From an uncultured Planctomycetia bacterium (GTDB taxonomy: Bacteria > Planctomycetota > Planctomycetia > Pirellulales > Thermoguttaceae), in contig CAWAAL010000024.1 of assembly GCA_963779975.1 (NCBI GenBank), forward strand, positions 57,153-121,152: a stretch of DNA of 64,000 nucleotides. The letters run 5' to 3'. Made by a program: the position numbers and the translations under genes. Positions within the stretch are counted from its first letter, which is position 1, and each line of letters begins with the position of its first letter. Below, in pieces: positions 1 through 64,000 of this stretch. The notes beneath the pieces were generated by a model. That model saw nothing but the letters and a program-made list of their open reading frames with translations. It did no database searches and was not told the origin of the DNA.

Positions 1-315
1 TGGAAACACTACGTGAAGGTCTATCCGTGGCTATGCGTGGGGGCGGCGGCCGCGCTGGGATTCCTGATCGTTCCCAAACGATCCAGGGCGACCGCCGCCG
101 ACCTGCCCGCCCCGACCGGACCGGCAAAGACCGACCGTCCGGTCGCCACTGTGGCGCCGTCCGCCGCGCGCGGGGTGGTCGATGCGCTCGTCGGCGCCGT
201 CGCCGGCATCGCGGTCCGCGAGGTAATTGCCTACTTGGGCCAAAACGCCGAGAGATTACTGGGAATAAGCAGGGATCCGGGGACAAACCATCATGATTCG
301 AATCCAACGTCCTGA
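1..315 (+). CDS. hypothetical membrane protein, 5'-partial at window edge; 'VKVYPWLCVGAAAALGFLIV' resembles the DUF883/ElaB-type C-terminal anchor motif
   Basis: ORF open from base 1 in frame 1; hydrophobic segment after an (N)PW-like motif. Confidence 0.3.
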   Translation, partial: WKHYVKVYPWLCVGAAAALGFLIVPKRSRATAADLPAPTGPAKTDRPVATVAPSAARGVVDALVGAVAGIAVREVIAYLGQNAERLLGISRDPGTNHHDSNPTS

Positions 316-501
316 GTCATCGCATGACGGTGCCGGCCGCTCCTCGCTTGGGCTTGACCGCGGCGAGCATGTCGCCATGGCCCGAAAGGAACCATCACGA
401 ATCATCCGGGCCGTCGAGCGGTTCGTGGCCCGATGGCCGCGCATCTGCCTTGGGGCGGCACTATCCGTCGGAATCGTGCTAGGCTGGTGGGTGAAACGAC
501 G

Positions 502-963
502 ATGAATCAAAGCAACGGATCAACGCCGGCGCCGCCCAATGGGGTCGCCCAGGACATGGGCGATTTGACGCACGACATGGTTTCGCTCGCCGAGCTGCAG
601 TTCGAGCTCTTCAGAAACGACTGTCGCAAAGGCCTGAAAGGACTGCTGACCCCCTTCGCGCTGCTGCTGCTGGCGGGGATCGCGGCCGCCGGCACGGTGC
701 CGGTCGCACTGATTTGCGTCGCCGAACTGCTCGCGCAAGCCGCCGGCCTGTCGCGGGCGGCGGCTTTTTCGATCACGGCGCTGGGCGGGTTCAGCGCGGC
801 GGCGGCCCTGGGAGTCGCGGGGTGGTCCCACGTCCGTGGAGTGGGGCGCGTTTTCCGGCGTTCCCGCGAAGAATTGACCCGCAACATGACCTGGATCAAG
901 CAAGTTTTGAAACCGGCGGCGGCGCACGAAGCAGAGTCGCCGCGAGAACCTTCTAACTCATGA
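502..963 (+). CDS. small 2-TM membrane protein, Holin-X-like (phage_holin_3_6-like), commonly paired with DUF883
   Basis: ATG at 502 in-frame with ORF 433..963; two hydrophobic helices; lies directly upstream of a DUF883-like gene. Confidence 0.4.
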   Translation: MNQSNGSTPAPPNGVAQDMGDLTHDMVSLAELQFELFRNDCRKGLKGLLTPFALLLLAGIAAAGTVPVALICVAELLAQAAGLSRAAAFSITALGGFSAAAALGVAGWSHVRGVGRVFRRSREELTRNMTWIKQVLKPAAAHEAESPREPSNS

Positions 964-972
964 GGAAGAACG

Positions 973-1240
973 ATGTCTGCCACAAGTGATCAGTTTGGCC
1001 AAGAGGCGAAAGAAGTGACTGAAAATCTTCAGGAAATGGGACGGACCGTCAGGGACACCGCCCAGGCGAAGCTCGAACAAGCGGGTGAACAGGCCGCGGA
1101 ATACTACGAGCAGGGGCGCAGACAAACTCCATGGCGTCGCGTGCGTCTGCGAGCAGTACATCCGCGAGCGGCCGCTGAGGTCGGTCTTGATGGCGGCCGG
1201 CATCGGCTGGCTGCTCGGTCGCTTTTGGAAACGCGGCTAG
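973..1240 (+). CDS. DUF883 (ElaB/YqjD-like) membrane-anchored stress protein; apparent frameshift near 1100-1150
   Basis: N-terminal coiled-coil 'MSATSDQFGQEAKEVTENLQEMGRTVRDTAQAKLEQAGEQAAEYYEQG' in frame 1; C-terminal anchor 'YIRERPLRSVLMAAGIGWLLGRFWKRG*' in frame 2 ending at TAG 1238-1240. Confidence 0.5.
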
Positions 1241-1254
1241 CGGGAGATGGACCC

Positions 1255-3112
1255 ATGGCGCCCTTGGACCAGTTCGTCAAGTCGGTGTGGATGCTGGGGG
1301 CGACCGCCGTGGTCGTTGCCGCCCTTTACCTCGCCAAGGGCGTGCTCGTGCCCTTGACGCTCGCCGTGCTGCTGAGCTTCCTGCTCAGCCCGGTGTGTGA
1401 TTGGCTCGAGCGGCGCAGGCTGGGCCGGATCCCGGCGGTATTGCTTACGGCCATCCTGGGCTTCGCGGTGCTGGGCTTCGCGGCATGGACGACGGTGGGG
1501 CAAATGACCGCGCTGGCCCCCAAGATGCCCGAGTACCAAGACAACCTGCAAGCGAAACTCCATGCGGTGAACGACTACTTCGTGGCCGCGTTGAACAAGG
1601 CGACAAGAACCGCCGAGGACGTTGGCCAGGATCTTCCGCAAACCCAGCAGGCCAAGACGGCACTGGGAACCGACGAATGGCCCTATTCGGTCCGCGTGCT
1701 TTCCCCGCCCGCGAGTCCCCTGCAACTCCTGGGTCAGACCTTCGGTACGCTGATCGAGGTCTTGGGCCTGACCGGCATCGTCGTCATACTCGTGATTTTC
1801 TTCCTGGTGCGGCGCGAGGACTTGCGCGATCGCTTCATCCGGCTGGTGGGAAAAGGTCACGCGACCGTGACCACGCAGATGCTGGCGGACGCCGCCGCGC
1901 GGGTCAGCCGATACCTCTCGATGCTGTTTCTGATCAATGCCACTTTCGGCATCGTGGTCGGCATCGGGCTTTACCTGATCGGCATACCCAACGCCATCCT
2001 GTGGGGGATCCTGGCTGCAACCTTGAGGTTCGTTCCCTACATCGGCCCCTGGATTGCCGCGGCGCCGCCGATTTGCCTGGCAATGGCCATCTCGACGGGC
2101 TGGTTGGCGCCCATCCTCGCGCTTGCGCTGTTTGCGGGCCTGGAACTCTTCTGCGGGAATGTCCTGGAGCCATGGCTGTATGGCAAGGGCACCGGCGTGT
2201 CGGCGGTGGCGGTTCTGTTGGCGGCCGTCTTTTGGACATGGTTGTGGGGAATCGTCGGACTGCTGCTGGCGACCCCGTTGACCGTGTGCCTGTTGGTGAT
2301 TGGCAAGCACGTTCCCCAACTCTCCTTCTTGCACGTTCTGCTGGGGAACGAGCCGGTGTTCGAGCCCACGCGGCAAGTCTATCAGCGGCTTCTGGCCGGT
2401 GACCAGGAAGAAGCCGCCGAATTGGTCGACGATGATCTCGAGAACAGGCCGCTGGTGGAGGTCTACGACACGCTGCTCGTGCCGGCGCTGGCTTTGGCCG
2501 AAACCGACTGGCATCACGGCGAACTGGACGAGGGCCGGCACGCGTTCATCTTGCGGAGCCTGAAGGAGATGATTCAGGAAAGGGACGAGGGCCAGCCGGA
2601 AGTGAAAGCGAAAGAGGGTATCGAGGACGGGCCGGAAAAGGTGTCGGCCGGGTGGCGGCCGTACATCCTCTGCCTGCCCGCCCGCGACGAGGCGGATGAG
2701 ATCGCCGGAATGATGTTGGCGCAATTATTGGCGACGGGCGAGCGCCTCGTACAGTCGGTCTCGTTTACGGCCGCGGCCGGCGCAGTTGCTTGATCTTGTC
2801 GAGAAGCGCACACCCGACGTGGTGTGCGTTTCCGCCACGCCGCCCGCCGCCGTGATGCATGCCCGCCACCTCTGCAGGCTCGTTCGCAGTCGATTTCCGG
2901 AAGTACGCGTGGTCGTGGGATTGTGGAACGCGCAAGGCGATCTGAGCAAGGCGCAGGCGCGCATCGGCGCGGGCGCCGCAACGCATGTCGTTGCGACCTT
3001 GGCGGAGGCGCAAGAACAGGTCCGCCTGCTGGTCCAGCCGCGCTTGCCGCCGTCCGAAAAAGAGGTACCGCCGGATAGCGGTCCCCTGGTCATGGAGGCG
3101 GCGCACGCGTGA
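1255..3112 (+). CDS. AI-2E family transporter (UPF0118/PerM-like) with ~250-aa C-terminal cobalamin-binding-like (Rossmann-like) extension; frameshift near 2770
   Basis: 'TLAVLLSFLLSPVCDWLERRRLGRIPAVLLTAILGFAVLGFAAW' is typical of AI-2E; 8+ TM helices; C-terminal part continues in ORF 2786..3112 after a 1-nt shift at 'ggccggcgcag'. Confidence 0.7.
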
Positions 3113-3164
3113 AACTACTCATCAAATCACCAGGTTCGATTGTTCTTTTGAAAGGAGAGCTGAA

Positions 3165-3329
3165 ATGCTCGGTACTATTTTGATCGTGTTGTTGGTTCTG
3201 ATGCTGCTGGGGTCGCTGGGTACGTTGCCCACGTGGTCGCACAGCAGAAGCTGGGGCTATGGCCCGAGCGGCGGGATGGGAGTGGTTGTGGTGATTCTGA
3301 TCGTCCTGCTGCTCGTGAGAGGCTTTTGA
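3165..3329 (+). CDS. DUF3309-family small membrane protein
   Basis: 'MLGTILIVLLVLMLLGSLGTLPTWSHSRSWGYGPSGGMGVVVVILIVLLLVRGF'; RBS aaaggagag 6 nt upstream of ATG 3165. Confidence 0.6.
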   Translation: MLGTILIVLLVLMLLGSLGTLPTWSHSRSWGYGPSGGMGVVVVILIVLLLVRGF

Positions 3330-3340
3330 TCATTGCTGGG

Positions 3341-4093
3341 ATGCAGATCCTGCGGCTGCTGAAGCAAACGTCGTTGGAGTGGTATCAGTCCAGGGCTTTT
3401 GAGCTCGGCGCCGCCCTGGCCTTTTACGCCATTTTCTCGATCGCGCCGGTGATTGTGCTGGCCTTCACTGCCGCCAGCCTGGTTCTCGGTACAGAGGCGG
3501 CGCAGGGCCGGTTGACCGAGCAGATCGAAAGCACCGTCGGTCACACCGTGGCCGTTGCCATCCAGGCCACCGCGCAATACACGTACCAGAGCGGCTCGAG
3601 CGTCCCGGCGACGGTTCTCAGCATCGTCTTTTTCGGGCTTGGCGCCATCGGGCTTTTCAGCCAACTGCAAATCGCCCTGAACGCGATCTGGGAGGTCGAG
3701 CCCAAATCGGGGCGGGGACTGCGAGGAAACCTGCACGATCGGTTGGGATCATTCCTGGCCGTCCTGGGAATCAGCGCGCTCTTGCTGGCCGACCTGCTAG
3801 TCACGGCACTCCTCTCCGCGCTCGGCCGGGTGGTGCCCTCCTCGCCCGCGCCCCAAGGCTTCCCGTTCTGGTGGGCCGTCATGTTCACCGTCTCCTGGGC
3901 ATTCCTCACGCTGGATCACCACCCCTATATATTAGGGGGCGGAACCGGTAAACTTACAGTCGGACGATGTATTTCAGACTGTATGCTGCGCGTCCTACCG
4001 ATCGCCAGATCGCCCTTGGGCGATTGCCGGCGAACACGTCAAGTCGCGCCTTGCCCGAGTTGTCTACAAAGGCAATCTGGCCATAAGCGATAA
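3341..4093 (+). pseudogene. YihY/BrkB-family inner membrane protein, truncated after ~TM4 (homology ends ~3905)
   Basis: 'AFYAIFSIAPVIVLAFTAASLVLGTEAAQGRLTEQIESTVG...' is YihY-like; the C-terminal third is replaced by a lower-GC non-homologous stretch beginning at the palindrome cccctatatattaggggg (3915-3932). Confidence 0.5.
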
Positions 4094-4152
4094 GGCGGGG
4101 CCGCGTAGGAACGATGCTTGCGAGCGCTGATTTGTCGCGCAGGAGGAGCAAG

Positions 4153-7100
4153 GTGTCGAATAGAAAGGTGAAAACCACCGTCAAGCGAGCGCCCACATCG
4201 CTAGAAAACGTAGAACCGGACATGCCAGCCGTCCCCCCGGTGGAGGAGAGGCCGGCTGTAGAGGCAGATTTGGGCGTGCATCCGAAGGCGGGCTTTCCCA
4301 TCGTCGGCATCGGTGCGTCGGCCGGCGGTTTGGCGGCGTTTGAGGCTTTCTTTTCCGGGATGCCTGCCGAGACCGATCCGGGCATGGCCTTTGTCCTGGT
4401 GCAGCATCTGGCCCCGGACCATAAAAGCATCCTCTCCGACCTGGTCAAACGATATACGCGCATGCAGGTCTTCGAGGTCGAGGACGGAATGCCGGTCAGG
4501 CCCAACTGTGCCTACATTATTCCACCCAATCGGGACATGGCCTTTCTGGACGGTACGCTCCAGTTGCTGGAGCCGGCTCGCGCCGCGCGGCCATCGCCTG
4601 CCGATTGACTTCTTCTTCCGCTCTCTGGCCCAGGACCAACACGAGCGGGCGATCTGCATCGTGCTCTCGGGCACCGGTAGCGATGGTACGCAGGGAGTGC
4701 GGGCGGTCAAGGGCGAGGGCGGCATGGTGATGGTACAGAACCCCGAATCCACCGAGTACGACGGTATGCCGCGCAGCGCCATCGCCACTGGACTGGTGGA
4801 CTACGTGCTGCCGCCCGCCGAGATGCCGCCCCAGATCATCGCCTACGTCGCCCATGCATTCGGCAAAAAACCCCGGCCGGTCTCTCCCCCGGCTCCCAAG
4901 GCCGGAGACGCGATGAAGAAGGTCTTTATCCTGTTGCGAGTCCAGACCGGCCACGATTTTTCGCAGTACAAACAAACCACGATCAACCGCCGCGTCGAGC
5001 GGCGCATGGCCGTCCACCAGATCGAACGGTTGAATGAGTACGTTCGTCACTTGCAGCAGACCCCGGCCGAAGTGGAGGCCCTCTTTCGCGATCTCTTGAT
5101 CGGCGTCACCAATTTCTTTCGCGACCCGGAGGCGTTCGCGGCGCTGAAAGGAACAGGTCATCCCGCGACTTTGTGCCGACAAGGACGCGGGGGCAGCGAT
5201 CCGCGTCTGGGTGCCTGGTTGCTCCACCGGCGAGGAAGCATTTTCCATCGCCATCCTGATCCAGGAGCAGATGGAACTGCTGAAGCAGAGTTGCAAAGTG
5301 CAGGTGTTCGCCACGGATATTGATCGCCAGGCCATCGAACAGGCCCGCACCGGTATCTATCCCGTCAGCATTGCCGCCGACATTTCACCGGAACGACTAT
5401 CGCGGTTTTTCGCCCAGGAGCCGGACGGCACGGCCTATCGCGTCAACAAAAGCCTCCGCGACCTATTGGTCTTTTCCGAGCAGGACGTGATCAAAGACCC
5501 GCCGTTTTCCAAACTGGACATGATCAGTTGCCGCAACCTGTTGATCTATATGGGCGGGGATCTCCAGAAGAAGCTCATGCCCCTGTTCCATTACGCACTA
5601 AAGCCGGGCGGCACGCTCTTCCTGGGAACCTCCGAGACCGTGGGCGAGTTCGCGGACCTGTTTTCCACGCTGGACCGCAAGTCGAAGCTGTATCAACGCA
5701 AAGAGAACGGTTCTGGCGCACAACGCCCGGCCATGGGAAAGTATCTTCCGCCCCTGACGGAAGGTGAAACCGCTTTACGGCCCTCCGCGAAGGCTCCCGG
5801 CGAAAGCACGTTCCGACTGCGCGAGTTGACCGAACGGGCGTTGCTGCAACAGTACGCCCCGGTCGCTGCGCTGATCAACCAACGCGGCGACATCCTGTAC
5901 CTCCACGGCCGTACCGGCTTGTACCTGGAACCAGCCCCAGGCGAACCCGGCATGAATATCCTGAAGATGGCCCGCGAAGGGTTGCGGCAAGAACTGACGA
6001 CTGCCTTGCACAAGGCTGTGGCCAGCAGAGATTTGGTGCGGCATCCGGGACTGCGGGTCAAAACCAACGGCGACTTCACCTTGGTCGATCTAACGATCCG
6101 GCCGGTAGCGGCAGGCCCCAGACGCCGCCACTGATTCGGCCCTGTTTCTGGTCATCTTTGAGGAATCGCCGCCGACAGTCCAGCAGCGGCCGGAAAAGGC
6201 CATAGCCGTGGATTCGGTGCAAGGCTCGGACTCCGGCGCCATGGATGTCGATGCGCGGATCGCGGCGCTCAAGCAGGAACTGCGGGCCAAGGAAGAATAC
6301 CTCCAGACCACGAACGAGGAATTGGAGACATCCAACGAAGAACTGAAATCCTCCAACGAGGAGATGCAGTCGGTCAACGAAGAGTTGCAATCCACGAACG
6401 AGGAACTGGAAACCTCCAAGGAGGAACTGCAATCGGTCAACGAGGAACTGGCCACGGTCAACGCCGAGTTGCAACAGAAGGTGCTCGATCTCTCGCGGGC
6501 CAACAACGACATGAACAATCTGCTGGCTGGTTCGGGCATTGGTACAATTTTCGTGGACTATCAACTGCACATCCAGCGATTTACTCCCGCTGTCACCCAG
6601 GTCATCAACCTGATCCTGACCGACGTGGGGCGGCCCGTGGGGCACATCGTATCCAACTTGGCTGGTTATGACCGCCTGGTGGAGGACGTGAAGGCCGTCC
6701 TGGACACCCTGGTTCCCAAGGAGGTTGAAGTGCAAACCAAGGCGGGTGCGTGGTATTTGCTGCGAATCCGGCCCTATCGTACCCTGGAGAACGTGATCGA
6801 AGGCGCGGTGATTACCTTCACGGAGATTACCGAAATGAGAAATGCCCAGGCAGCCCTGCGGGAATCCGAGGCCCTGCGCCGCCTGGCCGTCGTGGTGCGC
6901 GATGCGCAAGATGCCATCCTGATGCAAGACTTGGAGGGACGCATCCTGGCATGGAACCCGAGTGCGGAGGCAATGTACGGCTGGAGCGAAGCCGAGGCGC
7001 TGACGATGAATATCCGCGACCTGATCCCGGAAGGGCAGCGGGAGGGCACGTCCGCCATGGTGAAACAGATTGCTCGTGGTGGGATCTTGGAGCCCTATCA

Positions 7101-7272
7101 CACGCAACGGATCGCCAAGGACGGCCGGATCGTGGAGGTGCGGCTGTCTGCCACTGCCTTGATGAACGAAATCGGAAAAGTGTATGCCATCGCGACCACG
7201 GAGCGGGAGATACGCGGGCAAGATGAGGATAGGGCCTCTATGGTCACGAGAAGGAAGCCTGGCCATGACTAA
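4153..7272 (+). CDS. CheB methylesterase - CheR methyltransferase - coiled-coil - PAS hybrid chemosensory protein (~1040 aa); 3 apparent frameshifts (~4590, ~5145, ~6110)
   Basis: ORFs 4114..4608 (CheB: 'FPIVGIGASAGGLAAFEAFF'), 4313..5323, 5211..6134 (CheR: 'IRVWVPGCSTGEEAFSIAILI'), 6208..7272 (SNEEL/TNEEL coiled coil + PAS) join colinearly; shifts occur at aaagg, cccc and GC runs; RBS aggagg before GTG 4153. Confidence 0.7.
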
Positions 7273-8995
7273 GAAACGACCTCGTGCAGACGATTTCGCC
7301 GATCTGCGTCGGCGGGCGGAGGAAAAGGCTCACGCCGACGAGGCCCAGGTTCAGAAACCGCTATCGCCCAAGGAATCCGGACGGCTGCTCCACGAGTTGC
7401 AAGTGCATCAGATCGAGCTGGAGATGCAGAACGAGGAACTGCGCCGGGCACAGGGCGAACTCGAAGCCGCGCGGGCGCGGTATTTCGACCTCTTCGACCT
7501 GGCGCCGGTGGGCTATTTCACCCTCAGCGAACAGGGGCTGATCCTGGAAGCAAACCTCACGGCGGCCAGTTTACTGGGCGTGGAGAGACGCGACTTGGTC
7601 AAGAAGCCGTTGACGCGCTTCATCCTTCCGGAGGACCAGGATATCTACTACCGGCATCGCAAGCAACTCTTTGAAACGGGCACGCCGCAGGTGTACGATC
7701 TGCGAGTGCTGCGTGCAGACACCGACCCCTTCTGGGCGCGTTGGGAGACGACCGAGGCGCAGGATGCTGACGGTGCGCCCGTGTGCCGGGCCGTGATGAG
7801 CGACATTACCGCGCGGAAGCAGGCAGAGGAGAAGTTGGCCGAACTGGACCGCCGCAAAGATCAATTTCTGGCGATGCTCAGCCATGAACTTCGCAACCCT
7901 CTTGCCCCCATCCTCAACTCCGTGCAACTGCTTCAACTCCAGAAAAGCCAGAACTCCGTTCAACAAAAGGCCCTGGCCATCATCGAGCGACAGGTGGGGC
8001 AACTGACGCACTTGGTTGGCGACCTGTTGGAAGTCTCCCGCGCGATCACCGGCAGGATTCAGCTTTGCCAAGAGCAAGTCGCCGTGAACAGCATCGTGGA
8101 ACGTGCCCTGGAGACGGCTCGTCCGCTGATCGACCAGCGCAAACATGAACTCACGGTGTCGCTGCCGCAAGACCCGATTTGGCTGTACGCCGACGCCTCC
8201 CGGCTGGAGCAAGTCGTGACGAACCTCCTCACCAACGCCGCCAAGTACACCAAGGAAGGCGGTCACATCTGGCTCTCCGCCGAGCAGGAGGGCGACAAAG
8301 CGGTGTTGCGCGTGCGGGATACGGGCCTCGGCATTGCTCCCGCGTTCCTGCCTCACGTCTTCGAATTGTTCACGCAAGCCGAGCGGTCATCCGACCGTTC
8401 GCAGGGCGGGTTAGGCATTGGATTGACCCTGGCGAAGCGGCTGGTCGAAATGCACGGAGGAACCATAGGGGTCTCCAGCACTTTGGGGCAAGGTAGCGAG
8501 TTCGTCGTGAGCCTTGTCGTCTGTCCGCCAGGAACGATCTCGGGCCGGGCCGGGTACCAGCGCAGCGGGTGGGCTTGCGGGTGGCAGCCGCCTGCAACGG
8601 AAATAGCCAGGCCGACCGAGTCAGTCTTGCGGGTCCTGGTGGTGGACGATAACCTGGATGCGGCGAATGCCTTGAAAATGCTGGTGGAGGAAGCGGGGCA
8701 TTTGGTGCGGATGGCTTACACCGGCCCGACGGCATTGGCAGCGGCCCTCGATTATCGGCCCGACGTGATGCTGCTGGACATCGGCCTGCCGGAGTTGGAT
8801 GGCCTTGAAGTGGCAAAGCGGATACGTCAGGAGCCCCTACTCCGCGACATCGTGCTAGTAGCCGTGACGGGGTATCGACAGGCGGCAGACCGGCAACGTG
8901 TGCTGGAAGCGGGGTTCGATCACTATTTGGTCAAGCCCGCCGACTTCGAGAAGGTGCGACAAATCTTGGCGGAGGTCGCGGAGAAGGCGACCTGA
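7265..8995 (+). CDS. PAS - HisKA - HATPase_c - REC hybrid sensor histidine kinase
   Basis: 'FLAMLSHELRNPLAPI' H-box, HATPase motifs, C-terminal 'VLVVDDNLDAANAL...LLDIGLPELDG' receiver; ATG overlaps the stop of the upstream gene (atgactaa). Confidence 0.85.
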   Translation: MTKKRPRADDFADLRRRAEEKAHADEAQVQKPLSPKESGRLLHELQVHQIELEMQNEELRRAQGELEAARARYFDLFDLAPVGYFTLSEQGLILEANLTAASLLGVERRDLVKKPLTRFILPEDQDIYYRHRKQLFETGTPQVYDLRVLRADTDPFWARWETTEAQDADGAPVCRAVMSDITARKQAEEKLAELDRRKDQFLAMLSHELRNPLAPILNSVQLLQLQKSQNSVQQKALAIIERQVGQLTHLVGDLLEVSRAITGRIQLCQEQVAVNSIVERALETARPLIDQRKHELTVSLPQDPIWLYADASRLEQVVTNLLTNAAKYTKEGGHIWLSAEQEGDKAVLRVRDTGLGIAPAFLPHVFELFTQAERSSDRSQGGLGIGLTLAKRLVEMHGGTIGVSSTLGQGSEFVVSLVVCPPGTISGRAGYQRSGWACGWQPPATEIARPTESVLRVLVVDDNLDAANALKMLVEEAGHLVRMAYTGPTALAAALDYRPDVMLLDIGLPELDGLEVAKRIRQEPLLRDIVLVAVTGYRQAADRQRVLEAGFDHYLVKPADFEKVRQILAEVAEKAT

Positions 8996-9045
8996 CGCCC
9001 ACGAATCGGGTAGAATGGCCTGCGATTCACAACAGGGTTCAAACC

Positions 9046-9092
9046 GTCCGACGTGGCCGAAGGCCTTGGAGTGTTCCGTCACGTCGGCGGGA
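9046..9092 (+). repeat. degenerate copy of the 3' terminator hairpin of the multi-copy RNA element (no T-tract)
   Basis: ccgacgtggccgaaggccttggagtgttccgtcacgtcggc vs consensus ccgacgtggtcgaatacctccgggtgttccgccacgtcggc (~34/41 identical). Confidence 0.5.
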
Positions 9093-9113
9093 TTGGCGAA
9101 AGAGAGAAAACTT

Positions 9114-9974
9114 ATGCCAGGGACAGGGAAAGTTCTTCGGGTTCTCGTGGTCGATGACGACCGAGACGGTGCGGACACGCTTGGCCTGCTCGTTGAAGAA
9201 CTCGGCAACCAGGTACATGTGACCTATGGCGGGACGTCGGCACTCGACGTTGCGACCGTATTTCGGCCCGACCTGATGTTGATCGACCTGGCAATGCCTG
9301 ACATGGATGGATGTCATCTCGTTGGGCAATTTCGCCAGATTCCGGCCTTCGCGAAGACGCGAATCGTGGCGGTCACCGGCCATGCCAACGAGGGACATAG
9401 AACCTTGGCCATGAAGGCCGGGTTCGATAAGGTCCTCTTCAAGCCTGTTGCTCTGAAAGAAATCAAAGCGGTCTTAGCCAGTGTCGTTCAGGGGGGCGCA
9501 CTTGCGGGCCCATCGCCGCAACCGGCCAAGAAGCATGCGAGTTCCCAAGCAGAACGACGTTTGCCGATTAACGAAGCGCGTAGAATCAGGAAGGATCGCA
9601 AATCAGGAATCCTCACTCAAGCAGAAAGCGAAGCAGCCGTCTGCGAGGGGATCATTCGCTTTCAAGAGGACTATTTGGGAGGGGGGGCGGAGCAGATCCG
9701 CGTACACTTCATCAAAGACCTCCTCGTGATCCGCATTCTGGGTGCTTTGACGGTGGCCGAGCGGCAACTGGTCAAGTCCTTTTCGCCGGAGAAAGGGAGG
9801 GATCTCATCAAGCAGACACGGGAACAACTGCTGGAGTTGGCACGCCCGATGTTGGAATCGATGGTCCATGAGGTCGTGGGCGTGAAGGTGTTGAGCATGC
9901 ACCACGACATCAGTACTGTGACCGGGGAAGAAGTGGTCCTCTTCAGCTTGACCGAGGCACCTCGCTTTTCCTAA
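9114..9974 (+). CDS. response regulator: REC domain fused to a C-terminal DUF2294-like domain
   Basis: 'KVLRVLVVDDDRDGADTL...LIDLAMPDMDG' receiver; C-terminal half is a paralogue of the standalone protein at 10837..11241 ('...HHDISTVTGEEVVLF...'). Confidence 0.75.
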   Translation: MPGTGKVLRVLVVDDDRDGADTLGLLVEELGNQVHVTYGGTSALDVATVFRPDLMLIDLAMPDMDGCHLVGQFRQIPAFAKTRIVAVTGHANEGHRTLAMKAGFDKVLFKPVALKEIKAVLASVVQGGALAGPSPQPAKKHASSQAERRLPINEARRIRKDRKSGILTQAESEAAVCEGIIRFQEDYLGGGAEQIRVHFIKDLLVIRILGALTVAERQLVKSFSPEKGRDLIKQTREQLLELARPMLESMVHEVVGVKVLSMHHDISTVTGEEVVLFSLTEAPRFS

Positions 9975-10248
9975 GGTCGGCAAGCCGCCAGGGCAAAAGC
10001 CGCCAGGGCAAAAGTCGCCACAGACGCCGATCCCCGACACTTGGGAACTACTGTAGAGACCAAGGAGATTCCTCGTGGTCGGGGCAAATTGCATGCAGGA
10101 CATCCTGTTCCACCGCATCGTGACCATTAGGGCGTTTGGGTGGCGAGTCCTCTCTTGGGCTGTTTTCGAGAGCCAGGGCGACACATTCCTCTCCTTGGCT
10201 CCAAGGAGACGCGTTCTTTGAAGCGACGACTTCGCGAGAATAACTCTC

Positions 10249-10397
10249 TTGCCTTTGCCTCATAGCGGCATACAATGATGGCAGAGTCGCGATACACTCG
10301 ATCGCGACTCTGCAACAAGAATGTCGGATGACTAGATAGAGAGCAACCCGGCCGTACGGGGAGGCTCGTTAGTGAGTAAGCCGACGTGGTCGAATAG
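10249..10397 (+). ncRNA. multi-copy promoter-RNA element, copy 1 (3'-truncated, terminator missing); span includes promoter
   Basis: -35 TTGCCT 10249-54, 16-bp spacer, -10 TACAAT 10271-76; 5' hairpin gcagagtcgcgat/atcgcgactctgc; core tgtcggatgactagatagagagcaacccggccg...; homology ends at gtcgaata (10397) where the minus-strand transglutaminase fragment begins. Confidence 0.6.
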
Positions 10398-10819
10398 TCG
10401 TACAGCTCGCGCAGTTGCGTTTCCGGCAGTTCGACGGGCGCCAAATACGGGAAGAGCATCATGTGCTCCCAAGGCATCCAGACCAGTGGAAACGACGGAC
10501 GGATTGGCGCACGAGTGAAGGCGAACGGGTTGACGCCGGACAAGGCAATCGTGGACTCGGCCGTGAGTATGAGTTCCGTGTAGGGTTGGCTGATCTCGAA
10601 TCGACTGGCCGAATTGCCAAAGACATCTTCGAATTCCATGATCGGGACGGCGGGAACAATCTGCAAGCGATAGTTCAAGACGCTCTGATGGACGTCATTG
10701 ATCGGCCGCAGGTGGACGCAATGCTTGCTGTGCTGAACGGGCTGATTGTAACCAAACCGGGTCGTGTGCTTGACAGTCAAGCGACGGCTGCCAATCGTGG
10801 ACGGGACGGGCATGGTCAT
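10395..10819 (-). pseudogene. N-terminal fragment (~143 aa) of a transglutaminase-like protein (Bact_transglu_N domain), truncated at the junction with RNA-element copy 1
   Basis: 'MTMPVPSTIGSRRLTVKHTTRFGYNQPVQHSKHCVHLRPI...' is a typical Bact_transglu_N start; beyond ~aa 143 the ORF merely translates the repeat element. Confidence 0.5.
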
Positions 10820-10836
10820 GATGAGGGTCTGAACGG

Positions 10837-11241
10837 CTACTTCTTCTTAACGTCGCGGAGCATCGGCGACTCGGCCAGGGTGAAGAGAACGACCTCCTCG
10901 CCGGTGACGGTGCTAATGTCGTGGTGCATGCTCCGCACCTTGATGCCGGTGATCTCCTGGACCAGCGTTTCCAAGATCGGACGGGCCGTTTCGATCAGAT
11001 GCGTCCGCACTTGCTTGAGCAGGTCGCGCCCCTTCTCGGCAGAGAGCGACTTGACGAGTTGCTGCTCGGCGGCGGTCAAAACGCCTTGCAGGCGGACCAC
11101 GAGCAGATCGCCGAGCAGGTGCGCGTGAATATCCTTGGGTCCCCGGCCCATATAGTCCTGCTCGAAGCGTGTCACTGCTTCGCAGACGGCGGATTCGATC
11201 TCTCCGTGGGTTCTCATGGCAATTTCTCGCTGGGTTCTCAA
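10837..11241 (-). CDS. standalone DUF2294-like protein (134 aa)
   Basis: 'EIESAVCEAVTRFEQDYMGRGPKDIHAHLLGDLLVVRLQGVLTAAEQQLVKS...SMHHDISTVTGEEVVLFTLAESPMLRDVKKK'; stop TAG (plus-strand cta at 10837-39). Confidence 0.65.
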   Translation of the reverse strand: MRTQREIAMRTHGEIESAVCEAVTRFEQDYMGRGPKDIHAHLLGDLLVVRLQGVLTAAEQQLVKSLSAEKGRDLLKQVRTHLIETARPILETLVQEITGIKVRSMHHDISTVTGEEVVLFTLAESPMLRDVKKK

Positions 11242-11414
11242 GAAAGTGGATTATAGCAGATGAACGAAGTTGAGGAAAGCGGTCGAGTAACGCCCTTGAA
11301 CCAGTGGAAGGTCGATCGCCCCGGCGTTCTTGCCAGTCGGGTTATAGCCAGTCGGCAAGGGATCGCTAAAATATAGATGTAACCGCTCCAAAGAGCTTGA
11401 ATGCTCGGATTACG

Positions 11415-11530
11415 ATGAATGTTTGTCGGATGACTAGATGAAATACAACCCGGCCTTGCCGGGGGGTTCGTTGAAGAGTAAGCCGACGTGGCCGAATACC
11501 TGCGGGTGTTCCGCCACGTCGGCTTTTTTG
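11415..11530 (+). ncRNA. multi-copy RNA element, copy 2 (5'-partial: lacks canonical promoter and 5' hairpin; has core + terminator)
   Basis: tgtcggatgactagatgaaatacaacccggccttgccggggggttcgttgaagagtaagccgacgtggccgaatacctgcgggtgttccgccacgtcggcttttttg. Confidence 0.55.
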
Positions 11531-11604
11531 TTTCCGTGGTGCAAGACGGTCGGAATCCATTCACGGAAGGCTACTTCTCGGCCCAAGCATTGGAGGATAG
11601 GATC

Positions 11605-11883
11605 ATGTTGTTCTTGGCGCAATCACTACTCACGATGGCGGGCTTTGAGTACGACGAAATCGACGAAACCTGGGTAGCGCGAATGCCGTTGCGTCCTCTT
11701 GTGGCGGTCGAATGCGACGAGGATCGAGCTTACGTCCGGGAGGCGCTGAGGGAGGTCCAAGCGAGTCTTGACGCTATCGGCTGCGCCTACGACAACTACT
11801 TCGTGGTCAACGGCCGCTTCGTCTCCGTCCCAGGGCCTAGCGCCCGTGCGGCTACGGGTCTGGACGAACAGGATGACGGTTAA
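11605..11883 (+). CDS. hypothetical acidic small protein (92 aa) downstream of element copy 2
   Basis: RBS ggaggatagg before ATG 11605; protein-like composition; overlaps antisense ORF 11626..12048 whose first ~50 codons also look coding (unresolved). Confidence 0.35.
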   Translation: MLFLAQSLLTMAGFEYDEIDETWVARMPLRPLVAVECDEDRAYVREALREVQASLDAIGCAYDNYFVVNGRFVSVPGPSARAATGLDEQDDG

Positions 11884-12071
11884 AGTCGTCCCCATCCTGT
11901 GCAGGGCAGGATCGGATCGAGCCCGCTCAGCCAATGTCTCGTCAATCTGATGGATCATCCGGCAGGATCGGTCCATCAGGTCCCTCGCCTCCTGTTCATT
12001 GATCTTCAGGTTCCACTTCACGTCGTTGAGCCGCAGGTTACCACACAACTGAAGACCGTAATCGTGCGCGC

Positions 12072-12248
12072 CTACCCGGTCACGTTCTTCACGGCTTTCT
12101 TTACCGCGCAGGCAGCCTTTTGGACGGCCTGCTTCGCCTTCCCGACCACTTGGTCGGTCTTTCCTTCGTCACGAAGCTTGTCGTTGCCGGTCAGCGCCCC
12201 GGCGGCTTCCTTGATTCGACCCTTCACCACGTCTGTCTTGCCACCCAT
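12072..12248 (-). CDS. CsbD-family general stress protein (58 aa; below the ORF-track length cutoff)
   Basis: reverse-complement translation MGGKTDVVKGRIKEAAGALTGNDKLRDEGKTDQVVGKAKQAVQKAACAVKKAVKNVTG*; RBS ggagtcacc upstream. Confidence 0.6.
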   Translation of the reverse strand: MGGKTDVVKGRIKEAAGALTGNDKLRDEGKTDQVVGKAKQAVQKAACAVKKAVKNVTG

Positions 12249-12574
12249 GATGGTGACTCCTTTCCTATAAAGCCCGGAATGGAGAATGCAACAGGTAGGG
12301 CCAATGCAGCGAATTTCGGACGTAAGTGCTTCAAAGTGAAGTGGTTCCGCCGATGGCTGCGGTCATTCTCTGTGCCTCGCTGGGGAACAAACTGTTTCCA
12401 GCCAAGATGAAACAGGCCCAGCAATTCGGTCCATGCCGTCTCGTTGGATGGCAGCGGCACGAAGGGCAGCGTAGCCGACAGGCAAGGCTTCCCTTTCATG
12501 AACAAATGCCCTATTGGTTGTATTTAATTACAGCAGCCAAAGCAGGGGCCCACAAGGGTCCGGCGCCAGGAAAG

Positions 12575-12672
12575 GACCTGAACGGCTACTTCTTCTTTAC
12601 GTCGCGGAGAATGAGCGACTCGGCGCGGGTGAAGAGAACGACCTCCTCGCCGGTGACGGTGCTGATGTCGTT
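12575..12672 (-). pseudogene. 3' fragment (~27 codons + 10 nt downstream) of a DUF2294 gene, co-duplicated with element copy 3
   Basis: ctgaacggctacttcttctttacgtcgcggagaatgagcgactcggcgcgggtgaagagaacgacctcctcgccggtgacggtgctgatgtcg matches the 3' end of gene 10837..11241; rc encodes ...DISTVTGEEVVLFTRAESLILRDVKKK*. Confidence 0.6.
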
Positions 12673-12694
12673 TGAAAGAAAGCCAAAAGCTCTA

Positions 12695-12880
12695 TTGCCT
12701 TCGCCGCGTAGCGGCGTATGATAGTTGTATTGGGAGAATCGCGGCGCACTTGATCGCGACCTTTCAACGCAATTGTCGGATGACTAGATAGAGAGCAACC
12801 TGGATGTGCCAGGGGGCTCGTTGAAGAGTAAGCCGACGTGGTCGAATGCCTTCGGGTGTTCCGCCACGTCGGCTTTTTTC
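12695..12880 (+). ncRNA. multi-copy promoter-RNA element, copy 3
   Basis: -35 TTGCCT 12695-700, -10 TATGAT 12717-22 (16-bp spacer); 5' hairpin; core with compensatory cctggatgtgccagg hairpin; terminator gccgacgtgg...ccacgtcggcTTTTTT (12874-79). Confidence 0.65.
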
Positions 12881-12953
12881 GTTTTCGGTGTTGCGGGAAC
12901 AGTCGCAACGACCGAGCATGGTCCTTGGACAATCTCAAAAAGGGAGAGTTATC

Positions 12954-13028
12954 ATGTACATCGGTGGCGGATTGGTTACGCTTGTGATCATCGTCTTGGT
13001 TGTCATGTTCCTCGTTCGCGGCTCTTGA
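12954..13028 (+). CDS. possible 24-aa hydrophobic peptide (MYIGGGLVTLVIIVLVVMFLVRGS), resembles the C-terminal half of DUF3309
   Basis: RBS aaaagggagag 6 nt before ATG 12954. Confidence 0.25.
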   Translation: MYIGGGLVTLVIIVLVVMFLVRGS

Positions 13029-13075
13029 GCGTTCACGAAAGCAAGAACGAATCACAATTCACAAAGGATACTATC

Positions 13076-14764
13076 ATGACCGTACGTCACATTTGCCCAT
13101 GGTGCAGAGTCGCCGCACTGGCAACCCTGGGCGCAATAGTTGGCTTGCACAAGGCTACCGCCGTACCGCCGGGCCCGACGGATGCCGCGGATGGGATACA
13201 AGTGCTCACGCGCGGGCCGGTGCATGAGGCCTTCGCGGAAACGGTGACCTTCGATCCGCAACCGGGCATCGTGGCGCCGAAAGCGCCGCCGGCCGCCATC
13301 GAAGAACTTCCGCCGGACCAGAAACCGGAGGGGGCCAACATCGCCTGGATCCCCGGCTACTGGGCCTGGGACGACGAACGAAGCGACTTCCTTTGGGTCA
13401 GCGGCATCTGGCGCGACCTTCCGCCGAGCCGCCAATGGGTGCCCGGTTATTGGGACCAGTCCGGGCAAGGCTACCAATGGACTTCCGGGTACTGGGCGGA
13501 TGCCCAGGCGAGTAACGTGCAATATTTGCCCGAACCGCCTGTGACCGCCGAAGCCGGTCCCAACATTCCGTCGCCTTCGCCGGACGACACTTGGCTGCCG
13601 GGAAGTTGGCTGTGGCAGCAAAACCGCTATGCTTGGCGTCCCGGTCTCTGGGCCACCGCACATCCGGATTGGGAGTGGGTTCCCGCCCATTACCTATGGG
13701 CTCATCGCGGCTATGTTTTTGTCGACGGCTACTGGGATTACTCCATCGGCCGCCGCGGCGTACTGTTTGCGCCAGTGTATTTCAGTGCGGGCATGTATAC
13801 GCAGCCCCGTTTCTCCTATTCGCCCGCGACGGTGATCGATCTGGATGTTTTCACCAACTGTCTGTTCTTGAGGCCGCAATATCAACACTACTATTTCGGC
13901 GACTACTACGCCGACAATTATCAAGCAGCGGGGTTCTACCCGTCGTATTCGTACAACTCCGGCCGCCATGGCTACGATCCGATTTTCACCCACGAGCGCT
14001 GGCAGCATCGCCAGGACGGACAGTGGGAGCGTCGCATTGCGGCCGACTTCCAGAACCGCCGCGATCACGCGGATGCCCGACCGCCGCGGACGTTGGCGGC
14101 GCAAACAGCATTCAGGGCCGGCGAGGCGACGTCCGGAAAGAGGAGTCCCGTGCTGGCCGTGCCGTTCTCCCAATTCACGAAGAGTCAGAATAGTCCGCTG
14201 CGATTCCAGCCGGTCGATTCGTTGGAGCGACAAAAGCTGGTTCAGCACGTGCAAGCGGTGCAACGATTCCGCGAGCAGCGGCAGAAACTGGAGAACCAAG
14301 CAGCGGCGCCCTCAGCCGCCTCAGCGGCGAGACAATTCGCGCCGGCCAACGGGAGACTTCCCACCTCTCCGATCGCGACGAGGTCAAACACGGAACTCGG
14401 CAAGGATCACGTTCCACCCCAGATGCATGTAGCTCCCAAGCCGGATCTCACGGTCGAGGCCAAGCCGAGAGCGACTCCATCGCTGGAGAAACCGCAGCAA
14501 CGCACCGTGAACCGGCTGCCGCTCGATACGCCGAAACCTGAACCCCGGGCCGAACGGCCGGCACCGAAAGCGGAACCCCGGGTCGAACGGCCGGCACCGA
14601 AAGCGGAACCCCCGGTCGAACGGCCGGCACCGAAACCTGAACCCCAGGTCGAACGCCCAGCGCCGAAACCTGAACCCCAGGTCGAACGCCCAGCGCCGAA
14701 ACCGCCGGCAGAGCGACCGGCAGCGGGACCGAACCGAAATGGACAAAAGGAAAAGGGTAAATAG
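13076..14764 (+). CDS. secreted Trp-rich repeat protein with Pro/Glu-rich C-terminal tandem 11-aa repeats
   Basis: signal peptide 'MTVRHICPWCRVAALATLGAIVGLHKA'; repeated 'GYWxW/SGxW' modules; 5x33-bp DNA tandem repeat 14540..14704 encoding (EP)RVERPAPKA. Confidence 0.6.
   Translation: MTVRHICPWCRVAALATLGAIVGLHKATAVPPGPTDAADGIQVLTRGPVHEAFAETVTFDPQPGIVAPKAPPAAIEELPPDQKPEGANIAWIPGYWAWDDERSDFLWVSGIWRDLPPSRQWVPGYWDQSGQGYQWTSGYWADAQASNVQYLPEPPVTAEAGPNIPSPSPDDTWLPGSWLWQQNRYAWRPGLWATAHPDWEWVPAHYLWAHRGYVFVDGYWDYSIGRRGVLFAPVYFSAGMYTQPRFSYSPATVIDLDVFTNCLFLRPQYQHYYFGDYYADNYQAAGFYPSYSYNSGRHGYDPIFTHERWQHRQDGQWERRIAADFQNRRDHADARPPRTLAAQTAFRAGEATSGKRSPVLAVPFSQFTKSQNSPLRFQPVDSLERQKLVQHVQAVQRFREQRQKLENQAAAPSAASAARQFAPANGRLPTSPIATRSNTELGKDHVPPQMHVAPKPDLTVEAKPRATPSLEKPQQRTVNRLPLDTPKPEPRAERPAPKAEPRVERPAPKAEPPVERPAPKPEPQVERPAPKPEPQVERPAPKPPAERPAAGPNRNGQKEKGK
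14540..14704 (+). repeat. 5 x 33-bp tandem repeat (coding, Pro-rich linker)
   Basis: gaaccccgggccgaacggccggcaccgaaagcg unit repeated with a few substitutions. Confidence 0.8.
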
Positions 14765-15041
14765 GTCGTCGTGGTTGAGCCTTGACGGCAAGAACACGAC
14801 CGGCTGTGTGCTCGGCGAGCAGTTCGGCAGGTCGAAGGAAGTGAAACGACTTGCCTTTGCCAGAAAGGCACGAGCAAAAACAAGACCGTGACGACGACCA
14901 CTCAGACCAAGGACGGTAAGACAGCAGGCGGGACGACCACGAACGACACGAAGACAAAAACCACTGCTCCTCCCGCTGGCGGCAAGGCGACTGAAAAGAC
15001 GACCGAAACGACCACCGAGACGACCAAGTAGGTTTTGCGAA

Positions 15042-15096
15042 AGCGTTTTCTGAATGCTAGGTATAACCCCTACGCATTCAGAAACGCTATTTTATC
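15042..15096. terminator. strong hairpin (16-bp perfect stem, 16-nt loop) followed by a T-rich tract; likely bidirectional terminator
   Basis: agcgttttctgaatgc taggtataaccccta gcattcagaaacgct attttatcc. Confidence 0.5.
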
Positions 15097-16311
15097 CTTG
15101 CTTCGCCCGAAGAAATACGAGCTGGAGATTCACGGCGCGAAGGTGAAACCAGGCTTCGAGGTCGATCCCGATGTCCCGGCCTGTCATTCGGAGGTGCGGG
15201 AACGTGTCCATAGGGTCCGGTCAGATCGCCTGTCGCCTTGCGGTTTGAGTCCTTATGACACGCCTTGGCGGCGGAACGACACCGGCCTTGCTGTGCCCAG
15301 TCCCACCGGGCAACCGTCGCTGAACGCCGCACTTTCGCCTCAATCTTCAGCGCCGGAGTCCAATTTTCCCGAACTACAGGCCATTCCCGATCTCGGCCCC
15401 CCGTCGTTCCCCGAAACGAATGGGCGGGAAGGCACGAGCCCGGCCGAGCCAGCCCTTGACCTGACTCGCAGCGTCGGACGGCCGGTCGCGCTTCCGCAGC
15501 AAACGTACACCCGCTCGTCGGAGTTATCCGACCGCTTGACGCAGATCGCACGCGGCAAGGGCATGCTCCCCGGTCAGGGCATCAACGTCTGCTCATAAGC
15601 AACGGCATCGCCCTCATGCACGGCACCGTCCGCACGCCCGGCGACTGCGTCCTGCTGGCGAACGTCCTGGCTCTCGAACCGGAGGTGCGGCAGATTGACA
15701 ACCGCTTGGTCGCCTTCGGTCCTCGGTAGGCTTTTTGGGCGATCGCCGGTGGCCGTTCGGGGTTCCGTGGCATTGACGCTTTGCGGGCGCTATCGTCGCT
15801 TGTACGCACTCCAGGGGGTAACTGGACGGGATTTCGCTGGTGTCGGCCGGCAAGGCCGGGTTCAGGCGATTACCGGGTCGATCGAGATTGTTGGCTGCGG
15901 CACGAATTGACCCGCCGACCTGAAACAGGGCGCGTAGCGTCGGTCCTGCACCACGGCATCCGGTCGAACCACCACCAGACGGCGCCCATGGCCACGAATT
16001 TGGCGGACCACGAGCACGGATTCCGCATTAAGAAGTGGACACCGAATGAGAGTGATGCCCAGAGTGCTGGGCCGGATCAGAAGGACAATGGGCCATGGCA
16101 GAAAGTGAAACCTTCCGGGCGCTGCACGACAACAGTACGACACCAAAGACAAACAGTGCGGCGCTCGGAGGTTCCTCCCGCGCCGGAAAAGCCGAGCCGA
16201 CACCTGTGCCAATGGCGCCGCACGCATGCGCGCTACAGTACCTCATTTCCATCATCAAGAACTCGCAACGCAGGAGCCCGTCACAATAGAACGACTGAAG
16301 GATGGTGCCTC

Positions 16312-17763
16312 ATGGTAACAATGGACAAGTCCGAACCGGGGTCGATTCGCACCTATCTGATGCAAATGGGCGACATCCCTCTGCTCAGCCGGAGCGAGGA
16401 GTTGGCGACAGCTCGTCAAATCGACAAGACTCGCGGTCGGCTGCGGCGTGGCATGTTGTCCGCCCACTTTATCCTTCACGCGGCGATCGCCGCGGCGGAA
16501 GAAGTCCTGAGCGGCAAGCTGCGGTGGGACCAGGTGATCGAGTTATCGAACGATGATCCCAGGAAGGGGCAGATAACTCAGCTCTTGGAGACGAATTGCC
16601 GGACGCTCGGTCAGCTCCTGCGCTTGAACCGGAATGATTTCCGCATCGCCGTCGGTCATCGGAAGCATTCGCCGGACGATCGTCGGGCCGCACGGCGGCG
16701 GCTAGTCCATCGCCGTCGAAGGGCGGCGTCGTTGATCGAGGAAGTCGCGGTGCGAATGCCCTGCATGCAGTCGGCGCTGACCACGCTCAGGCAGATGTCC
16801 GAACGGATGACCGCCGTCGCCGTAGCGCGGGCGAAAGTGCAATCGGTTGCTGGCGAAGAACACCAACTTGAAGAGCTGCGCAAGGAAATGCGCTGCCTGA
16901 TGCGGGTCACGCAGGAAACCCCAGCCACGTTGCGCCGACACTTGACGCGGATCGCGGCGATGAGCAAAGAGCATGCAGCGGCCCGCCGCGACCTGGCGGC
17001 GGGCAACCTCCGTCTGGTCGTCTCGATCGCCAAGCGATACCGCAATCGCGGGCTGAGCTTGTTGGACCTGATCCAGGAAGGTAATACCGGCCTGATGCGG
17101 GCCGTCGATAAGTTCGAGTCCGCCCGCGGCTTCCGCTTCTCGACCTACGCTACCTGGTGGATCCGCCAGGCCATGAGCCGGGCGATCGCCGACCAGAGCC
17201 GGACCATCCGCGTGCCGGTCCACATGATCGAAAAGATGGGCAAGGTCCGCGACATCAATCGCGATCTGGTTCACAACGAGGGCCGCGAACCGACCCTGGA
17301 GGAAGTGGCCCAACTCAGCGGGCTGTCGATCGCCGACACGCAGCGGGCCTTGAAGATGAGCCGGCAACCGCTTTCCTTGGACCAACCCGTGGGCCATCAG
17401 GAAGAGAACTTCCTTGGCGACCTGCTCTTCGATCATCGCGAAGAAGATCCGCTGGCCGGCATGAACCAGGCCATGCTTCGTTCGAGCATCACCGACGTTT
17501 TGCAGACGCTCGACTATCGCGAGCGGGAGATCCTGCGGCTGCGCTACGGGCTGGCCGACGGCTACACCTCGACACTGCAGGAGATCGGCCGGATCTTCTC
17601 CGTCACCCGGGAGCGGGTCCGCCAGATCGAGTCCGAGGCGATCCGCAAGCTCCAGCGTCCGGCTCTGTCTCGCAAACTCGCAGGCTTTCTGGATGAGCAG
17701 ATCCCGCTGCTGAGCAACATCAACTTCGGTCTCAGCGGGATCGCCATGGCCGGGAATTTGTGA
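16312..17763 (+). CDS. RpoD-family sigma-70 factor (regions 1.2, 2, 3, 4)
   Basis: '[54 protein letters not shown]', '[30 protein letters not shown]'; RBS aaggatgg before ATG 16312. Confidence 0.85.
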
Positions 17764-17954
17764 CGGCCTGCCGGGACCGACTGGCAGTGGTCCATCTCCG
17801 CTTCCTTGCCGGCGCAACCATCTTGGACGGCAGAGCCTTGGCGATAAATGGCGCGGTAACACTCGATGACAACACGATCACCGCGCCAAGTTCGGTTCCA
17901 GAACCCGTATCCCTAAGCCCCATTGCCTTTGCCCTTTGGCGGCGTAAAATGTGA
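17764..17954 (+). pseudogene. C-terminal remnant of a DUF3494 (ice-binding-like) protein with PEP-CTERM-like tail; 5' part missing (abuts the sigma gene stop)
   Basis: 'ATILDGRALAINGAVTLDDNTITAP' vs 'ATILNGRALAQTGAVTMDTNTISNV' in the 18149..20779 protein; tail 'SSVPEPVSLSPIAFALWRRKM*' where the last codons coincide with the -35/spacer/-10 of element copy 4. Confidence 0.5.
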
Positions 17955-18105
17955 GTGTTGGAAGAGTCGCATGGCAGATCGCGCTGCTCCAACGTAATTG
18001 TCGGATGACTAGAAAGAGGGCAACCCGGCCCTGCCGGGGGGCTCGTTAGCGAGTAAGCCGACGTGGTCGAATACCTCCGGGTGTTCCGCCACGTCGGCTT
18101 TTTTC
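17924..18105 (+). ncRNA. multi-copy promoter-RNA element, copy 4 (complete)
   Basis: -35 TTGCCT 17924-29, -10 TAAAAT 17945-50; 5' hairpin gttggaagagtcgcatggcagatcgcgctgctccaac; core; terminator with TTTTTT 18099-104; gene ATG at 18149. Confidence 0.7.
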
Positions 18106-18148
18106 GTGCTTGGTTGCGCATCACAGTCACTTCACACGGAGACCCACG

Positions 18149-20779
18149 ATGTTCTGCCCGAGTTTCGCTCCCCTGTTCGGAAATTCCTGGTCTCGCAAGC
18201 GCACCCGCCGGACGCCGGTTGCGAAACGCCTCACTCGGCCGCTGTCGCTGCTTCGCCTGGAATACCTGGAAGATCGCCGAATGCTCACGAGTATTCTGGG
18301 CTCGGCGGGGAGTTTCGCGGTTCTGGGCGCCTCGACGGTGACCAATACCGGCCCGACCACCATCACCGGAAATCTGGGTGTGTACGCGGGTAGTTCGATC
18401 ACGGGCCTGGGGAGCATCACGATCACGGGAACGGTACACCAAACGGATGCGGTCGCGCAGTTGGCGCAGGCCGATAACACCACCGCGTACAATGGTCTGG
18501 CGAACATGCCGTTCAACAGCGACTTGACGGGCGAGGATCTGGGTGGACTCACGCTCGTGTCGGGCGTCTATCATTTTGACTCGGCGGCCCAGTTGACGGG
18601 AACACTCACGCTCAACGCCCAGGGCAACAACAATGCGTTCTGGGTTTTCCAGATAGGGAGCGGGCTGACGACCGCCAGCAACTCGGCGGTTCAGGTGATC
18701 AATTTCGGTTCGAATGGCGGTTCCGATGACGGCGTGTTCTGGCAGGTCGGCAGTTCCGCCACGCTCGGCACCGCCACTTCGTTCGAAGGGAATATTCTCG
18801 CGCTGGCGAGCATCACCCTCAACACCACCGCAACCATTCTGAACGGCAGGGCCTTGGCGCAAACCGGCGCGGTGACGATGGATACCAACACCATCAGTAA
18901 CGTCTGCCCGCTGGGCGGCCCCGGTAACGGCGGCCCCGGCTACAGCGGCGGCCTTGAGTTCAATCCCATTGGCAAAGTCGTGCCCGTTACCCCGGGCGTC
19001 ATCCCGCCAACCGGGCCAGGCGTCATCGGCGGCATGAAGTTCGACGACCTGAACGGGAGTGGGGTGCAGAATGCCGCCGATCCGGGCCTGGCGGGGTGGA
19101 CGGTTTACGTAGACTACAACGACAACGGCGTGTTCGACAGCGCCACGGAGCCGTCGGCAGTGACGGGCCCGGGGGGAACGTATACGATCACGGGCGTGAC
19201 GCCGGGCACCTGGAAGGTGCGGGAAGTCGGCCAGACAGGCTGGACGACCTCGCTTCCTGCGACAAGCGACGTCTACGGCGCCTACCAGCTAGTCACCGTG
19301 CCGGCGAACGGGTCGTTGGTAGGGGTCGAATTCGGCAATTATGAGCAGACCTCGATCCACGGCTACAAGTTCAACGACCTGAACGGCAACGGCGTGGACA
19401 ACAGCGAGCCGCGGCTTGCCGGCTGGACGATCGTGCTGGTCGGCACGACCGGCGCGGGCACTGCGGTCTCGACCACCACGACGACGGGAGCCGACGGCCA
19501 GTATTCGTTCACCGGCCTGGCGCCGGGAACCTACACCGTGAGCGAGCAGAACCAGACCGGCTGGACGCAATTGGCCGGCGGGGCGACGTTCACGCTCACC
19601 AGCGGCGAAGAGGCGGTGGCCTATACCGGTGAGGCGGGCACGCTGTTGCCCGGTCAGGCCGAGGTGCTCACTGCCGGGCTGGCCTTCGGCAACCATCATC
19701 GTAATGTGATCGTCATCGCGCAGGCCAAGAGTCCGAACACGCCGCAATTGGTCCGAGTGATCGACGAGGGGAGCGGGGCCGTGTTGTCGCAGTTCGCACC
19801 GTACGGCAAAACCTTCCAGGGCGGCATTCGGATCGCCACCGGCGATCTCATCGGCAATGGCGCCGACGAGATCGTTACGGCGCCCGGATGGAGCACGGTT
19901 GCGGTCGTCAAGGTGTACAGCCAGACGGGCGTTCTGCTGACGTCCTTCGATCCGTACGGCCCGACGTTCACGGGCGGCGTCCAGGTGGCGATCGCCGACG
20001 TCGATGGCGACGGGTTGAACGACATCATCACGGTTCCCAGCTACGGGCCTGCCGAGATGAAGGTGTTCCGGAACCTGGGCGTCGTGGGTGGAGTGCCCAC
20101 GTTCAATGCATCGCTGCCCTACAGGGAATTCCTCGCCTTTCCGTCGTCGTTCATCGGCGGCGCGGTGGTTACCGCGGCCGACATGGGAAGCACCCCGCTG
20201 GCAAACGGACCGTTCGTCCCCGGGCTGCTGGACGGGAAGGCGGAAATCGTCGTCGGGAGCGGCGCCGGCATGAAGACCACGGTGAAGGTGTTCGACGTTA
20301 GCCGCATGACCACACTCATGCCCAACAGTGTGGCCGCGGCCGTTGCGAGTTTCACTCCTTTCAGCACAGCCACTTTCACTTATAAAGGGGGGGTGTCGCT
20401 CAGCGTGGCGAGGATCAGCGCCAGTCTCACCCCGGACATCATCGTGGGGGCCGGCGTCGCCGGCAATTCCCTGGTGGACGTTTGGGCCTGGAACACTCCT
20501 TCCCCCACGTTGTCCAGTTTATCGGCCAATGGCATGGGCTTTGCCGCGTTCACCGGTCCGAGTCAAACCGCGCCGGTTGAGGTAGCGGCAATGGACACTG
20601 CCGGTAACGGCATCGCGGATACGATTATTGCCGTGCAGGGACCTGGTGGGACCACGGGCCAGATCCGCGCGTTCAAGATTACCAGCGTCTCGCCGCTCCA
20701 GGTTTCGCCACCCACGACAGTCCCCGGCAGCTATCTGCAACCCTATTTCATCGATCAGGTTTTCGCGGCATACGTGTGA
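18149..20779 (+). CDS. large secreted protein: DUF3494 (ice-binding-like) domain + 2 SdrD B-like/Cna-B-type domains + FG-GAP/VCBS repeats
   Basis: 'LGSAGSFAVLGASTVTNTGPTTITGNLGVYAGSSITG' (DUF3494 hallmark); 'DDLNGSGVQNAADPGLAGWTVYVDYNDNGVFD', 'NDLNGNGVDNSEPRLAGWTIVLVG' (SdrD-B-like); 'GDLIGNGADEIVTAPG', 'ADVDGDGLNDIITVP' (FG-GAP); N-terminal 'LRLEYLEDRRMLTS' motif. Confidence 0.75.
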   Translation: MFCPSFAPLFGNSWSRKRTRRTPVAKRLTRPLSLLRLEYLEDRRMLTSILGSAGSFAVLGASTVTNTGPTTITGNLGVYAGSSITGLGSITITGTVHQTDAVAQLAQADNTTAYNGLANMPFNSDLTGEDLGGLTLVSGVYHFDSAAQLTGTLTLNAQGNNNAFWVFQIGSGLTTASNSAVQVINFGSNGGSDDGVFWQVGSSATLGTATSFEGNILALASITLNTTATILNGRALAQTGAVTMDTNTISNVCPLGGPGNGGPGYSGGLEFNPIGKVVPVTPGVIPPTGPGVIGGMKFDDLNGSGVQNAADPGLAGWTVYVDYNDNGVFDSATEPSAVTGPGGTYTITGVTPGTWKVREVGQTGWTTSLPATSDVYGAYQLVTVPANGSLVGVEFGNYEQTSIHGYKFNDLNGNGVDNSEPRLAGWTIVLVGTTGAGTAVSTTTTTGADGQYSFTGLAPGTYTVSEQNQTGWTQLAGGATFTLTSGEEAVAYTGEAGTLLPGQAEVLTAGLAFGNHHRNVIVIAQAKSPNTPQLVRVIDEGSGAVLSQFAPYGKTFQGGIRIATGDLIGNGADEIVTAPGWSTVAVVKVYSQTGVLLTSFDPYGPTFTGGVQVAIADVDGDGLNDIITVPSYGPAEMKVFRNLGVVGGVPTFNASLPYREFLAFPSSFIGGAVVTAADMGSTPLANGPFVPGLLDGKAEIVVGSGAGMKTTVKVFDVSRMTTLMPNSVAAAVASFTPFSTATFTYKGGVSLSVARISASLTPDIIVGAGVAGNSLVDVWAWNTPSPTLSSLSANGMGFAAFTGPSQTAPVEVAAMDTAGNGIADTIIAVQGPGGTTGQIRAFKITSVSPLQVSPPTTVPGSYLQPYFIDQVFAAYV

Positions 20780-20790
20780 CGTGCAATGTC

Positions 20791-22065
20791 TTACCACCGC
20801 GCCTCCAGGCCGACGTTCACCCCATGCAGGAACATGGCCCCGCCATTTTGCAATTGGTTGCCGCTGGGCGACGTCGCGAAGTTGAAATCGAGTTGATCCG
20901 GGGCGAGGGCCAGACCATCGATCCACATCAGGTTGTAGCCGGCCTTCAGGTTCCAGACGTCCGTCAGGCGATAGAGGGCCGAGAGGTTGATCTCGCCGAC
21001 AAAGGCCACTTCGTCGCCGCTAGCCGACACCGACGGCCGTAAGGGGAAACTAGGAAAATCAGTCACCGATTGCGTCTCTTTTGCTGCGTTGCCGAAGATG
21101 CCGGCCTTGCCAGTCGCCTCGCAGCCGAAGCGACTCCACGTGCGTCGCCACCTTGCCCCGGCCTGGGCGCCGAAGAGGTTATTGGTGGTGTGAATGTCGT
21201 AGGCCCCGTCCTCGACTGCCCCGGAAACCGTTTTCTGAACTGCAATGTCGAGTTCTTCGCCGAGGTCGATGTAGCGAAAGCCGGCAAACCACTCGAAAGA
21301 TCGGCAGCGCGCCGCGCCGCCGCCACATTCGTCGTTGACCTCGCCGCCGCCGCAGTCGCCGCCGCCGCAGTCGCCGCCGCCGCAGTCGTCGCGACGCTCG
21401 TCGCAGCACCCGCGACAGCAGACCAAATTCATCTCGAAACTATGCACCCAGGAAGTATAATTCACCTGAGCACTGTCCATGCCGACAAATACATTTCCAA
21501 AGAAGTTACCCGGGAAAATAAGGGCCCCGTTGGGATTGGGAACAGGTGCTACGGTACTCGCGGACGCATTTCCTTGAAAGAGGCCGAAATAGGAGAATTC
21601 GAGCGCCCGGCAACCGCAAAGCCGCACGCCAACCGTTACTTGCAAGCCGGGATCGAAGTTGAAATCGAGATCCGACGTCGACAGCAACGTCGTGCTCGTG
21701 TGGTCGACCTCGTTGTAGTTGACGACGATCGGCTGGCGAGCGAATTGGGGCTCCTGCTTCATGACCAGAGCCTCGACCTGGCCGTAGAACCGGGGACATG
21801 CGTCGTTGCAAGAGGGAAGGCAACACCCACCGAGACCATTGTCCTGCGACTTCGTGGACGGCGCCGTAGATCCCTGCTGGGGGGGCATTGGCGATGTTGC
21901 GTCGCTGGCGGGAACCGTCGCGTTCGATTCGGGCGCATCCGTCTGGCAAATACTCGTCGCCGAGGGTTGCTCGACATCCTTTGCAATCACCAGGGTGGTG
22001 GTTGTCGCGGCGAAGACCACGAACAAGATTCCGACCGTCAATCTCATGCGATTCATGCTCTTCAC
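20791..22065 (-). CDS. Cys-rich putative outer-membrane beta-barrel protein (BBP7-like)
   Basis: signal peptide; 'GGCCLPSCNDACP', 'CCRGCCDERRDDCGGGDCGGGDCGGG'; C-terminal alternating beta-strand pattern ending 'GLEARW'. Confidence 0.55.
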   Translation of the reverse strand: MKSMNRMRLTVGILFVVFAATTTTLVIAKDVEQPSATSICQTDAPESNATVPASDATSPMPPQQGSTAPSTKSQDNGLGGCCLPSCNDACPRFYGQVEALVMKQEPQFARQPIVVNYNEVDHTSTTLLSTSDLDFNFDPGLQVTVGVRLCGCRALEFSYFGLFQGNASASTVAPVPNPNGALIFPGNFFGNVFVGMDSAQVNYTSWVHSFEMNLVCCRGCCDERRDDCGGGDCGGGDCGGGEVNDECGGGAARCRSFEWFAGFRYIDLGEELDIAVQKTVSGAVEDGAYDIHTTNNLFGAQAGARWRRTWSRFGCEATGKAGIFGNAAKETQSVTDFPSFPLRPSVSASGDEVAFVGEINLSALYRLTDVWNLKAGYNLMWIDGLALAPDQLDFNFATSPSGNQLQNGGAMFLHGVNVGLEARW

Positions 22066-22242
22066 TCCGGTTTGCTGATAGGAACCGCTCGTATCGGGAA
22101 GGCCCTATAAACAAATACCCCATTGGTTATAATTAATTACAATCGCGGTGGGTGATGGTGGATGACATCCTCGTCTCTCGTTGACAATCGCGGCGACCAG
22201 GCATGGTCCCACTAAAAGACGGAGGAAGGCAATGTTTCTGTT

Positions 22243-22296
22243 GTCGCTATGATCCATTTTCTTACTATAGTCGCTATGATCCATTTTCTTACTATA
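22243..22296. repeat. 2 x 27-bp perfect tandem repeat in an AT-rich intergenic island upstream of the BBP7-like gene
   Basis: gtcgctatgatccattttcttactata x2. Confidence 0.8.
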
Positions 22297-22443
22297 TTCG
22301 ATCGGACCCGCGCAATTGGAAATTGCAACAAACTGCGACACGTCGGCACAAACAGCATAACCGTCAAACTTTGCCAACTCGCGGGTGCAAGGTCGCCAAC
22401 AAGCAGCCAAAGCAGGGCCCGACAAGGGTTCGGCGCCACGAAA

Positions 22444-22548
22444 GGACCTGAACGGCTACTACTTCTTTACGTCGCGGAGAATGGGCGACTCGGCGCGGGT
22501 GAAGAAGAACGACCTCCTCGCCGGTGACGGTGCTGATGTCATTTGAAA
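22444..22548 (-). pseudogene. 3' fragment of a DUF2294 gene, co-duplicated with element copy 5 (same breakpoint as the 12575 fragment)
   Basis: ctgaacggctactacttctttacgtcgcggagaatgggcgactcggcgcgggtgaagaagaacgacctcctcgccggtgacggtgctgatgtcatttgaaagaaggcc. Confidence 0.55.
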
Positions 22549-22565
22549 GAAGGCCAATAGCCCTA

Positions 22566-22748
22566 TTGCCTTTACCCTTTGGCGGCGTACAATGTGACTG
22601 TTGGAAGAGTCGCATCGCAGATCGTGCTGCTCCAACGAAGTTGTCGGATGACTAGAAAGAGGGCAACCCGGCCCTGCCGGGGGGCTCGTTGACGAGTAAG
22701 CCGACGTGGTCGAATACCTCCGGGTGTTCCGCCACGTCGGCTTTTTTC
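22566..22748 (+). ncRNA. multi-copy promoter-RNA element, copy 5 (complete)
   Basis: -35 TTGCCT 22566-71, -10 TACAAT 22588-93; hairpin gttggaagagtcgcatcgcagatcgtgctgctccaac; core; terminator TTTTTT 22742-47; sigma gene ATG at 22778. Confidence 0.7.
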
Positions 22749-22777
22749 ATTTTCTGCCAGGTTCGGAGTACCCTCCC

Positions 22778-23791
22778 ATGTCGATCTTACCACACTTTCA
22801 CCAACCCCTGCAGACCGCGACAAAACAGCAGATTTTCCAGCAACATCGCCATGGCGACTCGGCGGAGTCGCTGGCCCGGCGTTTTTGTCGGTCCTGCACC
22901 CGCATTTACGGCATCATCAAGGAGATCCGGGCCGCACGGATCATGGAACTGCCGCTGGACTCCATGGGCAACGAGCAGTTTGCCCGCCTGTGCTCGGAGA
23001 AGAAGGAACGCGAGATATTACAGCCACCGCCGGAAGGCGATCTGGCGGCGAAGAAGTCGCGCGTGCCCGCCGGCATGCCCGCGTATCTGGCCAACCTGTA
23101 CGACGTGCCCCTGCTGACGCACGAGGAGGAGGTCCATCTCTTTCGGAAGATGAACTATCTCAAGTTCAAGGCGAGCGGGCTCCGCGACGCCCTCGACGTG
23201 AACCGGCCCAAGAGTTGCCTGATGGACCAGATCGAGGATCTGTACGACGAATCGGTCGCAGTCCAGAATCAGATCATCCGCGCCAACCTGAGGTTGGTGG
23301 TCGGGATTGCCAAGCGGTACGTCGGTCCGGCGGAAGACTTCTTCGAACTGGTCAGCGACGGGAACATGTCGTTGATCCGCGCCGTGCAGAAGTTCGATGT
23401 TTCGCGGGGCAACAGGTTCAGTACGTACGCAACTTGGGCGATCATGAAGAATTTCGCCCGCACGATCTCCGACGTGCTCCGTCAGCGGGGCCGTTTTTGC
23501 ACGAACCACGCGGAAACGTTCGGCGGCGCCGAGGATGACCGCACGGACCAGTACGAGCAGGCGTCGGCCCAAATCCAGCGGGAATCGCAAGTCGAGGGGA
23601 TCCTCGAGCGACTCGACGAGCGGGAGCGGCAGATTGTCACGAGCCGTTTCGGCCTGGCGCGCGGCCAGGAACCGCTGACCTTGAAGCAGGTCGGGGCTGC
23701 GATCGGCGTAACCAAAGAGCGGGTCCGTCAGATCCAGTGCCGGGCGATGAGCAAATTGAGAACGGCTGCCGAGGAGGACGGAATCGAGTGA
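22778..23791 (+). CDS. sigma-70 family sigma factor (group 3-like)
   Basis: '[39 protein letters not shown]', 'LTLKQVGAAIGVTKERVRQIQCRAMSKLR'. Confidence 0.8.
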   Translation: MSILPHFHQPLQTATKQQIFQQHRHGDSAESLARRFCRSCTRIYGIIKEIRAARIMELPLDSMGNEQFARLCSEKKEREILQPPPEGDLAAKKSRVPAGMPAYLANLYDVPLLTHEEEVHLFRKMNYLKFKASGLRDALDVNRPKSCLMDQIEDLYDESVAVQNQIIRANLRLVVGIAKRYVGPAEDFFELVSDGNMSLIRAVQKFDVSRGNRFSTYATWAIMKNFARTISDVLRQRGRFCTNHAETFGGAEDDRTDQYEQASAQIQRESQVEGILERLDERERQIVTSRFGLARGQEPLTLKQVGAAIGVTKERVRQIQCRAMSKLRTAAEEDGIE

Positions 23792-23811
23792 TTCCAAGGG
23801 AAAGGGACAAC

Positions 23812-24195
23812 ATGACACTGAGTGAATATTTCGAGAATGCCAGAGGTTTCGGCGTCTTGGCGACAACCGACGCCGCCGCCCAAGTGAATCAGGCGATCTA
23901 CGCCAAGCCTCTCTTTTTGGACAAGGACGACGACGGGACTTGCTCCTTCATCATGAGCAACCGCCTCACCCACGACAACGTCGAACATAACCCAAGCGCA
24001 TCGTATCTCTTTATCGAAGATGGCGGAGGCTTCGTCGGCAAGCGGCTATCGCTGGTGATCATCGACGAGGAGACCGATCCCGAGAAGATCGAGGCGATCC
24101 GCCGCCGCGTCGAACTGCCGATGAGCGAAGAGGAATGCAAGTACCTCGTCCATTTCCACATCGAGGGCGTGCGCCCGCTGCGCGGCAACGCATGA
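23812..24195 (+). CDS. pyridoxamine 5'-phosphate oxidase-like FMN-binding split-barrel protein (general-stress-protein-26-like)
   Basis: 'MTLSEYFENARGFGVLATTDAAAQVNQAIYAKPLFLDKDDDGTCSFIMSNRL'. Confidence 0.5.
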   Translation: MTLSEYFENARGFGVLATTDAAAQVNQAIYAKPLFLDKDDDGTCSFIMSNRLTHDNVEHNPSASYLFIEDGGGFVGKRLSLVIIDEETDPEKIEAIRRRVELPMSEEECKYLVHFHIEGVRPLRGNA

Positions 24196-24349
24196 TGCAG
24201 CAGATTCGTCTGCCGGACGAGCAAGGCCCGCAGACGAATTCGCAAACAAGACGCAACCGTAAGGGAATCAACGGCTTGCGAAATCGGCCCTTGAATTCCC
24301 CGGTGAGGGCAATAGAATTGGCTCGAACCCTAGGGTACCGATAACGATC

Positions 24350-24979
24350 ATGGAAAACGCGATCCCGATTACGACTTTGTTCCTGGACGTCGGCGGCGTG
24401 TTGCTCACCAACGGGTGGGGCCGTCAATCCCGGGCACTGGCCGCCAAGACGTTCGAACTGAACCTGGACGAGTTGGAAGACCGGCATCACCTGACCTTCG
24501 ATACCTACGAAGTGGGCAAACTGACGCTGGAGGAATACCTGGACCGGACCGTTTTCTATGAGGACCGGCCGTTCACGCAGGACCAGTTCCGGGAATTCAT
24601 GTTCGCGCAGTCGCAACCTTATCCTGAGATGATCGAGCTGGTCCGCAATCTCAAGGCGCAGCACGAACTGAAGATCGCCGTAGTCAACAACGAAGCCCGC
24701 GAACTGAATTCGCATCGGATTCGAACCTTCAAGCTGGAGCAGTTCGTAGACTTCTTCATTTCCTCCTGCTTTGTCCACTTTCGCAAGCCCGACGCGGACA
24801 TCTTTCGGCTCGCGCTGGACATTGCCCAGGTGCCAGCCGAGCAAGTCGTCTATATCGACGACCAGCCGCTGTTCGTTCAGGTCGCGGACGGTCTGGGGAT
24901 TCGCGGCATCCGTCACGCGGGTTACCAGTCGACGAGCGCACAACTGGCCTCGTTCGGCCTGAAGCATGACGGGAATTAG
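24350..24979 (+). CDS. HAD-superfamily hydrolase (subfamily IA)
   Basis: 'ITTLFLDVGGVLLTNGW' motif I; 'VVYIDDQPLFVQVADGLGIRGI' motif IV. Confidence 0.7.
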   Translation: MENAIPITTLFLDVGGVLLTNGWGRQSRALAAKTFELNLDELEDRHHLTFDTYEVGKLTLEEYLDRTVFYEDRPFTQDQFREFMFAQSQPYPEMIELVRNLKAQHELKIAVVNNEARELNSHRIRTFKLEQFVDFFISSCFVHFRKPDADIFRLALDIAQVPAEQVVYIDDQPLFVQVADGLGIRGIRHAGYQSTSAQLASFGLKHDGN

Positions 24980-24981
24980 CT

Positions 24982-26214
24982 ATGGAACCCGCGAAAGCCG
25001 CTAGCCCGCGCATCCTGACGATCAACGGCGGCTCGTCGAGCATCAAGTTCGCGCTTTTCGAGGCCGGTGCCCCGCCGAAGCGGGTTCTTTCGGGCGGGAT
25101 TGAGCGGATCGGAACGCCGGATGCCACCTTCCAGGTGAAAGGCTTCGGCCAGATGGAGAATTTCTCGCGGCGAATTGCCGCGCCGGATCACACCGCGGCC
25201 GTGGGCGCTCTGATGGATTGGATCGAGGAACAAATCGGTAGTGGCGCCTTGACCGCGGTGGGGCATCGCGTCGTGCATGGCGGGCCGAAGTACAGCGACC
25301 CGGCGTTGATCACCAAGGAAATGGTCGAGGAGTTGCGTCAACTCAAACCATTCGATCCGGAGCACCTGCCGGAAGAGATCCAGTTGACCGAGGCATTTCA
25401 TCGCCGATTCCCTGACCTGCCGCAAGTGGCCTGTTTCGATACGGCCTTTTACCATGACCTGCCGCGCGTGGCCCAGTTGCTGCCGATCCCGCGCCGCTAC
25501 GAGGCGCAGGGCGTGCGCCGGTACGGCTTTCACGGGCTGTCGTATGCGTTTCTGATGGAAGAGCTGGCCCGCCTGGCGGGAGCGGAAGCGGCACAAGGCC
25601 GGATCATCCTCGCCCACCTTGGCAATGGCGCAAGCCTGGCGGCAGTGCATCACGGCAAAGCCGTGGACACGAGCATGAGTTTCACCCCGACCGCCGGCGT
25701 GCCGATGAGCACCCGCTCAGGCGATCTCGATCCCGGACTCGTTTGGTATCTGGCACGCACGGAGAAAATGAGCGCAAAGCAATTCAACGAGATGGTCAAT
25801 TTCCAGTCCGGGCTGCTCGGCGTGTCGGAGACCAGTTCCGACATGCGCGACCTGCTCGACCAGGAGACGCAGGACGTGCGGGCGGCGGAAGCGGTCTCGC
25901 TGTTTTGCTACCAGGTCAAGAAATGGATCGGCGCATTCGCGGCGGCGCTCGGTGGATTGGACACGCTGGTGTTCGCGGGAGGCATCGGCGAAAACGCTCC
26001 CGCGGTCCGCGCCCGGATTTGCCAAGGGCTGGAATTCCTGGGGATCGAACTCGAAGAAAAACACAACGCGGCCAACGCAGGCGTGATTTCCGCGTCCGCC
26101 AGGCGGGTAAGCGTCCGCGTCATTCGCACCGACGAAGAACTGATGATCGCCAAGACGGCTTGCCGCGTTCTTGGTCTGAGCGGACCCCAACCCGCTTGCG
26201 GTTTGTCGATTTAA
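24982..26214 (+). CDS. ackA: acetate kinase
   Basis: 'ILTINGGSSSIKFALFEAG', 'VVHGGPKYSD', 'RRYGFHGLSYAF', 'ILAHLGNGASL'. Confidence 0.9.
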   Translation: MEPAKAASPRILTINGGSSSIKFALFEAGAPPKRVLSGGIERIGTPDATFQVKGFGQMENFSRRIAAPDHTAAVGALMDWIEEQIGSGALTAVGHRVVHGGPKYSDPALITKEMVEELRQLKPFDPEHLPEEIQLTEAFHRRFPDLPQVACFDTAFYHDLPRVAQLLPIPRRYEAQGVRRYGFHGLSYAFLMEELARLAGAEAAQGRIILAHLGNGASLAAVHHGKAVDTSMSFTPTAGVPMSTRSGDLDPGLVWYLARTEKMSAKQFNEMVNFQSGLLGVSETSSDMRDLLDQETQDVRAAEAVSLFCYQVKKWIGAFAAALGGLDTLVFAGGIGENAPAVRARICQGLEFLGIELEEKHNAANAGVISASARRVSVRVIRTDEELMIAKTACRVLGLSGPQPACGLSI

Positions 26215-26305
26215 TCGAAAACTGACCAAAGAATAAGGACTTACGCCGACAGCATTGACGTACTCCGTATTTATCGGTGCATCCCGGCCTTAAATCGACA
26301 GACCG

Positions 26306-26527
26306 CTTGCCGGGCTGGTGAAGAAGTCTTTCTAGCGAGTAAGATCCGCAACAACCGATCAACGACCCCTGCCAGCTTGTCTGGCAGGTGAAGGAGTTTT
26401 GTTAGCGACTCGACAGGATCCCAACGATCCTCTTGTCGCGTCCGGTCCGGCACCCGGAGGGTGCCGGACCGGACGCGAAATGCGTTGGGGAGACGGCACC
26501 GTTCTCGCTAATAAAACTCGTTCACCA
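26306..26527. repeat. ~222-bp intergenic element bounded by 34-bp imperfect terminal inverted repeats (17-bp perfect core) with an internal perfect palindrome (26441-26473)
   Basis: cttgccgggctggtgaagaagtctttctagcgag ... ctcgctaataaaactcgttcaccagcccggcaag; internal tccggtccggcaccc gga gggtgccggaccgga; internal ~28-bp direct repeat ggtgaagaagtctttctagcgag / ggtgaaggagttttgttagcgac. Confidence 0.6.
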
Positions 26528-26587
26528 GCCCGGCAAGCGGGCTGGGGTCCCGAATAGATGCTGGAGACGCGTATCCGCCAATTCAGT

Positions 26588-26616
26588 TTGTGAGTTGCCC
26601 GTGCGATTTATATAAT
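26588..26616 (+). promoter_or_regulatory. candidate sigma-70-like promoter for xfp
   Basis: TTGTGA - 17 bp - TATAAT, ~130 nt upstream of the xfp ATG. Confidence 0.35.
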
Positions 26617-26743
26617 TGATGCGATCGCAGAGAAACCGGATGTATTGAGAGAGCAAACCCTGGATCATCCGCCTGATCGTCCTTGGCAGTTGAGTTTCCT
26701 TTGAGTTGCAAAACATGAAACGAAGAAGAGGGAGCCTTGATCC

Positions 26744-29150
26744 ATGACGACAAAAGCCCTTTCCCCCGAACTGCTCCAGAAGATGGACGCTTATTGGCGC
26801 GCCGCGAACTATCTCTCGGTCGGCCAGATTTACCTTTATGACAATCCCCTCCTGAAGCGGCCGCTTGCGCTTGCCGACGTGAAGCACATGCTGCTGGGAC
26901 ACTGGGGCACGACCCCCGGACAGAACTTCATCTACGCACACCTGAACCGGGTCATCAAGAAATACGACCTCGACATGATTTATGTCTCCGGTCCGGGGCA
27001 CGGCGGCCCGGCCGTCGTGGCCAACACGTACCTCGAAGGCACGTACAGCGAGGTCTATCCCGACATCAGCCAGGACGAGGCCGGGCTGCGGAAGCTCTTT
27101 CTGCAGTTCTCGTTTCCCGGAGGAATTCCCAGCCACGCATCGCCCGAGTGCCCGGGCTCGATCCACGAGGGCGGCGAGTTGGGCTATTCGCTCAGCCATT
27201 CGTTCGGAGCGGTGTTCGACAATCCCGGTCTCATCGTCGCCTGCGTCGTCGGCGACGGCGAGGCGGAGACGGGACCGCTGGCCACGGCGTGGCATTCGAA
27301 CAAGTTCCTCGATCCGGCCACCGATGGCGCGGTGCTGCCGATCTTGCATCTCAACGGCTACAAGATTTCCAACCCGACCATCCTGGCCCGCATCGAGCAC
27401 GAGGAATTGGAGCAGTTGCTCCGCGGCTACGGGTGGACGCCCTACTTCGTCGAGGGGCACGAGCCCGAACTGATGCACGAGGCGATGGCCGCGACGCTCG
27501 ACGCGGCGGTGGAGCAGATCCGACAAGTCCAGGACAACGCCCGCCGACCATCGGTAGATGGCGCCCCCTACAGCCTGACGCGTCCGCGCTGGCCGATGAT
27601 CGTGCTGAACTCGCCCAAGGGCTGGACGGGGCCGAAGATGATCGATGGATTGCAAGTGGAAGGCACCTTCCGGGCGCACCAGGTGCCGCTCTCCGATCCG
27701 GCGACGCATCCGGAACACCTCAAGCTGCTGGAAGACTGGCTGAGGAGCTACCGGCCGGAGGAACTCTTCGACGATTCAGGCCGCCTGAAAGCGGAGTTGG
27801 CCGAACTGGCGCCCCAAGGCCAGCGGCGCATGGGCGCCAATCCCCACGCCAACGGCGGCCTGCTGCTCCGCGACCTGCGGATGCCGGACTTCCGCGACTA
27901 CGCGGAAGCCGTACCCTCGCCGGGCGCGCGCGGCATCGGCGAACGTCCACGTGCTCGGGCCTTTCCTCCGCGACGTGGCGAAGCTCAACGCCGAGCCGAC
28001 CATGGGTACACGGTGCCCGAACTTTCGCGTCTTCGGCCCTGACGAGACGCTCTCCAACGGCCTGGAGGCCCTTTTCGAAGTGACGCAGCGCCAATGGGAC
28101 GCCGCAACCGTGCCCAACGACGAATTCCTCGCGCCCGCGGGGCGGGTGATGGAAATGCTCAGCGAACATCAATGCGAGGGCTGGCTCGAAGGCTACCTGC
28201 TCACCGGGCGGCATGGACTCTTCAACTGCTACGAGGCCTTCATCCACATCGTCGATTCGATGTTCAACCAGCACGCCAAGTGGCTGAAGGTCACGTCGCG
28301 CTTGCCGTGGCGGCGGAAGATCGCCTCGCTGAACTACCTGCTGGCCTCGCACGTCTGGCGCCAGGACCACAACGGTTTCACGCACCAGGACCCCGGTTTC
28401 ATCGATCACGTCCTGAACAAGAAGGCCGAAATCGTCCGCGTTTACCTCCCCCCGGACGCCAACTGCCTGCTCTCCGTGATCGACCACTGCCTCCGCAGCC
28501 GGCATTACGTGAACGTCGTGGTCGCGGGCAAACACCCCGCGCCGCAGTGGCTGACGATGGACGCCGCCGTCAAGCACTGCACCGAGGGCATCGGCATCTG
28601 GCCGTGGGCGAGCAACGACCAGGGCGTCGCCCCCGACGTGGTCATGGCCTGCTGCGGCGACGTGCCCACGCTGGAGACGCTCGCCGCCGTCTCGATCCTC
28701 CGCGAGCATCTGCCGGAGTTGAAGATCCGGGTGCTCAACGTCGTCGACCTCATGCGGCTGCAACCGCAAAGCGAACACCCGCACGGGCTGAGCGACATGG
28801 ATTTCGACGAGCTTTTCACCAAGGACAAGCCGGTCATCTTCGCGTTCCATGCCTACCCATGGCTGGTCCACCGGCTGACCTACCGCCGCACCAACCACCG
28901 CAACATCCACGTCCGCGGCTACAAGGAAGAGGGCACCATCACCACGCCCTTCGACATGACGGTGCTGAACGATCTGGACCGCTTCCATCTTGTGATGGAC
29001 GTCATCGACCGCCTGCCGCAGACCGGCGACAAGGGCATCTATCTCAAGCAGCAACTCAAGGACAAGCTCATCGAGCACAAGCAATACATCGAGAAGTACG
29101 GCCAGGACCTGCCGGAAATCCGCAACTGGAAGTGGGACAACCTCAAATGA
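26744..29150 (+). CDS. xfp: xylulose-5-phosphate/fructose-6-phosphate phosphoketolase (802 aa); apparent frameshift ~27935-27950
   Basis: '[20 protein letters not shown]', 'GPGHGGPA', '[20 protein letters not shown]'; C-terminal half continues in ORF 27951..29150 ('FLRDVAKLN...[13 protein letters not shown]'). Confidence 0.85.
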
Positions 29151-29367
29151 ATGCACAAGCGCTTATGGACTGCCCGCGCTGTCCAGCAACCGGCATTGGA
29201 GACTTGGCAAGGCAAGGAGGCCCACGTAACGGCGGCACGGCAAGCCCTGGTTCATCGGGCCCGGTGCAACCGGGCAGCGCGTCGCGGCGAATATGATGCC
29301 GCGATGGAACGAATACGAGCGTCACAACAAGTGTCCGGCAACTCATGTAACTTGTGAAACTGAAGGG

Positions 29368-30237
29368 ATGACGATGAAAGTCAATTTGAACGATTTCCGC
29401 GTGCGGCCCGGAAAGAAGACCGCACTCGAAGAGTGGCCGACGATCGTCAAGCCCTTCTGCACGTCGAAAAAGCGGTATCGAAAACTGCTGGAAAAGCACG
29501 TCGAGGAGCTGAGCGCGCTGCAGAATCTTCACTACGCGTCCAGTCGCTATGCATTGCTGCTGATTTTCCAGGGAATGGACGCTGCCGGCAAGGACGGCGC
29601 CGTCCGGCACGTCATGTCCGGGGTCAATCCGGAGGGCTGCGAGGTTTTCAGTTTCAAACAGCCCAGCGCCGAGGAATTAAAACACGATTTTCTATGGCGC
29701 TCGACCTGCCGCCTGCCGGAGCGCGGGCGGATCGGCATCTTCAATCGTTCCTACTACGAGGAGGTGCTCGTCGTTCGCGTGCATCCGGAGATCCTCCGCA
29801 ACCAAGGGCTTCCGCATGAGCTTGTCGACGAAAAGAACCTTTGGAAGGAGCGGTATCGTTCCATCGTTGACTTTGAGGAGCATCTCCACCGTAACGGTAC
29901 CCGGATCATCAAGGTTTTCCTCCACCTGTCGAAGGACGAACAGCGAAAGCGGTTCCTGGAGCGCATCGACGAATCGGACAAAAATTGGAAATTCAGCCTC
30001 GCCGACATCCAGGAGAGGAAATACTGGAAACAATACACGAAGGCCTTTGAGGCCTGCCTGACCGCGACGAGCACGCGCCACGCGCCGTGGTACGTCGTTC
30101 CCGCCGACGATAAGGAGAATGCCCGGTTGGTTGTTTCCCAAATCGTTCTCGATGCGCTCAATGACCTTAAGATGGCCTATCCCAAGACCACCGCCAAACG
30201 CCGGCGGGAACTGAAATCGATCCGCAAACGGCTCTGA
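29368..30237 (+). CDS. ppk2: polyphosphate kinase 2 family (PPK2) nucleotide phosphotransferase
   Basis: '[42 protein letters not shown]', '[17 protein letters not shown]'. Confidence 0.8.
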
Positions 30238-30239
30238 GT

Positions 30240-30360
30240 CAGCCCCGCTATTTCTTCTTCGCGTCGCGGAGCATCGGCGACTCGGCCAGGGTGAAAAGAA
30301 CGACCTCCTCGCCAGTGAGGGTGCTTATGTCATGGCGCATGCTCAACGCAATCCAGGCAA
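30240..30360 (-). pseudogene. 3' fragment of a DUF2294 gene with its own ATG (mini-ORF MMIAWIALSMRHDISTLTGEEVVLFTLAESPMLRDAKKK*), co-duplicated with element copy 6
   Basis: ctatttcttcttcgcgtcgcggagcatcggcgactcggccagggtgaaaagaacgacctcctcgccagtgagggtgcttatgtcatggcgcatgctcaacgc. Confidence 0.5.
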
Positions 30361-30396
30361 TCATCATATCAAGGTTAGAAAAAGGGCAATAGTCGC

Positions 30397-30581
30397 TTGC
30401 CTTTTTTGCGTGGCTGGTTACAATGACCGGTGGGAAGAGTCGCGGCGGACTAGACTGTGGCTTTTCACTGGAATTGTCGGATGACTAGATAGAGGGCAAC
30501 CCGGCCGTGCCGGGGGGCTCGGTAGCGAGTAAGCCGACGTGGTCGAATACCTGCGGGTATTCCGTCACGTCGGCTTTTTTC
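30397..30581 (+). ncRNA. multi-copy promoter-RNA element, copy 6 (complete)
   Basis: -35 TTGCCT 30397-402, -10 TACAAT 30419-24; core tgtcggatgactagatagagggcaacccggccgtgccgggggg; terminator TTTTTT 30575-80. Confidence 0.7.
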
Positions 30582-30636
30582 GTTTTCTGCCAGTTTTGGT
30601 CCAAGCCCCACTTGTTACCCAATGAGGAACTGAATC

Positions 30637-31170
30637 ATGTCCGAGAAGAAGTCCGTTGTCGCTATTTTTGAAACCCACGATCAAGCCGAGGACGCTGTTC
30701 GCGAACTCCAGAAGGACGGCTTCGACATGAAGAAGCTGTCGATCGTCGGCAAGGCTTACCTCACGGACGAGCACGTCGTCGGCTACTACAACACGGGCGA
30801 CCGCATGATGTATTGGGGCAAGCTGGGGGCCTTCTGGGGCGGCTTCTGGGGACTGCTCTTCGGCTCCGCGTTCTTCTGGGTGCCGGGCATCGGTCCGCTC
30901 GTCGTGGCGGGACCGTTGGTGACCTGGATCGTCGCCGGGCTCGAAGGCGCCGTCATGACAGGATCGCTCACCGCTCTCGGCGCAGGACTCTACAGCATCG
31001 GGATTCCCAAGAACAGCATCGTAGAATACGAGACCGAGGTGAAGAGCGGCAAGCTTCTCCTGGTTGCCCACGGAACGGCCGACGAAGTGGAACACGCCCG
31101 GGACCTCCTGCATCAGACGGGAGTGGAGACAGCAACGGTTCATGCGGAGCGGGTCGCAGTCGGCGTCTAA
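30637..31170 (+). CDS. stress-associated membrane protein, DUF1269/YflT-like (N-terminal soluble domain + Gly-rich TM region)
   Basis: 'SVVAIFETHDQAEDAVRELQKDGFDMKKLSIVGK' then 'GAFWGGFWGLLFGSAFFWVPGIGPLVVAGPLVTWIVAGLEGAVMTGSLTALGAGL'. Confidence 0.45.
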   Translation: MSEKKSVVAIFETHDQAEDAVRELQKDGFDMKKLSIVGKAYLTDEHVVGYYNTGDRMMYWGKLGAFWGGFWGLLFGSAFFWVPGIGPLVVAGPLVTWIVAGLEGAVMTGSLTALGAGLYSIGIPKNSIVEYETEVKSGKLLLVAHGTADEVEHARDLLHQTGVETATVHAERVAVGV

Positions 31171-31181
31171 GGTCAGGAACC

Positions 31182-31391
31182 ATGGAAGACCACCACGAGC
31201 ATGGCCACCAACACGAGCATGACCACCACCACGGGCCGCCGCGCAGGAAACTGCATCGCGATTGGCGCCTGTGGCTGGTGGTCGGCCTGATGCTGGCCGC
31301 GATGCTCATGTACGTTTTGTCAGACAACGAGCGATTCGGTCTGGGACGAGGTACGGGAAAGATCTCCCCGCCCGTCCCGGCGATGCCGTGA
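31182..31391 (+). CDS. His-rich small membrane protein (possible metal-binding)
   Basis: 'MEDHHEHGHQHEHDHHHGPPRRKLHRDWRLWLVVGLMLAAMLMYVL'. Confidence 0.45.
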   Translation: MEDHHEHGHQHEHDHHHGPPRRKLHRDWRLWLVVGLMLAAMLMYVLSDNERFGLGRGTGKISPPVPAMP

Positions 31392-31421
31392 TCCTCGGGG
31401 AGCCAGGGGGGAGGATATCGG

Positions 31422-32579
31422 ATGGACAAGATTAGGCCGGAAACACATGGTCCCGAACATCATTCGTACAGGGCGAAGCCGTTGACGGTGATCCTCGTCG
31501 CGCTGGCCGGCGGCGCAGTGCTGTATTTTGGCGTCATGGCATGGTATTTCACGGGGGTCGATCCGGGCGGCGGGCCGCCGGGCCTCGATGAGGCCGCGAC
31601 GGAGTCGTCTTCCGCCGGCGAGGGCCAGGGCAACTTGGCCCTTCCTTCTTTTTCAGCAAGACTATTTTCGGAGGTTCAAGTCATGTGGATGCACTATACT
31701 GCAATTGGCCTGGGGGTCGCCCTGGTATTGGTCGCCTTGTACCTGGCGAGTTGTATCCGTGTTCTCAACGAATACCAGCGCGGCGTCATCTTCCGCCTGG
31801 GCCGGGCCATGCCCGCGCCCAAGGGACCGGGGCTGATCATGGTCTTCTCGCCGGTCGACAGCATGGTGCGAGTCGACTTGCGGACCATAACAAGAGTCAT
31901 CGAGCCCCAGGACATCATCACCCGGGACAACGTCTCGGTCCGCGTCAATGCCGTGCTCTATTTCCGGGTCGTGGACCCCATGCGGTCCGTGTTGGAAGTG
32001 GCCGACTTCTTGTTCGCCACTTCCCAGGTGGCGTTGACGACGTTGCGCAGCACGCTGGGGCAGGCGGAACTCGACGACCTCCTGACGGAGCGGGACAAAG
32101 TGAACCGCCGCTTGCAAGAGATCATCGATAAGCACACCGAGCCGTGGGGAGTGAAAGTCTCCGTCGTGGAGGTCAAGGACGTGGACCTGCCCGAGCCGAT
32201 GAAGCGGTCCATGGCCCATCAGGCGGAGGCCGAACGCGACCGGCGTGCGAAGGTCATCAACGCGGAAGGGGAGTTCCAGGCCGCGGACAAACTCCGCCAG
32301 GCTGCCCAGATCATGACGCCCTATCCCATGGCGATGCAGATGCGCTACCTCCAGGCCCTGGCCGAGGTAGCCTCCGAAAAGAACTCCACCATCATCTTTC
32401 CGCTGCCGTTGGAACTGTTGGCGCCGTTCCTGAAAAGCGGCCGGGACGGCGCGAGCAGCGCCGTGCCAACCAGCACGCGACTCGAGAATGCAACCCTTGG
32501 TGTAAATGATTCTTTAGAACCGGCGCAAGTTATCGGATCGGGAGCAATGCCAGCGACGATCGGCGGGAACGGCCGGTAG
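31422..32579 (+). CDS. SPFH/band-7 (stomatin-like) protein with ~90-aa N-terminal membrane extension (alternative start ~31683)
   Basis: 'VLNEYQRGVIFRLGRAMPAPKGPGLIMVFSPVDSMVRVDLRTITRVIEPQDIITRDNVSVRVNAVLYFRVVDP', 'AHQAEAERDRRAKVINAEGEFQAADKL'. Confidence 0.8.
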   Translation: MDKIRPETHGPEHHSYRAKPLTVILVALAGGAVLYFGVMAWYFTGVDPGGGPPGLDEAATESSSAGEGQGNLALPSFSARLFSEVQVMWMHYTAIGLGVALVLVALYLASCIRVLNEYQRGVIFRLGRAMPAPKGPGLIMVFSPVDSMVRVDLRTITRVIEPQDIITRDNVSVRVNAVLYFRVVDPMRSVLEVADFLFATSQVALTTLRSTLGQAELDDLLTERDKVNRRLQEIIDKHTEPWGVKVSVVEVKDVDLPEPMKRSMAHQAEAERDRRAKVINAEGEFQAADKLRQAAQIMTPYPMAMQMRYLQALAEVASEKNSTIIFPLPLELLAPFLKSGRDGASSAVPTSTRLENATLGVNDSLEPAQVIGSGAMPATIGGNGR

Positions 32580-32728
32580 CATGTTCAGTTGGAGCACGAT
32601 GGCGCCACTTATGCTGTCGGCAAAGGCGACGTGTTGCTCTTGCCGGCCGTGGTCGGAGCGTGTTTCTGCCGACCGCGTGGCGCCATTGGCTTGTTGGAGA
32701 TTTCGCTGCCGGCAAAGAACCCGACCCC

Positions 32729-33512
32729 ATGAAAAAGCTCATTGTCTTCGATCTTGATGGCACGCTTGCCGAAAGCAAGGCATCTCTCGACGCCGAGATG
32801 GCCACACTGCTCACCACTCTCCTAGGCATCGTGAAGGTGGCTGTCATTTCCGGTGGCAACTGGCCGCAATTCGAAAAACAAGTTCTCTCTCAATCTTCCC
32901 CACGACGAACGTCTGAAGAACTTGTCTCTCCTTCCTACCTGTGGAACAAAGTTCTACCAATACGCAGGCGATTGGAAAAAGCTCTATTCCGAAGATTTCA
33001 CCGCAGCGGAGAAAGACAAAATCATCAGCTCTCTCAACAAGGCGATCGGGGCAGCGGGCTGCAAGGTCGAAAAAGTCTGGGGAGAGGTCATTGAAGACCG
33101 GGGAAGCCAGATTACGTTCTCCGCACTAGGCCAGCAGGCTCCGCTCGATGAAAAGAAGAAATGGGACCCTGACTTCGCCAAGCGGAAGAAGATGAAAGCA
33201 CTCCTCGATAAGCTTATCCCCGAGTTTTCCGTGCGATTGGGCGGCGCGACATCCGTTGACGTCACCAAGCCCGGCATCGACAAAGCCTACGGGATTCGAA
33301 AACTCCGCGACACCCTGGGCATTGCAATTCATGACATGATTTATGTCGGGGATGCCTTGTTTCCTGGCGGGAACGACTATCCGGCTGAAGAAGCGGGTGC
33401 GGTTTCGATCCAGGTCCGAGATCCCCACGAGACGAAACGCGTGATTGAAGCGATCATCGCTTGTTTGGATGGCGATGAACCGGCACAACCTCGCAAGGAG
33501 GAGAGTCGATGA
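32729..33512 (+). CDS. HAD-IIB phosphatase, eukaryotic phosphomannomutase (PMM)-like; apparent frameshift ~32880
   Basis: 'LIVFDLDGTLAESKASL', 'KVAVISGGNWPQFEKQV', then in the other frame 'YVGDALFPGGNDYPAEE' (cf. PMM 'FGDKTMPGGNDHEIF'). Confidence 0.6.
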
Positions 33513-34619
33513 ACGGCTTTCAATTGCAGCGGCTCGGGCTGATGATGGAGCCGGAACCGGGCAATCCGCATGGAGGCTGAAGGCGTCCTGAATCCGGCGG
33601 CCGTTCGCGGCCCTGACGGCAAGCTTTACCTGTTTCCACGGCTCGTCGCGCGAGGCAATTATTCGCGCATCGGCATTGCCCGCGTAAAATTCAACGAAGC
33701 CGGCGATCCGTGTGGAGTCCAACGGCTCGGCATCGCACTGGAGCCGGAAACCGATTATGAGCGTCGGCCCGACGGCAGCGGTGGCTGCGAGGATCCGCGT
33801 GTCACGTTCGTCGAACCGCTTCAGTGCTACATGATGACTTACGCGGCGCTCTCGCCCATCGGCCCACGGATTGCCGTGGCCGTATCGGAGGATCTGTTTC
33901 ACTGGAAGCGACTGGGGCTCGCGACCTTTGCTCCGTATGACGGCATCGATTTCGTTCACGTGGACAACAAGGATGCCAGCCTCTTCCCCGTCGCCATCCC
34001 CAATCACGCCGGGAAAATGCAGATGGCCATGCTCCATCGTCCCCTTTTCCCCGGCACTCGTCCCGAGGAAACCGCCTGCCAGGCCGCGTCGCGCGAGGTG
34101 GATCTCGATCATGAGAGCATCTGGATTTCCTACTGTCCGATGGCCTTGGAGGGTCCCGAACCGTCACACCTCGGCCTGTTTAATTCGCATCACCGGCTGG
34201 CGACTCCGGTGTCGCCCTGGGAGCGGCTCAAGATCGGTGCGGGCACTCCGCCCGTCATGACCCGGCACGGCTGGCTGATCCTTTACCACGGCGTGAGCGA
34301 AATGGCGGAGGCAAGTAACGACGGACATCATTTGTGCTACTCGGCCGGGGTGATGGTGCTCTCGAAGGAACATCCGCGCGTGATCCGCTATCGTTCGGCG
34401 GAGCCTGTGTTGACGCCGGAATTGCCTCAAGAGCGCTGCGGGACCATTGCCAACGTCGTGTTCCCCACCGGCATCGACCGCCGCGACGACATCGGCTTGC
34501 CGGACCGCTTCGACGTTTACTACGGGATGGCCGACAACCGGATTGGCGCGGCACGCCTGGATGTGCCGGATTTCCTGCCGCCGGGACGAGTCGTCGATCC
34601 GCCGGAAGCAAAGGTGTAG
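33509..34619 (+). CDS. GH130-family glycosylase (beta-mannoside phosphorylase/hydrolase-like); apparent frameshift ~33565; start overlaps upstream stop (ATGA)
   Basis: 'LQRLGLMMEPEPGNP' then 'EAEGVLNPAAVRGPDGKLYLFPRLV', 'GTPPVMTRHGWLILYHGV', 'YSAGVMVLS', 'VVFPTG'. Confidence 0.65.
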
Positions 34620-34654
34620 CGTGCCCGATTTCGGGAAAGAACAGGAGGATAGTC

Positions 34655-37153
34655 ATGTTGAAACCAAATGCAGATAAGCCGGGATCGAAGGACGATCTAA
34701 AATCCCTGCCGCTGGCGGAGGTGGAGAAACGATTGGGCTCGTCGCCGGACGGCCTCAGTCAAGCCGAGGCGCAGAAACGGCTGACCCAATATGGGCCTAA
34801 CGAGATTGAAGAAAAGAAGACCAATCCGCTCCTGAAATTCCTCGCCTATTTTTGGGGTCCCATCCCGTGGATGATCGAAGTGGCGGTGATTCTGTCGGGT
34901 GCGGTCCAGCACTGGCCGGATTTCTTCATCATCCTCCTCTTGCTGGTGACCAACGCCGTGGTCGGATTCTGGGAAGAACACCAGGCGGGCAACGCCATCG
35001 CCGCCCTGAAGGCCAAGCTGGCGATCAAGGCGAGGGTGAAACGTGATGGGAAGTGGGTCAACCCGGCGGCGCGTGAGTTGGTGCCGGGCGACGTCATCCG
35101 CATGCGCCTGGGCGACATCGTGCCGGCCGATGCACGGCTGTTGGACGGCGACCCGGTGGAGGTGGATCAATCCGCGCTGACGGGAGAGTCGTTGCCCGCC
35201 GAGCGCAAACCGGGCGAGGCGGTGTTTTCCGGTTCGATCATTCGTCAGGGTGAAATCGGCGCACTGGTCTACGCCACGGGGGCAAACACCTACTTCGGCA
35301 AGACGGCGCAACTGGTGCAGGAGGCACACACCGTCAGCCATTTTCAAAAGGCGGTCTTGAAGATCGGCGATTACCTGATCATCCTCGCGGCGGCTCTGGT
35401 GGCAGTGATCGTCGTGGTTGCGCTGTTCCGCGGCGATCCGATGCTTTACGCAGAGCCCGGCCGGGAGCCCGTACTGTTGTTTGCGCTGGTCCTCACGGTG
35501 GCCGCGATTCCCGTGGCAATGCCCACGGTGTTGTCGGTGACGATGGCGGTCGGCGCCCGCCTGCTCGCCAGGAAAAAGGCGATCGTGAGCAAGCTGGTGG
35601 CCATCGAGGAACTGGCGGGCGTGGACGTGCTGTGCGCGGACAAGACCGGCACCCTGACCCAGAACAAGCTGACGCTGGGCGATCCGTTCAGCGTACACAA
35701 CGTCGCCGCCGATCAAGTGATCCTGGATGGCGCGCTGGCGTCGCGTGCGGATAATAACGACACCATCGATCTGGCCGTCCTGGGCGGACTGAAAGACAAG
35801 GATTCGTTAAAGGCTTATGAGGTGCTTCATTTCCAGCCGTTCGACCCGGTGCATAAACGCACCGAGGCCACCGTCAAAGCCAAAGACGGAAAGACGTTCA
35901 AGGTGACGAAGGGTGCGCCGCAGGTGATTTTGGCGTTGTCGGCCAATGCCGGGCAGGTGAAGCCCGCCGTCGAGAAAGCCGTCAATGAATTTGCGGCGCG
36001 CGGCTTCCGTTCGTTGGGCGTGGCGCGGGCCGAGGGCGACGGGCCATGGCAGTTTGTCGGCGTGTTGCCCTTGTTCGATCCCCCGCGGGAAGATGCCAAG
36101 GCAACCATCGCGACCGCGCTGGCCATGGGCGTAAAGGTCAAGATGGTTACGGGGGACGCGCTGGCCATCGCCAAGGAAACCGCCAAGAAGCTGGACATGG
36201 GCACGAATATCCTCGATGCCGGCGGCCTGGGCGACACGAAGCATCACGAGACGGCGCAGTCGGCGGAGGCAATTGAAAAAGCGGACGGCTTCGCCCAGGT
36301 GTTCCCCGAACACAAGTTCCACATCGTGGACGTCCTGCAGCAACGCGGCCACATCGTCGGCATGACGGGCGACGGGGTGAACGATGCCCCCGCGCTGAAG
36401 AAGGCCGACTGCGGCATCGCCGTTTCCGACGCGACGGACGCGGCCCGCGCGGCGGCGGCCATCGTGCTGCTGACGCCGGGCCTATCGGTGATTATCGACG
36501 CCATCAAGGAGAGCCGGAAGATCTTCCAGCGGATGAACAGCTACGCGATCTACCGCATCGCCGAGACGCTGCGCGTGCTGTTCTTCATGACGCTGGCGAT
36601 CCTGGTGTTCAACTTCTATCCGTTGACGGCGGTGATGATCGTGATGCTGGCGTTGCTCAACGACGGGGCGATCCTCTCCATTGCCTATGACAACGTTCAT
36701 TACAAGGACAAGCCCGAGGCCTGGAACATGCACATGGTGCTGGGGGTCGCCACGGTGCTGGGCCTGATCGGGGTCGTCTCCGCGTTCCTTCTGTTTTATC
36801 TTGGCGAGCGTGTCTTCGGCCTCGACCGCGCGCACATCCAGACGCTGATGTACTTGAAGCTCTCCGTGGCGGGACATCTGACGATCTTCCTGACGCGGAC
36901 GCGCGGCCCGTTCTGGTCGATCCGCCCCGCGCGAATTCTATGGGTGGCCGTGCTCGGCACGCAAATCGTGGCGACGTTGATCGCCGTTTATGGACTGTTC
37001 ATGACGCCCCTTGGCTGGGGTTGGGCGATGTTTGTTTGGGGTTATGCCCTGGCTTGGTTCCTCGTGAATGACCGCCTGAAATTGCTCGCGTATCGGATTT
37101 TCGATCCAACTACCTTGCCCCTATTGGCCAAGAAACACTGCCATGCCGGATGA
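34655..37153 (+). CDS. P3A-type plasma-membrane H+-ATPase (P-type ATPase)
   Basis: 'CADKTGTLTQNKL', 'TGDGVNDAPALKKADCGIAV', 'KMVTGDALAIAKETA'; RBS aggagg. Confidence 0.9.
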   Translation: MLKPNADKPGSKDDLKSLPLAEVEKRLGSSPDGLSQAEAQKRLTQYGPNEIEEKKTNPLLKFLAYFWGPIPWMIEVAVILSGAVQHWPDFFIILLLLVTNAVVGFWEEHQAGNAIAALKAKLAIKARVKRDGKWVNPAARELVPGDVIRMRLGDIVPADARLLDGDPVEVDQSALTGESLPAERKPGEAVFSGSIIRQGEIGALVYATGANTYFGKTAQLVQEAHTVSHFQKAVLKIGDYLIILAAALVAVIVVVALFRGDPMLYAEPGREPVLLFALVLTVAAIPVAMPTVLSVTMAVGARLLARKKAIVSKLVAIEELAGVDVLCADKTGTLTQNKLTLGDPFSVHNVAADQVILDGALASRADNNDTIDLAVLGGLKDKDSLKAYEVLHFQPFDPVHKRTEATVKAKDGKTFKVTKGAPQVILALSANAGQVKPAVEKAVNEFAARGFRSLGVARAEGDGPWQFVGVLPLFDPPREDAKATIATALAMGVKVKMVTGDALAIAKETAKKLDMGTNILDAGGLGDTKHHETAQSAEAIEKADGFAQVFPEHKFHIVDVLQQRGHIVGMTGDGVNDAPALKKADCGIAVSDATDAARAAAAIVLLTPGLSVIIDAIKESRKIFQRMNSYAIYRIAETLRVLFFMTLAILVFNFYPLTAVMIVMLALLNDGAILSIAYDNVHYKDKPEAWNMHMVLGVATVLGLIGVVSAFLLFYLGERVFGLDRAHIQTLMYLKLSVAGHLTIFLTRTRGPFWSIRPARILWVAVLGTQIVATLIAVYGLFMTPLGWGWAMFVWGYALAWFLVNDRLKLLAYRIFDPTTLPLLAKKHCHAG

Positions 37154-37930
37154 AGTCACGTTTGATCATGAAGCAGGCGTCTTGCGGGTCTTGCAGACCA
37201 AGAGCGAGACGAAGGCATTCTACGACAAGATCGCCATGGTCTATGATCTCTTGGCGGAGCATTCCGAGCGGCCCGTGCGTGAAACCGGGCTGCGGCTGCT
37301 CGCTGCTGCCCCAGGTGAGCGCGTTCTGGAAATCGGCTTCGGGACCGGCCATATCTTGGCCGAACTTGCCCGTGCCGTCGGGCCGACGGGAAAGGTCTTC
37401 GGCATCGACATCTCGGAGAACATGTTGGACCACGCAAGAGGCGTTCTGAGCAACAAGGGCCTCATTGACCGCGTTTCCCTTGATTGCGGCGATGCCCAAA
37501 GCCTCCCCTACGGTGACGACTCGCTGGACGGGATATTCATGTGCTTCACCCTGGAACTGTTCGACACGCCGGACATTCCCAAGGTGCTGGCAGAGTGCAA
37601 GCGGGTCCTGCGGCCGCGCGGGCGCATCGTCGTCGTGGCCATTTCCAAGGAGTGTAAAGACGGCAAAGAAGGCAAGGACGGGTTCATCATTCACGCCTTC
37701 GAGTGGACACATCGCCACTTTCCCAATTTGATGGACTGCCGGCCGATCTATGTCCGCCGAGCGCTGGAGGCGGCGGGCTTTGCCATCGAGGACTCGCGGA
37801 CGGAATCTATGTGGATTCCCGTGGAGATTGTGCTGGGCAGGAGGGCCGTCTTCTTGCCTTTGCCCCGAAGCTGGACTCCATGGGCGACGAGCAAATTGCG
37901 AACGGCTGCCGAGGAGGACGGAATCGAGTG
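37143..37930 (+). CDS. class I SAM-dependent methyltransferase (UbiE/COQ5-like); native C-terminus replaced by a read-through into a duplicated sigma-factor 3' fragment
   Basis: 'RVLEIGFGTGHILAELARAVGPTGKVFGIDISENML', 'LRPRGRIVVV'; ORF continues '...TSKLRTAAEEDGIEC' = copy of the end of gene 22778..23791. Confidence 0.65.
37880..37927 (+). repeat. ~48-bp duplicate of the 3' end of the sigma gene at 23744-23791
   Basis: ggcgacgagcaaattgcgaacggctgccgaggaggacggaatcgagtg vs gcgatgagcaaattgagaacggctgccgaggaggacggaatcgagtg. Confidence 0.75.
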
Positions 37931-37979
37931 CTTTCCAGCGGTGGAGGCGAAGGACCACGAGTCGAGCAGCGAGGCCAGA

Positions 37980-38307
37980 ACATGCCCCCACAGCCCCATG
38001 CCCATAAACATTTCACCGGCACGGCAACCGTCCGCGACATCGTGATCGGCATGTCCGATGGTTTGACCGTTCCCTTCGCCCTCGCAGCTGGGCTTTCGGG
38101 GGCCGTGGACGCGACGAGCATCGTGATTACGGCCGGGCCGGCCGAGGTTGCGGCTGGTTCGATTGCGATGGGCCTGGGCGGCTACTTGGCCGCAAGGACC
38201 GATTCCGAACATTACGTCACGGAGCGGGCTACCGAAAAAGAGGCAACGATCGAGATGCCGGAACCGGAGGCCGAAGAAGTGGCCTCAGTATTCCGGCACT
38301 TATCTTA
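37980..38307 (+). pseudogene. N-terminal fragment of a VIT1/CCC1-family Fe/Mn transporter, truncated immediately before element copy 7
   Basis: 'VRDIVIGMSDGLTVPFALAAGLSGAVDATSIVITAGPAEVAAGSIAMGLGGYLAA...'; ends after ~109 aa, lacking the C-terminal TM bundle. Confidence 0.5.
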
Positions 38308-38336
38308 GCGAAGATGCTTGGCTAAAACCACGAGTA

Positions 38337-38522
38337 TTGCCTTTTCCCTTCGGCGGCGTACAATTTCAGTGTTGGAAGAGTTGCGGGGCACTTGTTCGCG
38401 GCTCTCCAGTGAAATTGTCGGATGACTAGATAGAGGGCAACCTGGCTGTGCCGGGGGGCTAGTTGAAGAGTAAGCCGACGTGGTCGAACACCTTAGGGTA
38501 TTCCGCCACGTCGGCTTTTTTG
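38337..38522 (+). ncRNA. multi-copy promoter-RNA element, copy 7 (complete; 3' extension box aacggtcggaatccagcacggaag shared with copy 2)
   Basis: -35 TTGCCT 38337-42, -10 TACAAT 38359-64; hairpin gttggaagagttgcggggcacttgttcgcggctctccag; core with cctggctgtgccgggg; TTTTTT 38515-21. Confidence 0.7.
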
Positions 38523-38605
38523 TTTTCTGTGACGCCAAACGGTCGGAATCCAGCACGGAAGACTTCCAGGTTCAAAATCCTGGAGTTGAGCGGAGGTGAC
38601 GAACC

Positions 38606-39052
38606 ATGAGTCGAGATGCAATTGACAGAATGGAAATCCTCATGGTCGAGGATAACTTGCAGAATGCCAACGGCACGATACAGGCCCTCAAATGGGGCAA
38701 CGTGCAATGCCGAGTGAGCCTGGTCTGCGATGACGAGGAAGCGATCCGCTTTCTCTACCGTAAGGGTGAATTCGCCAAGGCGCCGACGCCCAACCTGATC
38801 CTGCTGGACATGCAGTTGCCCAAGGAGGAAGGTCAGCGCTTGCTTGCGGAAATCCGCGCCAACGAAGAACTCAAGGACATTCCCGTTGTGGTCCTCACCG
38901 GTTCACTGGATCACCGAGCGGGTCTTCACGTCCAAGAGATTCAGGTGGACGGCTTGATCACGCACCCCGTGGAGTTGGACAAGTTCATCGGTGTGGTCAA
39001 GTCGCGTCGCCGGTCTTGGTTGACCGACCTTGCGCTGTCCTCCATTGCCTGA
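38606..39052 (+). CDS. single-domain response regulator (REC only)
   Basis: 'ILMVEDNLQNANGTIQALKW...LILLDMQLPKEEGQRLLAEIRANEELKDIPVVVLTGS'; RBS ggaggtga. Confidence 0.75.
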   Translation: MSRDAIDRMEILMVEDNLQNANGTIQALKWGNVQCRVSLVCDDEEAIRFLYRKGEFAKAPTPNLILLDMQLPKEEGQRLLAEIRANEELKDIPVVVLTGSLDHRAGLHVQEIQVDGLITHPVELDKFIGVVKSRRRSWLTDLALSSIA

Positions 39053-39432
39053 CGGACACGACCTGGAACACAACCGTTACGAAGACAATCATCCTTTTTT
39101 GCAGCACCGTTCTGGCCGTCGGCGAATTCGGCATGGGTTTCACAATCGGGGTGTTGAGAACCCTGGCTTTTGTCGTCATCGTGTTCGGCAATCAGGCGAC
39201 GACCTATGCCAACCGCGAATGCCGGCGACTCCGGTCCTCTCACCCCAGCTTCTGGCTGGCAATGTCATCGGTTGCCGATATCCTGATCGCCTCGATGTTG
39301 GCCATCGGGGGAATCTCCATGACTCTTTTGCCGGCTCTTGTCGTGGCCGGCACGCTTGCCGCGGCGGTGGTCTTCGCCTTGGTCGTGGATGCGGCCAAAG
39401 TGCCGGTATTCGGGCGACTCGGGATCGCGTGA
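39016..39432 (+). pseudogene. C-terminal fragment of a second P-type ATPase (last TM helices)
   Basis: 'VFGNQATTYANRECRRLRSSHPSFWLAMSSVADILIASMLAIGG' parallels 'IFLTRTRGPFWSIRPARILWVAVLGTQIVATLIAVYG' of the 34655 gene. Confidence 0.35.
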
Positions 39433-39456
39433 TCACTAATCCGCATCCTGGACGGC

Positions 39457-39717
39457 GTGGGGGCGGGAGTATTCGGCGTTGTCTCGGTCCTCGTGATCGC
39501 CGACCTCACGCGGGGCTCGGGCCGCTTTAATCTCACGCTCGGGGCCATCAGCACGGCGGTCGGCATTGGTGCTTCGCTCAGCCAGGTCATTGCCGGCTCC
39601 ATCGTGCATCACTTTGGCTCCAACGTCGGCTTTCTCTTCCTTGCCGCGGTCGCGTCGGCCGCATTGGGCATCCTTTACTTCTTCATGCCGGAGACACACA
39701 ATAAAGGGTTTGCCTGA
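39457..39717 (+). pseudogene. C-terminal fragment of an MFS transporter
   Basis: 'RFNLTLGAISTAVGIGASLSQVIAGSIVHHFGSNVGFLFLAAVASAALGILYFFMPETHNK'. Confidence 0.4.
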
Positions 39718-39740
39718 CCAACCCCACGAGCATCAACCCT

Positions 39741-40091
39741 ATGAACACCGTCCTTCTGCTGGTTCTGTCGAATGTCTTCATGACTTTCGCCTGGTACGGG
39801 CACTTGAAATACGGTCACGAGTGGCCGCTATGGAAAGCGATCCTGGTCTCCTGGGCGATCGCGCTCTTGGAATACTGCCTGGCGGTGCCGGCAAACCGCC
39901 TCGGTTACGGCCAGTTCTCCGGATTCCAGCTCAAGATCATTCAAGAGGTCGTCACGCTCCTCGTCTTCATCGTATTCGCGATCGCGTTTCTGAAGGAGAA
40001 AGTTGCGTGGAATTATCTCGTGGCCTTTGTGTTTCTCGGCGTTGCCGCGTTCTTCGCCTTTGCGTTCAAGGCGCCCGGACCGGCCGCCTGA
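39741..40091 (+). CDS. DMT-superfamily small membrane protein (DUF486-like)
   Basis: 'VLLLVLSNVFMTFAWYGHLKY', 4 TM segments. Confidence 0.5.
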   Translation: MNTVLLLVLSNVFMTFAWYGHLKYGHEWPLWKAILVSWAIALLEYCLAVPANRLGYGQFSGFQLKIIQEVVTLLVFIVFAIAFLKEKVAWNYLVAFVFLGVAAFFAFAFKAPGPAA

Positions 40092-40257
40092 ACGACTGGA
40101 TGGGAAGGCATGAACCTGGCGCGGAGCAATCCCCATTTTCTCTTTACGTCGCGGAGAATTGGCGACTCGACCGGGAGACCTCCTCGCGGCTGACGGCGCC
40201 GAACACCACGGCCCATGCCTCAACAGCTTGATACTGTGGGAAAAAGCAATGGGCCTA

Positions 40258-40444
40258 TTGCCTTTGTACCCTCATGACGTACAATGATGGTGTTGGAAGA
40301 GTCGTGGCGCGATTGATCTCGACTCTCCAGCGAACGTGTCGGATGACTAGATGAAGAGCAGCCCGGCTGTGCCGCGGGGGCTCGTTAGTGAGTAAGCCGA
40401 CGTGGTCGAATACCTTGGGGCATTCCGCCACGTCGGCTTTTTTC
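40258..40444 (+). ncRNA. multi-copy promoter-RNA element, copy 8 (complete; preceded by a degraded DUF2294 tail at ~40130-40200)
   Basis: -35 TTGCCT 40258-63, -10 TACAAT 40280-85; hairpin ggaagagtcgtggcgcgattgatctcgactctcc; TTTTTT 40438-43. Confidence 0.7.
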
Positions 40445-40453
40445 GTTTTCCTA

Positions 40454-40525
40454 AGAACGTTCGGAAGAAATTGGTGCCAGTCACACGTTTGTCCCGGGCT
40501 TCCGCTCATTTCTTCCGAACGTTCT
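40454..40525 (+). promoter_or_regulatory. 5'-UTR hairpin: 18-bp perfect inverted repeat with 36-nt loop, 20 nt upstream of RBS/ATG 40545; paralogous copy at 48350-48421
   Basis: agaacgttcggaagaaat ...36 nt... atttcttccgaacgttct. Confidence 0.6.
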
Positions 40526-40544
40526 AACATGAAAGGCTGAACCC

Positions 40545-41531
40545 ATGCGTAGTGTTTTGATCATGACAGGCGTGGCTCTCGCGCTGGTCGCGATGGCGGT
40601 TGCCCAAGGACCACTGAAGAGCGTATCGGGCGACTTGCCCGACAAGCCCGCCGCGTCCGATACGGCAACGACGGCAACCGCCGCGTTTGTGGCCAGCCTG
40701 GCGCAGCCGCAAGACGAGAAGTCGATCCGGCTCGCCGCCGAGGCGTTTGCCAAGGCGTATAATGCGGGCAATGCCCAGACGATCGCGCAACTGTTCATAC
40801 CCAGCGGGGAGATAGTCAGCGAAGAAGGCCAATCTACTCAGGGCCGCGAAGCGATCGAGCAAGAGTTCGCAGGAATCTTCAAGGAACATCCCAAGACCCA
40901 CATGGTTCTGGCCATCGGCTCCATTCGGTTCATCGGTCCGGACATGGCCGTCGAGGACGGGACGGCGACCGTGACCCATGGGCCCGACGAGCCCGCCCAG
41001 CGCAGTCCCTACTCGGTGACCTACGCCAGGCAGGACGGCAGGTGGCTGACGGCCAGCTCGCGAGACCTTCCCGATGACACGCCCACGCCCGAGGAGCAGC
41101 TCAAGCAACTCCAGTGGATGATCGGCGAATGGGTGGACGAAAGCCCGGAAGCCCTGATCATGACCTCCTACCGCTGGACCGACAATCAATGCTACATCTT
41201 GAGCGAATTCAAGGTCCAGGTCGGCGGCCGGCCGGTGATGACCGGTACCCAGCGCATCGGCTGGGACCCCTTGGCAAAGAAGATCCGTTCCTGGGTCTTC
41301 GACTCGGAAGGCGGGTTTGGCGAAGGTCTCTGGACGCGGGAAGGCAACCAATGGATCGTGAAAAGGACCGGCGTGACGCGTGACGGAAAGACCGCCTCGG
41401 CGACCAACATCATCGCCCGAGTATCCAAGGACCGAATGACGTGGCAACAACGGGACCGCATCGTCGGCGGGGAGAAGACGCCCGACATCGCGGAAACCCC
41501 GATCACGCGTAATCCGCCCGCCCCCAAATAA
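40545..41531 (+). CDS. secreted protein with two SnoaL-like/DUF4440 (NTF2-fold) domains
   Basis: signal peptide 'MRSVLIMTGVALALVAMAVAQG'; 'AFAKAYNAGNAQTIAQLFIPSGEIV...GREAIEQEF' and a second NTF2-like half. Confidence 0.5.
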   Translation: MRSVLIMTGVALALVAMAVAQGPLKSVSGDLPDKPAASDTATTATAAFVASLAQPQDEKSIRLAAEAFAKAYNAGNAQTIAQLFIPSGEIVSEEGQSTQGREAIEQEFAGIFKEHPKTHMVLAIGSIRFIGPDMAVEDGTATVTHGPDEPAQRSPYSVTYARQDGRWLTASSRDLPDDTPTPEEQLKQLQWMIGEWVDESPEALIMTSYRWTDNQCYILSEFKVQVGGRPVMTGTQRIGWDPLAKKIRSWVFDSEGGFGEGLWTREGNQWIVKRTGVTRDGKTASATNIIARVSKDRMTWQQRDRIVGGEKTPDIAETPITRNPPAPK

Positions 41532-41576
41532 CACGCCAACTTCGCAGCTTGATCTGCATAGACCGGAGAAATACCA

Positions 41577-43228
41577 ATGAATACGAGATCGAAAACAGTC
41601 GTGACCTTCGTGCTGGTTGTCGTGTTGTCAGCGGGCCTGGCCATGGCGGGCCGGGGCGGAGGCGGCGGTGGAGGCGGGGGCGGCCGTGGCGGCGGCGGGG
41701 GCGGCGGTGGATTCCACAGTGGAGGCGGCGGTGGCGGATACCAAGGTGGAGGCGGCGGATACCACGCGCCTTCTTTCAGCACCCCGCGCAGAGTTTTAGC
41801 GAGCCGCGCCAGAGTTTTAGCGAGCCGCGCCAGAGTTTCAGTGCGCCGCATCAGAATTTCAATGCCCCGCGTCAGACTTTCAACACGGCGCGTCCCGGCG
41901 AGACGTCGGCGTCGCGGCCATCGTTGCCGCAGAATGCCGGGGCCAACCGCGCGGCCTTTACGCCAAGCAACCGGTCTGGAACCGGCGAGCGGCCAGGAAT
42001 TGCCAACATGCCCAATTGGGACAACCGCCTGAACACCGGGAATCGCGCGAACGCCGGGAATCGCGCGAACATCGACAATCGTGCGAATATTGGGAACCGG
42101 GCCTACGTCGCAAACCGTCCGAACCTCGGTAACAACTTCAACATCAACCGGACGAACAACTTCGTCCGACCGACACATGGCGATTGGAACCGCGGCGGTT
42201 GGTATCACGGGGATTGGCACGGCAACTGGAATAACTCTTGGAATTATGGGCCGGTGGGCTGGTGGGGCACCGGCTACTGGGCCGGTGACGCTCTTTCCGC
42301 GACCCCCTGGTCCTGGGGATATTGGCCGTACTACAACCCCTACTACGGCGGGTCGTTCGTCGCCGGCAGTGCCTTCGATTACTCGCAGCCGATCGTGGTG
42401 GCCCAGGCGGCCGTCGCGCCGGCCGGCGCTCCAGCGGGTCTGACCGCCGAGCAACAGGCAACTCCCTTGCTCGATGCGGGGCGCAATGCCTTCATGCAAG
42501 GCGACTATGCAACCGCGCTGGCCCAGGTGGACCAGGCCATTGCGCAAGTGCCCAACGACACCGTGCTCCACGAGTTCCGCGGCCTGGCGCTGTTCGCACT
42601 GGGGCGTTACAAGGAAGCGGCTGCCACCGACTATGCCGTGCTGTCTGCCGGTCCTGGCTGGGATTGGACGACGCTCAGCGGCCTCTATCCGGACGTGGAC
42701 GTCTACACGACACAACTCCGCGCCCTGGAGCAGTACGCAAACTCGCACCCGGCCGACTCGGAGGCGAGATTCCTGCTGGCCGAAAATTACCTGACTTGCG
42801 GCCACACCGCTGCTGCCGCCGCACAGTTCCAGGAAGTCGTACAACTGGATCCCAAGGACCAGTTGTCCGCCCAACTACTCAAGAGCATTTCCGGAGCGGA
42901 TACTGCCACGCCCGATACTGCCCAACCGGCGCCAACGAAGCCGGCCGATGCGGCGGGCCTCGTGGGCAACTGGACCGCGACGCGCGCCGACAGTGCCACG
43001 ATCAAACTGGCCCTGGCCGGCGATGGAAAGTTCACCTGGGCCCTGGATCAGAACGGCAAGCCGCAACAGTTCAGCGGCACGTATACCGTTGCCGACAACC
43101 TCCTGGTCCTTAAGCAGGGCAACAATCCCATGATGGTGGGCCAGGTCGCCCCGCTTGCCAGCAACCGTTTCAATTTCAAGCTGGCGGGAGACAACCCCAG
43201 CGACCCCGGCCTGACCTTCGTGCGATAA
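41577..43228 (+). CDS. secreted Gly-rich / Asn-rich / TPR-repeat protein; apparent frameshift ~41780 (c-run) joining ORF 41577.. to ORF 41549..43228
   Basis: signal peptide 'MNTRSKTVVTFVLVVVLSAGLAMA', poly-Gly, 5x7-aa 'PRQSFSE' repeats, 'NRANAGNRANIDNRANIGNRA', TPR-like 'ALAQVDQAIAQVPND...EFRGLALFALGRYKEA'. Confidence 0.6.
41784..41888 (+). repeat. 5 x 21-bp tandem repeat (coding, PxQ[ST]F[SN]x heptads)
   Basis: ccgcgcagagttttagcgagc / cgcgccagagttttagcgagc / ... Confidence 0.75.
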
Positions 43229-43339
43229 GGATCGGCGGGCTCGAGATTCGGACCACCCGACCCCATCTTGACCTGCGCGGCCGCGGGTGCGACAATGCTG
43301 TCGTACTTGGTCCTAAGGCCATTGGTGAGTCGGACGGCC

Positions 43340-43918
43340 ATGAAATCGAGCCGATCTTCTCGTGTCACGCAACTCCTGGAGAAACCCGGACCGGGGGACC
43401 GCCCTGCCGCAGAGCAGTTGTTTGCGGACGTCTACGGCGAACTGCGATCGCTTGCCGCGCGATACCTGCACCGGGAACGAAAGAGCCATACGCTTCAGCC
43501 GACCGCGCTGGTTCACGAAGCCTACTTGAAGCTCGTCGGTCAAACGCGCGTGGATTGGCAGGGCCGGGCCCATTTCCTGGCCATTGCCGCTCACGCCATG
43601 CGAGAGATCCTCGTCGATCATGCTCGGCGGCATAAGGCAAAAAAGCGGGGTGGCAATCGGCATCGCATCGCGCTGGACGACAACCTGGCCGTCGAGTCCA
43701 ATCGCGACGTGGACCTGTTGGCGCTGGAAGACGCCTTGGCCAAGCTCGCAAAGCTCGACCCGCGCCAGGCCCAAATGATCGAACTCCGATTCTTTGGCGG
43801 CCTGGACATCGCGGAAGTCGCGAAGGTGATGGGGATGTCCAAACGATCGGTGGAGCGGGAATGGACCATGGTTCGCGCCTGGTTGCGGCGGGAACTCGGC
43901 AGGAGCGGCACGCCATGA
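43340..43918 (+). CDS. ECF sigma factor (Ser/Thr-kinase-associated type)
   Basis: 'LFADVYGELRSLAARYLHRERKSHTLQPTALVHEAYLKLV', 'AQMIELRFFGGLDIAEVAKVMGMSKRSVEREW'; stop overlaps the kinase ATG. Confidence 0.8.
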   Translation: MKSSRSSRVTQLLEKPGPGDRPAAEQLFADVYGELRSLAARYLHRERKSHTLQPTALVHEAYLKLVGQTRVDWQGRAHFLAIAAHAMREILVDHARRHKAKKRGGNRHRIALDDNLAVESNRDVDLLALEDALAKLAKLDPRQAQMIELRFFGGLDIAEVAKVMGMSKRSVEREWTMVRAWLRRELGRSGTP

Positions 43919-45002
43919 ATGCGGAGCGCTATGCGCAGGTCCGAAGACTGTTCCTGGCCGCGTGCGAGCTTGCCGAAAGTGAGATGGGCGCGTTTCTCGA
44001 TCACGCCTGCGCGGGCGATCCCGAGCTTCGCGAGGAACTGGAATCCCTGCTGAAGCAACCTCGCGCGACGACCATCATCGGCACGTCAAGCGAAGACGCC
44101 GCCCGCGGCAAGGTCCTTTCCCCCCTCGCCCATCTTCCGCAGTGAACTTGTTCCCGCCGATATCCCCCTTGAGGCGGCACGGGCTGGGAATCCGTGGCGT
44201 TTTTCGCCGGGTGAAATCATTGCCGCCCAGCGCTACAAGATTCTGGGGCCGCTGGGCGGAGGCGGCGCCGGCGAGGTCTACAAGGCGCACGATCAGATCA
44301 TGGATCAAGACGTGGCGTTGAAGTTTCTCGCCCCCGGGCAGAGCGGCGGCGACCCGACGTGCAGCCGTTTCGTGAGCGAAGTCGCGATGGCCCGTGAAGT
44401 TGCCCATCCGAACGTGGTCAGGGTCTACGACGTCGGCCAACTTGCCGACGGCGAGGTGTTTCTGTCGATGGAGTTCATCGACGGCGAAGACCTTGCGTCG
44501 TTGCTCCGCCGCGCCGGCAGGCTCTCGCCTGAAAAGACCGTGCAAATCGCCCGGGAACTGTGCGCCGGGCTGGGCGGCCGCGCACGATCATGGCGTGTTG
44601 CACCGGGACCTGAAGCCGTCCAATATCTTGATCGACGGAGACGGTCACGTGCATATCGCCGATTTCGGCATTGCGGCTTTCGTTCCCACTGCCGCAGGCG
44701 AGATTCCTTTGGCCGGGACACCCGCTTTCATGGCCCCCGGGTTGTTTCACCACAAGCAACCCTCGAAACAAAGCGACCTCTATGCGCTGGGGATCGTGCT
44801 GTATGAAGTGGCCACGGGAAGGGAGCCCTTCGGCGGCGTGCCGGCCGACGGCCTCCAAGCCGCTGCCGAACTGGTTCCGCCTTCGGTGCTGTGTCCCGAA
44901 ATCGGGCCTGCCCTGGAACGGGCCATCCTGCGGTGCTTGGAAGAAGATCCGGGCCGGCGGCCCGAATCCGCGGAAGCTGTTGCGGCCCTTCTGCCGCGAT
45001 AG
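43915..45002 (+). CDS. Ser/Thr protein kinase with the N-terminal ECF-partner domain; 2 apparent frameshifts (~44120 c6-run; ~44580 +g)
   Basis: 'MNAERYAQVRRLFLAACEL...PELREELESLLKQ'; 'YKILGPLGGGGAGEVYKA', 'VALKFL', then 'HDHGVLHRDLKPSNILIDGDGHVHIADFGIA', 'SDLYALGIVLYEVATGREPF'. Confidence 0.7.
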
Positions 45003-45007
45003 GTTCC

Positions 45008-46570
45008 CTAGTTGTCCACGTCCTTCCGGAGGGGCAATTGGACCACGATCCGGGTTCCCTTGCCCAAGCTGCTCGTGATGGTCGCGGATCCCCCAAACAA
45101 CTTTGCGCGTTTCTGAATTCCTTCCAAGCCAAAGTGGCCGTCGCCGACTTCACGGGGATTGAAGCCGATGCCCCAGTCTTGGACCTCAATCAGAACGTGC
45201 CGGTTCCGCCGGGTCAACCTGACGAGCACGCGCTCGCTCTGGCTGTAGCGGCGGGCGTTGGCAAGGCCCTCTTGCAGGATCCGATAAATGGTATTTTCCG
45301 ACGCGGGCTCCCACCGCTCGCCGTCGAGGTTATGGACGAACTCGATCTCTGGTTTGCCCGGAGCGCTGCCTTGGGAGATAAGGTCCTCGATGGCAGCCAC
45401 CACGCCGCATTCGTCCATGAGCGGTGAACGCAGTCCACGGATCAACCGGCGTGCTTCCCGCATACAGTCGTCAAGCGCTCTTAGTCCAGTCTCGAAACTC
45501 GTCCAGACCTCGCCGTCTCCCTCTCCTTTGAACCGGCTGAACGCCGCAAAGTGCGTGATCGCGGCGGCGAGTTGCTGGACGAATCCGTCGTGGATTTCGC
45601 AGGAAACCACTTGTCGATCCCGGTCCTGCAATTCCAGCAAGTGGCGGAGATACTGCTGCTCCTTGAGCGACTGTTCCTCTGTCTGCCGACGCTCCTTGAT
45701 CTCCGGCCTCGACGGTTCGGCGGCTTGATCGCGGCCAAGCCCGGCGGCGTGCCCAGGGACGGGATCGGTATCCAGGCCCAGGAACTGCGGACCTTGCGAC
45801 GCCCACTCGGTCGGGTCCAAGGGCCCCGTGACCCTAGTAAGACCGAGATCCAGCGTGCGGAGTTGTCTCAACCCCTTGAGGTGCTCCATGCCGGCGTCGC
45901 TGACCTCGGTGCCGCGGAGGCCCAGCGACTGGAGTTGCCTCAATCCCTTGACGTGTTCCAGGCCGGCGTCCGTGACCTTGGTGCCGCCGAGGTCGAGTTC
46001 TCGAAGTCGGGGCAGACCCCTGAGGTGCTTCAGATCGGCGCCGGTAGCCCAGAAGCACAATTCTTCGAGTTCGGGCAGACCGCGGAGGTGCTGCAAACCG
46101 GCATCGGTGACTTCGGTGCCGCCGAGCCCCAGTTCTTGGAGTTGCCGCAACGCCTGGAGGCGCTTCAGACCGGCGTCGGTGACCTTGGCGCCGCTGAGGT
46201 CCAGCGTCTGGAGTTGGGGCAGATCCTCAAGGTGCTCCAGGCCGGCGTCGCTGACCTCGGCGCCGCCGAGGTCCAGCGTCTGGAGTTGGAACAGACCCTT
46301 GAGGTGTTCCAGACCGGCGTCGCTGACCTTGGTGCCGCCGAGGTCCAGCGTTTGGAGTTGCGTCAGCCCCTTCAGGTGTTCCAAACCGGCGTCGCCGACT
46401 TCCGTGTGGGAGAGATACAACTCTCGGAGCAGGGGCAAGTCCTTGAGGCACTCCAAGGCGTCGTCGTCGAGCAGGCACCAGGAGAGGTCAACGGATATCG
46501 CAACGTCGCCTCGCAACAACTGGATCTTGGCAATCGCCTCTGCGCAATCCGGGTAATCTGGCTTCATCAT
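45008..46570 (-). CDS. cytoplasmic leucine-rich-repeat (9 x 24-aa LRR) - HisKA_3 - HATPase_c sensor histidine kinase
   Basis: repeats 'LxxLxxLDLGGTKVSDAGLEHLKG'; 'VVSCEIHDGFVQQLAAAITHFAAF' (HisKA_3 H-box); 'LQEGLANARRYSQSERVLVRL...DWGIGFNP...GLEGIQKRAKLFGG'. Confidence 0.75.
   Translation of the reverse strand: MMKPDYPDCAEAIAKIQLLRGDVAISVDLSWCLLDDDALECLKDLPLLRELYLSHTEVGDAGLEHLKGLTQLQTLDLGGTKVSDAGLEHLKGLFQLQTLDLGGAEVSDAGLEHLEDLPQLQTLDLSGAKVTDAGLKRLQALRQLQELGLGGTEVTDAGLQHLRGLPELEELCFWATGADLKHLRGLPRLRELDLGGTKVTDAGLEHVKGLRQLQSLGLRGTEVSDAGMEHLKGLRQLRTLDLGLTRVTGPLDPTEWASQGPQFLGLDTDPVPGHAAGLGRDQAAEPSRPEIKERRQTEEQSLKEQQYLRHLLELQDRDRQVVSCEIHDGFVQQLAAAITHFAAFSRFKGEGDGEVWTSFETGLRALDDCMREARRLIRGLRSPLMDECGVVAAIEDLISQGSAPGKPEIEFVHNLDGERWEPASENTIYRILQEGLANARRYSQSERVLVRLTRRNRHVLIEVQDWGIGFNPREVGDGHFGLEGIQKRAKLFGGSATITSSLGKGTRIVVQLPLRKDVDN
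45850..46420. repeat. ~72-bp near-perfect tandem DNA repeats encoding the LRR units
   Basis: recurring ...ccggcgtcgctgacctcggtgccgcggaggcccagcgactggagttgc... blocks. Confidence 0.7.
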
Positions 46571-46670
46571 TCACTATTCCTTAATTCGCTCCCTACTGTT
46601 AATGCGAAATCCGCGCTGTGCGTCCGCCAGATTCCGAAAATCGCAGACGCGGAAAAAGACGACAATCCAC

Positions 46671-46862
46671 TTGCTTTCCTCATGCCGCGCCATACAATGG
46701 TTAATGGAGGGGTGGCGAAGTCGAAAGCCGCTCGCCCCAGAAGTGAATTGGAAGTCGTCGGACGACTAGATAAAGAGCAAGCCGGCCGTGCCGGGGGGCT
46801 CGTTAGTGAGTAAGCCGACGTGGCGGAATACCTCCGGGTGTTCCGCCACGTCGGCTTTTTTC
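46671..46862 (+). ncRNA. multi-copy promoter-RNA element, copy 9 (variant: TTGCTT -35, tcgtcggacgactag core)
   Basis: -35 46671-76, -10 TACAAT 46693-98; core gtcgtcggacgactagataaagagcaagccggccgtgccgggggg; TTTTTT 46855-61. Confidence 0.65.
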
Positions 46863-46899
46863 GTTCTTGATCGTTTCTTAACCAATACAGAGGATCGTC

Positions 46900-47115
46900 A
46901 TGAGAAGGCTGATGTTCGTGGTCGTTTTGCTCGTGATCGGCATCGCCGGCTTCGGGTATTACCGCGGTTGGTTCGCTTTCACGGTGGACAAAGACAAGTT
47001 CCACCAAGATGAACAAACAACCAGGGAAAGGGTGCAAGGCGCCGGGCAAGAGGCCAAGGAAAAGGTCGACAATCTGACTGGCGGCAAGGTCAAAGAACCC
47101 CAGCGCCAACCCTGA
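46900..47115 (+). CDS. small N-terminally anchored membrane protein (71 aa)
   Basis: 'MRRLMFVVVLLVIGIAGFGYYRGWFAF...'; RBS cagaggatcg. Confidence 0.45.
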   Translation: MRRLMFVVVLLVIGIAGFGYYRGWFAFTVDKDKFHQDEQTTRERVQGAGQEAKEKVDNLTGGKVKEPQRQP

Positions 47116-47200
47116 GACTTTACACTTTGTGGATGCTAATCACGGACCATGTTGGCATTTCGCCAACTTGGGCACACTATACGTGAAGGAGAATTTGATC

Positions 47201-47377
47201 ATGTTACGGCTTGCTATCGTGTTCCTCGTCATCGCCCTGATCGCCGGGTTCCTCGGCTTTGCAGGAGTGGCACAATTATCCTGGGACGGAGCGAAGATCC
47301 TCTTCGTTGTCTTCCTGATCCTCGCCGTGCTCTCTTTCGTGGGGCACGGTTTCCGGAGGCGACCCTACTGGGGGTAA
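47201..47377 (+). CDS. DUF1328 (UPF0391) small membrane protein
   Basis: 'MLRLAIVFLVIALIAGFLGFAGVAQLSWDGAKILFVVFLILAVLSFV'; RBS gaaggagaat. Confidence 0.6.
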   Translation: MLRLAIVFLVIALIAGFLGFAGVAQLSWDGAKILFVVFLILAVLSFVGHGFRRRPYWG

Positions 47378-47384
47378 CGCATAG

Positions 47385-47571
47385 TTGCCTTTTTCCCCTT
47401 GCGGCGTATAATGATGGTGCTGGCAGAACCGCGACGCACTTCATCGCGACTCTGGCAGTGAAATTGTCGGATGACTAGATAGAGAGCAACCCGGCCGTGC
47501 CGGGGGGCTCGTTAGCGAGTAAGCCGACGTGGTCGAATACCTGCGGGTGTTCCGTCACGTCGGCTTTTTTG
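47385..47571 (+). ncRNA. multi-copy promoter-RNA element, copy 10 (complete), directly upstream of hsp20
   Basis: -35 TTGCCT 47385-90, -10 TATAAT 47407-12; hairpin; core tgtcggatgactagatagagagcaacccggccgtgccgggggg; TTTTTT 47565-70, 29 nt before the ATG. Confidence 0.7.
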
Positions 47572-47599
47572 TTTTCTTACCCGAAAGGAAGGTGCCACA

Positions 47600-48010
47600 A
47601 TGTCGGAAAACCGCATCAAGATCGCTCCCGAGACAGTAGCGTATGCTGACTCGGAGACGCGCAAGCTCGTGGTGGAATTCGCCATCCCGGGAGCGCCCAC
47701 GGATTCCATCGACGTGAAGATCCTGGGAGACAGCATCCACCTGACGGCGCCCGCAAGGGACATCGAGTATGTTTCGGCCCTGGCTTTAGCCTGGCCGGTG
47801 AAACCGGACAAAGCCGAAGCGATCTACGAGCACGGACTGCTCCGCATCGAGGTGCCCTTCAAAGATCCGATGGAGGATGCCGTGAAGGTTGCCATCAAGA
47901 CAGCCGGTACCGAAACCAAGCCCGCAGTAATCGCGACTCCAGCGGTTCCGCCGGCGGTTGGACGCGGCAGTAGCAAGCCGCTGGCCGTCGAACCGGCCTT
48001 AACGGTCTGA
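47600..48010 (+). CDS. Hsp20/alpha-crystallin family small heat-shock protein
   Basis: 'ETRKLVVEFAIPGAPTDSIDVKILGDSIHLTA...AIYEHGLLRIEVPF'; RBS gaaaggaaggtg. Confidence 0.7.
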   Translation: MSENRIKIAPETVAYADSETRKLVVEFAIPGAPTDSIDVKILGDSIHLTAPARDIEYVSALALAWPVKPDKAEAIYEHGLLRIEVPFKDPMEDAVKVAIKTAGTETKPAVIATPAVPPAVGRGSSKPLAVEPALTV

Positions 48011-48138
48011 GCCGCGGGCCTTAACGGCCTGAGCCACGCCAGGGCACGCGTTGCCCCAGGCCTCGGTTTCTCAGCGGCGACAGGCTGTTGATCACGCTAA
48101 CTGCCGTGCCAACTTGCACGGCCATTTGGAAAGGCCGC

Positions 48139-48339
48139 TTGTGCTTCTCTTTCCGTACGGTATAATTGGAGTGTGCTGCGAGGCGGCGGAGAGCTCCGCG
48201 CGACTTGCTGACGCAGTGGATTTGAATTCGTCGGATGACTAGATAAAGAGCAACTCGGCCGGAATGGCCGGGGGGCGCGTTGAAGAGTAAGCCGACGTGG
48301 GCGAATGCCTTTGGGTGTTCGGCTACGTCGGTTTTTTTG
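48139..48339 (+). ncRNA. multi-copy promoter-RNA element, copy 11 (most divergent)
   Basis: -35 TTGTGC 48139-44, -10 TATAAT 48161-66 (16-bp spacer); core tcgtcggatgactagataaagagcaactcggccggaatggccggggggcg; terminator gccgacgtgggcgaatgcctttgggtgttcggctacgtcggTTTTTTT. Confidence 0.6.
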
Positions 48340-48349
48340 TTTTCTGCTT

Positions 48350-48421
48350 AGAACGTTCGGAAGAAATTGGTGCGAGTCCCGCGTTTTTCCAGGGCTTCCG
48401 CCCATTTCTTCCGAATGTTCT
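48350..48421 (+). promoter_or_regulatory. 5'-UTR hairpin paralogous to 40454-40525 (18-bp inverted repeat, 1 mismatch), 27 nt upstream of ATG 48448
   Basis: agaacgttcggaagaaat ... atttcttccgaatgttct. Confidence 0.55.
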
Positions 48422-48447
48422 TGGGAAACCACCACAGGAGGTGATCA

Positions 48448-49683
48448 ATGAATAATGTTCGGCCGCTTTTCGTATCGACCTATCCGCCGGAAGCCTGCGG
48501 ACTGGCGACCTTCACCCGCGACTCGGCCGACGCCGTGGACATGGCGGCGGGCGCGCGCGTCTCGTCGATTGCGGCGATCCGGAAGACCGCCGCGCTTTGC
48601 TACGACGATCCGCGCGTAGTCCACGTCATCGACAATGGCCGCCCGGACGCATACCGCCTCGCCGCGGAGGCGGCCAACGACGGCCCCTGGGACGTGGTGA
48701 GCTTGCAGCACGAATTCGGCCTTTATCCCGACGATTGGGGCCGACGCGTGCTGGACTTCGTGCGCGACTGCCATAAACCGATCGTCACCACGTTCCACAC
48801 GCTCCTGACCGAGCCCACCGCGCTGCCGCGATACATCATTCAGAAATTGGCGGCCCGCAGCCAAGGCGTCATCGTGATGACGAGAGTCGCGGCGCGGCTG
48901 TTGGAGCAGATCTACCAGGTGTCCGGGGCAAAGGTACAGGTGATTCCCCATGGCGTGCCGGAGGTTCCCTATCAACGCGACGGCTCGCACAAGACACGGT
49001 TGGGGTTCGCCGGCCGGCAGGTGATATGCACCTTCGGACTGATCAATCGAGGCAAGGGACTCGAATACATGATTGGGGCCATGCCGCGGATCGTCGCCGC
49101 TTGCCCGGACGCCTTGTACTTGATCGTGGGCGTTACCCACCCGCAGGTCAAACGGCAGGAGGGCGAGGTCTACCGAGAAAGCCTGGTCGCGATGACCGAG
49201 AAACTGGGCGTTGCCGCCAACGTCCGTTTCGTCAACAAGTATCTCAGCCTGGCCGACCTGCTGGTGCATTTGCAGGCGTGCGACGTGTACGTTACACCCT
49301 ATCCGGGCAAAGACCAGATTGCCAGCGGCACCTTGGCCTATGCCTTGGCAGCCGGCGGCGCGGTGGTCAGCACCCCCTACCTCTATGCCGAAGAAGTCCT
49401 GGCCAACGGGCGCGGTCTGCTCGTGCCGTTTGGTGAAAGCCGTGCCATGGCCGACGCCACGTTGCGGTTCCTGACAGACCCCGTGTTCCAAATGGAGACT
49501 CGACGCAAAGCGTACCGCTACGCAAAACCCATGTTCTGGCCGAACGTGGGCCTCAGGTACTTGGACTATTTCACGCGTGTTTCCGCCCGCAGAACGGCGG
49601 TCGTCCCCCCATACCACCGAGAGTTTGTGACGTCAGGCAGCGAGCGCGAGCCCGTGCAGGTCGTACAAGCAGGAGGCATCTGA
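48448..49683 (+). CDS. GT4-family glycosyltransferase
   Basis: '[16 protein letters not shown]', C-terminal 'EGFGLPAL'-region analogue '[31 protein letters not shown]'; RBS aggaggtga. Confidence 0.7.
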
Positions 49684-50780
49684 TGTTCGTCCGTGACGCC
49701 GTCGTCTTGAACCACCTCGACCACATGACCGACTCGACCGGGTTGGTTCAACACGCCATTTTCAGCCTCCCCAGGCGCGAGAGCGGCTACACGACCGACG
49801 ACAACGCCCGGGCCTTGCGGCTCTGCGTTCGTCTCTGGAACCAGCATCCCCACGAGAAGATGTTGAAGCGGGTGACCAACTACCTGAGCTTTCTCGAATT
49901 TGCGCGTGGCATCGGCCGCGGATTTCACAATTTCCTCAGCTACGATCGGCGTTGGCTCGATGCCGAAGGCTGCGGTGATTGCCAGGGCCAAGCAGTCCGT
50001 GCCCTGGCGGAAGTGCTCGGCAGCAACTTGCCCGATGGCTACCGGGCGTTGGGTCGCGAGTTGATCGAAGCGGTTTTGCCCACCCTCGCCGATCTGCGGA
50101 GCCTGCGTGCCCAATCCTACGTGATCCTGGCTTACGGGCATTTGTGGAGCAAGGGGGCAGAAGACATCGAACCTCTGGAAAGCGTAGCCTGGTCGGCGGC
50201 GCGGCGGCTGGCCGAATGCTACGACCACGCCCGGCGGCCGGATTGGCAGTGGTTCGAGTCGCGCATGACCTATGCCAATGCGGTCTTGCCGCACGCCTTG
50301 TTCGTCGCTGCCAAGCGTTGGCCGCAGGAAAACTTCCTCGACATCGCGCGGGCCTCGTTTTCCTTCCTCGACCGGAAGACGACGGTCGTGAGCCAGAGTA
50401 CTGGGTGCTCCGTCTTCTGGCCGATCGGGAACGAGGGCTGGCATCCCCGCGGGGAGGAAAAGGCGCCCTACGATCAACAGCCCGTGGAAGCCGTCACGAT
50501 GGCCGAAACCGCGCTGGCCGCGCTGGACCTGCTTGGCGACGAGGAGTACTTGGCGAGTTTCCGCCGTGCCCACGGTTGGTTCCATGGCCGCAATAGCCTG
50601 GGCCAGTCGCTCATCGATGTCCGGGCCGGTGCCTGCTACGACGGCCTGCAGGCCACCGGCGTGAATTACAACCAGGGGGCCGAATCGACGCTCGCGTATT
50701 TGTGGGCGGAAATGAGCAAACACGAAATCCTGCACTTGCTTGGCGAAAACTGCCCCACGCTTGCCGGCGCGGAGGCCTGA
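49683..50780 (+). CDS. glycoside-hydrolase-like protein with (alpha/alpha)6 six-hairpin toroid fold; family uncertain
   Basis: TGATG overlap with GT4; 'GYTTDDNARALRL', 'YVILAYGHLW', 'AVTMAETALAALDLLGDEEY' are typical of six-hairpin glycosidases. Confidence 0.4.
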   Translation: MFVRDAVVLNHLDHMTDSTGLVQHAIFSLPRRESGYTTDDNARALRLCVRLWNQHPHEKMLKRVTNYLSFLEFARGIGRGFHNFLSYDRRWLDAEGCGDCQGQAVRALAEVLGSNLPDGYRALGRELIEAVLPTLADLRSLRAQSYVILAYGHLWSKGAEDIEPLESVAWSAARRLAECYDHARRPDWQWFESRMTYANAVLPHALFVAAKRWPQENFLDIARASFSFLDRKTTVVSQSTGCSVFWPIGNEGWHPRGEEKAPYDQQPVEAVTMAETALAALDLLGDEEYLASFRRAHGWFHGRNSLGQSLIDVRAGACYDGLQATGVNYNQGAESTLAYLWAEMSKHEILHLLGENCPTLAGAEA

Positions 50781-50812
50781 AGGTATTCCAGTGACGACAA
50801 ATCCCTACGATC

Positions 50813-51943
50813 ATGGCAGCAAACCAGAAAATTAGCGCAACCAGTTCGGTTCTCCCGAGGACCTCCGCCGTGTTGAAGTTCGGCCCGGGTGACGAGTTTC
50901 ATCAGGAGCTTCGACGCCGCATCGATCGGTATTTCACGCGCACCGGGCTGGGGCGCCGCGACTGCCCGCAGATGTACCTGAAGACGGCGGTTGTTCTCGG
51001 CTGGCTGGCGGCATCCTACGTGCTGTTGGTGTTTGTCGCAGGATCGTGGTGGTTGGCCTTGTTGCTGGCGATTTCGCTGGGCCTGGCGATGGCCGCGGTC
51101 GGGTTCGATATCCAGCACGATGGCGGACATCATGCCTACTCGGACCGTCCTTGGATCAACCGCCTCATGGCGAGATCCCTCGATCTGCTGGGCGGCAGTT
51201 CGTACTTCTGGGCCAGGAAGCACAACGCGATGCACCACAGCAACACCAACATCACCGGCCACGACGACGACATCGACCTCGGCTATTTCGGTCGGCTCTC
51301 GCCACACCAGAAGCGACTCACCATTCACCGTTTCCAGCAGTATTATCTCTGGGTGTTGTATGGCTTTCTGCCTCTGAAGTGGCAACTCTACGACGACTTT
51401 CATGACTGGGCGGCCGGCCAGATCGGCGGGCGCCAGTTCGCGCGACCCAAGGGGTGGGATTTGGCGGTGTTTCTCGGCGGCAAGGCGTTTTTTTTTTCGC
51501 TGGCCCTGCTGCTCCCGCTGCTCGTGCATCCGTTGTGGGCCGTAGTGTTGTTCTACCTCACCGCGTCGCTGGTCCAGGGAGTTACGCTGAGTGTCGTGTT
51601 TCAGTTGGCGCATTGCGTGGAGGAGGCCGCTTTTCCCCTGCCGCGGCCGGATACCGGCCGGATGGAGACGGGCTGGGCCGAACACCAGGTCGAAACGACC
51701 GTCGATTTCGCCCGCCGGAACCGGCTGCTCTCCTGGTTCATCGGGGGGCTGAACTTCCAGATCGAGCACCACCTCTTCCCCCGCCTTTGCCACGTCCATT
51801 ACCCGGCGATCGCGCCGCTGGTGGAAGAGACCTGCCGGGAGTTCGGGCTGTTCTACATGGCGCACGAGACCTTTCGGGCGGGTGTCGGTTCCCATTTCCG
51901 CTGGCTGCGGCGGATGGGCGCGTCAAACACCGTCTTGGAATGA
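50813..51943 (+). CDS. membrane-bound fatty-acid desaturase (three His-box di-iron enzyme)
   Basis: 'HDGGHH', 'HNAMHH', 'QIEHHLFP' His boxes; 4+ TM helices. Confidence 0.8.
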   Translation: MAANQKISATSSVLPRTSAVLKFGPGDEFHQELRRRIDRYFTRTGLGRRDCPQMYLKTAVVLGWLAASYVLLVFVAGSWWLALLLAISLGLAMAAVGFDIQHDGGHHAYSDRPWINRLMARSLDLLGGSSYFWARKHNAMHHSNTNITGHDDDIDLGYFGRLSPHQKRLTIHRFQQYYLWVLYGFLPLKWQLYDDFHDWAAGQIGGRQFARPKGWDLAVFLGGKAFFFSLALLLPLLVHPLWAVVLFYLTASLVQGVTLSVVFQLAHCVEEAAFPLPRPDTGRMETGWAEHQVETTVDFARRNRLLSWFIGGLNFQIEHHLFPRLCHVHYPAIAPLVEETCREFGLFYMAHETFRAGVGSHFRWLRRMGASNTVLE

Positions 51944-53467
51944 ATGGAGAAGATCTTGCACGACGCCTCCGGCCACGATCTTGCGCCTCGATCCAACCAC
52001 CGAAAAGGAAACGACGGTTCCCTGAAAGTCCGACGTTTGCCGGTCACCTTCCGCAGCGATTTTCGCCGCGTCATTACTCGCTTCTTTAACCCCGGCGGGG
52101 GGGCGCGGATCTGCCGCGTCATCGACCGCGTGCGCACCCTGAACGACGAACAGGTCGACCGCTTGCTCGACGAGGTGTTCGTCAAGTTCCGTACCCGCCA
52201 CGGCAACATTGCCTCAGTGATTGACGAGAACTACCGGACGGCCCTGGGCATAGCCGGCCAACCGGACGAGTGCTCGCGCAATCGCCGCATGCTGATCGGA
52301 GCTTACTTGACCGCGGAGTATTCGCTCGAATCCGCGGCGCTGTTCAATCCCTCGATCGTCCCGCATCACGACCAGCGTAACCTTCCCACCGGCGCGGTGC
52401 GGATCATCATGAGCCTGCGGGCGACCGGCAAGGGGCACGTCTCCTCCATCGTCTTTCGCACCGGCGTCATCTATTCCGATCACCAGATCCAAATCGACGC
52501 TTGCAGCCGCTTCAGTAATCCTGTTCGGGTTGTGCGCGACAAGCAATATGAGAAGTCTCTGTTCCGCCGCAAGCTCAAAGACATCGGCGTGAACGATGCG
52601 GTGACGGACGTCGTCCTGGATCGCCTCGGCGACTTTTTCACTTTGGCCCAGCTCGAGCAGGCCATTGCGGAATCGCAGGCTGCGGCGCCCGAGAAGCTTC
52701 AACTCGATGAATCGCTCCAGGACATCCATTGGTTGGCCGACTCGAACTACCAGTTGGAGCTGCCGCGGGATGCGGAAGCCTCGGAGTTGGTGATTTTTCC
52801 GCTGACCAGCAACGAAAGCCACGGCATCGAGGACCTCCGCCTGGTCCGCTTCGTGGACGACGACGACACGGTCACCTACTACGGCACCTGTACGGCCTTC
52901 GACGGTTATCGCCTGCTTCCGCAATTGATCGAGACCCGCGACTTCCTGCGGATCGGCGTCCACACGATCAACGGCGCCTGCGCATTGAACAAGGGCATGG
53001 CGATTTTCCCCCGGCGGATCAGCGGGCACTACGCGATGTGTTCGCGAATCGACGGCGAGAACCTGTACATCATGTACTCCGACATCGTCCACTTCTGGGA
53101 GACTGCCGAGTTGCTCCAGACGCCGCGCCCGCCCTGGGGTTTGGTGCAGATCGGCAACTGCGGTTCACCCCTGGAAACGCCGGAAGGCTGGCTGTTGCTG
53201 ACGCACGGCGTGGGCCCCATGCGCACCTATTGCATCGGCGCCATGCTGCTGGACCTGAACGACCCGCTGAAGGTGATCGGCTGCCTCGACGAACCGCTCA
53301 TCACGCCCACCGAACGGGAACGCGACGGCTACGTCCCCAACGTGGCCTATTCCTGCGGGGCAATGATCCACGCCGGGAACCTCTACCTCCCCTTCGCCAC
53401 GTCCGACATGATAACCCGCTTCGCCATCGTGTCGCTCGAAGCCCTGCTGAACCGACTGGTCGGCTAG
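51944..53467 (+). CDS. GH130-family glycosylase with ~250-aa N-terminal extension
   Basis: 'GLVQIGNCGSPLETPEGWLLLTHGVGPMRTYCIGAMLLDLNDPLKVIG', 'GYVPNVAYSCGAMIHAGNLYLPFATSD'. Confidence 0.65.
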   Translation: MEKILHDASGHDLAPRSNHRKGNDGSLKVRRLPVTFRSDFRRVITRFFNPGGGARICRVIDRVRTLNDEQVDRLLDEVFVKFRTRHGNIASVIDENYRTALGIAGQPDECSRNRRMLIGAYLTAEYSLESAALFNPSIVPHHDQRNLPTGAVRIIMSLRATGKGHVSSIVFRTGVIYSDHQIQIDACSRFSNPVRVVRDKQYEKSLFRRKLKDIGVNDAVTDVVLDRLGDFFTLAQLEQAIAESQAAAPEKLQLDESLQDIHWLADSNYQLELPRDAEASELVIFPLTSNESHGIEDLRLVRFVDDDDTVTYYGTCTAFDGYRLLPQLIETRDFLRIGVHTINGACALNKGMAIFPRRISGHYAMCSRIDGENLYIMYSDIVHFWETAELLQTPRPPWGLVQIGNCGSPLETPEGWLLLTHGVGPMRTYCIGAMLLDLNDPLKVIGCLDEPLITPTERERDGYVPNVAYSCGAMIHAGNLYLPFATSDMITRFAIVSLEALLNRLVG

Positions 53468-53497
53468 ACAAGATGCCGTAGAATTGGCGGCGTCGAG

Positions 53498-54492
53498 TTA
53501 CGACAGTTGCAGGCCCAACTCGAGCCGGCCGGCATTTTCCAGGGCTTTCGCCGCCGCGCATAAATCCTGAATTGCCACGCCGACGGACTTGAACAAGGTG
53601 ATCTCGTCCGCATGTCCTCGGCCCGGCGACCGACCCAGCACAACGTCGCCCAACTCCGTGGCGAAGTGCGACTCCTCGATCAAGCCTTGCCGCAATGGTT
53701 GGAGCAAATCACCTGCTTCTTCCAGCGCTGCTGCGAGGTGATCCACCACGACGTGCGCTCGGCAGACCGTGGCGGGAGGGATCTCGCTCACGTGCGGCTG
53801 GTAGGAACCGATCGCGTTGACGTGGACGCCATGCTTGAGATCGGAGTCTTCGAAGATGGGCTCCGACGAAGTGGTAGCCGTGCAAACGACGTCGGCGTCT
53901 TTCAGAGCTTCAACCGGGCTGGCCGCGCGTTCGACGGGCCGGCCGAGGCGCCGGGTCATTTCGGCCGCAAACCGATCCGCGGCAGACGGGGCCGCGTCAT
54001 AGATGTATGCCCGGTGGATCGTGCGCACGCAACAAACTGCTTCCAGTTGAGTGCGTGCCTGCGCGCGGCGCCAAACACAGCTACCACCGCGGCATCGGGT
54101 CGGGCCAGGAGATCCGTGGCCAGACCGGACGCGGCACCGGTGCGGATGGCGGTGAGGCTCGTACCGTCCATCACCGCCAGATGCGCACCGGTCGTGCCGT
54201 CGGTCAGGATCACCAGTGACTGAATCGTCGGCAGCCCGCACCGCGGGTTATCAGGAAATATCGTGATGGTCTTCAATGAGAACATCCGCAACGCGATGGA
54301 ATGGCAGGGCATGACAAGCGCCACGCCACGCTCGTCCGGCGTTTGCAGACTTGCGCGGGCAGGCAACGTCACCTGCCCGTCGGCTAACTGGGCGAACGCC
54401 TCGCGCATCGCCGCAATCGCGTCGGTCATCGGCAGCGCGCGGCATACGTCGGCAGCGGAAAGATAGAGCCATGGAGCGGTTCTCATCGTCAT
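53498..54492 (-). CDS. ornithine cyclodeaminase / mu-crystallin family protein; apparent frameshift ~54000-54060
   Basis: N-terminal part in ORF 53956..54723 ('MTMRTAPWLYLSAADV...'), C-terminal part in ORF 53498..54241 ('HVNAIGSYQPHVSEIP...EITLFKSVGVAIQDLCAA'). Confidence 0.65.
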
Positions 54493-54880
54493 TTGCAACC
54501 GGTGCCTCCGGGGCGGCAGCAACCAGGTTTCAATGCCTGGGCCGACGGCGTGACGGCAATGCCTCCCTTGGACGTACAACGTAATGCCGAGGGCATCGCG
54601 AGCCCTACGGCGTAAACGGCGTCGATCGTCTCGTCCAACGGAATGAAGTTCGTGTAACCGCCGAGTACGAGATCCGCATTGACAAAGGCAGCGGCGGCGG
54701 CGGCCGCGTTGCGCGTATGGCACGGTATCTCGACCATGCCGTGCAGAAGGTCGCAGACGGTCCCCGAGGTGTCTTGGAACGGGCCATGCAGCCGACGTGG
54801 AACGCGCCCGCCGTGTGGGAGCTGGAGGGGCCGCGCATCACGGGTCCGAGGACATGATTGAGGATACTGACGGCTTTCAT
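54489..54880 (-). pseudogene. short L-serine-dehydratase-like fragment (frameshifted/truncated)
   Basis: 'MKAVSILNHVLGPVMRGPSSSHTAGA' (GPSSSHT motif) then out of frame '...AAFVNADLVLGGYTNFIPLDETIDAVYAVGLAM'. Confidence 0.3.
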
Positions 54881-54931
54881 GGCTTGGGAACCTCGGGTTC
54901 TCATGGTTGTTTCTCGTTTGCGATTGCCTGC

Positions 54932-56221
54932 TCAGACGATTTCTTCCCGAGCGGCATCCCAGCGCACCTGGCGCCGCTGTCGGTACGAAACCAGCGACAT
55001 GAGGAATGTCGCCGTTTCGACGAACGCTTCGTCGGTCGAGCATTTTGGCGTGCCGCGGTTTTGGATGCAATTCACCCAGTCGGCCACGTGGTTCGGCTGC
55101 TTAGGCGTCTTGTTCCACTCGTAGCCCTTGGGCAGGTTCGTTCGCGTGTCGTGCTCTTCGGGGAGTATTTGGAAACGCGTCACGTCGTGCGCGGTGTCGT
55201 CGAAACGAAGGGTGGCGTCTCGACCGCAGATTTCCACGGGCTGCTTCGCCTGGCTGGTGTTCATGCTCCCGGAAAAAGTCACGGTCCGGCCGAGCTTCTC
55301 AAACTCGTAGGTCGCCGACCACGTATCCGGCACCTCGCGATCGTCGCGAAGTTGCGAGGTCAGGCCTGTACAACAGCAGGTGTCTGGAATGCCATGGCCG
55401 AGAAGATACTGCACGAAGTCCATCTCGTGCGACAGCAGATCTCCGGCATAACCGGTGCCGTAGGCCCAGTAACAGCGCCAGTGCCAGAAGTGGCGTTCGT
55501 TCCAAGGGATCTTCCGCGCCGGCCCCAACCACAGGTCCCAATTCACTTCCTTCGCGACCTTTGCCGGGTCCGGCCGGTCCCACTGATCGTAATAGCCGTA
55601 CCAGCGCCAATTGGGATGCCCGGGCTCGGATGCCTTGAAGCGCCCCATGGGCACCAGCGTGACGGGGCCCAGGATGTCCTTGGCGAGCAGTCCCTTCGCC
55701 TGCAAAGCGCAAGCGGCTTGGCGCGCATGGTGGCCGAGTTGGAACACGACCCGGCTCCGTTTCAGCGCGTCGCGCATCAGCTTCGCCTCGGCCAGGGTCC
55801 GCGAGAATCCCTTCTCGCAATAAATGTCCTTCCCCGCTTTTACGGCATCGAGCACCATCTGGCAGTGCCAGTGGTCCGGCGTGCCGATGACTACCGCATC
55901 GACATTCGGGTCGGCCAGCAGTTCACGGTAGTCGATGTAGGCTTTCACCACCGGGTTCAGGCTCCGCTCGATGCCTTTCTGCCGATGCGGCCCATAGACG
56001 TCGCAGACCGCCGTTACCTTGACGTTGGGGACATTGACAACCGCATTGATGAGGTCGCCGCCGCGGGTGCCCAACCCGATGCAACCCACGCCAATGGTCT
56101 TGGCAGGAGATGGAGCGGAGAGAACTGCCGGAGCGAACGTGGAGACGGCTGCCAGGGCTGTCGCCGCGCGGCCGGTAGTGCGGAGAAATCGCCGACGGTT
56201 CCAGGTGGAGTTGTCCTTCAT
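54932..56221 (-). CDS. Gfo/Idh/MocA-family oxidoreductase with Tat signal peptide
   Basis: 'NRRRFLRTTGRAATALAA' (twin-Arg); 'IGVGCIGLGTRGGDLI' Rossmann; 'DAVVIGTPDHWH'. Confidence 0.85.
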   Translation of the reverse strand: MKDNSTWNRRRFLRTTGRAATALAAVSTFAPAVLSAPSPAKTIGVGCIGLGTRGGDLINAVVNVPNVKVTAVCDVYGPHRQKGIERSLNPVVKAYIDYRELLADPNVDAVVIGTPDHWHCQMVLDAVKAGKDIYCEKGFSRTLAEAKLMRDALKRSRVVFQLGHHARQAACALQAKGLLAKDILGPVTLVPMGRFKASEPGHPNWRWYGYYDQWDRPDPAKVAKEVNWDLWLGPARKIPWNERHFWHWRCYWAYGTGYAGDLLSHEMDFVQYLLGHGIPDTCCCTGLTSQLRDDREVPDTWSATYEFEKLGRTVTFSGSMNTSQAKQPVEICGRDATLRFDDTAHDVTRFQILPEEHDTRTNLPKGYEWNKTPKQPNHVADWVNCIQNRGTPKCSTDEAFVETATFLMSLVSYRQRRQVRWDAAREEIV

Positions 56222-56707
56222 GGATTTGCGCCTTTCTTTCGTCTAGAGTGTCTTTTTTACCCGGGCAACGTACCAATCCCTCATTGTAGCGAAGTTGCGT
56301 GTGCATGGTCGAACGGCCGGAGAGGCGAAGGTGGTAGCCGTGGAGCTGGCCTGCCGGCCGACCGGGCGTGCCATCAGCGCCCATTACGGCAAGATCAGCT
56401 CGGCAGCGGTCAGCACGACGCACTGCAAGGTGCGGCAAGGGAATTGCACGATCACTCCCGTCGTTGATTCCCTGCTCAGTCAATTGACGGCCCAGCGGCA
56501 AAGATAATGAAAGTTGAAAGTTAATATTCAAAGTCTGATCGCCATGCTAAGTCTGACCGCCATGCTGAAAAACGGGCAGTTGGGGCTGAATCTGGCGTCG
56601 TAGCGGCGGTTCCAGCGGCTCGGAAGTGGGCCGTTACGTCGCTTCTTGGGATCTGCGGTGCAAAACTTCGGCAGCGACGGAAACCATTACCTAGGAAGGC
56701 CCGACGA

Positions 56708-57157
56708 ATGAACAACGACAACAAGACCGCTGGCAGGCCGAAACTCGCAGGGATGGCGAGAACCAGCAACGCCAGGGCGATCAAGGCCGTCACCGCCAGG
56801 AAAGCTGCGGCCAGAAAAGCCTATCGGGCCAAGATCGAGTCTCTGCTCGGAAAGTCGGAAGACGGGCCGTTGGCCGGCGTTTGGCAACAAGTTTGCCCAT
56901 TCTCCTTTGACGGAGCCTGCGAATTACCGAATCGCCGAGCGATCATTAAGGACCTGGCCGACTTCGCCGAGGTACTTCAGCCGAGTCTGGACGGCATGCA
57001 GGTCCAGCGCTTGTGTCGGCTGATTGAGAAGTATGCCGCCTCCAAGCCTCGTCCATCGGACCTGTCGGTCTCCCGGCCGGCCCGACAGACCGGGACGCCG
57101 AACTACCGCGGCCAGGAAGAAAGTCGCGGCAAAGAGCTCGCCTCGCTACGCGGATGA
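56708..57157 (+). CDS. hypothetical basic protein
   Basis: ORF with coding-like composition; no recognisable domain. Confidence 0.35.
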   Translation: MNNDNKTAGRPKLAGMARTSNARAIKAVTARKAAARKAYRAKIESLLGKSEDGPLAGVWQQVCPFSFDGACELPNRRAIIKDLADFAEVLQPSLDGMQVQRLCRLIEKYAASKPRPSDLSVSRPARQTGTPNYRGQEESRGKELASLRG

Positions 57158-57423
57158 GATATTGTCCGCCCGCTGACAACCAACTCGGGCTGGCTGACAG
57201 GAATCGGAATCGTCATCTGGCCGGTGGCTACCCGTTCCGTTCCGCGAAGCATGAACCGGGCGAGCGAAGTTCTCTTCAAACCGCTGGTAACTGGGCGATT
57301 CTCGCCGCAATCTGGCATATTCCCAAGTCCTGGTCGTCGCCACCTTGACATTCCGGCGGGTGGTTGAAAAATATCTCGTGACGTTTTCCGGCCGGCGGCA
57401 ACTGATCGATTGTGGGAATCTCG

Positions 57424-58008
57424 ATGGCAGCGTTCAAAGAGACCGAAGAGGCCGTGCTGCTCCGCCAGGCGGCCGGCGGATCGCCGGAGGCGTTTGCGCT
57501 GCTGGTGCGCCTCCACCAGGCCGCGGTTCGCTGGCGCCTGGTCCGTTACGTTCGCGATCCGGCAACCGCCGACGATCTCGCCCAGGAGGTGTTCTTGGCG
57601 GCCTACCAGAATCTCGCGACGTGCCGGTCGGCTGGCAGTCTGCGGGGATGGCTGCTGGGCATTGCCCGCAACGTGGCGATCCAGCACGTTCGCGGCGATG
57701 CCCGCCGCCGGCTCAGGGAAACAGGGCCGCTAGCAACGCAATTGGCCCAATGGCGGATCGAGCAACTGGAGCAAGACCCGGCGGACAGCCTGGACCATGA
57801 GCGAAAATTGGCGAGCCTGCGAGAGTGTGTCGAGCATTTGGCGCCGGAAAGCCGGCGGGTGGTCGAGGAACACTATTTTCAGCGCCAGACGGTGGAATCG
57901 ATCGCCCAACGCCAGGGCCGGGGCGCGGGGACCGTGCGGATGATGCTCCTCCGCATTCGAAAGGTTCTGGGCGAGTGCATTCGCAAGAATTTGCGGCAGG
58001 ACAGGTGA
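57424..58008 (+). CDS. ECF sigma factor
   Basis: 'DLAQEVFLAAYQNLATCRSAGSLRGWLLGIARNVA', 'ESRRVVEEHYFQRQTVESIAQRQGRGAGTVRMML'. Confidence 0.8.
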   Translation: MAAFKETEEAVLLRQAAGGSPEAFALLVRLHQAAVRWRLVRYVRDPATADDLAQEVFLAAYQNLATCRSAGSLRGWLLGIARNVAIQHVRGDARRRLRETGPLATQLAQWRIEQLEQDPADSLDHERKLASLRECVEHLAPESRRVVEEHYFQRQTVESIAQRQGRGAGTVRMMLLRIRKVLGECIRKNLRQDR

Positions 58009-58013
58009 GCGAA

Positions 58014-59099
58014 ATGGACACCCAATTGTTCAGTGAATTGGTCTCGCGCTGGGTCTCCGGCGATCGGCTTGCGCCGGCCGAACAGCAGAGCTTGCTCGAC
58101 TGGCTGGAAAACCACCCCGAAGCCCGCCGTGAGCTGCTGGAGGACGAGACGCTGGACAGCCTGCTGCATTGTTGGCCCCGACTGGAAGGCACGGCCGAGG
58201 ATTTCGTGCAGGACTGCCTGCGTCGCGCGGCCGGCCAACGGGCGGATCACCACGAACCGGTTTCCGCGGTGACGGCTCCGCCGATCGTCGCGCTGCCCGT
58301 GACGGTGGTTCGGCCGCCGAAGACTGCAGACGACGCCCGGCGCGGCCGAAGGCTGTTTGCAGGCAGCGCTGGCCGGTGGGTGGCGGCCGTGGCCGGCTGC
58401 GGCGCGGTCCTCGTGCTCGGCGCAATCGGTTGGCGGTGGCTGACGCACGGGCCACGGGCAGTCGAGATGAACCAGCCCGCGTTGCCTTTGGCCGAAAACC
58501 AGGATTCGCGGCCGGAACCGGACCGGACCTTCGCCACACTGGCGCAAAGCGCCGGCGCCGCGTGGGAAACGCCGCGGTCCGCGGGTGACCGGCTCGCGGC
58601 GGGCGTCTTGAAGCTGACCGCTGGAACGGCGGAGTTGCACTTCGACAAAGGGAGCATCGCTCGCCTGACCGGGCCCGCGGTGCTGGAGCTTCGCAACGGG
58701 GACGAAGTATTTCTGAAACGTGGCAGTCTGGCAGCCAGGGTCCCGCCGCCGGCGGTCGGCTTTCTCGTCGCCACCCCGCTATCGCAGATCGTCGACCTGG
58801 GCACCGAATTCGACGTGGTCGTGGAAGATTCGGGAGTCACGCGGACCGTGGTACGTCAGGGGCGCGTGTCGCTCAGGCCGCAAAGGGGCCAGGAAGAGTT
58901 CGGATCACCCATCGAATTGGCGGCGGGGGCCTTGGACCACGCCACGGTCTCGGTCCCGGACATCGCCGCCGCCGTGCTGCCGGTCACAACCGTTGCCCAC
59001 GGGAGTCAAGGCCGGTTCCTGGGCCGTTTGAGCGCCAACGGCAAGACTGCGGAGTTCCACTCGCGACCGGCTTTCCGCGAGTTCCGCGCCTGGCGCTGA
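58014..59099 (+). CDS. FecR-like anti-sigma factor (N-terminal sigma-binding, one TM, periplasmic FecR domain)
   Basis: immediately follows the ECF gene; TM 'WVAAVAGCGAVLVLGAIGW'; 'GSIARLTGPAVLELRNGDEVFLKRGSLAARV'. Confidence 0.6.
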   Translation: MDTQLFSELVSRWVSGDRLAPAEQQSLLDWLENHPEARRELLEDETLDSLLHCWPRLEGTAEDFVQDCLRRAAGQRADHHEPVSAVTAPPIVALPVTVVRPPKTADDARRGRRLFAGSAGRWVAAVAGCGAVLVLGAIGWRWLTHGPRAVEMNQPALPLAENQDSRPEPDRTFATLAQSAGAAWETPRSAGDRLAAGVLKLTAGTAELHFDKGSIARLTGPAVLELRNGDEVFLKRGSLAARVPPPAVGFLVATPLSQIVDLGTEFDVVVEDSGVTRTVVRQGRVSLRPQRGQEEFGSPIELAAGALDHATVSVPDIAAAVLPVTTVAHGSQGRFLGRLSANGKTAEFHSRPAFREFRAWR

Positions 59100-59162
59100 A
59101 GCAATTGCGCGAGGCCCCTGGCCAGTTCGGTCAGAAGTGGCCCGCTCTCGCTGACGGGGCTC

Positions 59163-59513
59163 ATGGGGCCAACGGGGGCCTCACGGGCCAGAACAATGGC
59201 AACCATGGTGCCGCCGAGCGCCGCTCCGGTTCGGAGGCAGACGCTGCCGCCGGAACCCATGGGAATGGTCGCGCCCGCCGCGGTCGCGGATGGCCAAACC
59301 GTCGATGTCCAGGAGAACGGAAAGGTAATTTCGATCACCGATTCCAAAGAATCGGGCATCACCGTCACGATCACCGAATCGGTGGGCGGGAAGAAGAAAA
59401 TGACCAAGGTGCAGGCCGCCGATTTGCCGGAACTGGCCAGGAAGAACCCCGAGGCACACCACCTCTACGGGAAATACTTCCACCTCCGACCGAAAAGCGG
59501 CAAGCCCAAATAG
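59163..59513 (+). CDS. hypothetical small protein (possibly exported)
   Basis: ORF; Lys-rich C-terminus. Confidence 0.3.
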   Translation: MGPTGASRARTMATMVPPSAAPVRRQTLPPEPMGMVAPAAVADGQTVDVQENGKVISITDSKESGITVTITESVGGKKKMTKVQAADLPELARKNPEAHHLYGKYFHLRPKSGKPK

Positions 59514-59753
59514 CTGCCGAGTGGGCTTTAGCCCGGCTTTGTATTACTATTGTAGAGGAGGCGGGCTAAAGCCTGCCCTACGGAACCGGAAGATTCGCAA
59601 AAAACCTTGTGACGATTCTCGCTTGGCGGCAACTAGCTATCGAGAGGTCTTTTGGCGGCCGTTCAGCGGGCCTTTTTTTGGCCAGCGGTTCTGCTTGCGT
59701 CCGTGCCGGAAAACTGTTTTTAATTTTTTTAGAAGCAAGATAGGAGAATGAAC

Positions 59754-60240
59754 ATGCGTCGGAATTTGTTTGGTGGCCTTGGCTTGTCGATCTCGGTCTT
59801 CCTAGGTGCGCTCAGCCTGGCTTCGTTGGCCTCGGCCCAGGCAACCACCACCCCCGCGACGCCATCGGCCCATGCACAACTGCTCAAGACACTCAGGCAG
59901 GCCCACCATCTCCTGGTCAATGCCGACCACGACTACGATGGTCATCGGGCCAAGGCCGCCGAAGAGGTCCACAAGGCGATCAAGGAACTGGAAGGTAAGC
60001 ATCACGGCAAGAAGGCCCAGTCGGCCACAACCCCCTCCACCGGCGGCATCGGCCCGCGCAGGCCGGCCAGGGGGGCAAAGGCAAAATGCATGAAGCCCAG
60101 GCAAGCTCGGATGCGCAGTTGCAGCAGGCCCTGCAACTTCTGCAAGGGACCTCGACGCATTTAAGCGGCAAGCACCCCAAGGCGAGCACCAACGTAAGTA
60201 ATGCGATTGCCGAAATCAACACGGCACTTAAGATCAAGTA
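59754..60240 (+). CDS. periplasmic protein with two His-rich helical repeats; apparent frameshift at the g6 run ~60055-60066
   Basis: signal peptide 'MRRNLFGGLGLSISVFLGALSLASLASAQA'; 'HAQLLKTLRQAHHLLVNADHDYDGHRAKAAEEVHKAIKEL' and, in the other frame, 'DAQLQQALQLLQGTSTHLSGKHPKASTNVSNAIAEINTALK*'. Confidence 0.5.
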
Positions 60241-60248
60241 AACGTCGA

Positions 60249-61295
60249 TCATTCGAAAACCGTGTTGTGGGTGGCCGTGCAGCGGATAAAGGTGCAGCAC
60301 TTGCAAAGGTCCTTGAGGCGATCGGCGCCGACGTAGGCACAAGCCGATCGCAGACCCCCGGCGACGTCCTGCAGCACCCCTTTCACCGGGCCCTTGCAGG
60401 CCACCTCCACGCACTTTCCCTCAGCCGCACAGTAGTCCTTCACCCCCTCGTGGTGTTTCTCTTGGGCTTCCCGACTGGACATGCCGTAGAACTTCAGCGA
60501 CTTTTTCTCGCCGTTGTCGGTTGTCCACTCCCCGTCGCATTCCTCGGTTCCCGCCAGCATCCCGCCCAGCATCACGAAGTCGGCGCCCGCTCCGAATGCC
60601 TTGGCAATGTCGCCCGGCATCCGGCAGCCGCCGTCGGCACAGATGTGTCCCTTGTTGCCATGAGCGGCGTCGGCACATTCGATGATCGCGGACAGTTGCG
60701 GGTATCCCACGCCGGTCATCATCCGGGTCGTGCAGACGCTTCCGGGGCCGATCCCCACTTTCACGATATCGGCCCGGCCCTCGATCAAGAGTTCCTGGAC
60801 CATTTCCGGGGTCGCCACGTTTCCGGCCATGATGCTCGCCGTGGGGCACAACTCGCGGACGTGTTTCACCCGATCCACGAAGAACTTGGTGTAGCCGTTG
60901 GCGGCATCGATACAGATCAGGCCGGCCCCCTCCGGCGCCCGCTCCACGAATGCCTTGAGCTTGTCGAAGTCTTCGTCCCGTATTCCCAGCGTGTAGAACG
61001 TGGACGTGCGGGCCGGGTTTGCGGTGAAGAAACGGACCAGGTCCTCCAAGGGGTAGTACTTGTGCAGGCAGGTGAGCATGTTCAAGTCGTGCAAGGCCGC
61101 TGCCATGCGCATCGTTCCGGTGGTGTCGAGATTGGCGGCGATGATGGGGATGCCCGTCCAGCCCGCCCGTGGCGCGGCGGCCCGAAAGCGATGGCTCCGT
61201 TTCAGATCGACGCTCGCCCGGCTGGGAGCGACCGAGCGCTTGGGTCGGATCAACACGTCGTCGAAATCGAGCCTCAGTTCGGATTCAACTCTCAT
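60249..61295 (-). CDS. guaC: GMP reductase
   Basis: 'VLIRPKRS', '[11 protein letters not shown]', '[33 protein letters not shown]', '[15 protein letters not shown]'. Confidence 0.9.
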
Positions 61296-61320
61296 CGCTT
61301 TCGCCCTCTACGGCATTTCC

Positions 61321-61404
61321 CCGTCAGGAAGCAATACTTCCCCGTCAGGAAGCAATGTTTCCCTATCAGGAAGCAATGTTTCCCTATCAGGAAGCAATCG
61401 ACCT
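61321..61404. repeat. 4 x 21-bp tandem direct repeats in the guaC upstream region
   Basis: ccgtcaggaagcaatacttcc / ccgtcaggaagcaatgtttcc / ctatcaggaagcaatgtttcc / ctatcaggaagcaatcgacct. Confidence 0.8.
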
Positions 61405-61956
61405 CGGCCACAGGAAGAGGTAAACGCCGATGCCGACTAGCAGCAGGATCAGCGCCCATCGCCAGACCTGCGGCATGCGGTCCAGGCGCAGCGGTTGGCC
61501 AGGACTGGCCTGCCATCCCCAACGCACTCCTATTCCCAGGGCGACGGCGGCGAGCAGCACCAGACCGTTGCACATCTGGTAGCCGAACTTGAGGTTGTAG
61601 AGCCAGGTGGCGGCGCCCGCTGTATGGCCCAGCACGACGGCGACACTCACGATCAGGGCCAAAGTATCAGGCAGCAAGAGCAGCACCATGACGAAGATGG
61701 CGGCCCACGCCGCCATGCCGGCGGCGAACGCCGCGGGGTGAGCCGTTAGCAGGTGGTGCCAGGTGGGCGAGATTTCGTTGGCATAGGCCCGTTGGCCTTG
61801 CCAATACTCGGCGGATTGGCCGATCAAGGTGAGAGTGGTATCCAACGCACAGAACACAAGCGGCGGCAGGCATAAGCCGAGGAACCGCTGACGAAGGCCG
61901 CTAATCACGATCGCATCTCCCATCGCTTCTACGCCGAACCCTTGAACTTCTTCCAA
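61387..61956 (-). CDS. hypothetical integral membrane protein (5-6 TM)
   Basis: ORF with multiple hydrophobic helices. Confidence 0.45.
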   Translation of the reverse strand: MEEVQGFGVEAMGDAIVISGLRQRFLGLCLPPLVFCALDTTLTLIGQSAEYWQGQRAYANEISPTWHHLLTAHPAAFAAGMAAWAAIFVMVLLLLPDTLALIVSVAVVLGHTAGAATWLYNLKFGYQMCNGLVLLAAVALGIGVRWGWQASPGQPLRLDRMPQVWRWALILLLVGIGVYLFLWPRSIAS

Positions 61957-62168
61957 CTTCCGCCATTATCCCCCGGAATGGAAACCGGAGCAAGTGGCTG
62001 TCGGAGCAAGTGGCGCAAGGCGGAGCGGCGGGAGAGAGGGGGGCGCGGACCCCCCATGCGACTCGGCAGTATTTCCCTTTGCCGTCGTATGGGGGTGGCC
62101 GGCCTCCCTCTCTCCGCGGACCAAGAATCAAGGAAGGAAGCGTTTGGGACTAGCCGAAATGGATCGGG

Positions 62169-64000
62169 TCAGACCGGGATTGGCGACTTCCCCACCCACG
62201 TTCCGATCACTTCGACCAGTTTTTTCGGGTCGATCGGCTTGCTGATGTAATCGTCGCAGCCGGCATTGATGCACTTCTGGCGATCTCCCGACATGGCGTG
62301 GGCGGTCAAGGCGATGATCGGCTCCCGGCAGCCGGCGTCTCGCAGTTTCCGCGTTGCTTCGTAGCCGTCCATCACGGGCATCTGGATATCCATGAGAATC
62401 GCGTCGAAGGGATTTCCCGCCTGCCGTGCGGCCAAAGCGAGGCCCAAGGCGATCCGTCCATCTTCCGCCAGTTCCACGTCGGCCCCCGCCTTGCGGAGAA
62501 AGAAAGCAATCAATCGCCGGTTGTCGGCGCCATCCTCGGCCAAGAGAATGCGGCAGTCGAGTTTCCGCCAGCCATTCCCCGCGAATTCCCTGGCGGTCAC
62601 CGCTTCACCCGACTCCGGCGGCGACGCCGGTCCATCACACGGGACGATGCTGATACTGAGGCTGAACGTACTGCCCATGCCGGGGCTGCTCCTAACGACA
62701 AGATCGCCGCCGAGTGTCCCCGCCAACCGCTTGCTGATTGCCAAGCCCAGGCCGGTGCCGCCGAATCGACGACGAGCGGAACCGTCCACCTGGGAAAACG
62801 GGCGGAACAACTGGCCCATGTCTTCCGCCGATATGCCGATGCCCGTGTCGATCACGTCGCATAGCAACTTGTTGTCGCCCTCGCCCGTGGAGTCCAGCCG
62901 CATGACGATCCGGACGCCGCCAACCTCGGTGAACTTGACGGCATTGCCGATGAGGTTGACAAGGATTTGCCGCAAATGGACCGGATCGGTCTTGACTGCC
63001 ATCGGCACGTCGGGCTCGCACTCGGCGGTCAGTCGCAGCCCCTTGGCTTCCGCTCGCACGCGCATCGTGCCGAGGACATCCGCCGCAACCTGCCGTGGAG
63101 AGCAGGTCTGGACATGCAATGTGTGCTTGCCGGCCTCGATCTTCGACAAGTCAAGGATGTCGTTGATGAGATTGAGCAGGTGGTGTCCATTGCGTTTGAT
63201 GATCTGGACGGCTTCCAGCGTGTCTTGGTCCTGGGCGCTGTCCAGGAGGACATCGGCATAGCCGATGATGGCAGTCATCGGCGTGCGGATTTCGTGGCTC
63301 ATGTTCGCCAGGAACTCGCTCTTGGCGCAGTTGGCGGCCTCGGCCCGGGCGCAGGCTTCTTCCAGTTTCTGGTTGGCTTGCCGCAAGGCTTCCGAGTATT
63401 GTCGCAACGTCTGCTCGGCGTTCCTTCTTGCGGTGACGTCCACGCAGAACGCAACCGTCTTGTCTTTCTGCACCTTGACGGCATGGACCGACATGAAGAA
63501 TCTCGAACCGTCCTTGCGCACGAAGCAGAATTCGCCGCTGACCGCGGAGCCGGTCTGCATCACTTCGTGGAACGCCGTGATTGCCGCCGTCGCGTGCTCG
63601 GGCGCGACAATGTCGGGAATTGCCATTTGCGTCAATTCTGCTTCCGAGTATCCGAGGAGGCGGCACGCCGACGCATTGACCTCCAAGTACCGCCCGGTTG
63701 AATCCGTCACGAACACGCCGGTGGGAGAGTTGTTGACGTAGGTCCGATATTTTTCCTCGCTGGCCCGCACCATCTCCTCGGCCCGCTTGCGGTCGGTAAT
63801 GTCGCGGGCGAAGGCACAGTTGTACTCTTTCCCGTCGCGCGTCATGTAATTGACCGCGATCTCCACCGGGAAGGTCCGGCCGGTCTTCGTGCGATGGCGA
63901 CTTTCAACGACAAACGACTTCTTTTCCCGAATCGCCTCCCAGTGAGGCCCCCAAAACTCTCGGCTGACGATCGTGTCGATATCGAACACCGTCATGGCCT
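62169..64000 (-). CDS. PAS-PAS-HisKA-HATPase_c-REC hybrid histidine kinase (5' end at or just beyond the window edge)
   Basis: 'MSHEIRTPMTAIIGY' H-box; C-terminal receiver 'ILLAEDGADNRRLI...ILMDIQMPVMDG'; ATG at 63995 has only 5 nt of upstream context. Confidence 0.8.
   Translation of the reverse strand, partial: AMTVFDIDTIVSREFWGPHWEAIREKKSFVVESRHRTKTGRTFPVEIAVNYMTRDGKEYNCAFARDITDRKRAEEMVRASEEKYRTYVNNSPTGVFVTDSTGRYLEVNASACRLLGYSEAELTQMAIPDIVAPEHATAAITAFHEVMQTGSAVSGEFCFVRKDGSRFFMSVHAVKVQKDKTVAFCVDVTARRNAEQTLRQYSEALRQANQKLEEACARAEAANCAKSEFLANMSHEIRTPMTAIIGYADVLLDSAQDQDTLEAVQIIKRNGHHLLNLINDILDLSKIEAGKHTLHVQTCSPRQVAADVLGTMRVRAEAKGLRLTAECEPDVPMAVKTDPVHLRQILVNLIGNAVKFTEVGGVRIVMRLDSTGEGDNKLLCDVIDTGIGISAEDMGQLFRPFSQVDGSARRRFGGTGLGLAISKRLAGTLGGDLVVRSSPGMGSTFSLSISIVPCDGPASPPESGEAVTAREFAGNGWRKLDCRILLAEDGADNRRLIAFFLRKAGADVELAEDGRIALGLALAARQAGNPFDAILMDIQMPVMDGYEATRKLRDAGCREPIIALTAHAMSGDRQKCINAGCDDYISKPIDPKKLVEVIGTWVGKSPIPV

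What the first reader, a model, noticed from the sequence alone, without database searches (positions are those of the whole stretch)
12490..40200. Cassette copies 3, 5, 6 and 8 carry the same minus-strand 3' fragment of a DUF2294 gene; copies 3 and 5 share identical breakpoints
Upstream of these promoters lies the last ~27 codons, plus ~10-55 nt of downstream sequence, of a DUF2294 gene in reverse orientation. It matches the intact gene at 10837-11241. Copies 3 and 5 share the same junction (...gtcg/atttgaaagaa[a/g]gcc...). They also share additional upstream sequence (agcagccaaagcagggcccacaagggtccggcgccaggaaaggacc; attggttgtatttaattaca vs attggttataattaattaca). So the copies arose by segmental duplication of an already-rearranged module, not by independent insertions. 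Copy 6 keeps a 39-codon mini-ORF with its own ATG. Where the 5' two-thirds of each DUF2294 gene should be, the cassette promoter sits instead.
Basis: seen in the sequence. Interest (0 to 1): 0.6.

Follow-up and report, generated by a model that had tools for sequence, protein, structure and literature searches.

The report
DUF2294 gene stubs beside RNA-leader cassettes
Four short leftovers of a DUF2294 (MpsC-family) gene lie just upstream of four copies of a repeated promoter-plus-RNA-leader cassette; they are decayed remains of a gene that is normally paired head-to-head with this leader across Planctomycetota, so they are ordinary pseudogene relics that record how the leader module multiplied and recombined.

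Summary
Minus-strand 3' stubs of an MpsC/DUF2294 gene lie 95-135 nt upstream of cassette cores 3, 5, 6 and 8. Three are strong (91-93% identical to the intact gene at 10837-11241). The copy-8 stub is weak and decayed.

The interpretation needs revision. In 119 loci from other Planctomycetota, 42 of 170 copies of the cassette RNA have a full MpsC1-type gene divergently placed about 200 nt upstream. Often a second DUF2294 gene and csrA follow the leader. The stub-bearing cassettes still carry the right-hand part of that canonical intergenic region. So the promoter did not replace the gene's 5' end. Internal deletions removed MpsC codons 1 to about 104, plus its own promoter, from full modules.

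There are three different junctions. Copies 3 and 5 share one junction, about 80 nt of non-MpsC flank and 97% stub identity, so they are one event present twice. Copies 6 and 8 are separate events. Copy 5 is chimeric: its left flank resembles copy 3 and its promoter/RNA body resembles copy 4.

Three of the four stubs cannot encode a peptide. They are most likely non-functional relics. Their main value is as a pointer to an undescribed, phylum-wide DUF2294-leader-CsrA module.

The parts
10837..11241 (-). Intact MpsC1-type DUF2294 gene (TTG start at 11241; alternative ATG at 11217). It is divergent from cassette 2.
   Evidence: Pfam PF10057, E 9e-36. Its ortholog P0002 (91% aa) is followed by an intact transglutaminase-like gene in L120-L123.
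9585..9974 (+). Second intact DUF2294 gene (MpsC2, 59% aa identity to MpsC1). It is not paired with a cassette.
   Evidence: tblastn, Pfam E 4e-29, no divergent core nearby.
11423..11537 (+). Cassette 2 RNA core plus terminator, the partner of the intact MpsC1. It lacks the 5' hairpin form of the promoter region.
   Evidence: Its ortholog lies in L120 7783-8280 (86.8%).
12586..12671 (-). Stub t3: MpsC codons 108-134 plus the stop codon. Homology with the intact locus runs on to 12578. There is no start codon in frame.
   Evidence: blastn 92.6%, nhmmer E 7e-19, frame analysis.
12497..12585 (.). Non-MpsC flank shared only by copies 3 and 5: an AT-rich segment (about 12497-12532) and a 45-nt segment (12533-12577), followed by 8 nt also shared with the intact locus.
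   Evidence: (family D9). It is found nowhere else in 127 related loci.
12672..12887 (+). Cassette 3: UP element (tttgaaagaaagccaaaagctctattgcc), -35 TTGCCT at 12695, -10 TATGAT, 5' hairpin, RNA core and terminator.
22459..22542 (-). Stub t5: same junction as t3, with a +1 frameshift and an early TAG stop.
   Evidence: blastn 91.4% with one gap, nhmmer E 1e-17, alignment, frame analysis.
22110..22458 (.). Left flank of copy 5: the shared AT-rich segment (22110-22141), a unique 261-nt segment containing a 27-nt tandem duplication (22142-22402), and the shared 45-nt segment plus 8 nt (22403-22458).
22543..22756 (+). Cassette 5, a chimera. Its UP element resembles copy 3. From the -35 box (22566) to the terminator it resembles copy 4.
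   Evidence: family D2, 95% to 17916-18105; left flank 93% to c3; core 97% to c4.
17916..18113 (+). Cassette 4, which has no stub. It is the closest relative of the promoter/RNA body of cassette 5.
30248..30349 (-). Stub t6: MpsC codons about 102-134 plus the stop codon, which lies 10 nt from the stop of the convergent PPK2 gene. A 39-codon ORF starts at the ATG at 30367.
   Evidence: blastn 90.8%, nhmmer E 6e-24. PPK2 identified by Pfam.
30350..30589 (+). Cassette 6 with about 75 nt of retained canonical MpsC-cassette intergenic sequence (aatccaggcaatcatcatatcaaggttagaaaaagggcaatag...), the promoter (-35 at 30397), hairpin, core and terminator.
   Evidence: Alignment A3, promoter scan.
40136..40216 (-). 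Stub t8: an older, decayed MpsC 3' remnant with an 11-12-nt deletion and its stop codon lost. The last ~17 nt were assigned by eye.
   Evidence: blastn 72%, nhmmer E 1e-3, alignment, frame analysis.
40217..40451 (+). Cassette 8: UP element (gggaaaaagcaatgggcctattgcc), -35 at 40258, hairpin, core and terminator.

Best explanation
The four fragments are pseudogene stubs. They are what remains of MpsC1-type DUF2294 genes that once sat head-to-head with those cassettes.

**Shown**
- Across Planctomycetota the cassette's home is a two-part unit: an MpsC1-type gene transcribed divergently from the promoter of the leader RNA, with its start about 200 nt from the RNA core. Often the leader is followed by a second DUF2294 paralog and csrA.
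- The stub-bearing cassettes in the window keep the UP-element end of that canonical intergenic region.
- There are three distinct stub-to-intergenic junctions (copies 3/5, copy 6, copy 8).
- The copy 3/5 junction occurs twice, together with about 80 nt of unrelated flank.
- The promoter/RNA body of copy 5 belongs to the copy-4 lineage.

**Inferred**
- The genome acquired extra copies of the unit, or converted existing ones.
- Because one MpsC1 gene acting in trans suffices, the redundant copies were lost by internal deletions. These removed codons 1 to about 104 and the MpsC promoter. Deletions that also hit the cassette's -35/UP region would have silenced the downstream stress gene and been selected against.
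- The roughly 110-190-nt cassettes, all in the same orientation and 86-97% identical, act as substrates for homologous recombination or gene conversion. This shuffles left flanks (gene or stub) relative to cassette bodies and downstream genes.
- The stubs themselves have no function.
For: **Linkage of MpsC1 with the leader**
- 42 of 170 verified RNA cores have a full MpsC1-type gene divergent within 450 nt.
- 41 of 45 MpsC1-type genes in the loci are so linked.
- A DUF2294 paralog lies downstream in 19 of the 42. csrA lies about 475 nt downstream of a core in about 24 loci.

**Deletion rather than replacement**
- Alignment A3 places the copy-6 spacer and the copy 3/5/8 UP elements column by column on the canonical intergenic region of full modules L057, L086, L001, L105 and L095.
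- The UP signature occurs in 9 of 43 MpsC-linked cores, 2 of 121 unlinked cores, and all four stub-bearing window cassettes. It is absent from the other seven window cassettes (Fisher p = 1e-4).

**Different junctions and relationships**
- Searches show the three junctions.
- Stub identities over 81 nt: t3-t5 97%; t3/t5 to MpsC1 91%; t6 to MpsC1 92%; t6 to t3/t5 86%.
- t6 and MpsC1 share Met127. t3, t5, t8 and the ortholog P0002 have Ile.

**Decay**
- t3 has no start codon.
- t5 has a frameshift and an early stop.
- t8 has a deletion and no stop codon.

**Chimerism**
- c5 versus c3: left flank 93%, promoter/hairpin 65%.
- c5 versus c4: left flank 56%, core 97%, and 95% over 190 nt.

**Other signs of cassette-mediated shuffling**
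- Cassette 1 is cut inside its terminator and fused to a truncated transglutaminase-like gene whose ortholog is intact.
- c2 and c7 share their post-terminator leader, and so do c8 and c11.
- Relatives show every state at the sigma-factor locus: intact MpsC (L034), no MpsC (L128), stub (window).
- Decaying MpsC copies next to cores occur elsewhere too: L003, L039, L094, L029, L109, L009 and L104.
Against: - The breakpoints in MpsC cluster tightly (codons about 102-107, perhaps 98). This is unexpected for three random deletions. It could indicate a common origin, a deletion hot spot, or selection to keep the 3' end.
- A search for a conserved microhomology that would explain a hot spot gave only chance-level matches in 43 intact modules.
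- 3' stubs are much more frequent in the window (4 of 11) than elsewhere (2 of 159; p = 1.4e-4). That fits lineage-specific copying better than independent decay.
- All stubs are closer to the in-genome MpsC1 (91-92%) than MpsC1 is to its own ortholog (86%). I have to explain this by recent duplication or gene conversion.
- The rest of the source genome could not be read, so donor loci and the total number of modules are unknown.
- No transcription data exist, so lack of function is inferred, not shown.
Confidence: 0.7

Rival explanations
1. One rearranged unit (stub plus cassette) arose once and was then copied to four places by segmental duplication. The different junctions are later nested deletions.
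For: - Stubs are enriched in this window (4 of 11 versus 2 of 159).
- All four share the UP signature.
- The breakpoints cluster within about 10 codons.
- The copy 3/5 junction could be derived from a copy-6-type junction by a further deletion of about 45 nt.
- All stubs are nearest to the in-genome MpsC1.
Against: - t6 is 86% identical to t3/t5 but 92% to MpsC1, and it shares the derived Met127 with MpsC1.
- Sequence left of the stop codon is unrelated between copies 3/5, 6 and 8.
- The cassette bodies to the right are not each other's closest relatives.
- The UP element is a general feature of full modules in other genomes, so sharing it does not imply a common rearranged ancestor.
Confidence: 0.15
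2. The stubs are retained because they do something. Candidate functions: a C-terminal mini-protein; an antisense RNA against MpsC1 mRNA, made when the convergent upstream genes (PPK2, DMT_6) read through; or an insulator/terminator between the upstream gene and the cassette promoter.
For: - The breakpoints cluster, so that about 27-35 codons always remain.
- t6 has a 39-codon ORF with an ATG.
- An independent stub in L003 also begins with an ATG.
- t6 keeps a 33-nt perfect match to MpsC1 and lies 10 nt behind the PPK2 stop codon.
- Between copies 3 and 5 the stub is 97% identical, against about 89% for the adjacent non-MpsC 45-nt segment.
Against: - Three of four stubs cannot be translated into MpsC sequence.
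- t3 and t5 have no plus-strand gene reading into them.
- No terminator-like hairpin lies inside the stubs.
- Third-codon-position conservation in the 3' end of 43 intact genes is only slightly higher than elsewhere, giving no sign of an embedded element.
- Stubs are rare in other genomes, whereas 121 of 170 cores have no detectable MpsC sequence upstream.
Confidence: 0.07
3. The similarity is coincidental or low-complexity sequence, or the stubs are artefacts of mis-assembly across the repeated cassettes.
For: The cassettes are repeats of about 190 nt that could confuse a short-read assembler. Stub 8 on its own is only marginally significant (E 1e-3).
Against: - E-values are 1e-32 to 1e-34 for three stubs.
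- Orientation and position are identical relative to the four cassettes (p about 2e-7).
- Each stub has its own substitutions and unique flanks, so none is a collapsed or duplicated read of the intact gene.
- Similar stubs occur in independent assemblies (L003, L039).
Confidence: 0.02

Closest known systems
Gene relics (truncated pseudogenes) left by duplication followed by deletion in bacterial genomes
   Same: Each stub is a fragment homologous to a functional paralog in the same genome. Each lacks a start codon and promoter, and the stubs carry frameshifts and indels. One rearrangement is present in two copies.
   Different: The relics are not scattered. Each sits at a fixed position and orientation next to a copy of one regulatory RNA cassette, because the parent gene belongs to a conserved two-part unit with that cassette.
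Divergently transcribed regulator-target pairs (for example LysR-type regulators and their target operons)
   Same: A small conserved gene is transcribed divergently from the promoter of the element it accompanies. The intergenic region is short and conserved, and one copy can serve many target sites in trans.
Multi-copy cis-regulatory leader RNAs with terminator/antiterminator logic (riboswitches, T-box and protein-dependent attenuators)
   Same: The cassette has a promoter, a conserved structured RNA with covarying stems, an intrinsic terminator and then the regulated gene. A 5' segment (UGUCGG) can pair with the 5' arm of the terminator (CCGACG). Many copies sit in front of functionally related (stress) genes.
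   Different: It matches none of 4227 Rfam families. The ligand or binding protein is unknown. It travels with a protein gene (MpsC1), and its home operon encodes CsrA.
S. aureus MpsABC (source of the Pfam name for PF10057)
   Same: The intact genes match PF10057 (E 9e-36 and 4e-29).
   Different: No mpsA/mpsB (NuoL-like / DabA-like) genes were seen among the neighbours scanned here. The context is a stress-gene island with RNA leaders and csrA, so the Na+/bicarbonate-transport annotation should not be transferred.

Membership tests
MpsC / DUF2294 (Pfam PF10057) | Significant match of the protein to the PF10057 profile above its gathering score | tested here: met
   The intact genes score 122.7 and 101.2 bits against a cut-off of 23. 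The stubs match only the last 27-35 codons (tblastn; nucleotide profile).
Truncated pseudogene (gene relic) | Homology to part of a functional gene, combined with loss of the start/5' region | tested here: met
   All four stubs lack codons 1 to about 100 and the MpsC promoter.
Truncated pseudogene (gene relic) | Disabling mutations, or absence of a usable reading frame | tested here: met
   t3 has no start codon, t5 has a +1 frameshift and an early TAG, and t8 has a deletion and no stop codon. t6 alone keeps an ATG-initiated 39-codon ORF.
Segmental duplication of an already rearranged module | Identical breakpoint plus shared flanking sequence unrelated to the parent gene | tested here: met
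   This is met for copies 3 and 5 only. They have the same junction and share the 45-nt and AT-rich flanks at 93-94%.
Segmental duplication of an already rearranged module | All copies share that breakpoint and are each other's closest relatives | tested here: not met
   Copies 6 and 8 have other junctions and unrelated flanks. t6 is 86% identical to t3/t5 but 92% to MpsC1. The cassette body of c5 is closest to c4.
Mobile element (IS / MITE / integron cassette) | Terminal inverted repeats, target-site duplication, a transposase or integrase gene, or attC sites | tested here: not met
   No terminal inverted repeats or target-site duplications lie around the copy-5 flank. The 261-nt extra segment is unique. 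No transposase or integrase domain was found in 40 ORFs scanned. The repeat is a promoter-RNA-terminator unit upstream of genes.
Known RNA family (Rfam 15) for the cassette RNA | Match to a covariance model at its gathering score | tested here: not met
   There are no hits in the whole window at gathering thresholds. Only hairpin-level chance hits, far below threshold, appear at E up to 5.
Terminator-based attenuator / riboswitch-like leader | Conserved structured RNA between a promoter and the gene, ending in an intrinsic terminator, with a mutually exclusive alternative pairing | tested here: inconclusive
   Covarying central stem and terminator in 167 sequences. Fold z-score -4.6. The UGUCGG/CCGACG alternative pairing is invariant, so covariation cannot test it. 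No ligand or protein was tested.
CsrA-controlled RNA | GGA-containing binding sites bound by CsrA | not testable with these tools
   An invariant GGAUGA lies in the single-stranded 5' segment, and csrA lies in the home operon of about 24 loci. Binding needs an experiment.

The most novel reading that the evidence does not exclude
The stubs are fossils showing that this leader RNA spreads through the genome together with its DUF2294 neighbour. This would imply that MpsC1-type DUF2294 proteins, with the downstream DUF2294 paralog and CsrA, are the trans-acting machinery of an undescribed, phylum-wide terminator/antiterminator leader that controls a planctomycete general-stress regulon. On this reading, new genes are recruited to the regulon by a 'copy the regulator-plus-leader unit, then prune the regulator' route.
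Probability: 0.3. Interest if true: 0.75.

Novelty: new member of a known kind. Interest (0 to 1): 0.35.

Why it matters
The stubs themselves are ordinary gene relics. Their value is as markers.

- They led to the finding that a DUF2294 gene is almost always paired head-to-head with a structured leader RNA that has no Rfam family. That RNA is present in many copies across Planctomycetota, and its home operon encodes a second DUF2294 protein and CsrA.
- This gives a family of unknown function (PF10057) a testable context in post-transcriptional or attenuation control of stress genes.
- It warns against transferring the 'Na+-translocating MpsC' annotation to these genes.
- It documents how a cis-regulatory RNA regulon can grow and be reshuffled by recombination between its own copies.

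Tried and rejected
- **Embedded element in the MpsC 3' end.** I looked for unusually conserved synonymous sites in 43 genes. There is only a slight dip in third-position entropy around codons 98-114, which is not convincing.
- **Microhomology hot spot for the recurrent breakpoint.** The copy-6 junction resembles GCTCCACAG in the L057 intergenic region. However, the longest shared words between MpsC codons 96-116 and the intergenic region of 43 intact modules are 5-8 nt, at chance level.
- **Donor locus.** The 45-nt segment downstream of stubs 3/5 and the 261-nt segment of copy 5 have no match in 127 related loci. The exact junction has no match in JGI metagenome contigs.
- **Source genome.** Exact-protein look-ups of MpsC1, PPK2 and YflT found nothing. 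A 100%-identical sigma factor (P0121, on a 175-kb contig) exists, but its look-up also returned no record.
- **In-situ decay at orthologous loci.** The result is ambiguous. L034 has an intact MpsC upstream of the sigma ortholog. L094 has a frameshifted full-length MpsC convergent with PPK2. But the closest relatives lack it: L128 for sigma (90% nt) and L065 for PPK2 (89% nt).
- **Terminator inside the stubs.** None was found.
- **Literature.** No paper was found on DUF2294 in Planctomycetes or on this RNA.
- **Integron or mobile-element reading of 'cassette'.** Rejected; see the membership test.
Full report
**Setting.** The window has 58-64% G+C across 2-kb bins. Pfam hits typical of Planctomycetota (BBP7, the PF07638 ECF sigma factor, DUF1579) mark it as a planctomycete stress-gene island. 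It encodes CsbD, YflT, DUF1328, an Hsp20-like protein, PPK2, phosphoketolase, acetate kinase, sigma factors, a response regulator and two MpsC/DUF2294 genes.

Eleven copies of a cassette lie on the plus strand. Their RNA cores start at 10321, 11423, 12773, 17998, 22641, 30474, 38415, 40337, 46755, 47464 and 48232. A typical copy contains, in order:
- an A-rich UP region;
- a -35 box TTGCCT and a -10 box TACAAT;
- a variable 5' hairpin;
- an invariant single-stranded UUGUCGGAUGACUAGA;
- a long covarying hairpin;
- an intrinsic terminator.

No Rfam family matches it.

**Checking the observation.** blastn with the intact gene region (10837-11241, minus strand; PF10057, E 9e-36) finds minus-strand fragments at four places:

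| Stub | Coordinates | Identity |
|---|---|---|
| t3 | 12578-12671 | 92.6% |
| t5 | 22448-22540 | 91.4%, one gap |
| t6 | 30247-30344 | 90.8% |
| t8 | 40141-40199 | 72% |

- A nucleotide profile built from 43 MpsC1-type genes finds exactly these four and nothing else (E 7e-19, 1e-17, 6e-24, 1e-3).
- Each fragment ends 95-135 nt upstream of a cassette core, in the same orientation. By chance this has a probability of about 2e-7.
- The copy 3/5 junction, the shared 45-nt segment beyond the stop codon and the shared AT-rich 20-mer are all present.
- In copy 5 a unique 261-nt segment separates the 20-mer from the rest.
- Copy 6 has the 39-codon ORF (ATG at 30367). t3 has no start codon, t5 is frameshifted with an early TAG, and t8 has an 11-12-nt deletion and no stop codon.

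Copy 8 is the weak member.

**What the fragments come from.** A scan of one genome per species for the RNA core returned 119 loci, almost all from Planctomycetota MAGs: Pirellulales, Gemmataceae, Thermoguttaceae, Isosphaeraceae and Phycisphaerae. A profile search then gave 170 verified cores (11 in the window, 159 in the loci).
- 42 cores have a full MpsC1-type gene (more than 62% amino-acid identity) in divergent orientation within 450 nt.
- 41 of the 45 such genes in the loci are linked in this way. That includes genes far from the core that originally selected the locus.
- In 19 of the 42, a second DUF2294 paralog (about 30% identity) follows the terminator.
- In about 24 loci csrA follows about 475 nt after the core.

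The cassette's home is therefore a unit: MpsC1 transcribed one way, and the leader, a DUF2294 paralog and CsrA transcribed the other way.

**Deletion, not replacement.** In most full modules of relatives, the MpsC start is separated from the RNA core by about 200 nt. That stretch contains the same UP element (GGAAAGGCAAAAG..CTATTGC), the -35 and -10 boxes and the 5' hairpin seen in the window's cassettes.

Alignment A3 places the stub-bearing cassettes on this canonical intergenic region:
- copy 6 keeps about 75 nt to the left of the -35 box (aatccaggcaatcatcatatcaaggttagaaaaagggcaatag);
- copies 3 and 5 keep about 30 nt (tttgaaagaa[a/g]gccaa[a/t]ag);
- copy 8 keeps about 30-45 nt.

The UP signature is found in 9 of 43 MpsC-linked cores, 2 of 121 unlinked cores, all four stub-bearing window cassettes, and none of the other seven (p = 1e-4).

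So the promoter was always there. What happened is an internal deletion of MpsC codons 1 to about 102-107 together with the MpsC promoter and 5' region. The deletion stopped short of the cassette's UP/-35 region.

**How many events.** There are three junctions:
- after codon 107 in copies 3 and 5;
- near codons 102-105 in copy 6;
- a further-eroded junction in copy 8.

Over the shared 81 nt, stub identities are as follows:

| Pair | Identity |
|---|---|
| t3 vs t5 | 97% |
| t3 or t5 vs MpsC1 | 91% |
| t6 vs MpsC1 | 92% |
| t6 vs t3/t5 | 86% |

- t6 and MpsC1 share Met127. t3, t5, t8 and the ortholog P0002 have Ile.
- Sequence beyond the stop codon is shared by t3 and t5 only. It matches the intact locus for just 8 nt.
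- I conclude that copies 3 and 5 carry one event present twice, and that copies 6 and 8 are separate events.
- The tight clustering of breakpoints remains unexplained. A test for a conserved microhomology was negative.

**Recombination between cassettes.** Copy 5 is a mosaic:

| Segment | c5 vs c3 | c5 vs c4 |
|---|---|---|
| 60 nt left of the -35 box | 93% | 56% |
| promoter and 5' hairpin | 65% | 84% |
| core and terminator | 90% | 97% |

Repeat family D2 gives c4 versus c5 as 95% identical over 190 nt.

Other junctions in the window tell the same story:
- Cassette 1 is cut inside its terminator loop at 10396 and fused to the interior of a transglutaminase-like gene. The ortholog of that gene, next to the MpsC1 ortholog, is an intact 300-residue protein.
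- Cassettes 2 and 7 share their post-terminator leader, and so do cassettes 8 and 11.
- A 52-nt copy of the sigma gene's 3' end lies upstream of cassette 7.

Relatives show every state:
- an intact MpsC upstream of the sigma ortholog (L034, 85.6% nt);
- no MpsC at all in the closest sigma ortholog (L128, 90% nt);
- a frameshifted full-length MpsC convergent with PPK2 (L094);
- an unrelated ORF at that position in the closest PPK2 relative (L065).

Whether each stub decayed in place or arrived by conversion therefore cannot be settled with the data available.

**Function of the stubs.** Three of the four cannot be translated into MpsC sequence. No terminator-like structure lies within them. Synonymous-site conservation in intact genes gives no sign of an embedded element. 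Elsewhere such 3' stubs are rare: 2 of 159 cores (L003 and L039). 5' stubs and frameshifted copies also occur. I regard the stubs as neutral relics.

The functional alternatives cannot be excluded without expression data, but I rate them unlikely. They are a mini-protein from t6, or an antisense RNA to MpsC1 carried in the 3' UTR of PPK2.

Three things suggest a protein-dependent attenuator:
- the strict pairing of MpsC1 with the leader;
- the csrA gene in the home operon;
- the invariant GGAUGA in a single-stranded segment whose neighbour UGUCGG can pair with the terminator's 5' arm.

Nothing here tests that idea. No literature on it was found.

**Verdict.** 'Promoter in place of the gene' should read 'internal deletion within a conserved gene-leader unit'. 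The stubs are ordinary pseudogene relics of modest interest. The gene-leader-CsrA module they point to is the more interesting object.

Noticed in passing
window cores at 10321, 11423, 12773, 17998, 22641, 30474, 38415, 40337, 46755, 47464, 48232 (plus strand); 159 further cores in L001-L119: The cassette RNA is a phylum-wide structured leader (170 verified copies). It has a covarying central hairpin, an invariant single-stranded GUCGGAUGACUAGA and an intrinsic terminator whose 5' arm (CCGACG) can pair with UGUCGG. It matches no Rfam 15 family.
   Followed up: partly
L124 9066-10447; L125 1908-3351; also L081, L086, L098, L001, L105, L090, L072 and others: The canonical home of the leader is: an MpsC1-type gene transcribed divergently, then the leader, then a second DUF2294 paralog (about 147 aa) overlapping a csrA gene. 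csrA lies about 475 nt after the core in about 24 loci.
   Followed up: partly
window 10255-10396 and 10127-10819 (minus strand): Cassette 1 is truncated inside its terminator loop and joined to the interior of a transglutaminase-like gene that keeps only its N-terminal domain. The ortholog in L120 (8846-9748) is an intact 300-aa protein next to the MpsC1 ortholog.
   Followed up: partly
window 37882-37933 versus 23742-23793: The last ~16 codons of the cassette-5 sigma-factor gene recur at 94% identity about 400 nt upstream of cassette 7, out of frame with the methyltransferase ORF there. This is another 3' gene stub near a cassette. In L096 the response-regulator ortholog directly follows the sigma ortholog.
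   Followed up: partly
window 26744-28042 and 27951-29150: The phosphoketolase gene is split over two overlapping reading frames (XFP_N in one; XFP plus XFP_C in the other). This is either a frameshift mutation or a sequencing error.
   Followed up: no
window 11538-11580 vs 38531-38570; 40438-40525 vs 48334-48421: Sequences just after the terminator are shared between cassettes 2 and 7 (L108 matches both) and between cassettes 8 and 11 (85% over 88 nt). These pairings differ from those of the upstream flanks, which fits recombination within the cassettes.
   Followed up: partly
L003 1640-1920 (same MAG as L034 and L122); window 9975-10275: A relative carries an independent MpsC 3' stub (codons about 81-134) that starts with an ATG. 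It is separated from its cassette by a ~190-nt segment homologous to the sequence upstream of the window's cassette 1.
   Followed up: partly
window 26364-26549: A 186-nt imperfect palindrome (74% self-complementary) lies upstream of the phosphoketolase gene.
   Followed up: no
window 14498-14737; 45828-46466; 61316-61398: Three sets of tandem repeats: 33-nt units inside the cassette-3 membrane-protein gene, 72-nt units (leucine-rich repeats) inside the histidine-kinase gene, and 21-nt units (TTCCCCGTCAGGAAGCAAT).
   Followed up: no
window 22235-22288: A 27-nt tandem duplication lies inside the unique 261-nt segment of copy 5's left flank, between the porin-like BBP7 gene and stub t5.
   Followed up: no

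Follow-up and report, generated by a model that had tools for sequence, protein, structure and literature searches.

A 2.6-kb stretch of the genome of a soil planctomycete (Pirellulales-like) consists of leftover pieces of four genes arranged around a repeated promoter-leader element, hereafter the cassette. We put at roughly 65% the probability that the region represents rearrangement scars in a stress-type gene cluster headed by cassettes, generated through cassette-anchored recombination and deletion. The remnants of the four genes are ordinary genome wear, produced by deletions and swaps of gene blocks, and constitute neither a mobile element nor a new kind of gene. An initial annotation of the window (the whole 64,000-nt stretch that was analysed; all coordinates are on its plus strand) had described fragments of sigma factor, VIT-family, P-type ATPase and MFS transporter genes, and all were recovered at or near the positions given there, with similarity far beyond chance. 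Intact parents of these fragments had been proposed as a search target, and a full-length counterpart of each exists either in the window or in a relative. Compared with relatives that are ~90% identical, at least eight breakpoints fall within the 2.6 kb.

Cassettes coincide with breaks in gene order

Eleven cassette copies of ~190 nt each were detected in the window with nhmmer, all on the plus strand, and many genes of the stress-type cluster are headed by one. Except for a degenerate copy at 10248, they form direct repeats that are 82-90% identical over a 111-nt core. The repeat unit has a promoter and a terminator, and its structured core shows compensatory base changes. The copy at 38336..38527 is intact (193 bits over the full model), with a promoter of the form TTGCCT-N16-TACAAT at 38337-38364, a variable stem, the conserved core from 38417, and finally a terminator-like hairpin whose T run ends at ~38527. 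The next copy lies at 40257..40449 (184 bits; families D11 and D4), with the degenerate tail of an MpsC gene in front of it at 40140-40177. Besides these two cassette promoters, a promoter scan returned no promoter-like site between 36900 and 40600.

Blocks of gene order shared with relatives repeatedly end at or inside cassettes, as seen for the YflT unit (from 30437) and the DMT_6 cassette in comparison with L001, for the 47385 unit in comparison with L121, and for the response-regulator unit. In the L001 comparison, ~6 of ~16 block ends lie at cassettes, which cover ~3% of the sequence, a tally that is approximate and was read by eye from the blast table. Fragments also lie upstream of other cassettes: these are MpsC 3' tails, and the fragment at 17764-17954 previously linked to the cassette neighbourhood, which proved to be an Ice_binding piece upstream of another copy. 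Further junctions are located away from cassettes (ATPase1-methyltransferase, sigma-VIT, ATPase2-MFS and MFS-DMT_6), and microhomology at the junctions is an estimate only. The breaks at cassettes would fit recombination anchored on the eleven same-strand repeats, followed by deletion. The 3' half of the cassette at 38336 is 83% identical to response-regulator cassettes of L002 and L003, versus 82-90% to copies in the same genome (10248 excepted), and a crossover is not discernible because the cassette core is too conserved.

The neighbourhood had been interpreted as a recombination hotspot of the type left by mobile elements or att sites. It is indeed unusually rearranged, with breaks at cassettes, but the attribution to a mobile element or att site found no support. 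Under such a model, a site-specific recombinase or transposase would have moved cassette-plus-gene units in an integron-like manner, cutting neighbouring genes as it did so. The repeats do all point the same way, each in front of a different gene, like a gene-cassette array; the response-regulator unit sits in unrelated surroundings in L002 and L003; and L001 carries a DDE transposase ~900 bases past its DMT_6 cassette. Nevertheless, in agreement with the initial annotation, a Pfam scan of the ~70 open reading frames across the 64 kb, together with a tRNA search, revealed no integrase, transposase, other recombinase or tRNA. The unit ends are also not fixed: MpsC tails break at differing points or are missing, and on its right the response-regulator unit stops 36 bases beyond its stop codon rather than at a repeat. 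Such variable ends argue against a transposon or att site. Moreover, a repeat with promoter, structured core and terminator looks like a regulatory RNA and not like an attC-type site, and the sigma piece was shortened by internal deletions, not by excision. We therefore regard mobilization by a recombinase as improbable.

A former cassette and two sigma pieces extend the methyltransferase reading frame

Upstream of the remnants lies an intact P-type cation ATPase gene, ATPase 1 (34334..37153; Pfam Cation_ATPase_N, E1-E2_ATPase and Hydrolase), with nucleotide identities of 90% to L001 and 96% to L036. In both relatives a 540-bp HEAT-repeat gene separates the ATPase from a methyltransferase; because this gene is absent here, the last codons of ATPase 1 overlap the methyltransferase start. 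The methyltransferase itself (class I, SAM-dependent, UbiE-like; Pfam Methyltransf_25, Methyltransf_11 and Ubie_methyltran) has a complete core of ~233 codons at 37143..37844 and a dN/dS of 0.21. Its homologues, of 225-253 residues, cover 78% of the 300-residue frame and are collinear with it to about residue 233, and nucleotide similarity to L001 stops at 37840. Alignment and translation show the frame continuing as a read-through tail of ~65 non-native codons (37845..38045) that runs across a cassette remnant, two sigma pieces and the start of the VIT gene.

The cassette-promoter remnant (37852..37871; repeat family D9) retains the -35 box TTGCCT at 37854-37859 and the spacer, while the -10 box, leader and terminator have been deleted. 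In L035, a metagenome contig, the same methyltransferase 3' end is continued by an intact cassette (...CTCTTGCCTTTGTCCCAAAGCGGCGTACAATG...); agreement with the window extends as far as ...GAAGC at 37871 and is lost beyond it. The L035 protein P0002 has a related tail, AVLLPLSQSGVQ with its stop, encoded by the intact cassette promoter, and it is the only homologue of the tail that was found. The first part of the tail is the translated -35 region of a former cassette that is intact in L035. The sigma copy had been thought to replace the native C-terminus of the methyltransferase. The read-through tail is real, but because the L035 gene runs straight into an intact cassette, the enzyme is short of only its last ~3 native residues and stop codon, and not of its C-terminus.

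The sigma pieces derive from a gene at 22778-23791 and together represent ~8% of it. Remnant A, absent from the initial annotation, covers approximately codons 59-68 (37870..37899; 27 of 30 bases identical to 22954-22983; family D19). Remnant B, the 3' copy that had been reported to lie in frame with the methyltransferase, does so within the frame at 37143-38045 (...ATSKLRTAAEEDGIE...) and comprises the last 16 codons, the former stop, now changed from TGA to TGC, and ~8 bases of 3' flank (37882..37938; 52 of 57 bases identical to 23742-23798; family D17). The two overlap at an imperfect repeat of short length, GGGCnAnGAGCAnnTTG. Positions 37900-37930 and 23760-23790 have an exact 31-mer in common, with no such match in 100 shuffles. 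The position of the sigma pieces behind the promoter remnant suggests that the unit once adjoining the methyltransferase 3' end was a cassette plus sigma gene. L035 confirms the cassette part only, as the contig ends inside the cassette and does not cover the downstream gene; methyltransferase, cassette and intact sigma gene in a row were not recovered in any relative.

The VIT gene is truncated just upstream of an intact cassette

The next fragment (37982..38308; Pfam VIT1, profile positions 1-90 of 214, E = 7.7e-27) is the 5' part of a VIT1/CCC1-family gene, with its true start at the ATG at 37982. It retains codons 1-105 of ~232, followed by three foreign codons and a stop. As had been noted, the piece halts at the cassette promoter: codon 105 (38296) is the last with similarity to full-length VIT proteins, and the stop (38306-38308) lies 29 bases upstream of the -35 box at 38337. 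Up to 38296, protein identity to the VIT genes of L037 and L038 is 82-87%. Full-length genes of 232 codons are present in L120 and L038. No further piece of VIT, MFS or ATPase2 was found anywhere in the window. An independent case is L037, to judge from its contig name a short-read MEGAHIT assembly: a truncated VIT is followed there by a cassette and then by a different gene, DUF3309, and the junction is not homologous to that of the window.

Response-regulator unit and downstream remnants

Behind the intact cassette lies a stand-alone response-regulator receiver gene (38606..39052; 148 residues; Pfam Response_reg), itself intact, with a dN/dS of 0.30-0.33. Its orthologues in L002, L003 and L004 are likewise 148 residues long and 74-77% identical, and each follows a cassette core in unrelated surroundings. 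Similarity of the unit to L002 and L003 extends from 38415 to ~39088, and ATPase2 similarity begins at ~39093, so that blastn block ends and junction sequences place the 3' flank and junction at 39053..39092.

The annotation had placed C-terminal pieces of an ATPase and an MFS transporter after the response regulator, and these match the 3' ends of full-length genes in relatives. The first (39093..39432; blastn and tblastn) comprises the last ~113 of ~815 codons of a second P-type ATPase, ATPase2, native stop included. Over 39097-39436 it has 87.6% nucleotide identity to L001 18519-18858, the 3' end of an ATPase of ~818 codons, and over 39097-39434 shows 83% identity to L121 12749-13087; by tblastn it matches residues 150-262 of the L001 C-terminal reading frame, and it gave no Pfam match. 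Directly after its stop codon and in the same reading frame follow the last ~95 of ~440 codons of the MFS gene (39433..39717; weak Pfam MFS_1 match), corresponding to residues 341-440 of 441. Protein identity to MFS C-termini in 80 metagenome loci is 74-92%, and most of these loci have open frames of 410-560 codons. In 38 of the 80, an intact MFS gene is followed with a 4-base overlap by DMT_6 (DUF486), its conserved partner. In the window, DMT_6 is an intact membrane protein gene (39741..40091; full Pfam profile, E = 2.4e-43) with 90% nucleotide identity to L001 and a dN/dS of 0.16. As the promoter scan gave no other promoter-like site from 38364 to 40258, the cassette promoter of the response regulator probably now drives DMT_6 transcription.

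We read the fragments as recent and non-functional. None contains an internal stop, and dN/dS is only ~2-fold that of intact copies: 0.31 versus 0.16-0.21 in intact neighbours for ATPase2, 0.14-0.18 versus 0.06 between intact copies for MFS, and 0.11-0.13 versus 0.05-0.07 in a third comparison. These same values could be taken to mean that the pieces are functional short or chimeric genes, namely a methyltransferase that has gained a C-terminal domain, a VIT N-terminal protein of two helices, and small membrane peptides derived from ATPase2 and MFS. Every fragment is open to its stop codon and GC-rich at third codon positions, dN/dS of 0.11-0.31 is not neutral, three separate contigs (those of the window, L037 and L119) carry VIT genes cut short near codons 105-115, and a single TGA separates ATPase2 from MFS. 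However, low dN/dS is expected if divergence mostly predates a recent truncation. The three VIT truncations have unrelated junctions, and where databases list other seemingly short VIT proteins, as in L120 and L038, the underlying genes are full-length but frameshifted. Within the homologous sequence no ATG precedes the ATPase2 and MFS pieces, whose listed reading frames start at TTG and GTG, and no promoter-like site lies near them. The methyltransferase tail, finally, is translated promoter plus out-of-context sequence, with no homologue beyond P0002. Retained function is the least probable of the alternatives that we considered.

Ancestral gene order

In L121 the ATPase2 gene starts 5 bases after the methyltransferase stop, and in L001 ATPase2 is followed by DMT_6. 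Taken together, the gene orders point to an ancestral arrangement of ATPase1, HEAT or PPK2, methyltransferase, ATPase2, MFS and DMT_6. In this genome, a 1.25-kb mosaic has taken the place of the initial ~2.1 kb of ATPase2, and the greater part of the MFS gene has been deleted.

These adjacencies also bear on whether the mosaic might have arisen during metagenome assembly, by the chimeric joining of reads or of strains. The quality of the assembly is uncertain, since metagenome bins make up the closest relatives and several of these seem to be long-read assemblies, as judged from contig or bin names and frequent frameshifts. The window shows signs of indel errors or other pseudogenes, including a 1-base frameshift that splits XFP, a kinase gene spread across several reading frames, and an incomplete OCD gene. 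Database proteins identical to those of the window (P0136 and P0241) come only from one 175,567-bp contig and so provide no independent copy. On the other hand, most junctions (ATPase2 stop-MFS, sigma 5'-sigma 3' and response-regulator flank-ATPase2) do not lie at repeats that would mislead an assembler, and 2 kb of gene cannot vanish through indel errors. Adjacencies are confirmed separately for methyltransferase-ATPase2 (L121), ATPase2-DMT_6 (L001), MFS-DMT_6 (metagenomes) and methyltransferase-cassette (L035), and truncated VIT genes recur in L037 and L119. An artefactual join is thus very unlikely.

Discussion

Our preferred reading, rearrangement through cassette-anchored recombination and deletion, can be set out as a series of events, given without a fixed relative order. 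In this lineage, a cassette-headed unit came to adjoin the methyltransferase 3' end. Two internal deletions within it spared the -35 box with its spacer, ten sigma codons and the final sixteen codons of the sigma gene, and took away the stop that had ended the methyltransferase frame. The VIT gene comes next, cut off after codon 105 a short way upstream of a complete cassette and response-regulator unit, whose far end is joined inside ATPase2, leaving the last 113 ATPase2 codons. A separate deletion, which begins at the ATPase2 stop codon and reaches into the MFS gene, has left the last ~95 MFS codons. As an inferred rather than observed mechanism, cassettes may act as one-sided homology anchors, with the other end joined illegitimately at short or absent homology, or with unequal exchange followed by deletion. 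Selection would keep the cassette promoter and its downstream gene, and for this reason deletion endpoints may gather at the upstream edge of the cassette.

A one-sided anchor with an illegitimate far end is characteristic of homology-facilitated illegitimate recombination during natural transformation in Acinetobacter and Streptococcus. Similarly, a conserved repeat of ~190 nt adjoins each incoming unit in the window, and the response-regulator unit is joined at its far end within a resident gene, at the cost of ~2 kb of resident sequence; in contrast, no crossover is visible inside the window cassette. The pieces also resemble the pseudogene remnants and deletion scars that illegitimate, short-homology recombination leaves in bacterial genomes, in that they are truncated yet highly similar to intact orthologues, with junctions inside coding sequence, mildly relaxed selection, and two sigma pieces joined at a short imperfect repeat. 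They differ in their unusually high density, with four remnants and a promoter remnant in 2.6 kb, and in being tied to a repeated regulatory element instead of randomly scattered.

Integron arrays share with the window one-way repeats, each with a different single gene or small operon, and units found in varied surroundings. The window repeat, however, lies upstream of its gene with its own promoter and terminator, unit ends are variable, no integrase was found in the window, and a by-eye look at the core sequence found no attC-like R'/R'' core site. REP/BIME and ERIC elements are dispersed intergenic repeats associated with rearrangements and, like the cassette, are short, conserved and hairpin-bearing, and lie at gene-order breaks between relatives. 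The cassette is nonetheless much longer and strictly on one strand, combines a sigma-70-like promoter with a conserved structured core, and heads stress-related genes. The cassette RNA has no Rfam match. Most likely, the cassette is a functional leader or small RNA and not a neutral repeat, and its RNA is a more novel object than the gene remnants around it.

The methyltransferase is complete and carries a tail of cassette and sigma-factor sequence

The ORF at 37143-38045 encodes a class I SAM methyltransferase (UbiE/COQ5-like) of 300 residues. It has a complete Rossmann-type domain, with residues 27-217 covered by Pfam Methyltransf_25, Methyltransf_11 and Ubie_methyltran, and, up to approximately residue 233, is collinear with full-length homologues (80-90% identity). 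Among the 120 best homologues listed, lengths are mostly 225-253 residues and matches are confined to the first 78% of the ORF, indicating that the enzyme is complete to ~residue 233 and is followed by an extension of ~65 codons. The origin of the first part of this extension was found in L035, a 1.7-kb metagenome contig in which the same methyltransferase 3' end leads straight into an intact copy (...GGCAGGAAGGCCGTCCTCTTGCCTTTGTCCCAAAGCGGCGTACAATG...) of the cassette, the repeated ~190-nt promoter-leader element. Collinearity between the window and L035 extends across the -35 box and spacer to 37871, at which point the window makes a jump to sigma-factor sequence, so the start of the methyltransferase tail (AVFLPLPRS) is translated cassette promoter. 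In P0002, the protein encoded on L035, the C-terminus is AVLLPLSQSGVQ and the stop codon lies within the -10 region.

The sequence beyond the jump derives from the sigma gene at 22778-23791, which has both region 2 and region 4 (Pfam). Positions 37882-37938 match its last 16 codons and stop region at 52 of 57 bases, including an exact 31-mer where none would be expected by chance, in agreement with the copy of the sigma 3' end reported near 37880-37927 in the initial annotation. A second piece (37870-37899) matches sigma codons ~59-68 at 27 of 30 bases. Where the two pieces overlap there is a short imperfect repeat (GGGCnAnGAGCAnnTTG) present at both sites in the sigma gene, and the arrangement of the pieces would fit a ~790-bp internal deletion. 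Only ~10 and 16 sigma codons are retained in 37870-37938, mutually out of frame, and regions 2 and 4 do not occur together in one ORF as in a sigma-70 protein. The copy had been described as lying in frame with the methyltransferase and replacing its native C-terminus; the frame is indeed continuous, but the copy falls within the extension of an enzyme that is already complete to ~residue 233. We also searched for a relative in which methyltransferase, cassette and sigma gene are consecutive. The L035 contig stops within its cassette, and in L121, chosen because it carries sigma and methyltransferase homologues on one contig, the methyltransferase leads into a second P-type ATPase (ATPase2).

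Upstream, the intact P-type ATPase of the window (ATPase1, 34334-37153) ends in KKHCHAG and overlaps the methyltransferase start. Two relative contigs, L001 and L036, have a 540-bp HEAT-repeat gene between these genes, which is absent in the window (window 37136-37139 compared with L001 9401-9996 and L036 9397-9996). Identity to L036 is 96.4% on the ATPase1 side of the ATPase1/methyltransferase junction and 88.9% on the methyltransferase side, marking another recombination boundary at this position.

VIT, ATPase2 and MFS remnants surround an intact response regulator

The VIT fragment begins with an ATG at 37982, tracks full-length VIT proteins for 105 codons and ends at 38308, 29 bases 5' of the -35 box of cassette copy 38336, as expected from the earlier description of an N-terminal fragment stopping at the cassette promoter. 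It covers positions 1-90 of the 214 in the VIT1 profile, its homologues have 232 codons, and it falls short of the five-helix, ~230-residue architecture spanning the whole Pfam VIT1 profile in VIT1/CCC1 proteins. No reading frame, here or in the rest of the 64-kb window, contained the remainder of the gene.

Many database VIT proteins end or diverge at codons 103-106, which raised the suspicion of a recurrent breakpoint. We rejected this possibility, as the genes in L120 and L038 are full-length but frameshifted, probably through long-read indel errors. VIT is truly truncated only in the window, L037 and L119, and these junctions are unrelated. In L037, the truncated VIT is followed by a cassette and then a different downstream gene; a single ancestral VIT-to-cassette junction for L037 and the window was likewise rejected, given no similarity between the break and the cassette core. 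In L119 (2488-3060), VIT is truncated near codon 115 without a cassette, and is followed by a C-terminal piece resembling a pyridine-nucleotide disulfide oxidoreductase (translation judged by eye) and then a rhodanese gene. Gene remnants seem to be common in this group of genomes.

An intact response regulator (38606-39052) precedes the ATPase2 remnant. This remnant (39093-39432) comprises the last ~113 of ~815 codons, matches no Pfam domain and does not have the set of actuator, DKTGT phosphorylation and nucleotide-binding domains plus helices of a P-type ATPase, all of which are present in ATPase1. The MFS transporter remnant (39433-39717) consists of the final ~95 codons, equivalent to residues 341-440 in an orthologue of 441 residues, and is short of the twelve helices and ~400-450 residues of that family, with a Pfam MFS_1 score of 25.8 bits, below the 33.4-bit cut-off. 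The C-terminal pieces of a second P-type ATPase and an MFS transporter noted after the response regulator were therefore correctly recognized. No other parts of the VIT, ATPase2 or MFS genes were found anywhere in the window. The ATPase2 and MFS remnants share a reading frame with a single TGA between them (39430-39435), such that read-through would give a fusion peptide; the common frame is probably a coincidence. Promoter-like sites between 36900 and 40600 are limited to the two cassette promoters, which suggests that both remnants and the intact DMT_6 gene are probably co-transcribed with the response regulator.

None of the fragments contains an internal stop. dN/dS was 0.31 for the ATPase2 remnant, compared to 0.16-0.21 for intact neighbouring genes, 0.14-0.18 for the MFS remnant, compared to 0.06 between intact copies, and 0.11-0.13 for the VIT fragment, compared to 0.05-0.07 between intact copies. 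This mildly relaxed constraint is what would be expected if the truncations were recent relative to the split from the compared relatives.

Relatives allow the ancestral gene order to be reconstructed

In L121, 5 bases separate the methyltransferase stop from an ATPase start; this ATPase has 85-91% protein identity to the ATPase2 of L001, and L121 positions 12749-13087 match window positions 39097-39434. DMT_6 follows ATPase2 in L001. Across 80 metagenome loci, the MFS gene overlaps DMT_6 by 4 bases in 38, has an open frame of 410-560 codons in most, and has a cassette upstream in one (L041). Together, the adjacencies in L121, L001 and the metagenome loci indicate an ancestral order of methyltransferase, ATPase2, MFS and DMT_6. 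In the window, a 1.25-kb stretch (37845-39092) occupies the place of the first ~2.1 kb of ATPase2, and ~1 kb of the MFS gene is gone, starting directly 3' of the ATPase2 stop codon.

Each flanking adjacency was seen independently in other assemblies, with the window junctions taken from the assembly. Frameshifts are numerous in several relatives that appear to be long-read bins, and the window has frameshifts of its own, so indel errors are likely in such data. An XFP phosphoketolase (26744-29150) is split into two overlapping ORFs by one extra base near 27946 (GAAC; GAC in L001), a split that reflects a sequencing indel or else recent pseudogenization. A Ser/Thr protein-kinase region (43900-45430) extends over at least four overlapping frames, with the ORF at 44300-44806 covering only positions 25-111 of the Pkinase profile, and an ornithine cyclodeaminase ORF (53498-54241) is limited to profile positions 139-309. 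Both are additional examples of frameshifting or truncation with a bearing on assembly quality. Indel errors cannot explain the kilobase-scale losses.

The cassette is a candidate leader or small RNA

The window (G+C ~61%) contains 11 cassette copies spread over 10.2-48.3 kb and uniformly on the + strand (at 10248, 11421, 12694, 17922, 22565, 30396, 38336, 40257, 46670, 47385 and 48145). The genomes most closely related to it are metagenome assemblies of Pirellulales and Thermoguttaceae sampled from soil and peat, and the cassette is also present in contigs L001, L002, L003, L004, L035, L037, L038, L041, L046, L120 and L121. Each cassette consists of a promoter (TTGCCT-N16-TACAAT), a variable stem, a highly conserved core of ~115 nt (GTCGGATGACTAGATAGAGAGCAACCC...GGGGGCTCGTTAGnGAGT), and a terminator hairpin (20 bp) that leads into a T run; in some relatives the variable stem is absent and the -10 box lies directly 5' of the core. 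RNAalifold analysis of 20 copies, taken from the window and five relative contigs (six sources in all), predicted 33 base pairs in the core, and compensatory changes at 6 of these support the structure. No Rfam family matched the cassettes at gathering scores when the whole window was searched, and relaxed E-values returned only chance-level matches for 38300-38620 (E of at least 3). The genes headed by cassettes are of stress type and include a sigma factor, the response regulator, YflT, DUF3309, DUF1328, a SnoaL-like protein and MFS-DMT_6. The cassette looks like a candidate for an undescribed leader or small RNA, and is a more interesting object than the gene remnants around copy 38336.

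Copy 10248 has lost its terminator half, diverging after GTCGAATAG. The ORF 3' of it (opposite strand, within 10248-10819) matches bacterial transglutaminase-like proteins in their N-terminal region only, and the two may possibly represent another scar.

Cassette neighbourhoods are prone to rearrangement

A 20-kb comparison with L001 (~90% identical) splits into about a dozen blocks. Inspecting the BLAST table ourselves, we placed roughly 6 of the ~16 block ends at cassettes, and cassettes account for ~3% of the sequence. Similarity of the response-regulator unit to L002 and L003 begins in the cassette core (38415) and extends 36 bases beyond the stop codon, with unrelated flanks. Blocks also end at or inside a cassette for the YflT unit and the DMT_6 cassette (both L001) and the 47385 unit (L121).

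Pieces of genes recur upstream of cassettes. MpsC/DUF2294 3' tails, each only ~35 codons, precede copies 12694 (12576-12682) and 22565 (22402-22542) with a common breakpoint, copy 30396 (30238-30344) with another breakpoint, and copy 40257 (40140-40177) in degenerate form, again with a different breakpoint. The tails and their breakpoints indicate that cassettes were copied along with adjoining DNA and did not move as elements with fixed boundaries. An intact MpsC/DUF2294 gene (10837-11241, - strand) lies divergently upstream of a cassette core, as it does in L003, L004 and L038. In the spacer at 17764-17954, positions 50-117 are 78% identical to 18829-18896 within the Ice_binding-like gene 3' of cassette 17922, identifying the spacer as a further fragment (a piece of an Ice_binding paralogue) just 5' of a cassette. 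The initial annotation had taken this spacer and the DUF2294 tails as marks of a recombination hotspot in the cassette neighbourhood, and both are indeed gene pieces. The block ends at cassettes and the gene pieces upstream of them argue that these neighbourhoods are prone to rearrangement. We found nothing relevant in the literature on DUF2294 in Planctomycetes, or on gene fragments, pseudogenes, recombination or repeats in this group.

The same annotation had read the neighbourhood as a recombination hotspot of the mobile-element or att-site kind, and on this point only the tendency to rearrange is upheld. An integron or other site-specific hotspot would have a tyrosine or serine recombinase next to the array and repeat-bounded units with a fixed crossover point. 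No integrase, transposase or other recombinase was present among ~70 ORFs scanned across the 64-kb window, which also has no tRNA. The left ends of the units are variable, with MpsC tails that differ in length or are absent, and no repeat marks the right end of the response-regulator unit. A transposon or miniature inverted-repeat element would be expected to have terminal inverted repeats and target-site duplications around each copy; when cassettes were aligned, their shared termini were limited to the promoter and terminator hairpin, with differing flanks. Lacking a recombinase, a tRNA and fixed ends, the region does not support a mobile-element or att-site origin. The cassette neighbourhood is a hotspot and is probably not a mobile element, and its remnants are of a known kind: rearrangement scars and pseudogene fragments. 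In L001, a DDE transposase (ISAZ013-like) lies from 20503 onwards, ~900 bases after the DMT_6 cassette; the window has no counterpart, and a SnoaL/DUF4440 gene follows its DMT_6 cassette instead.

Discussion

We propose that cassettes, as long conserved direct repeats, probably provide the homology on which recombination is anchored. A segment made up of a cassette and its gene would recombine by one end at a resident cassette, and its other end would be attached by illegitimate joining within any sequence downstream, the DNA in between being lost. Later deletions would then trim dead DNA up to the next promoter under selection. Anchored recombination followed by trimming would account for fragments that abut cassette promoters, units that are similar from the cassette core onward, and far ends that lie inside genes. 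Comparison of the 5' and 3' halves of cassette 38336 against other copies gave no demonstrable crossover, the core being too conserved to tell, and several junctions are plain deletions away from cassettes.

The region provides a worked example of decay and rewiring in a bacterial gene cluster, in which a full-length counterpart can be given for each remnant and metagenome relatives allow the ancestral order to be reconstructed. For annotation, the 300-residue methyltransferase is best marked as an extended gene. The VIT protein of 85-108 residues and the small ORFs at the ATPase2 and MFS ends should be treated as pseudogene fragments and not as new database proteins; the truncated VIT is already a database entry (P0136). 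Besides being a candidate for an undescribed regulatory RNA, the cassette appears to be a place where rearrangements concentrate in this lineage, and this link can be tested on available genome bins. A further idea, which we regard as quite unlikely, is that the cassette could double as a portable recombination anchor, so that this group of soil planctomycetes would need no dedicated recombinase to acquire, reshuffle and lose stress genes. If this were true, the cassette would resemble an integron without an integrase, and graveyards such as 37143-39717 would be its routine by-product.
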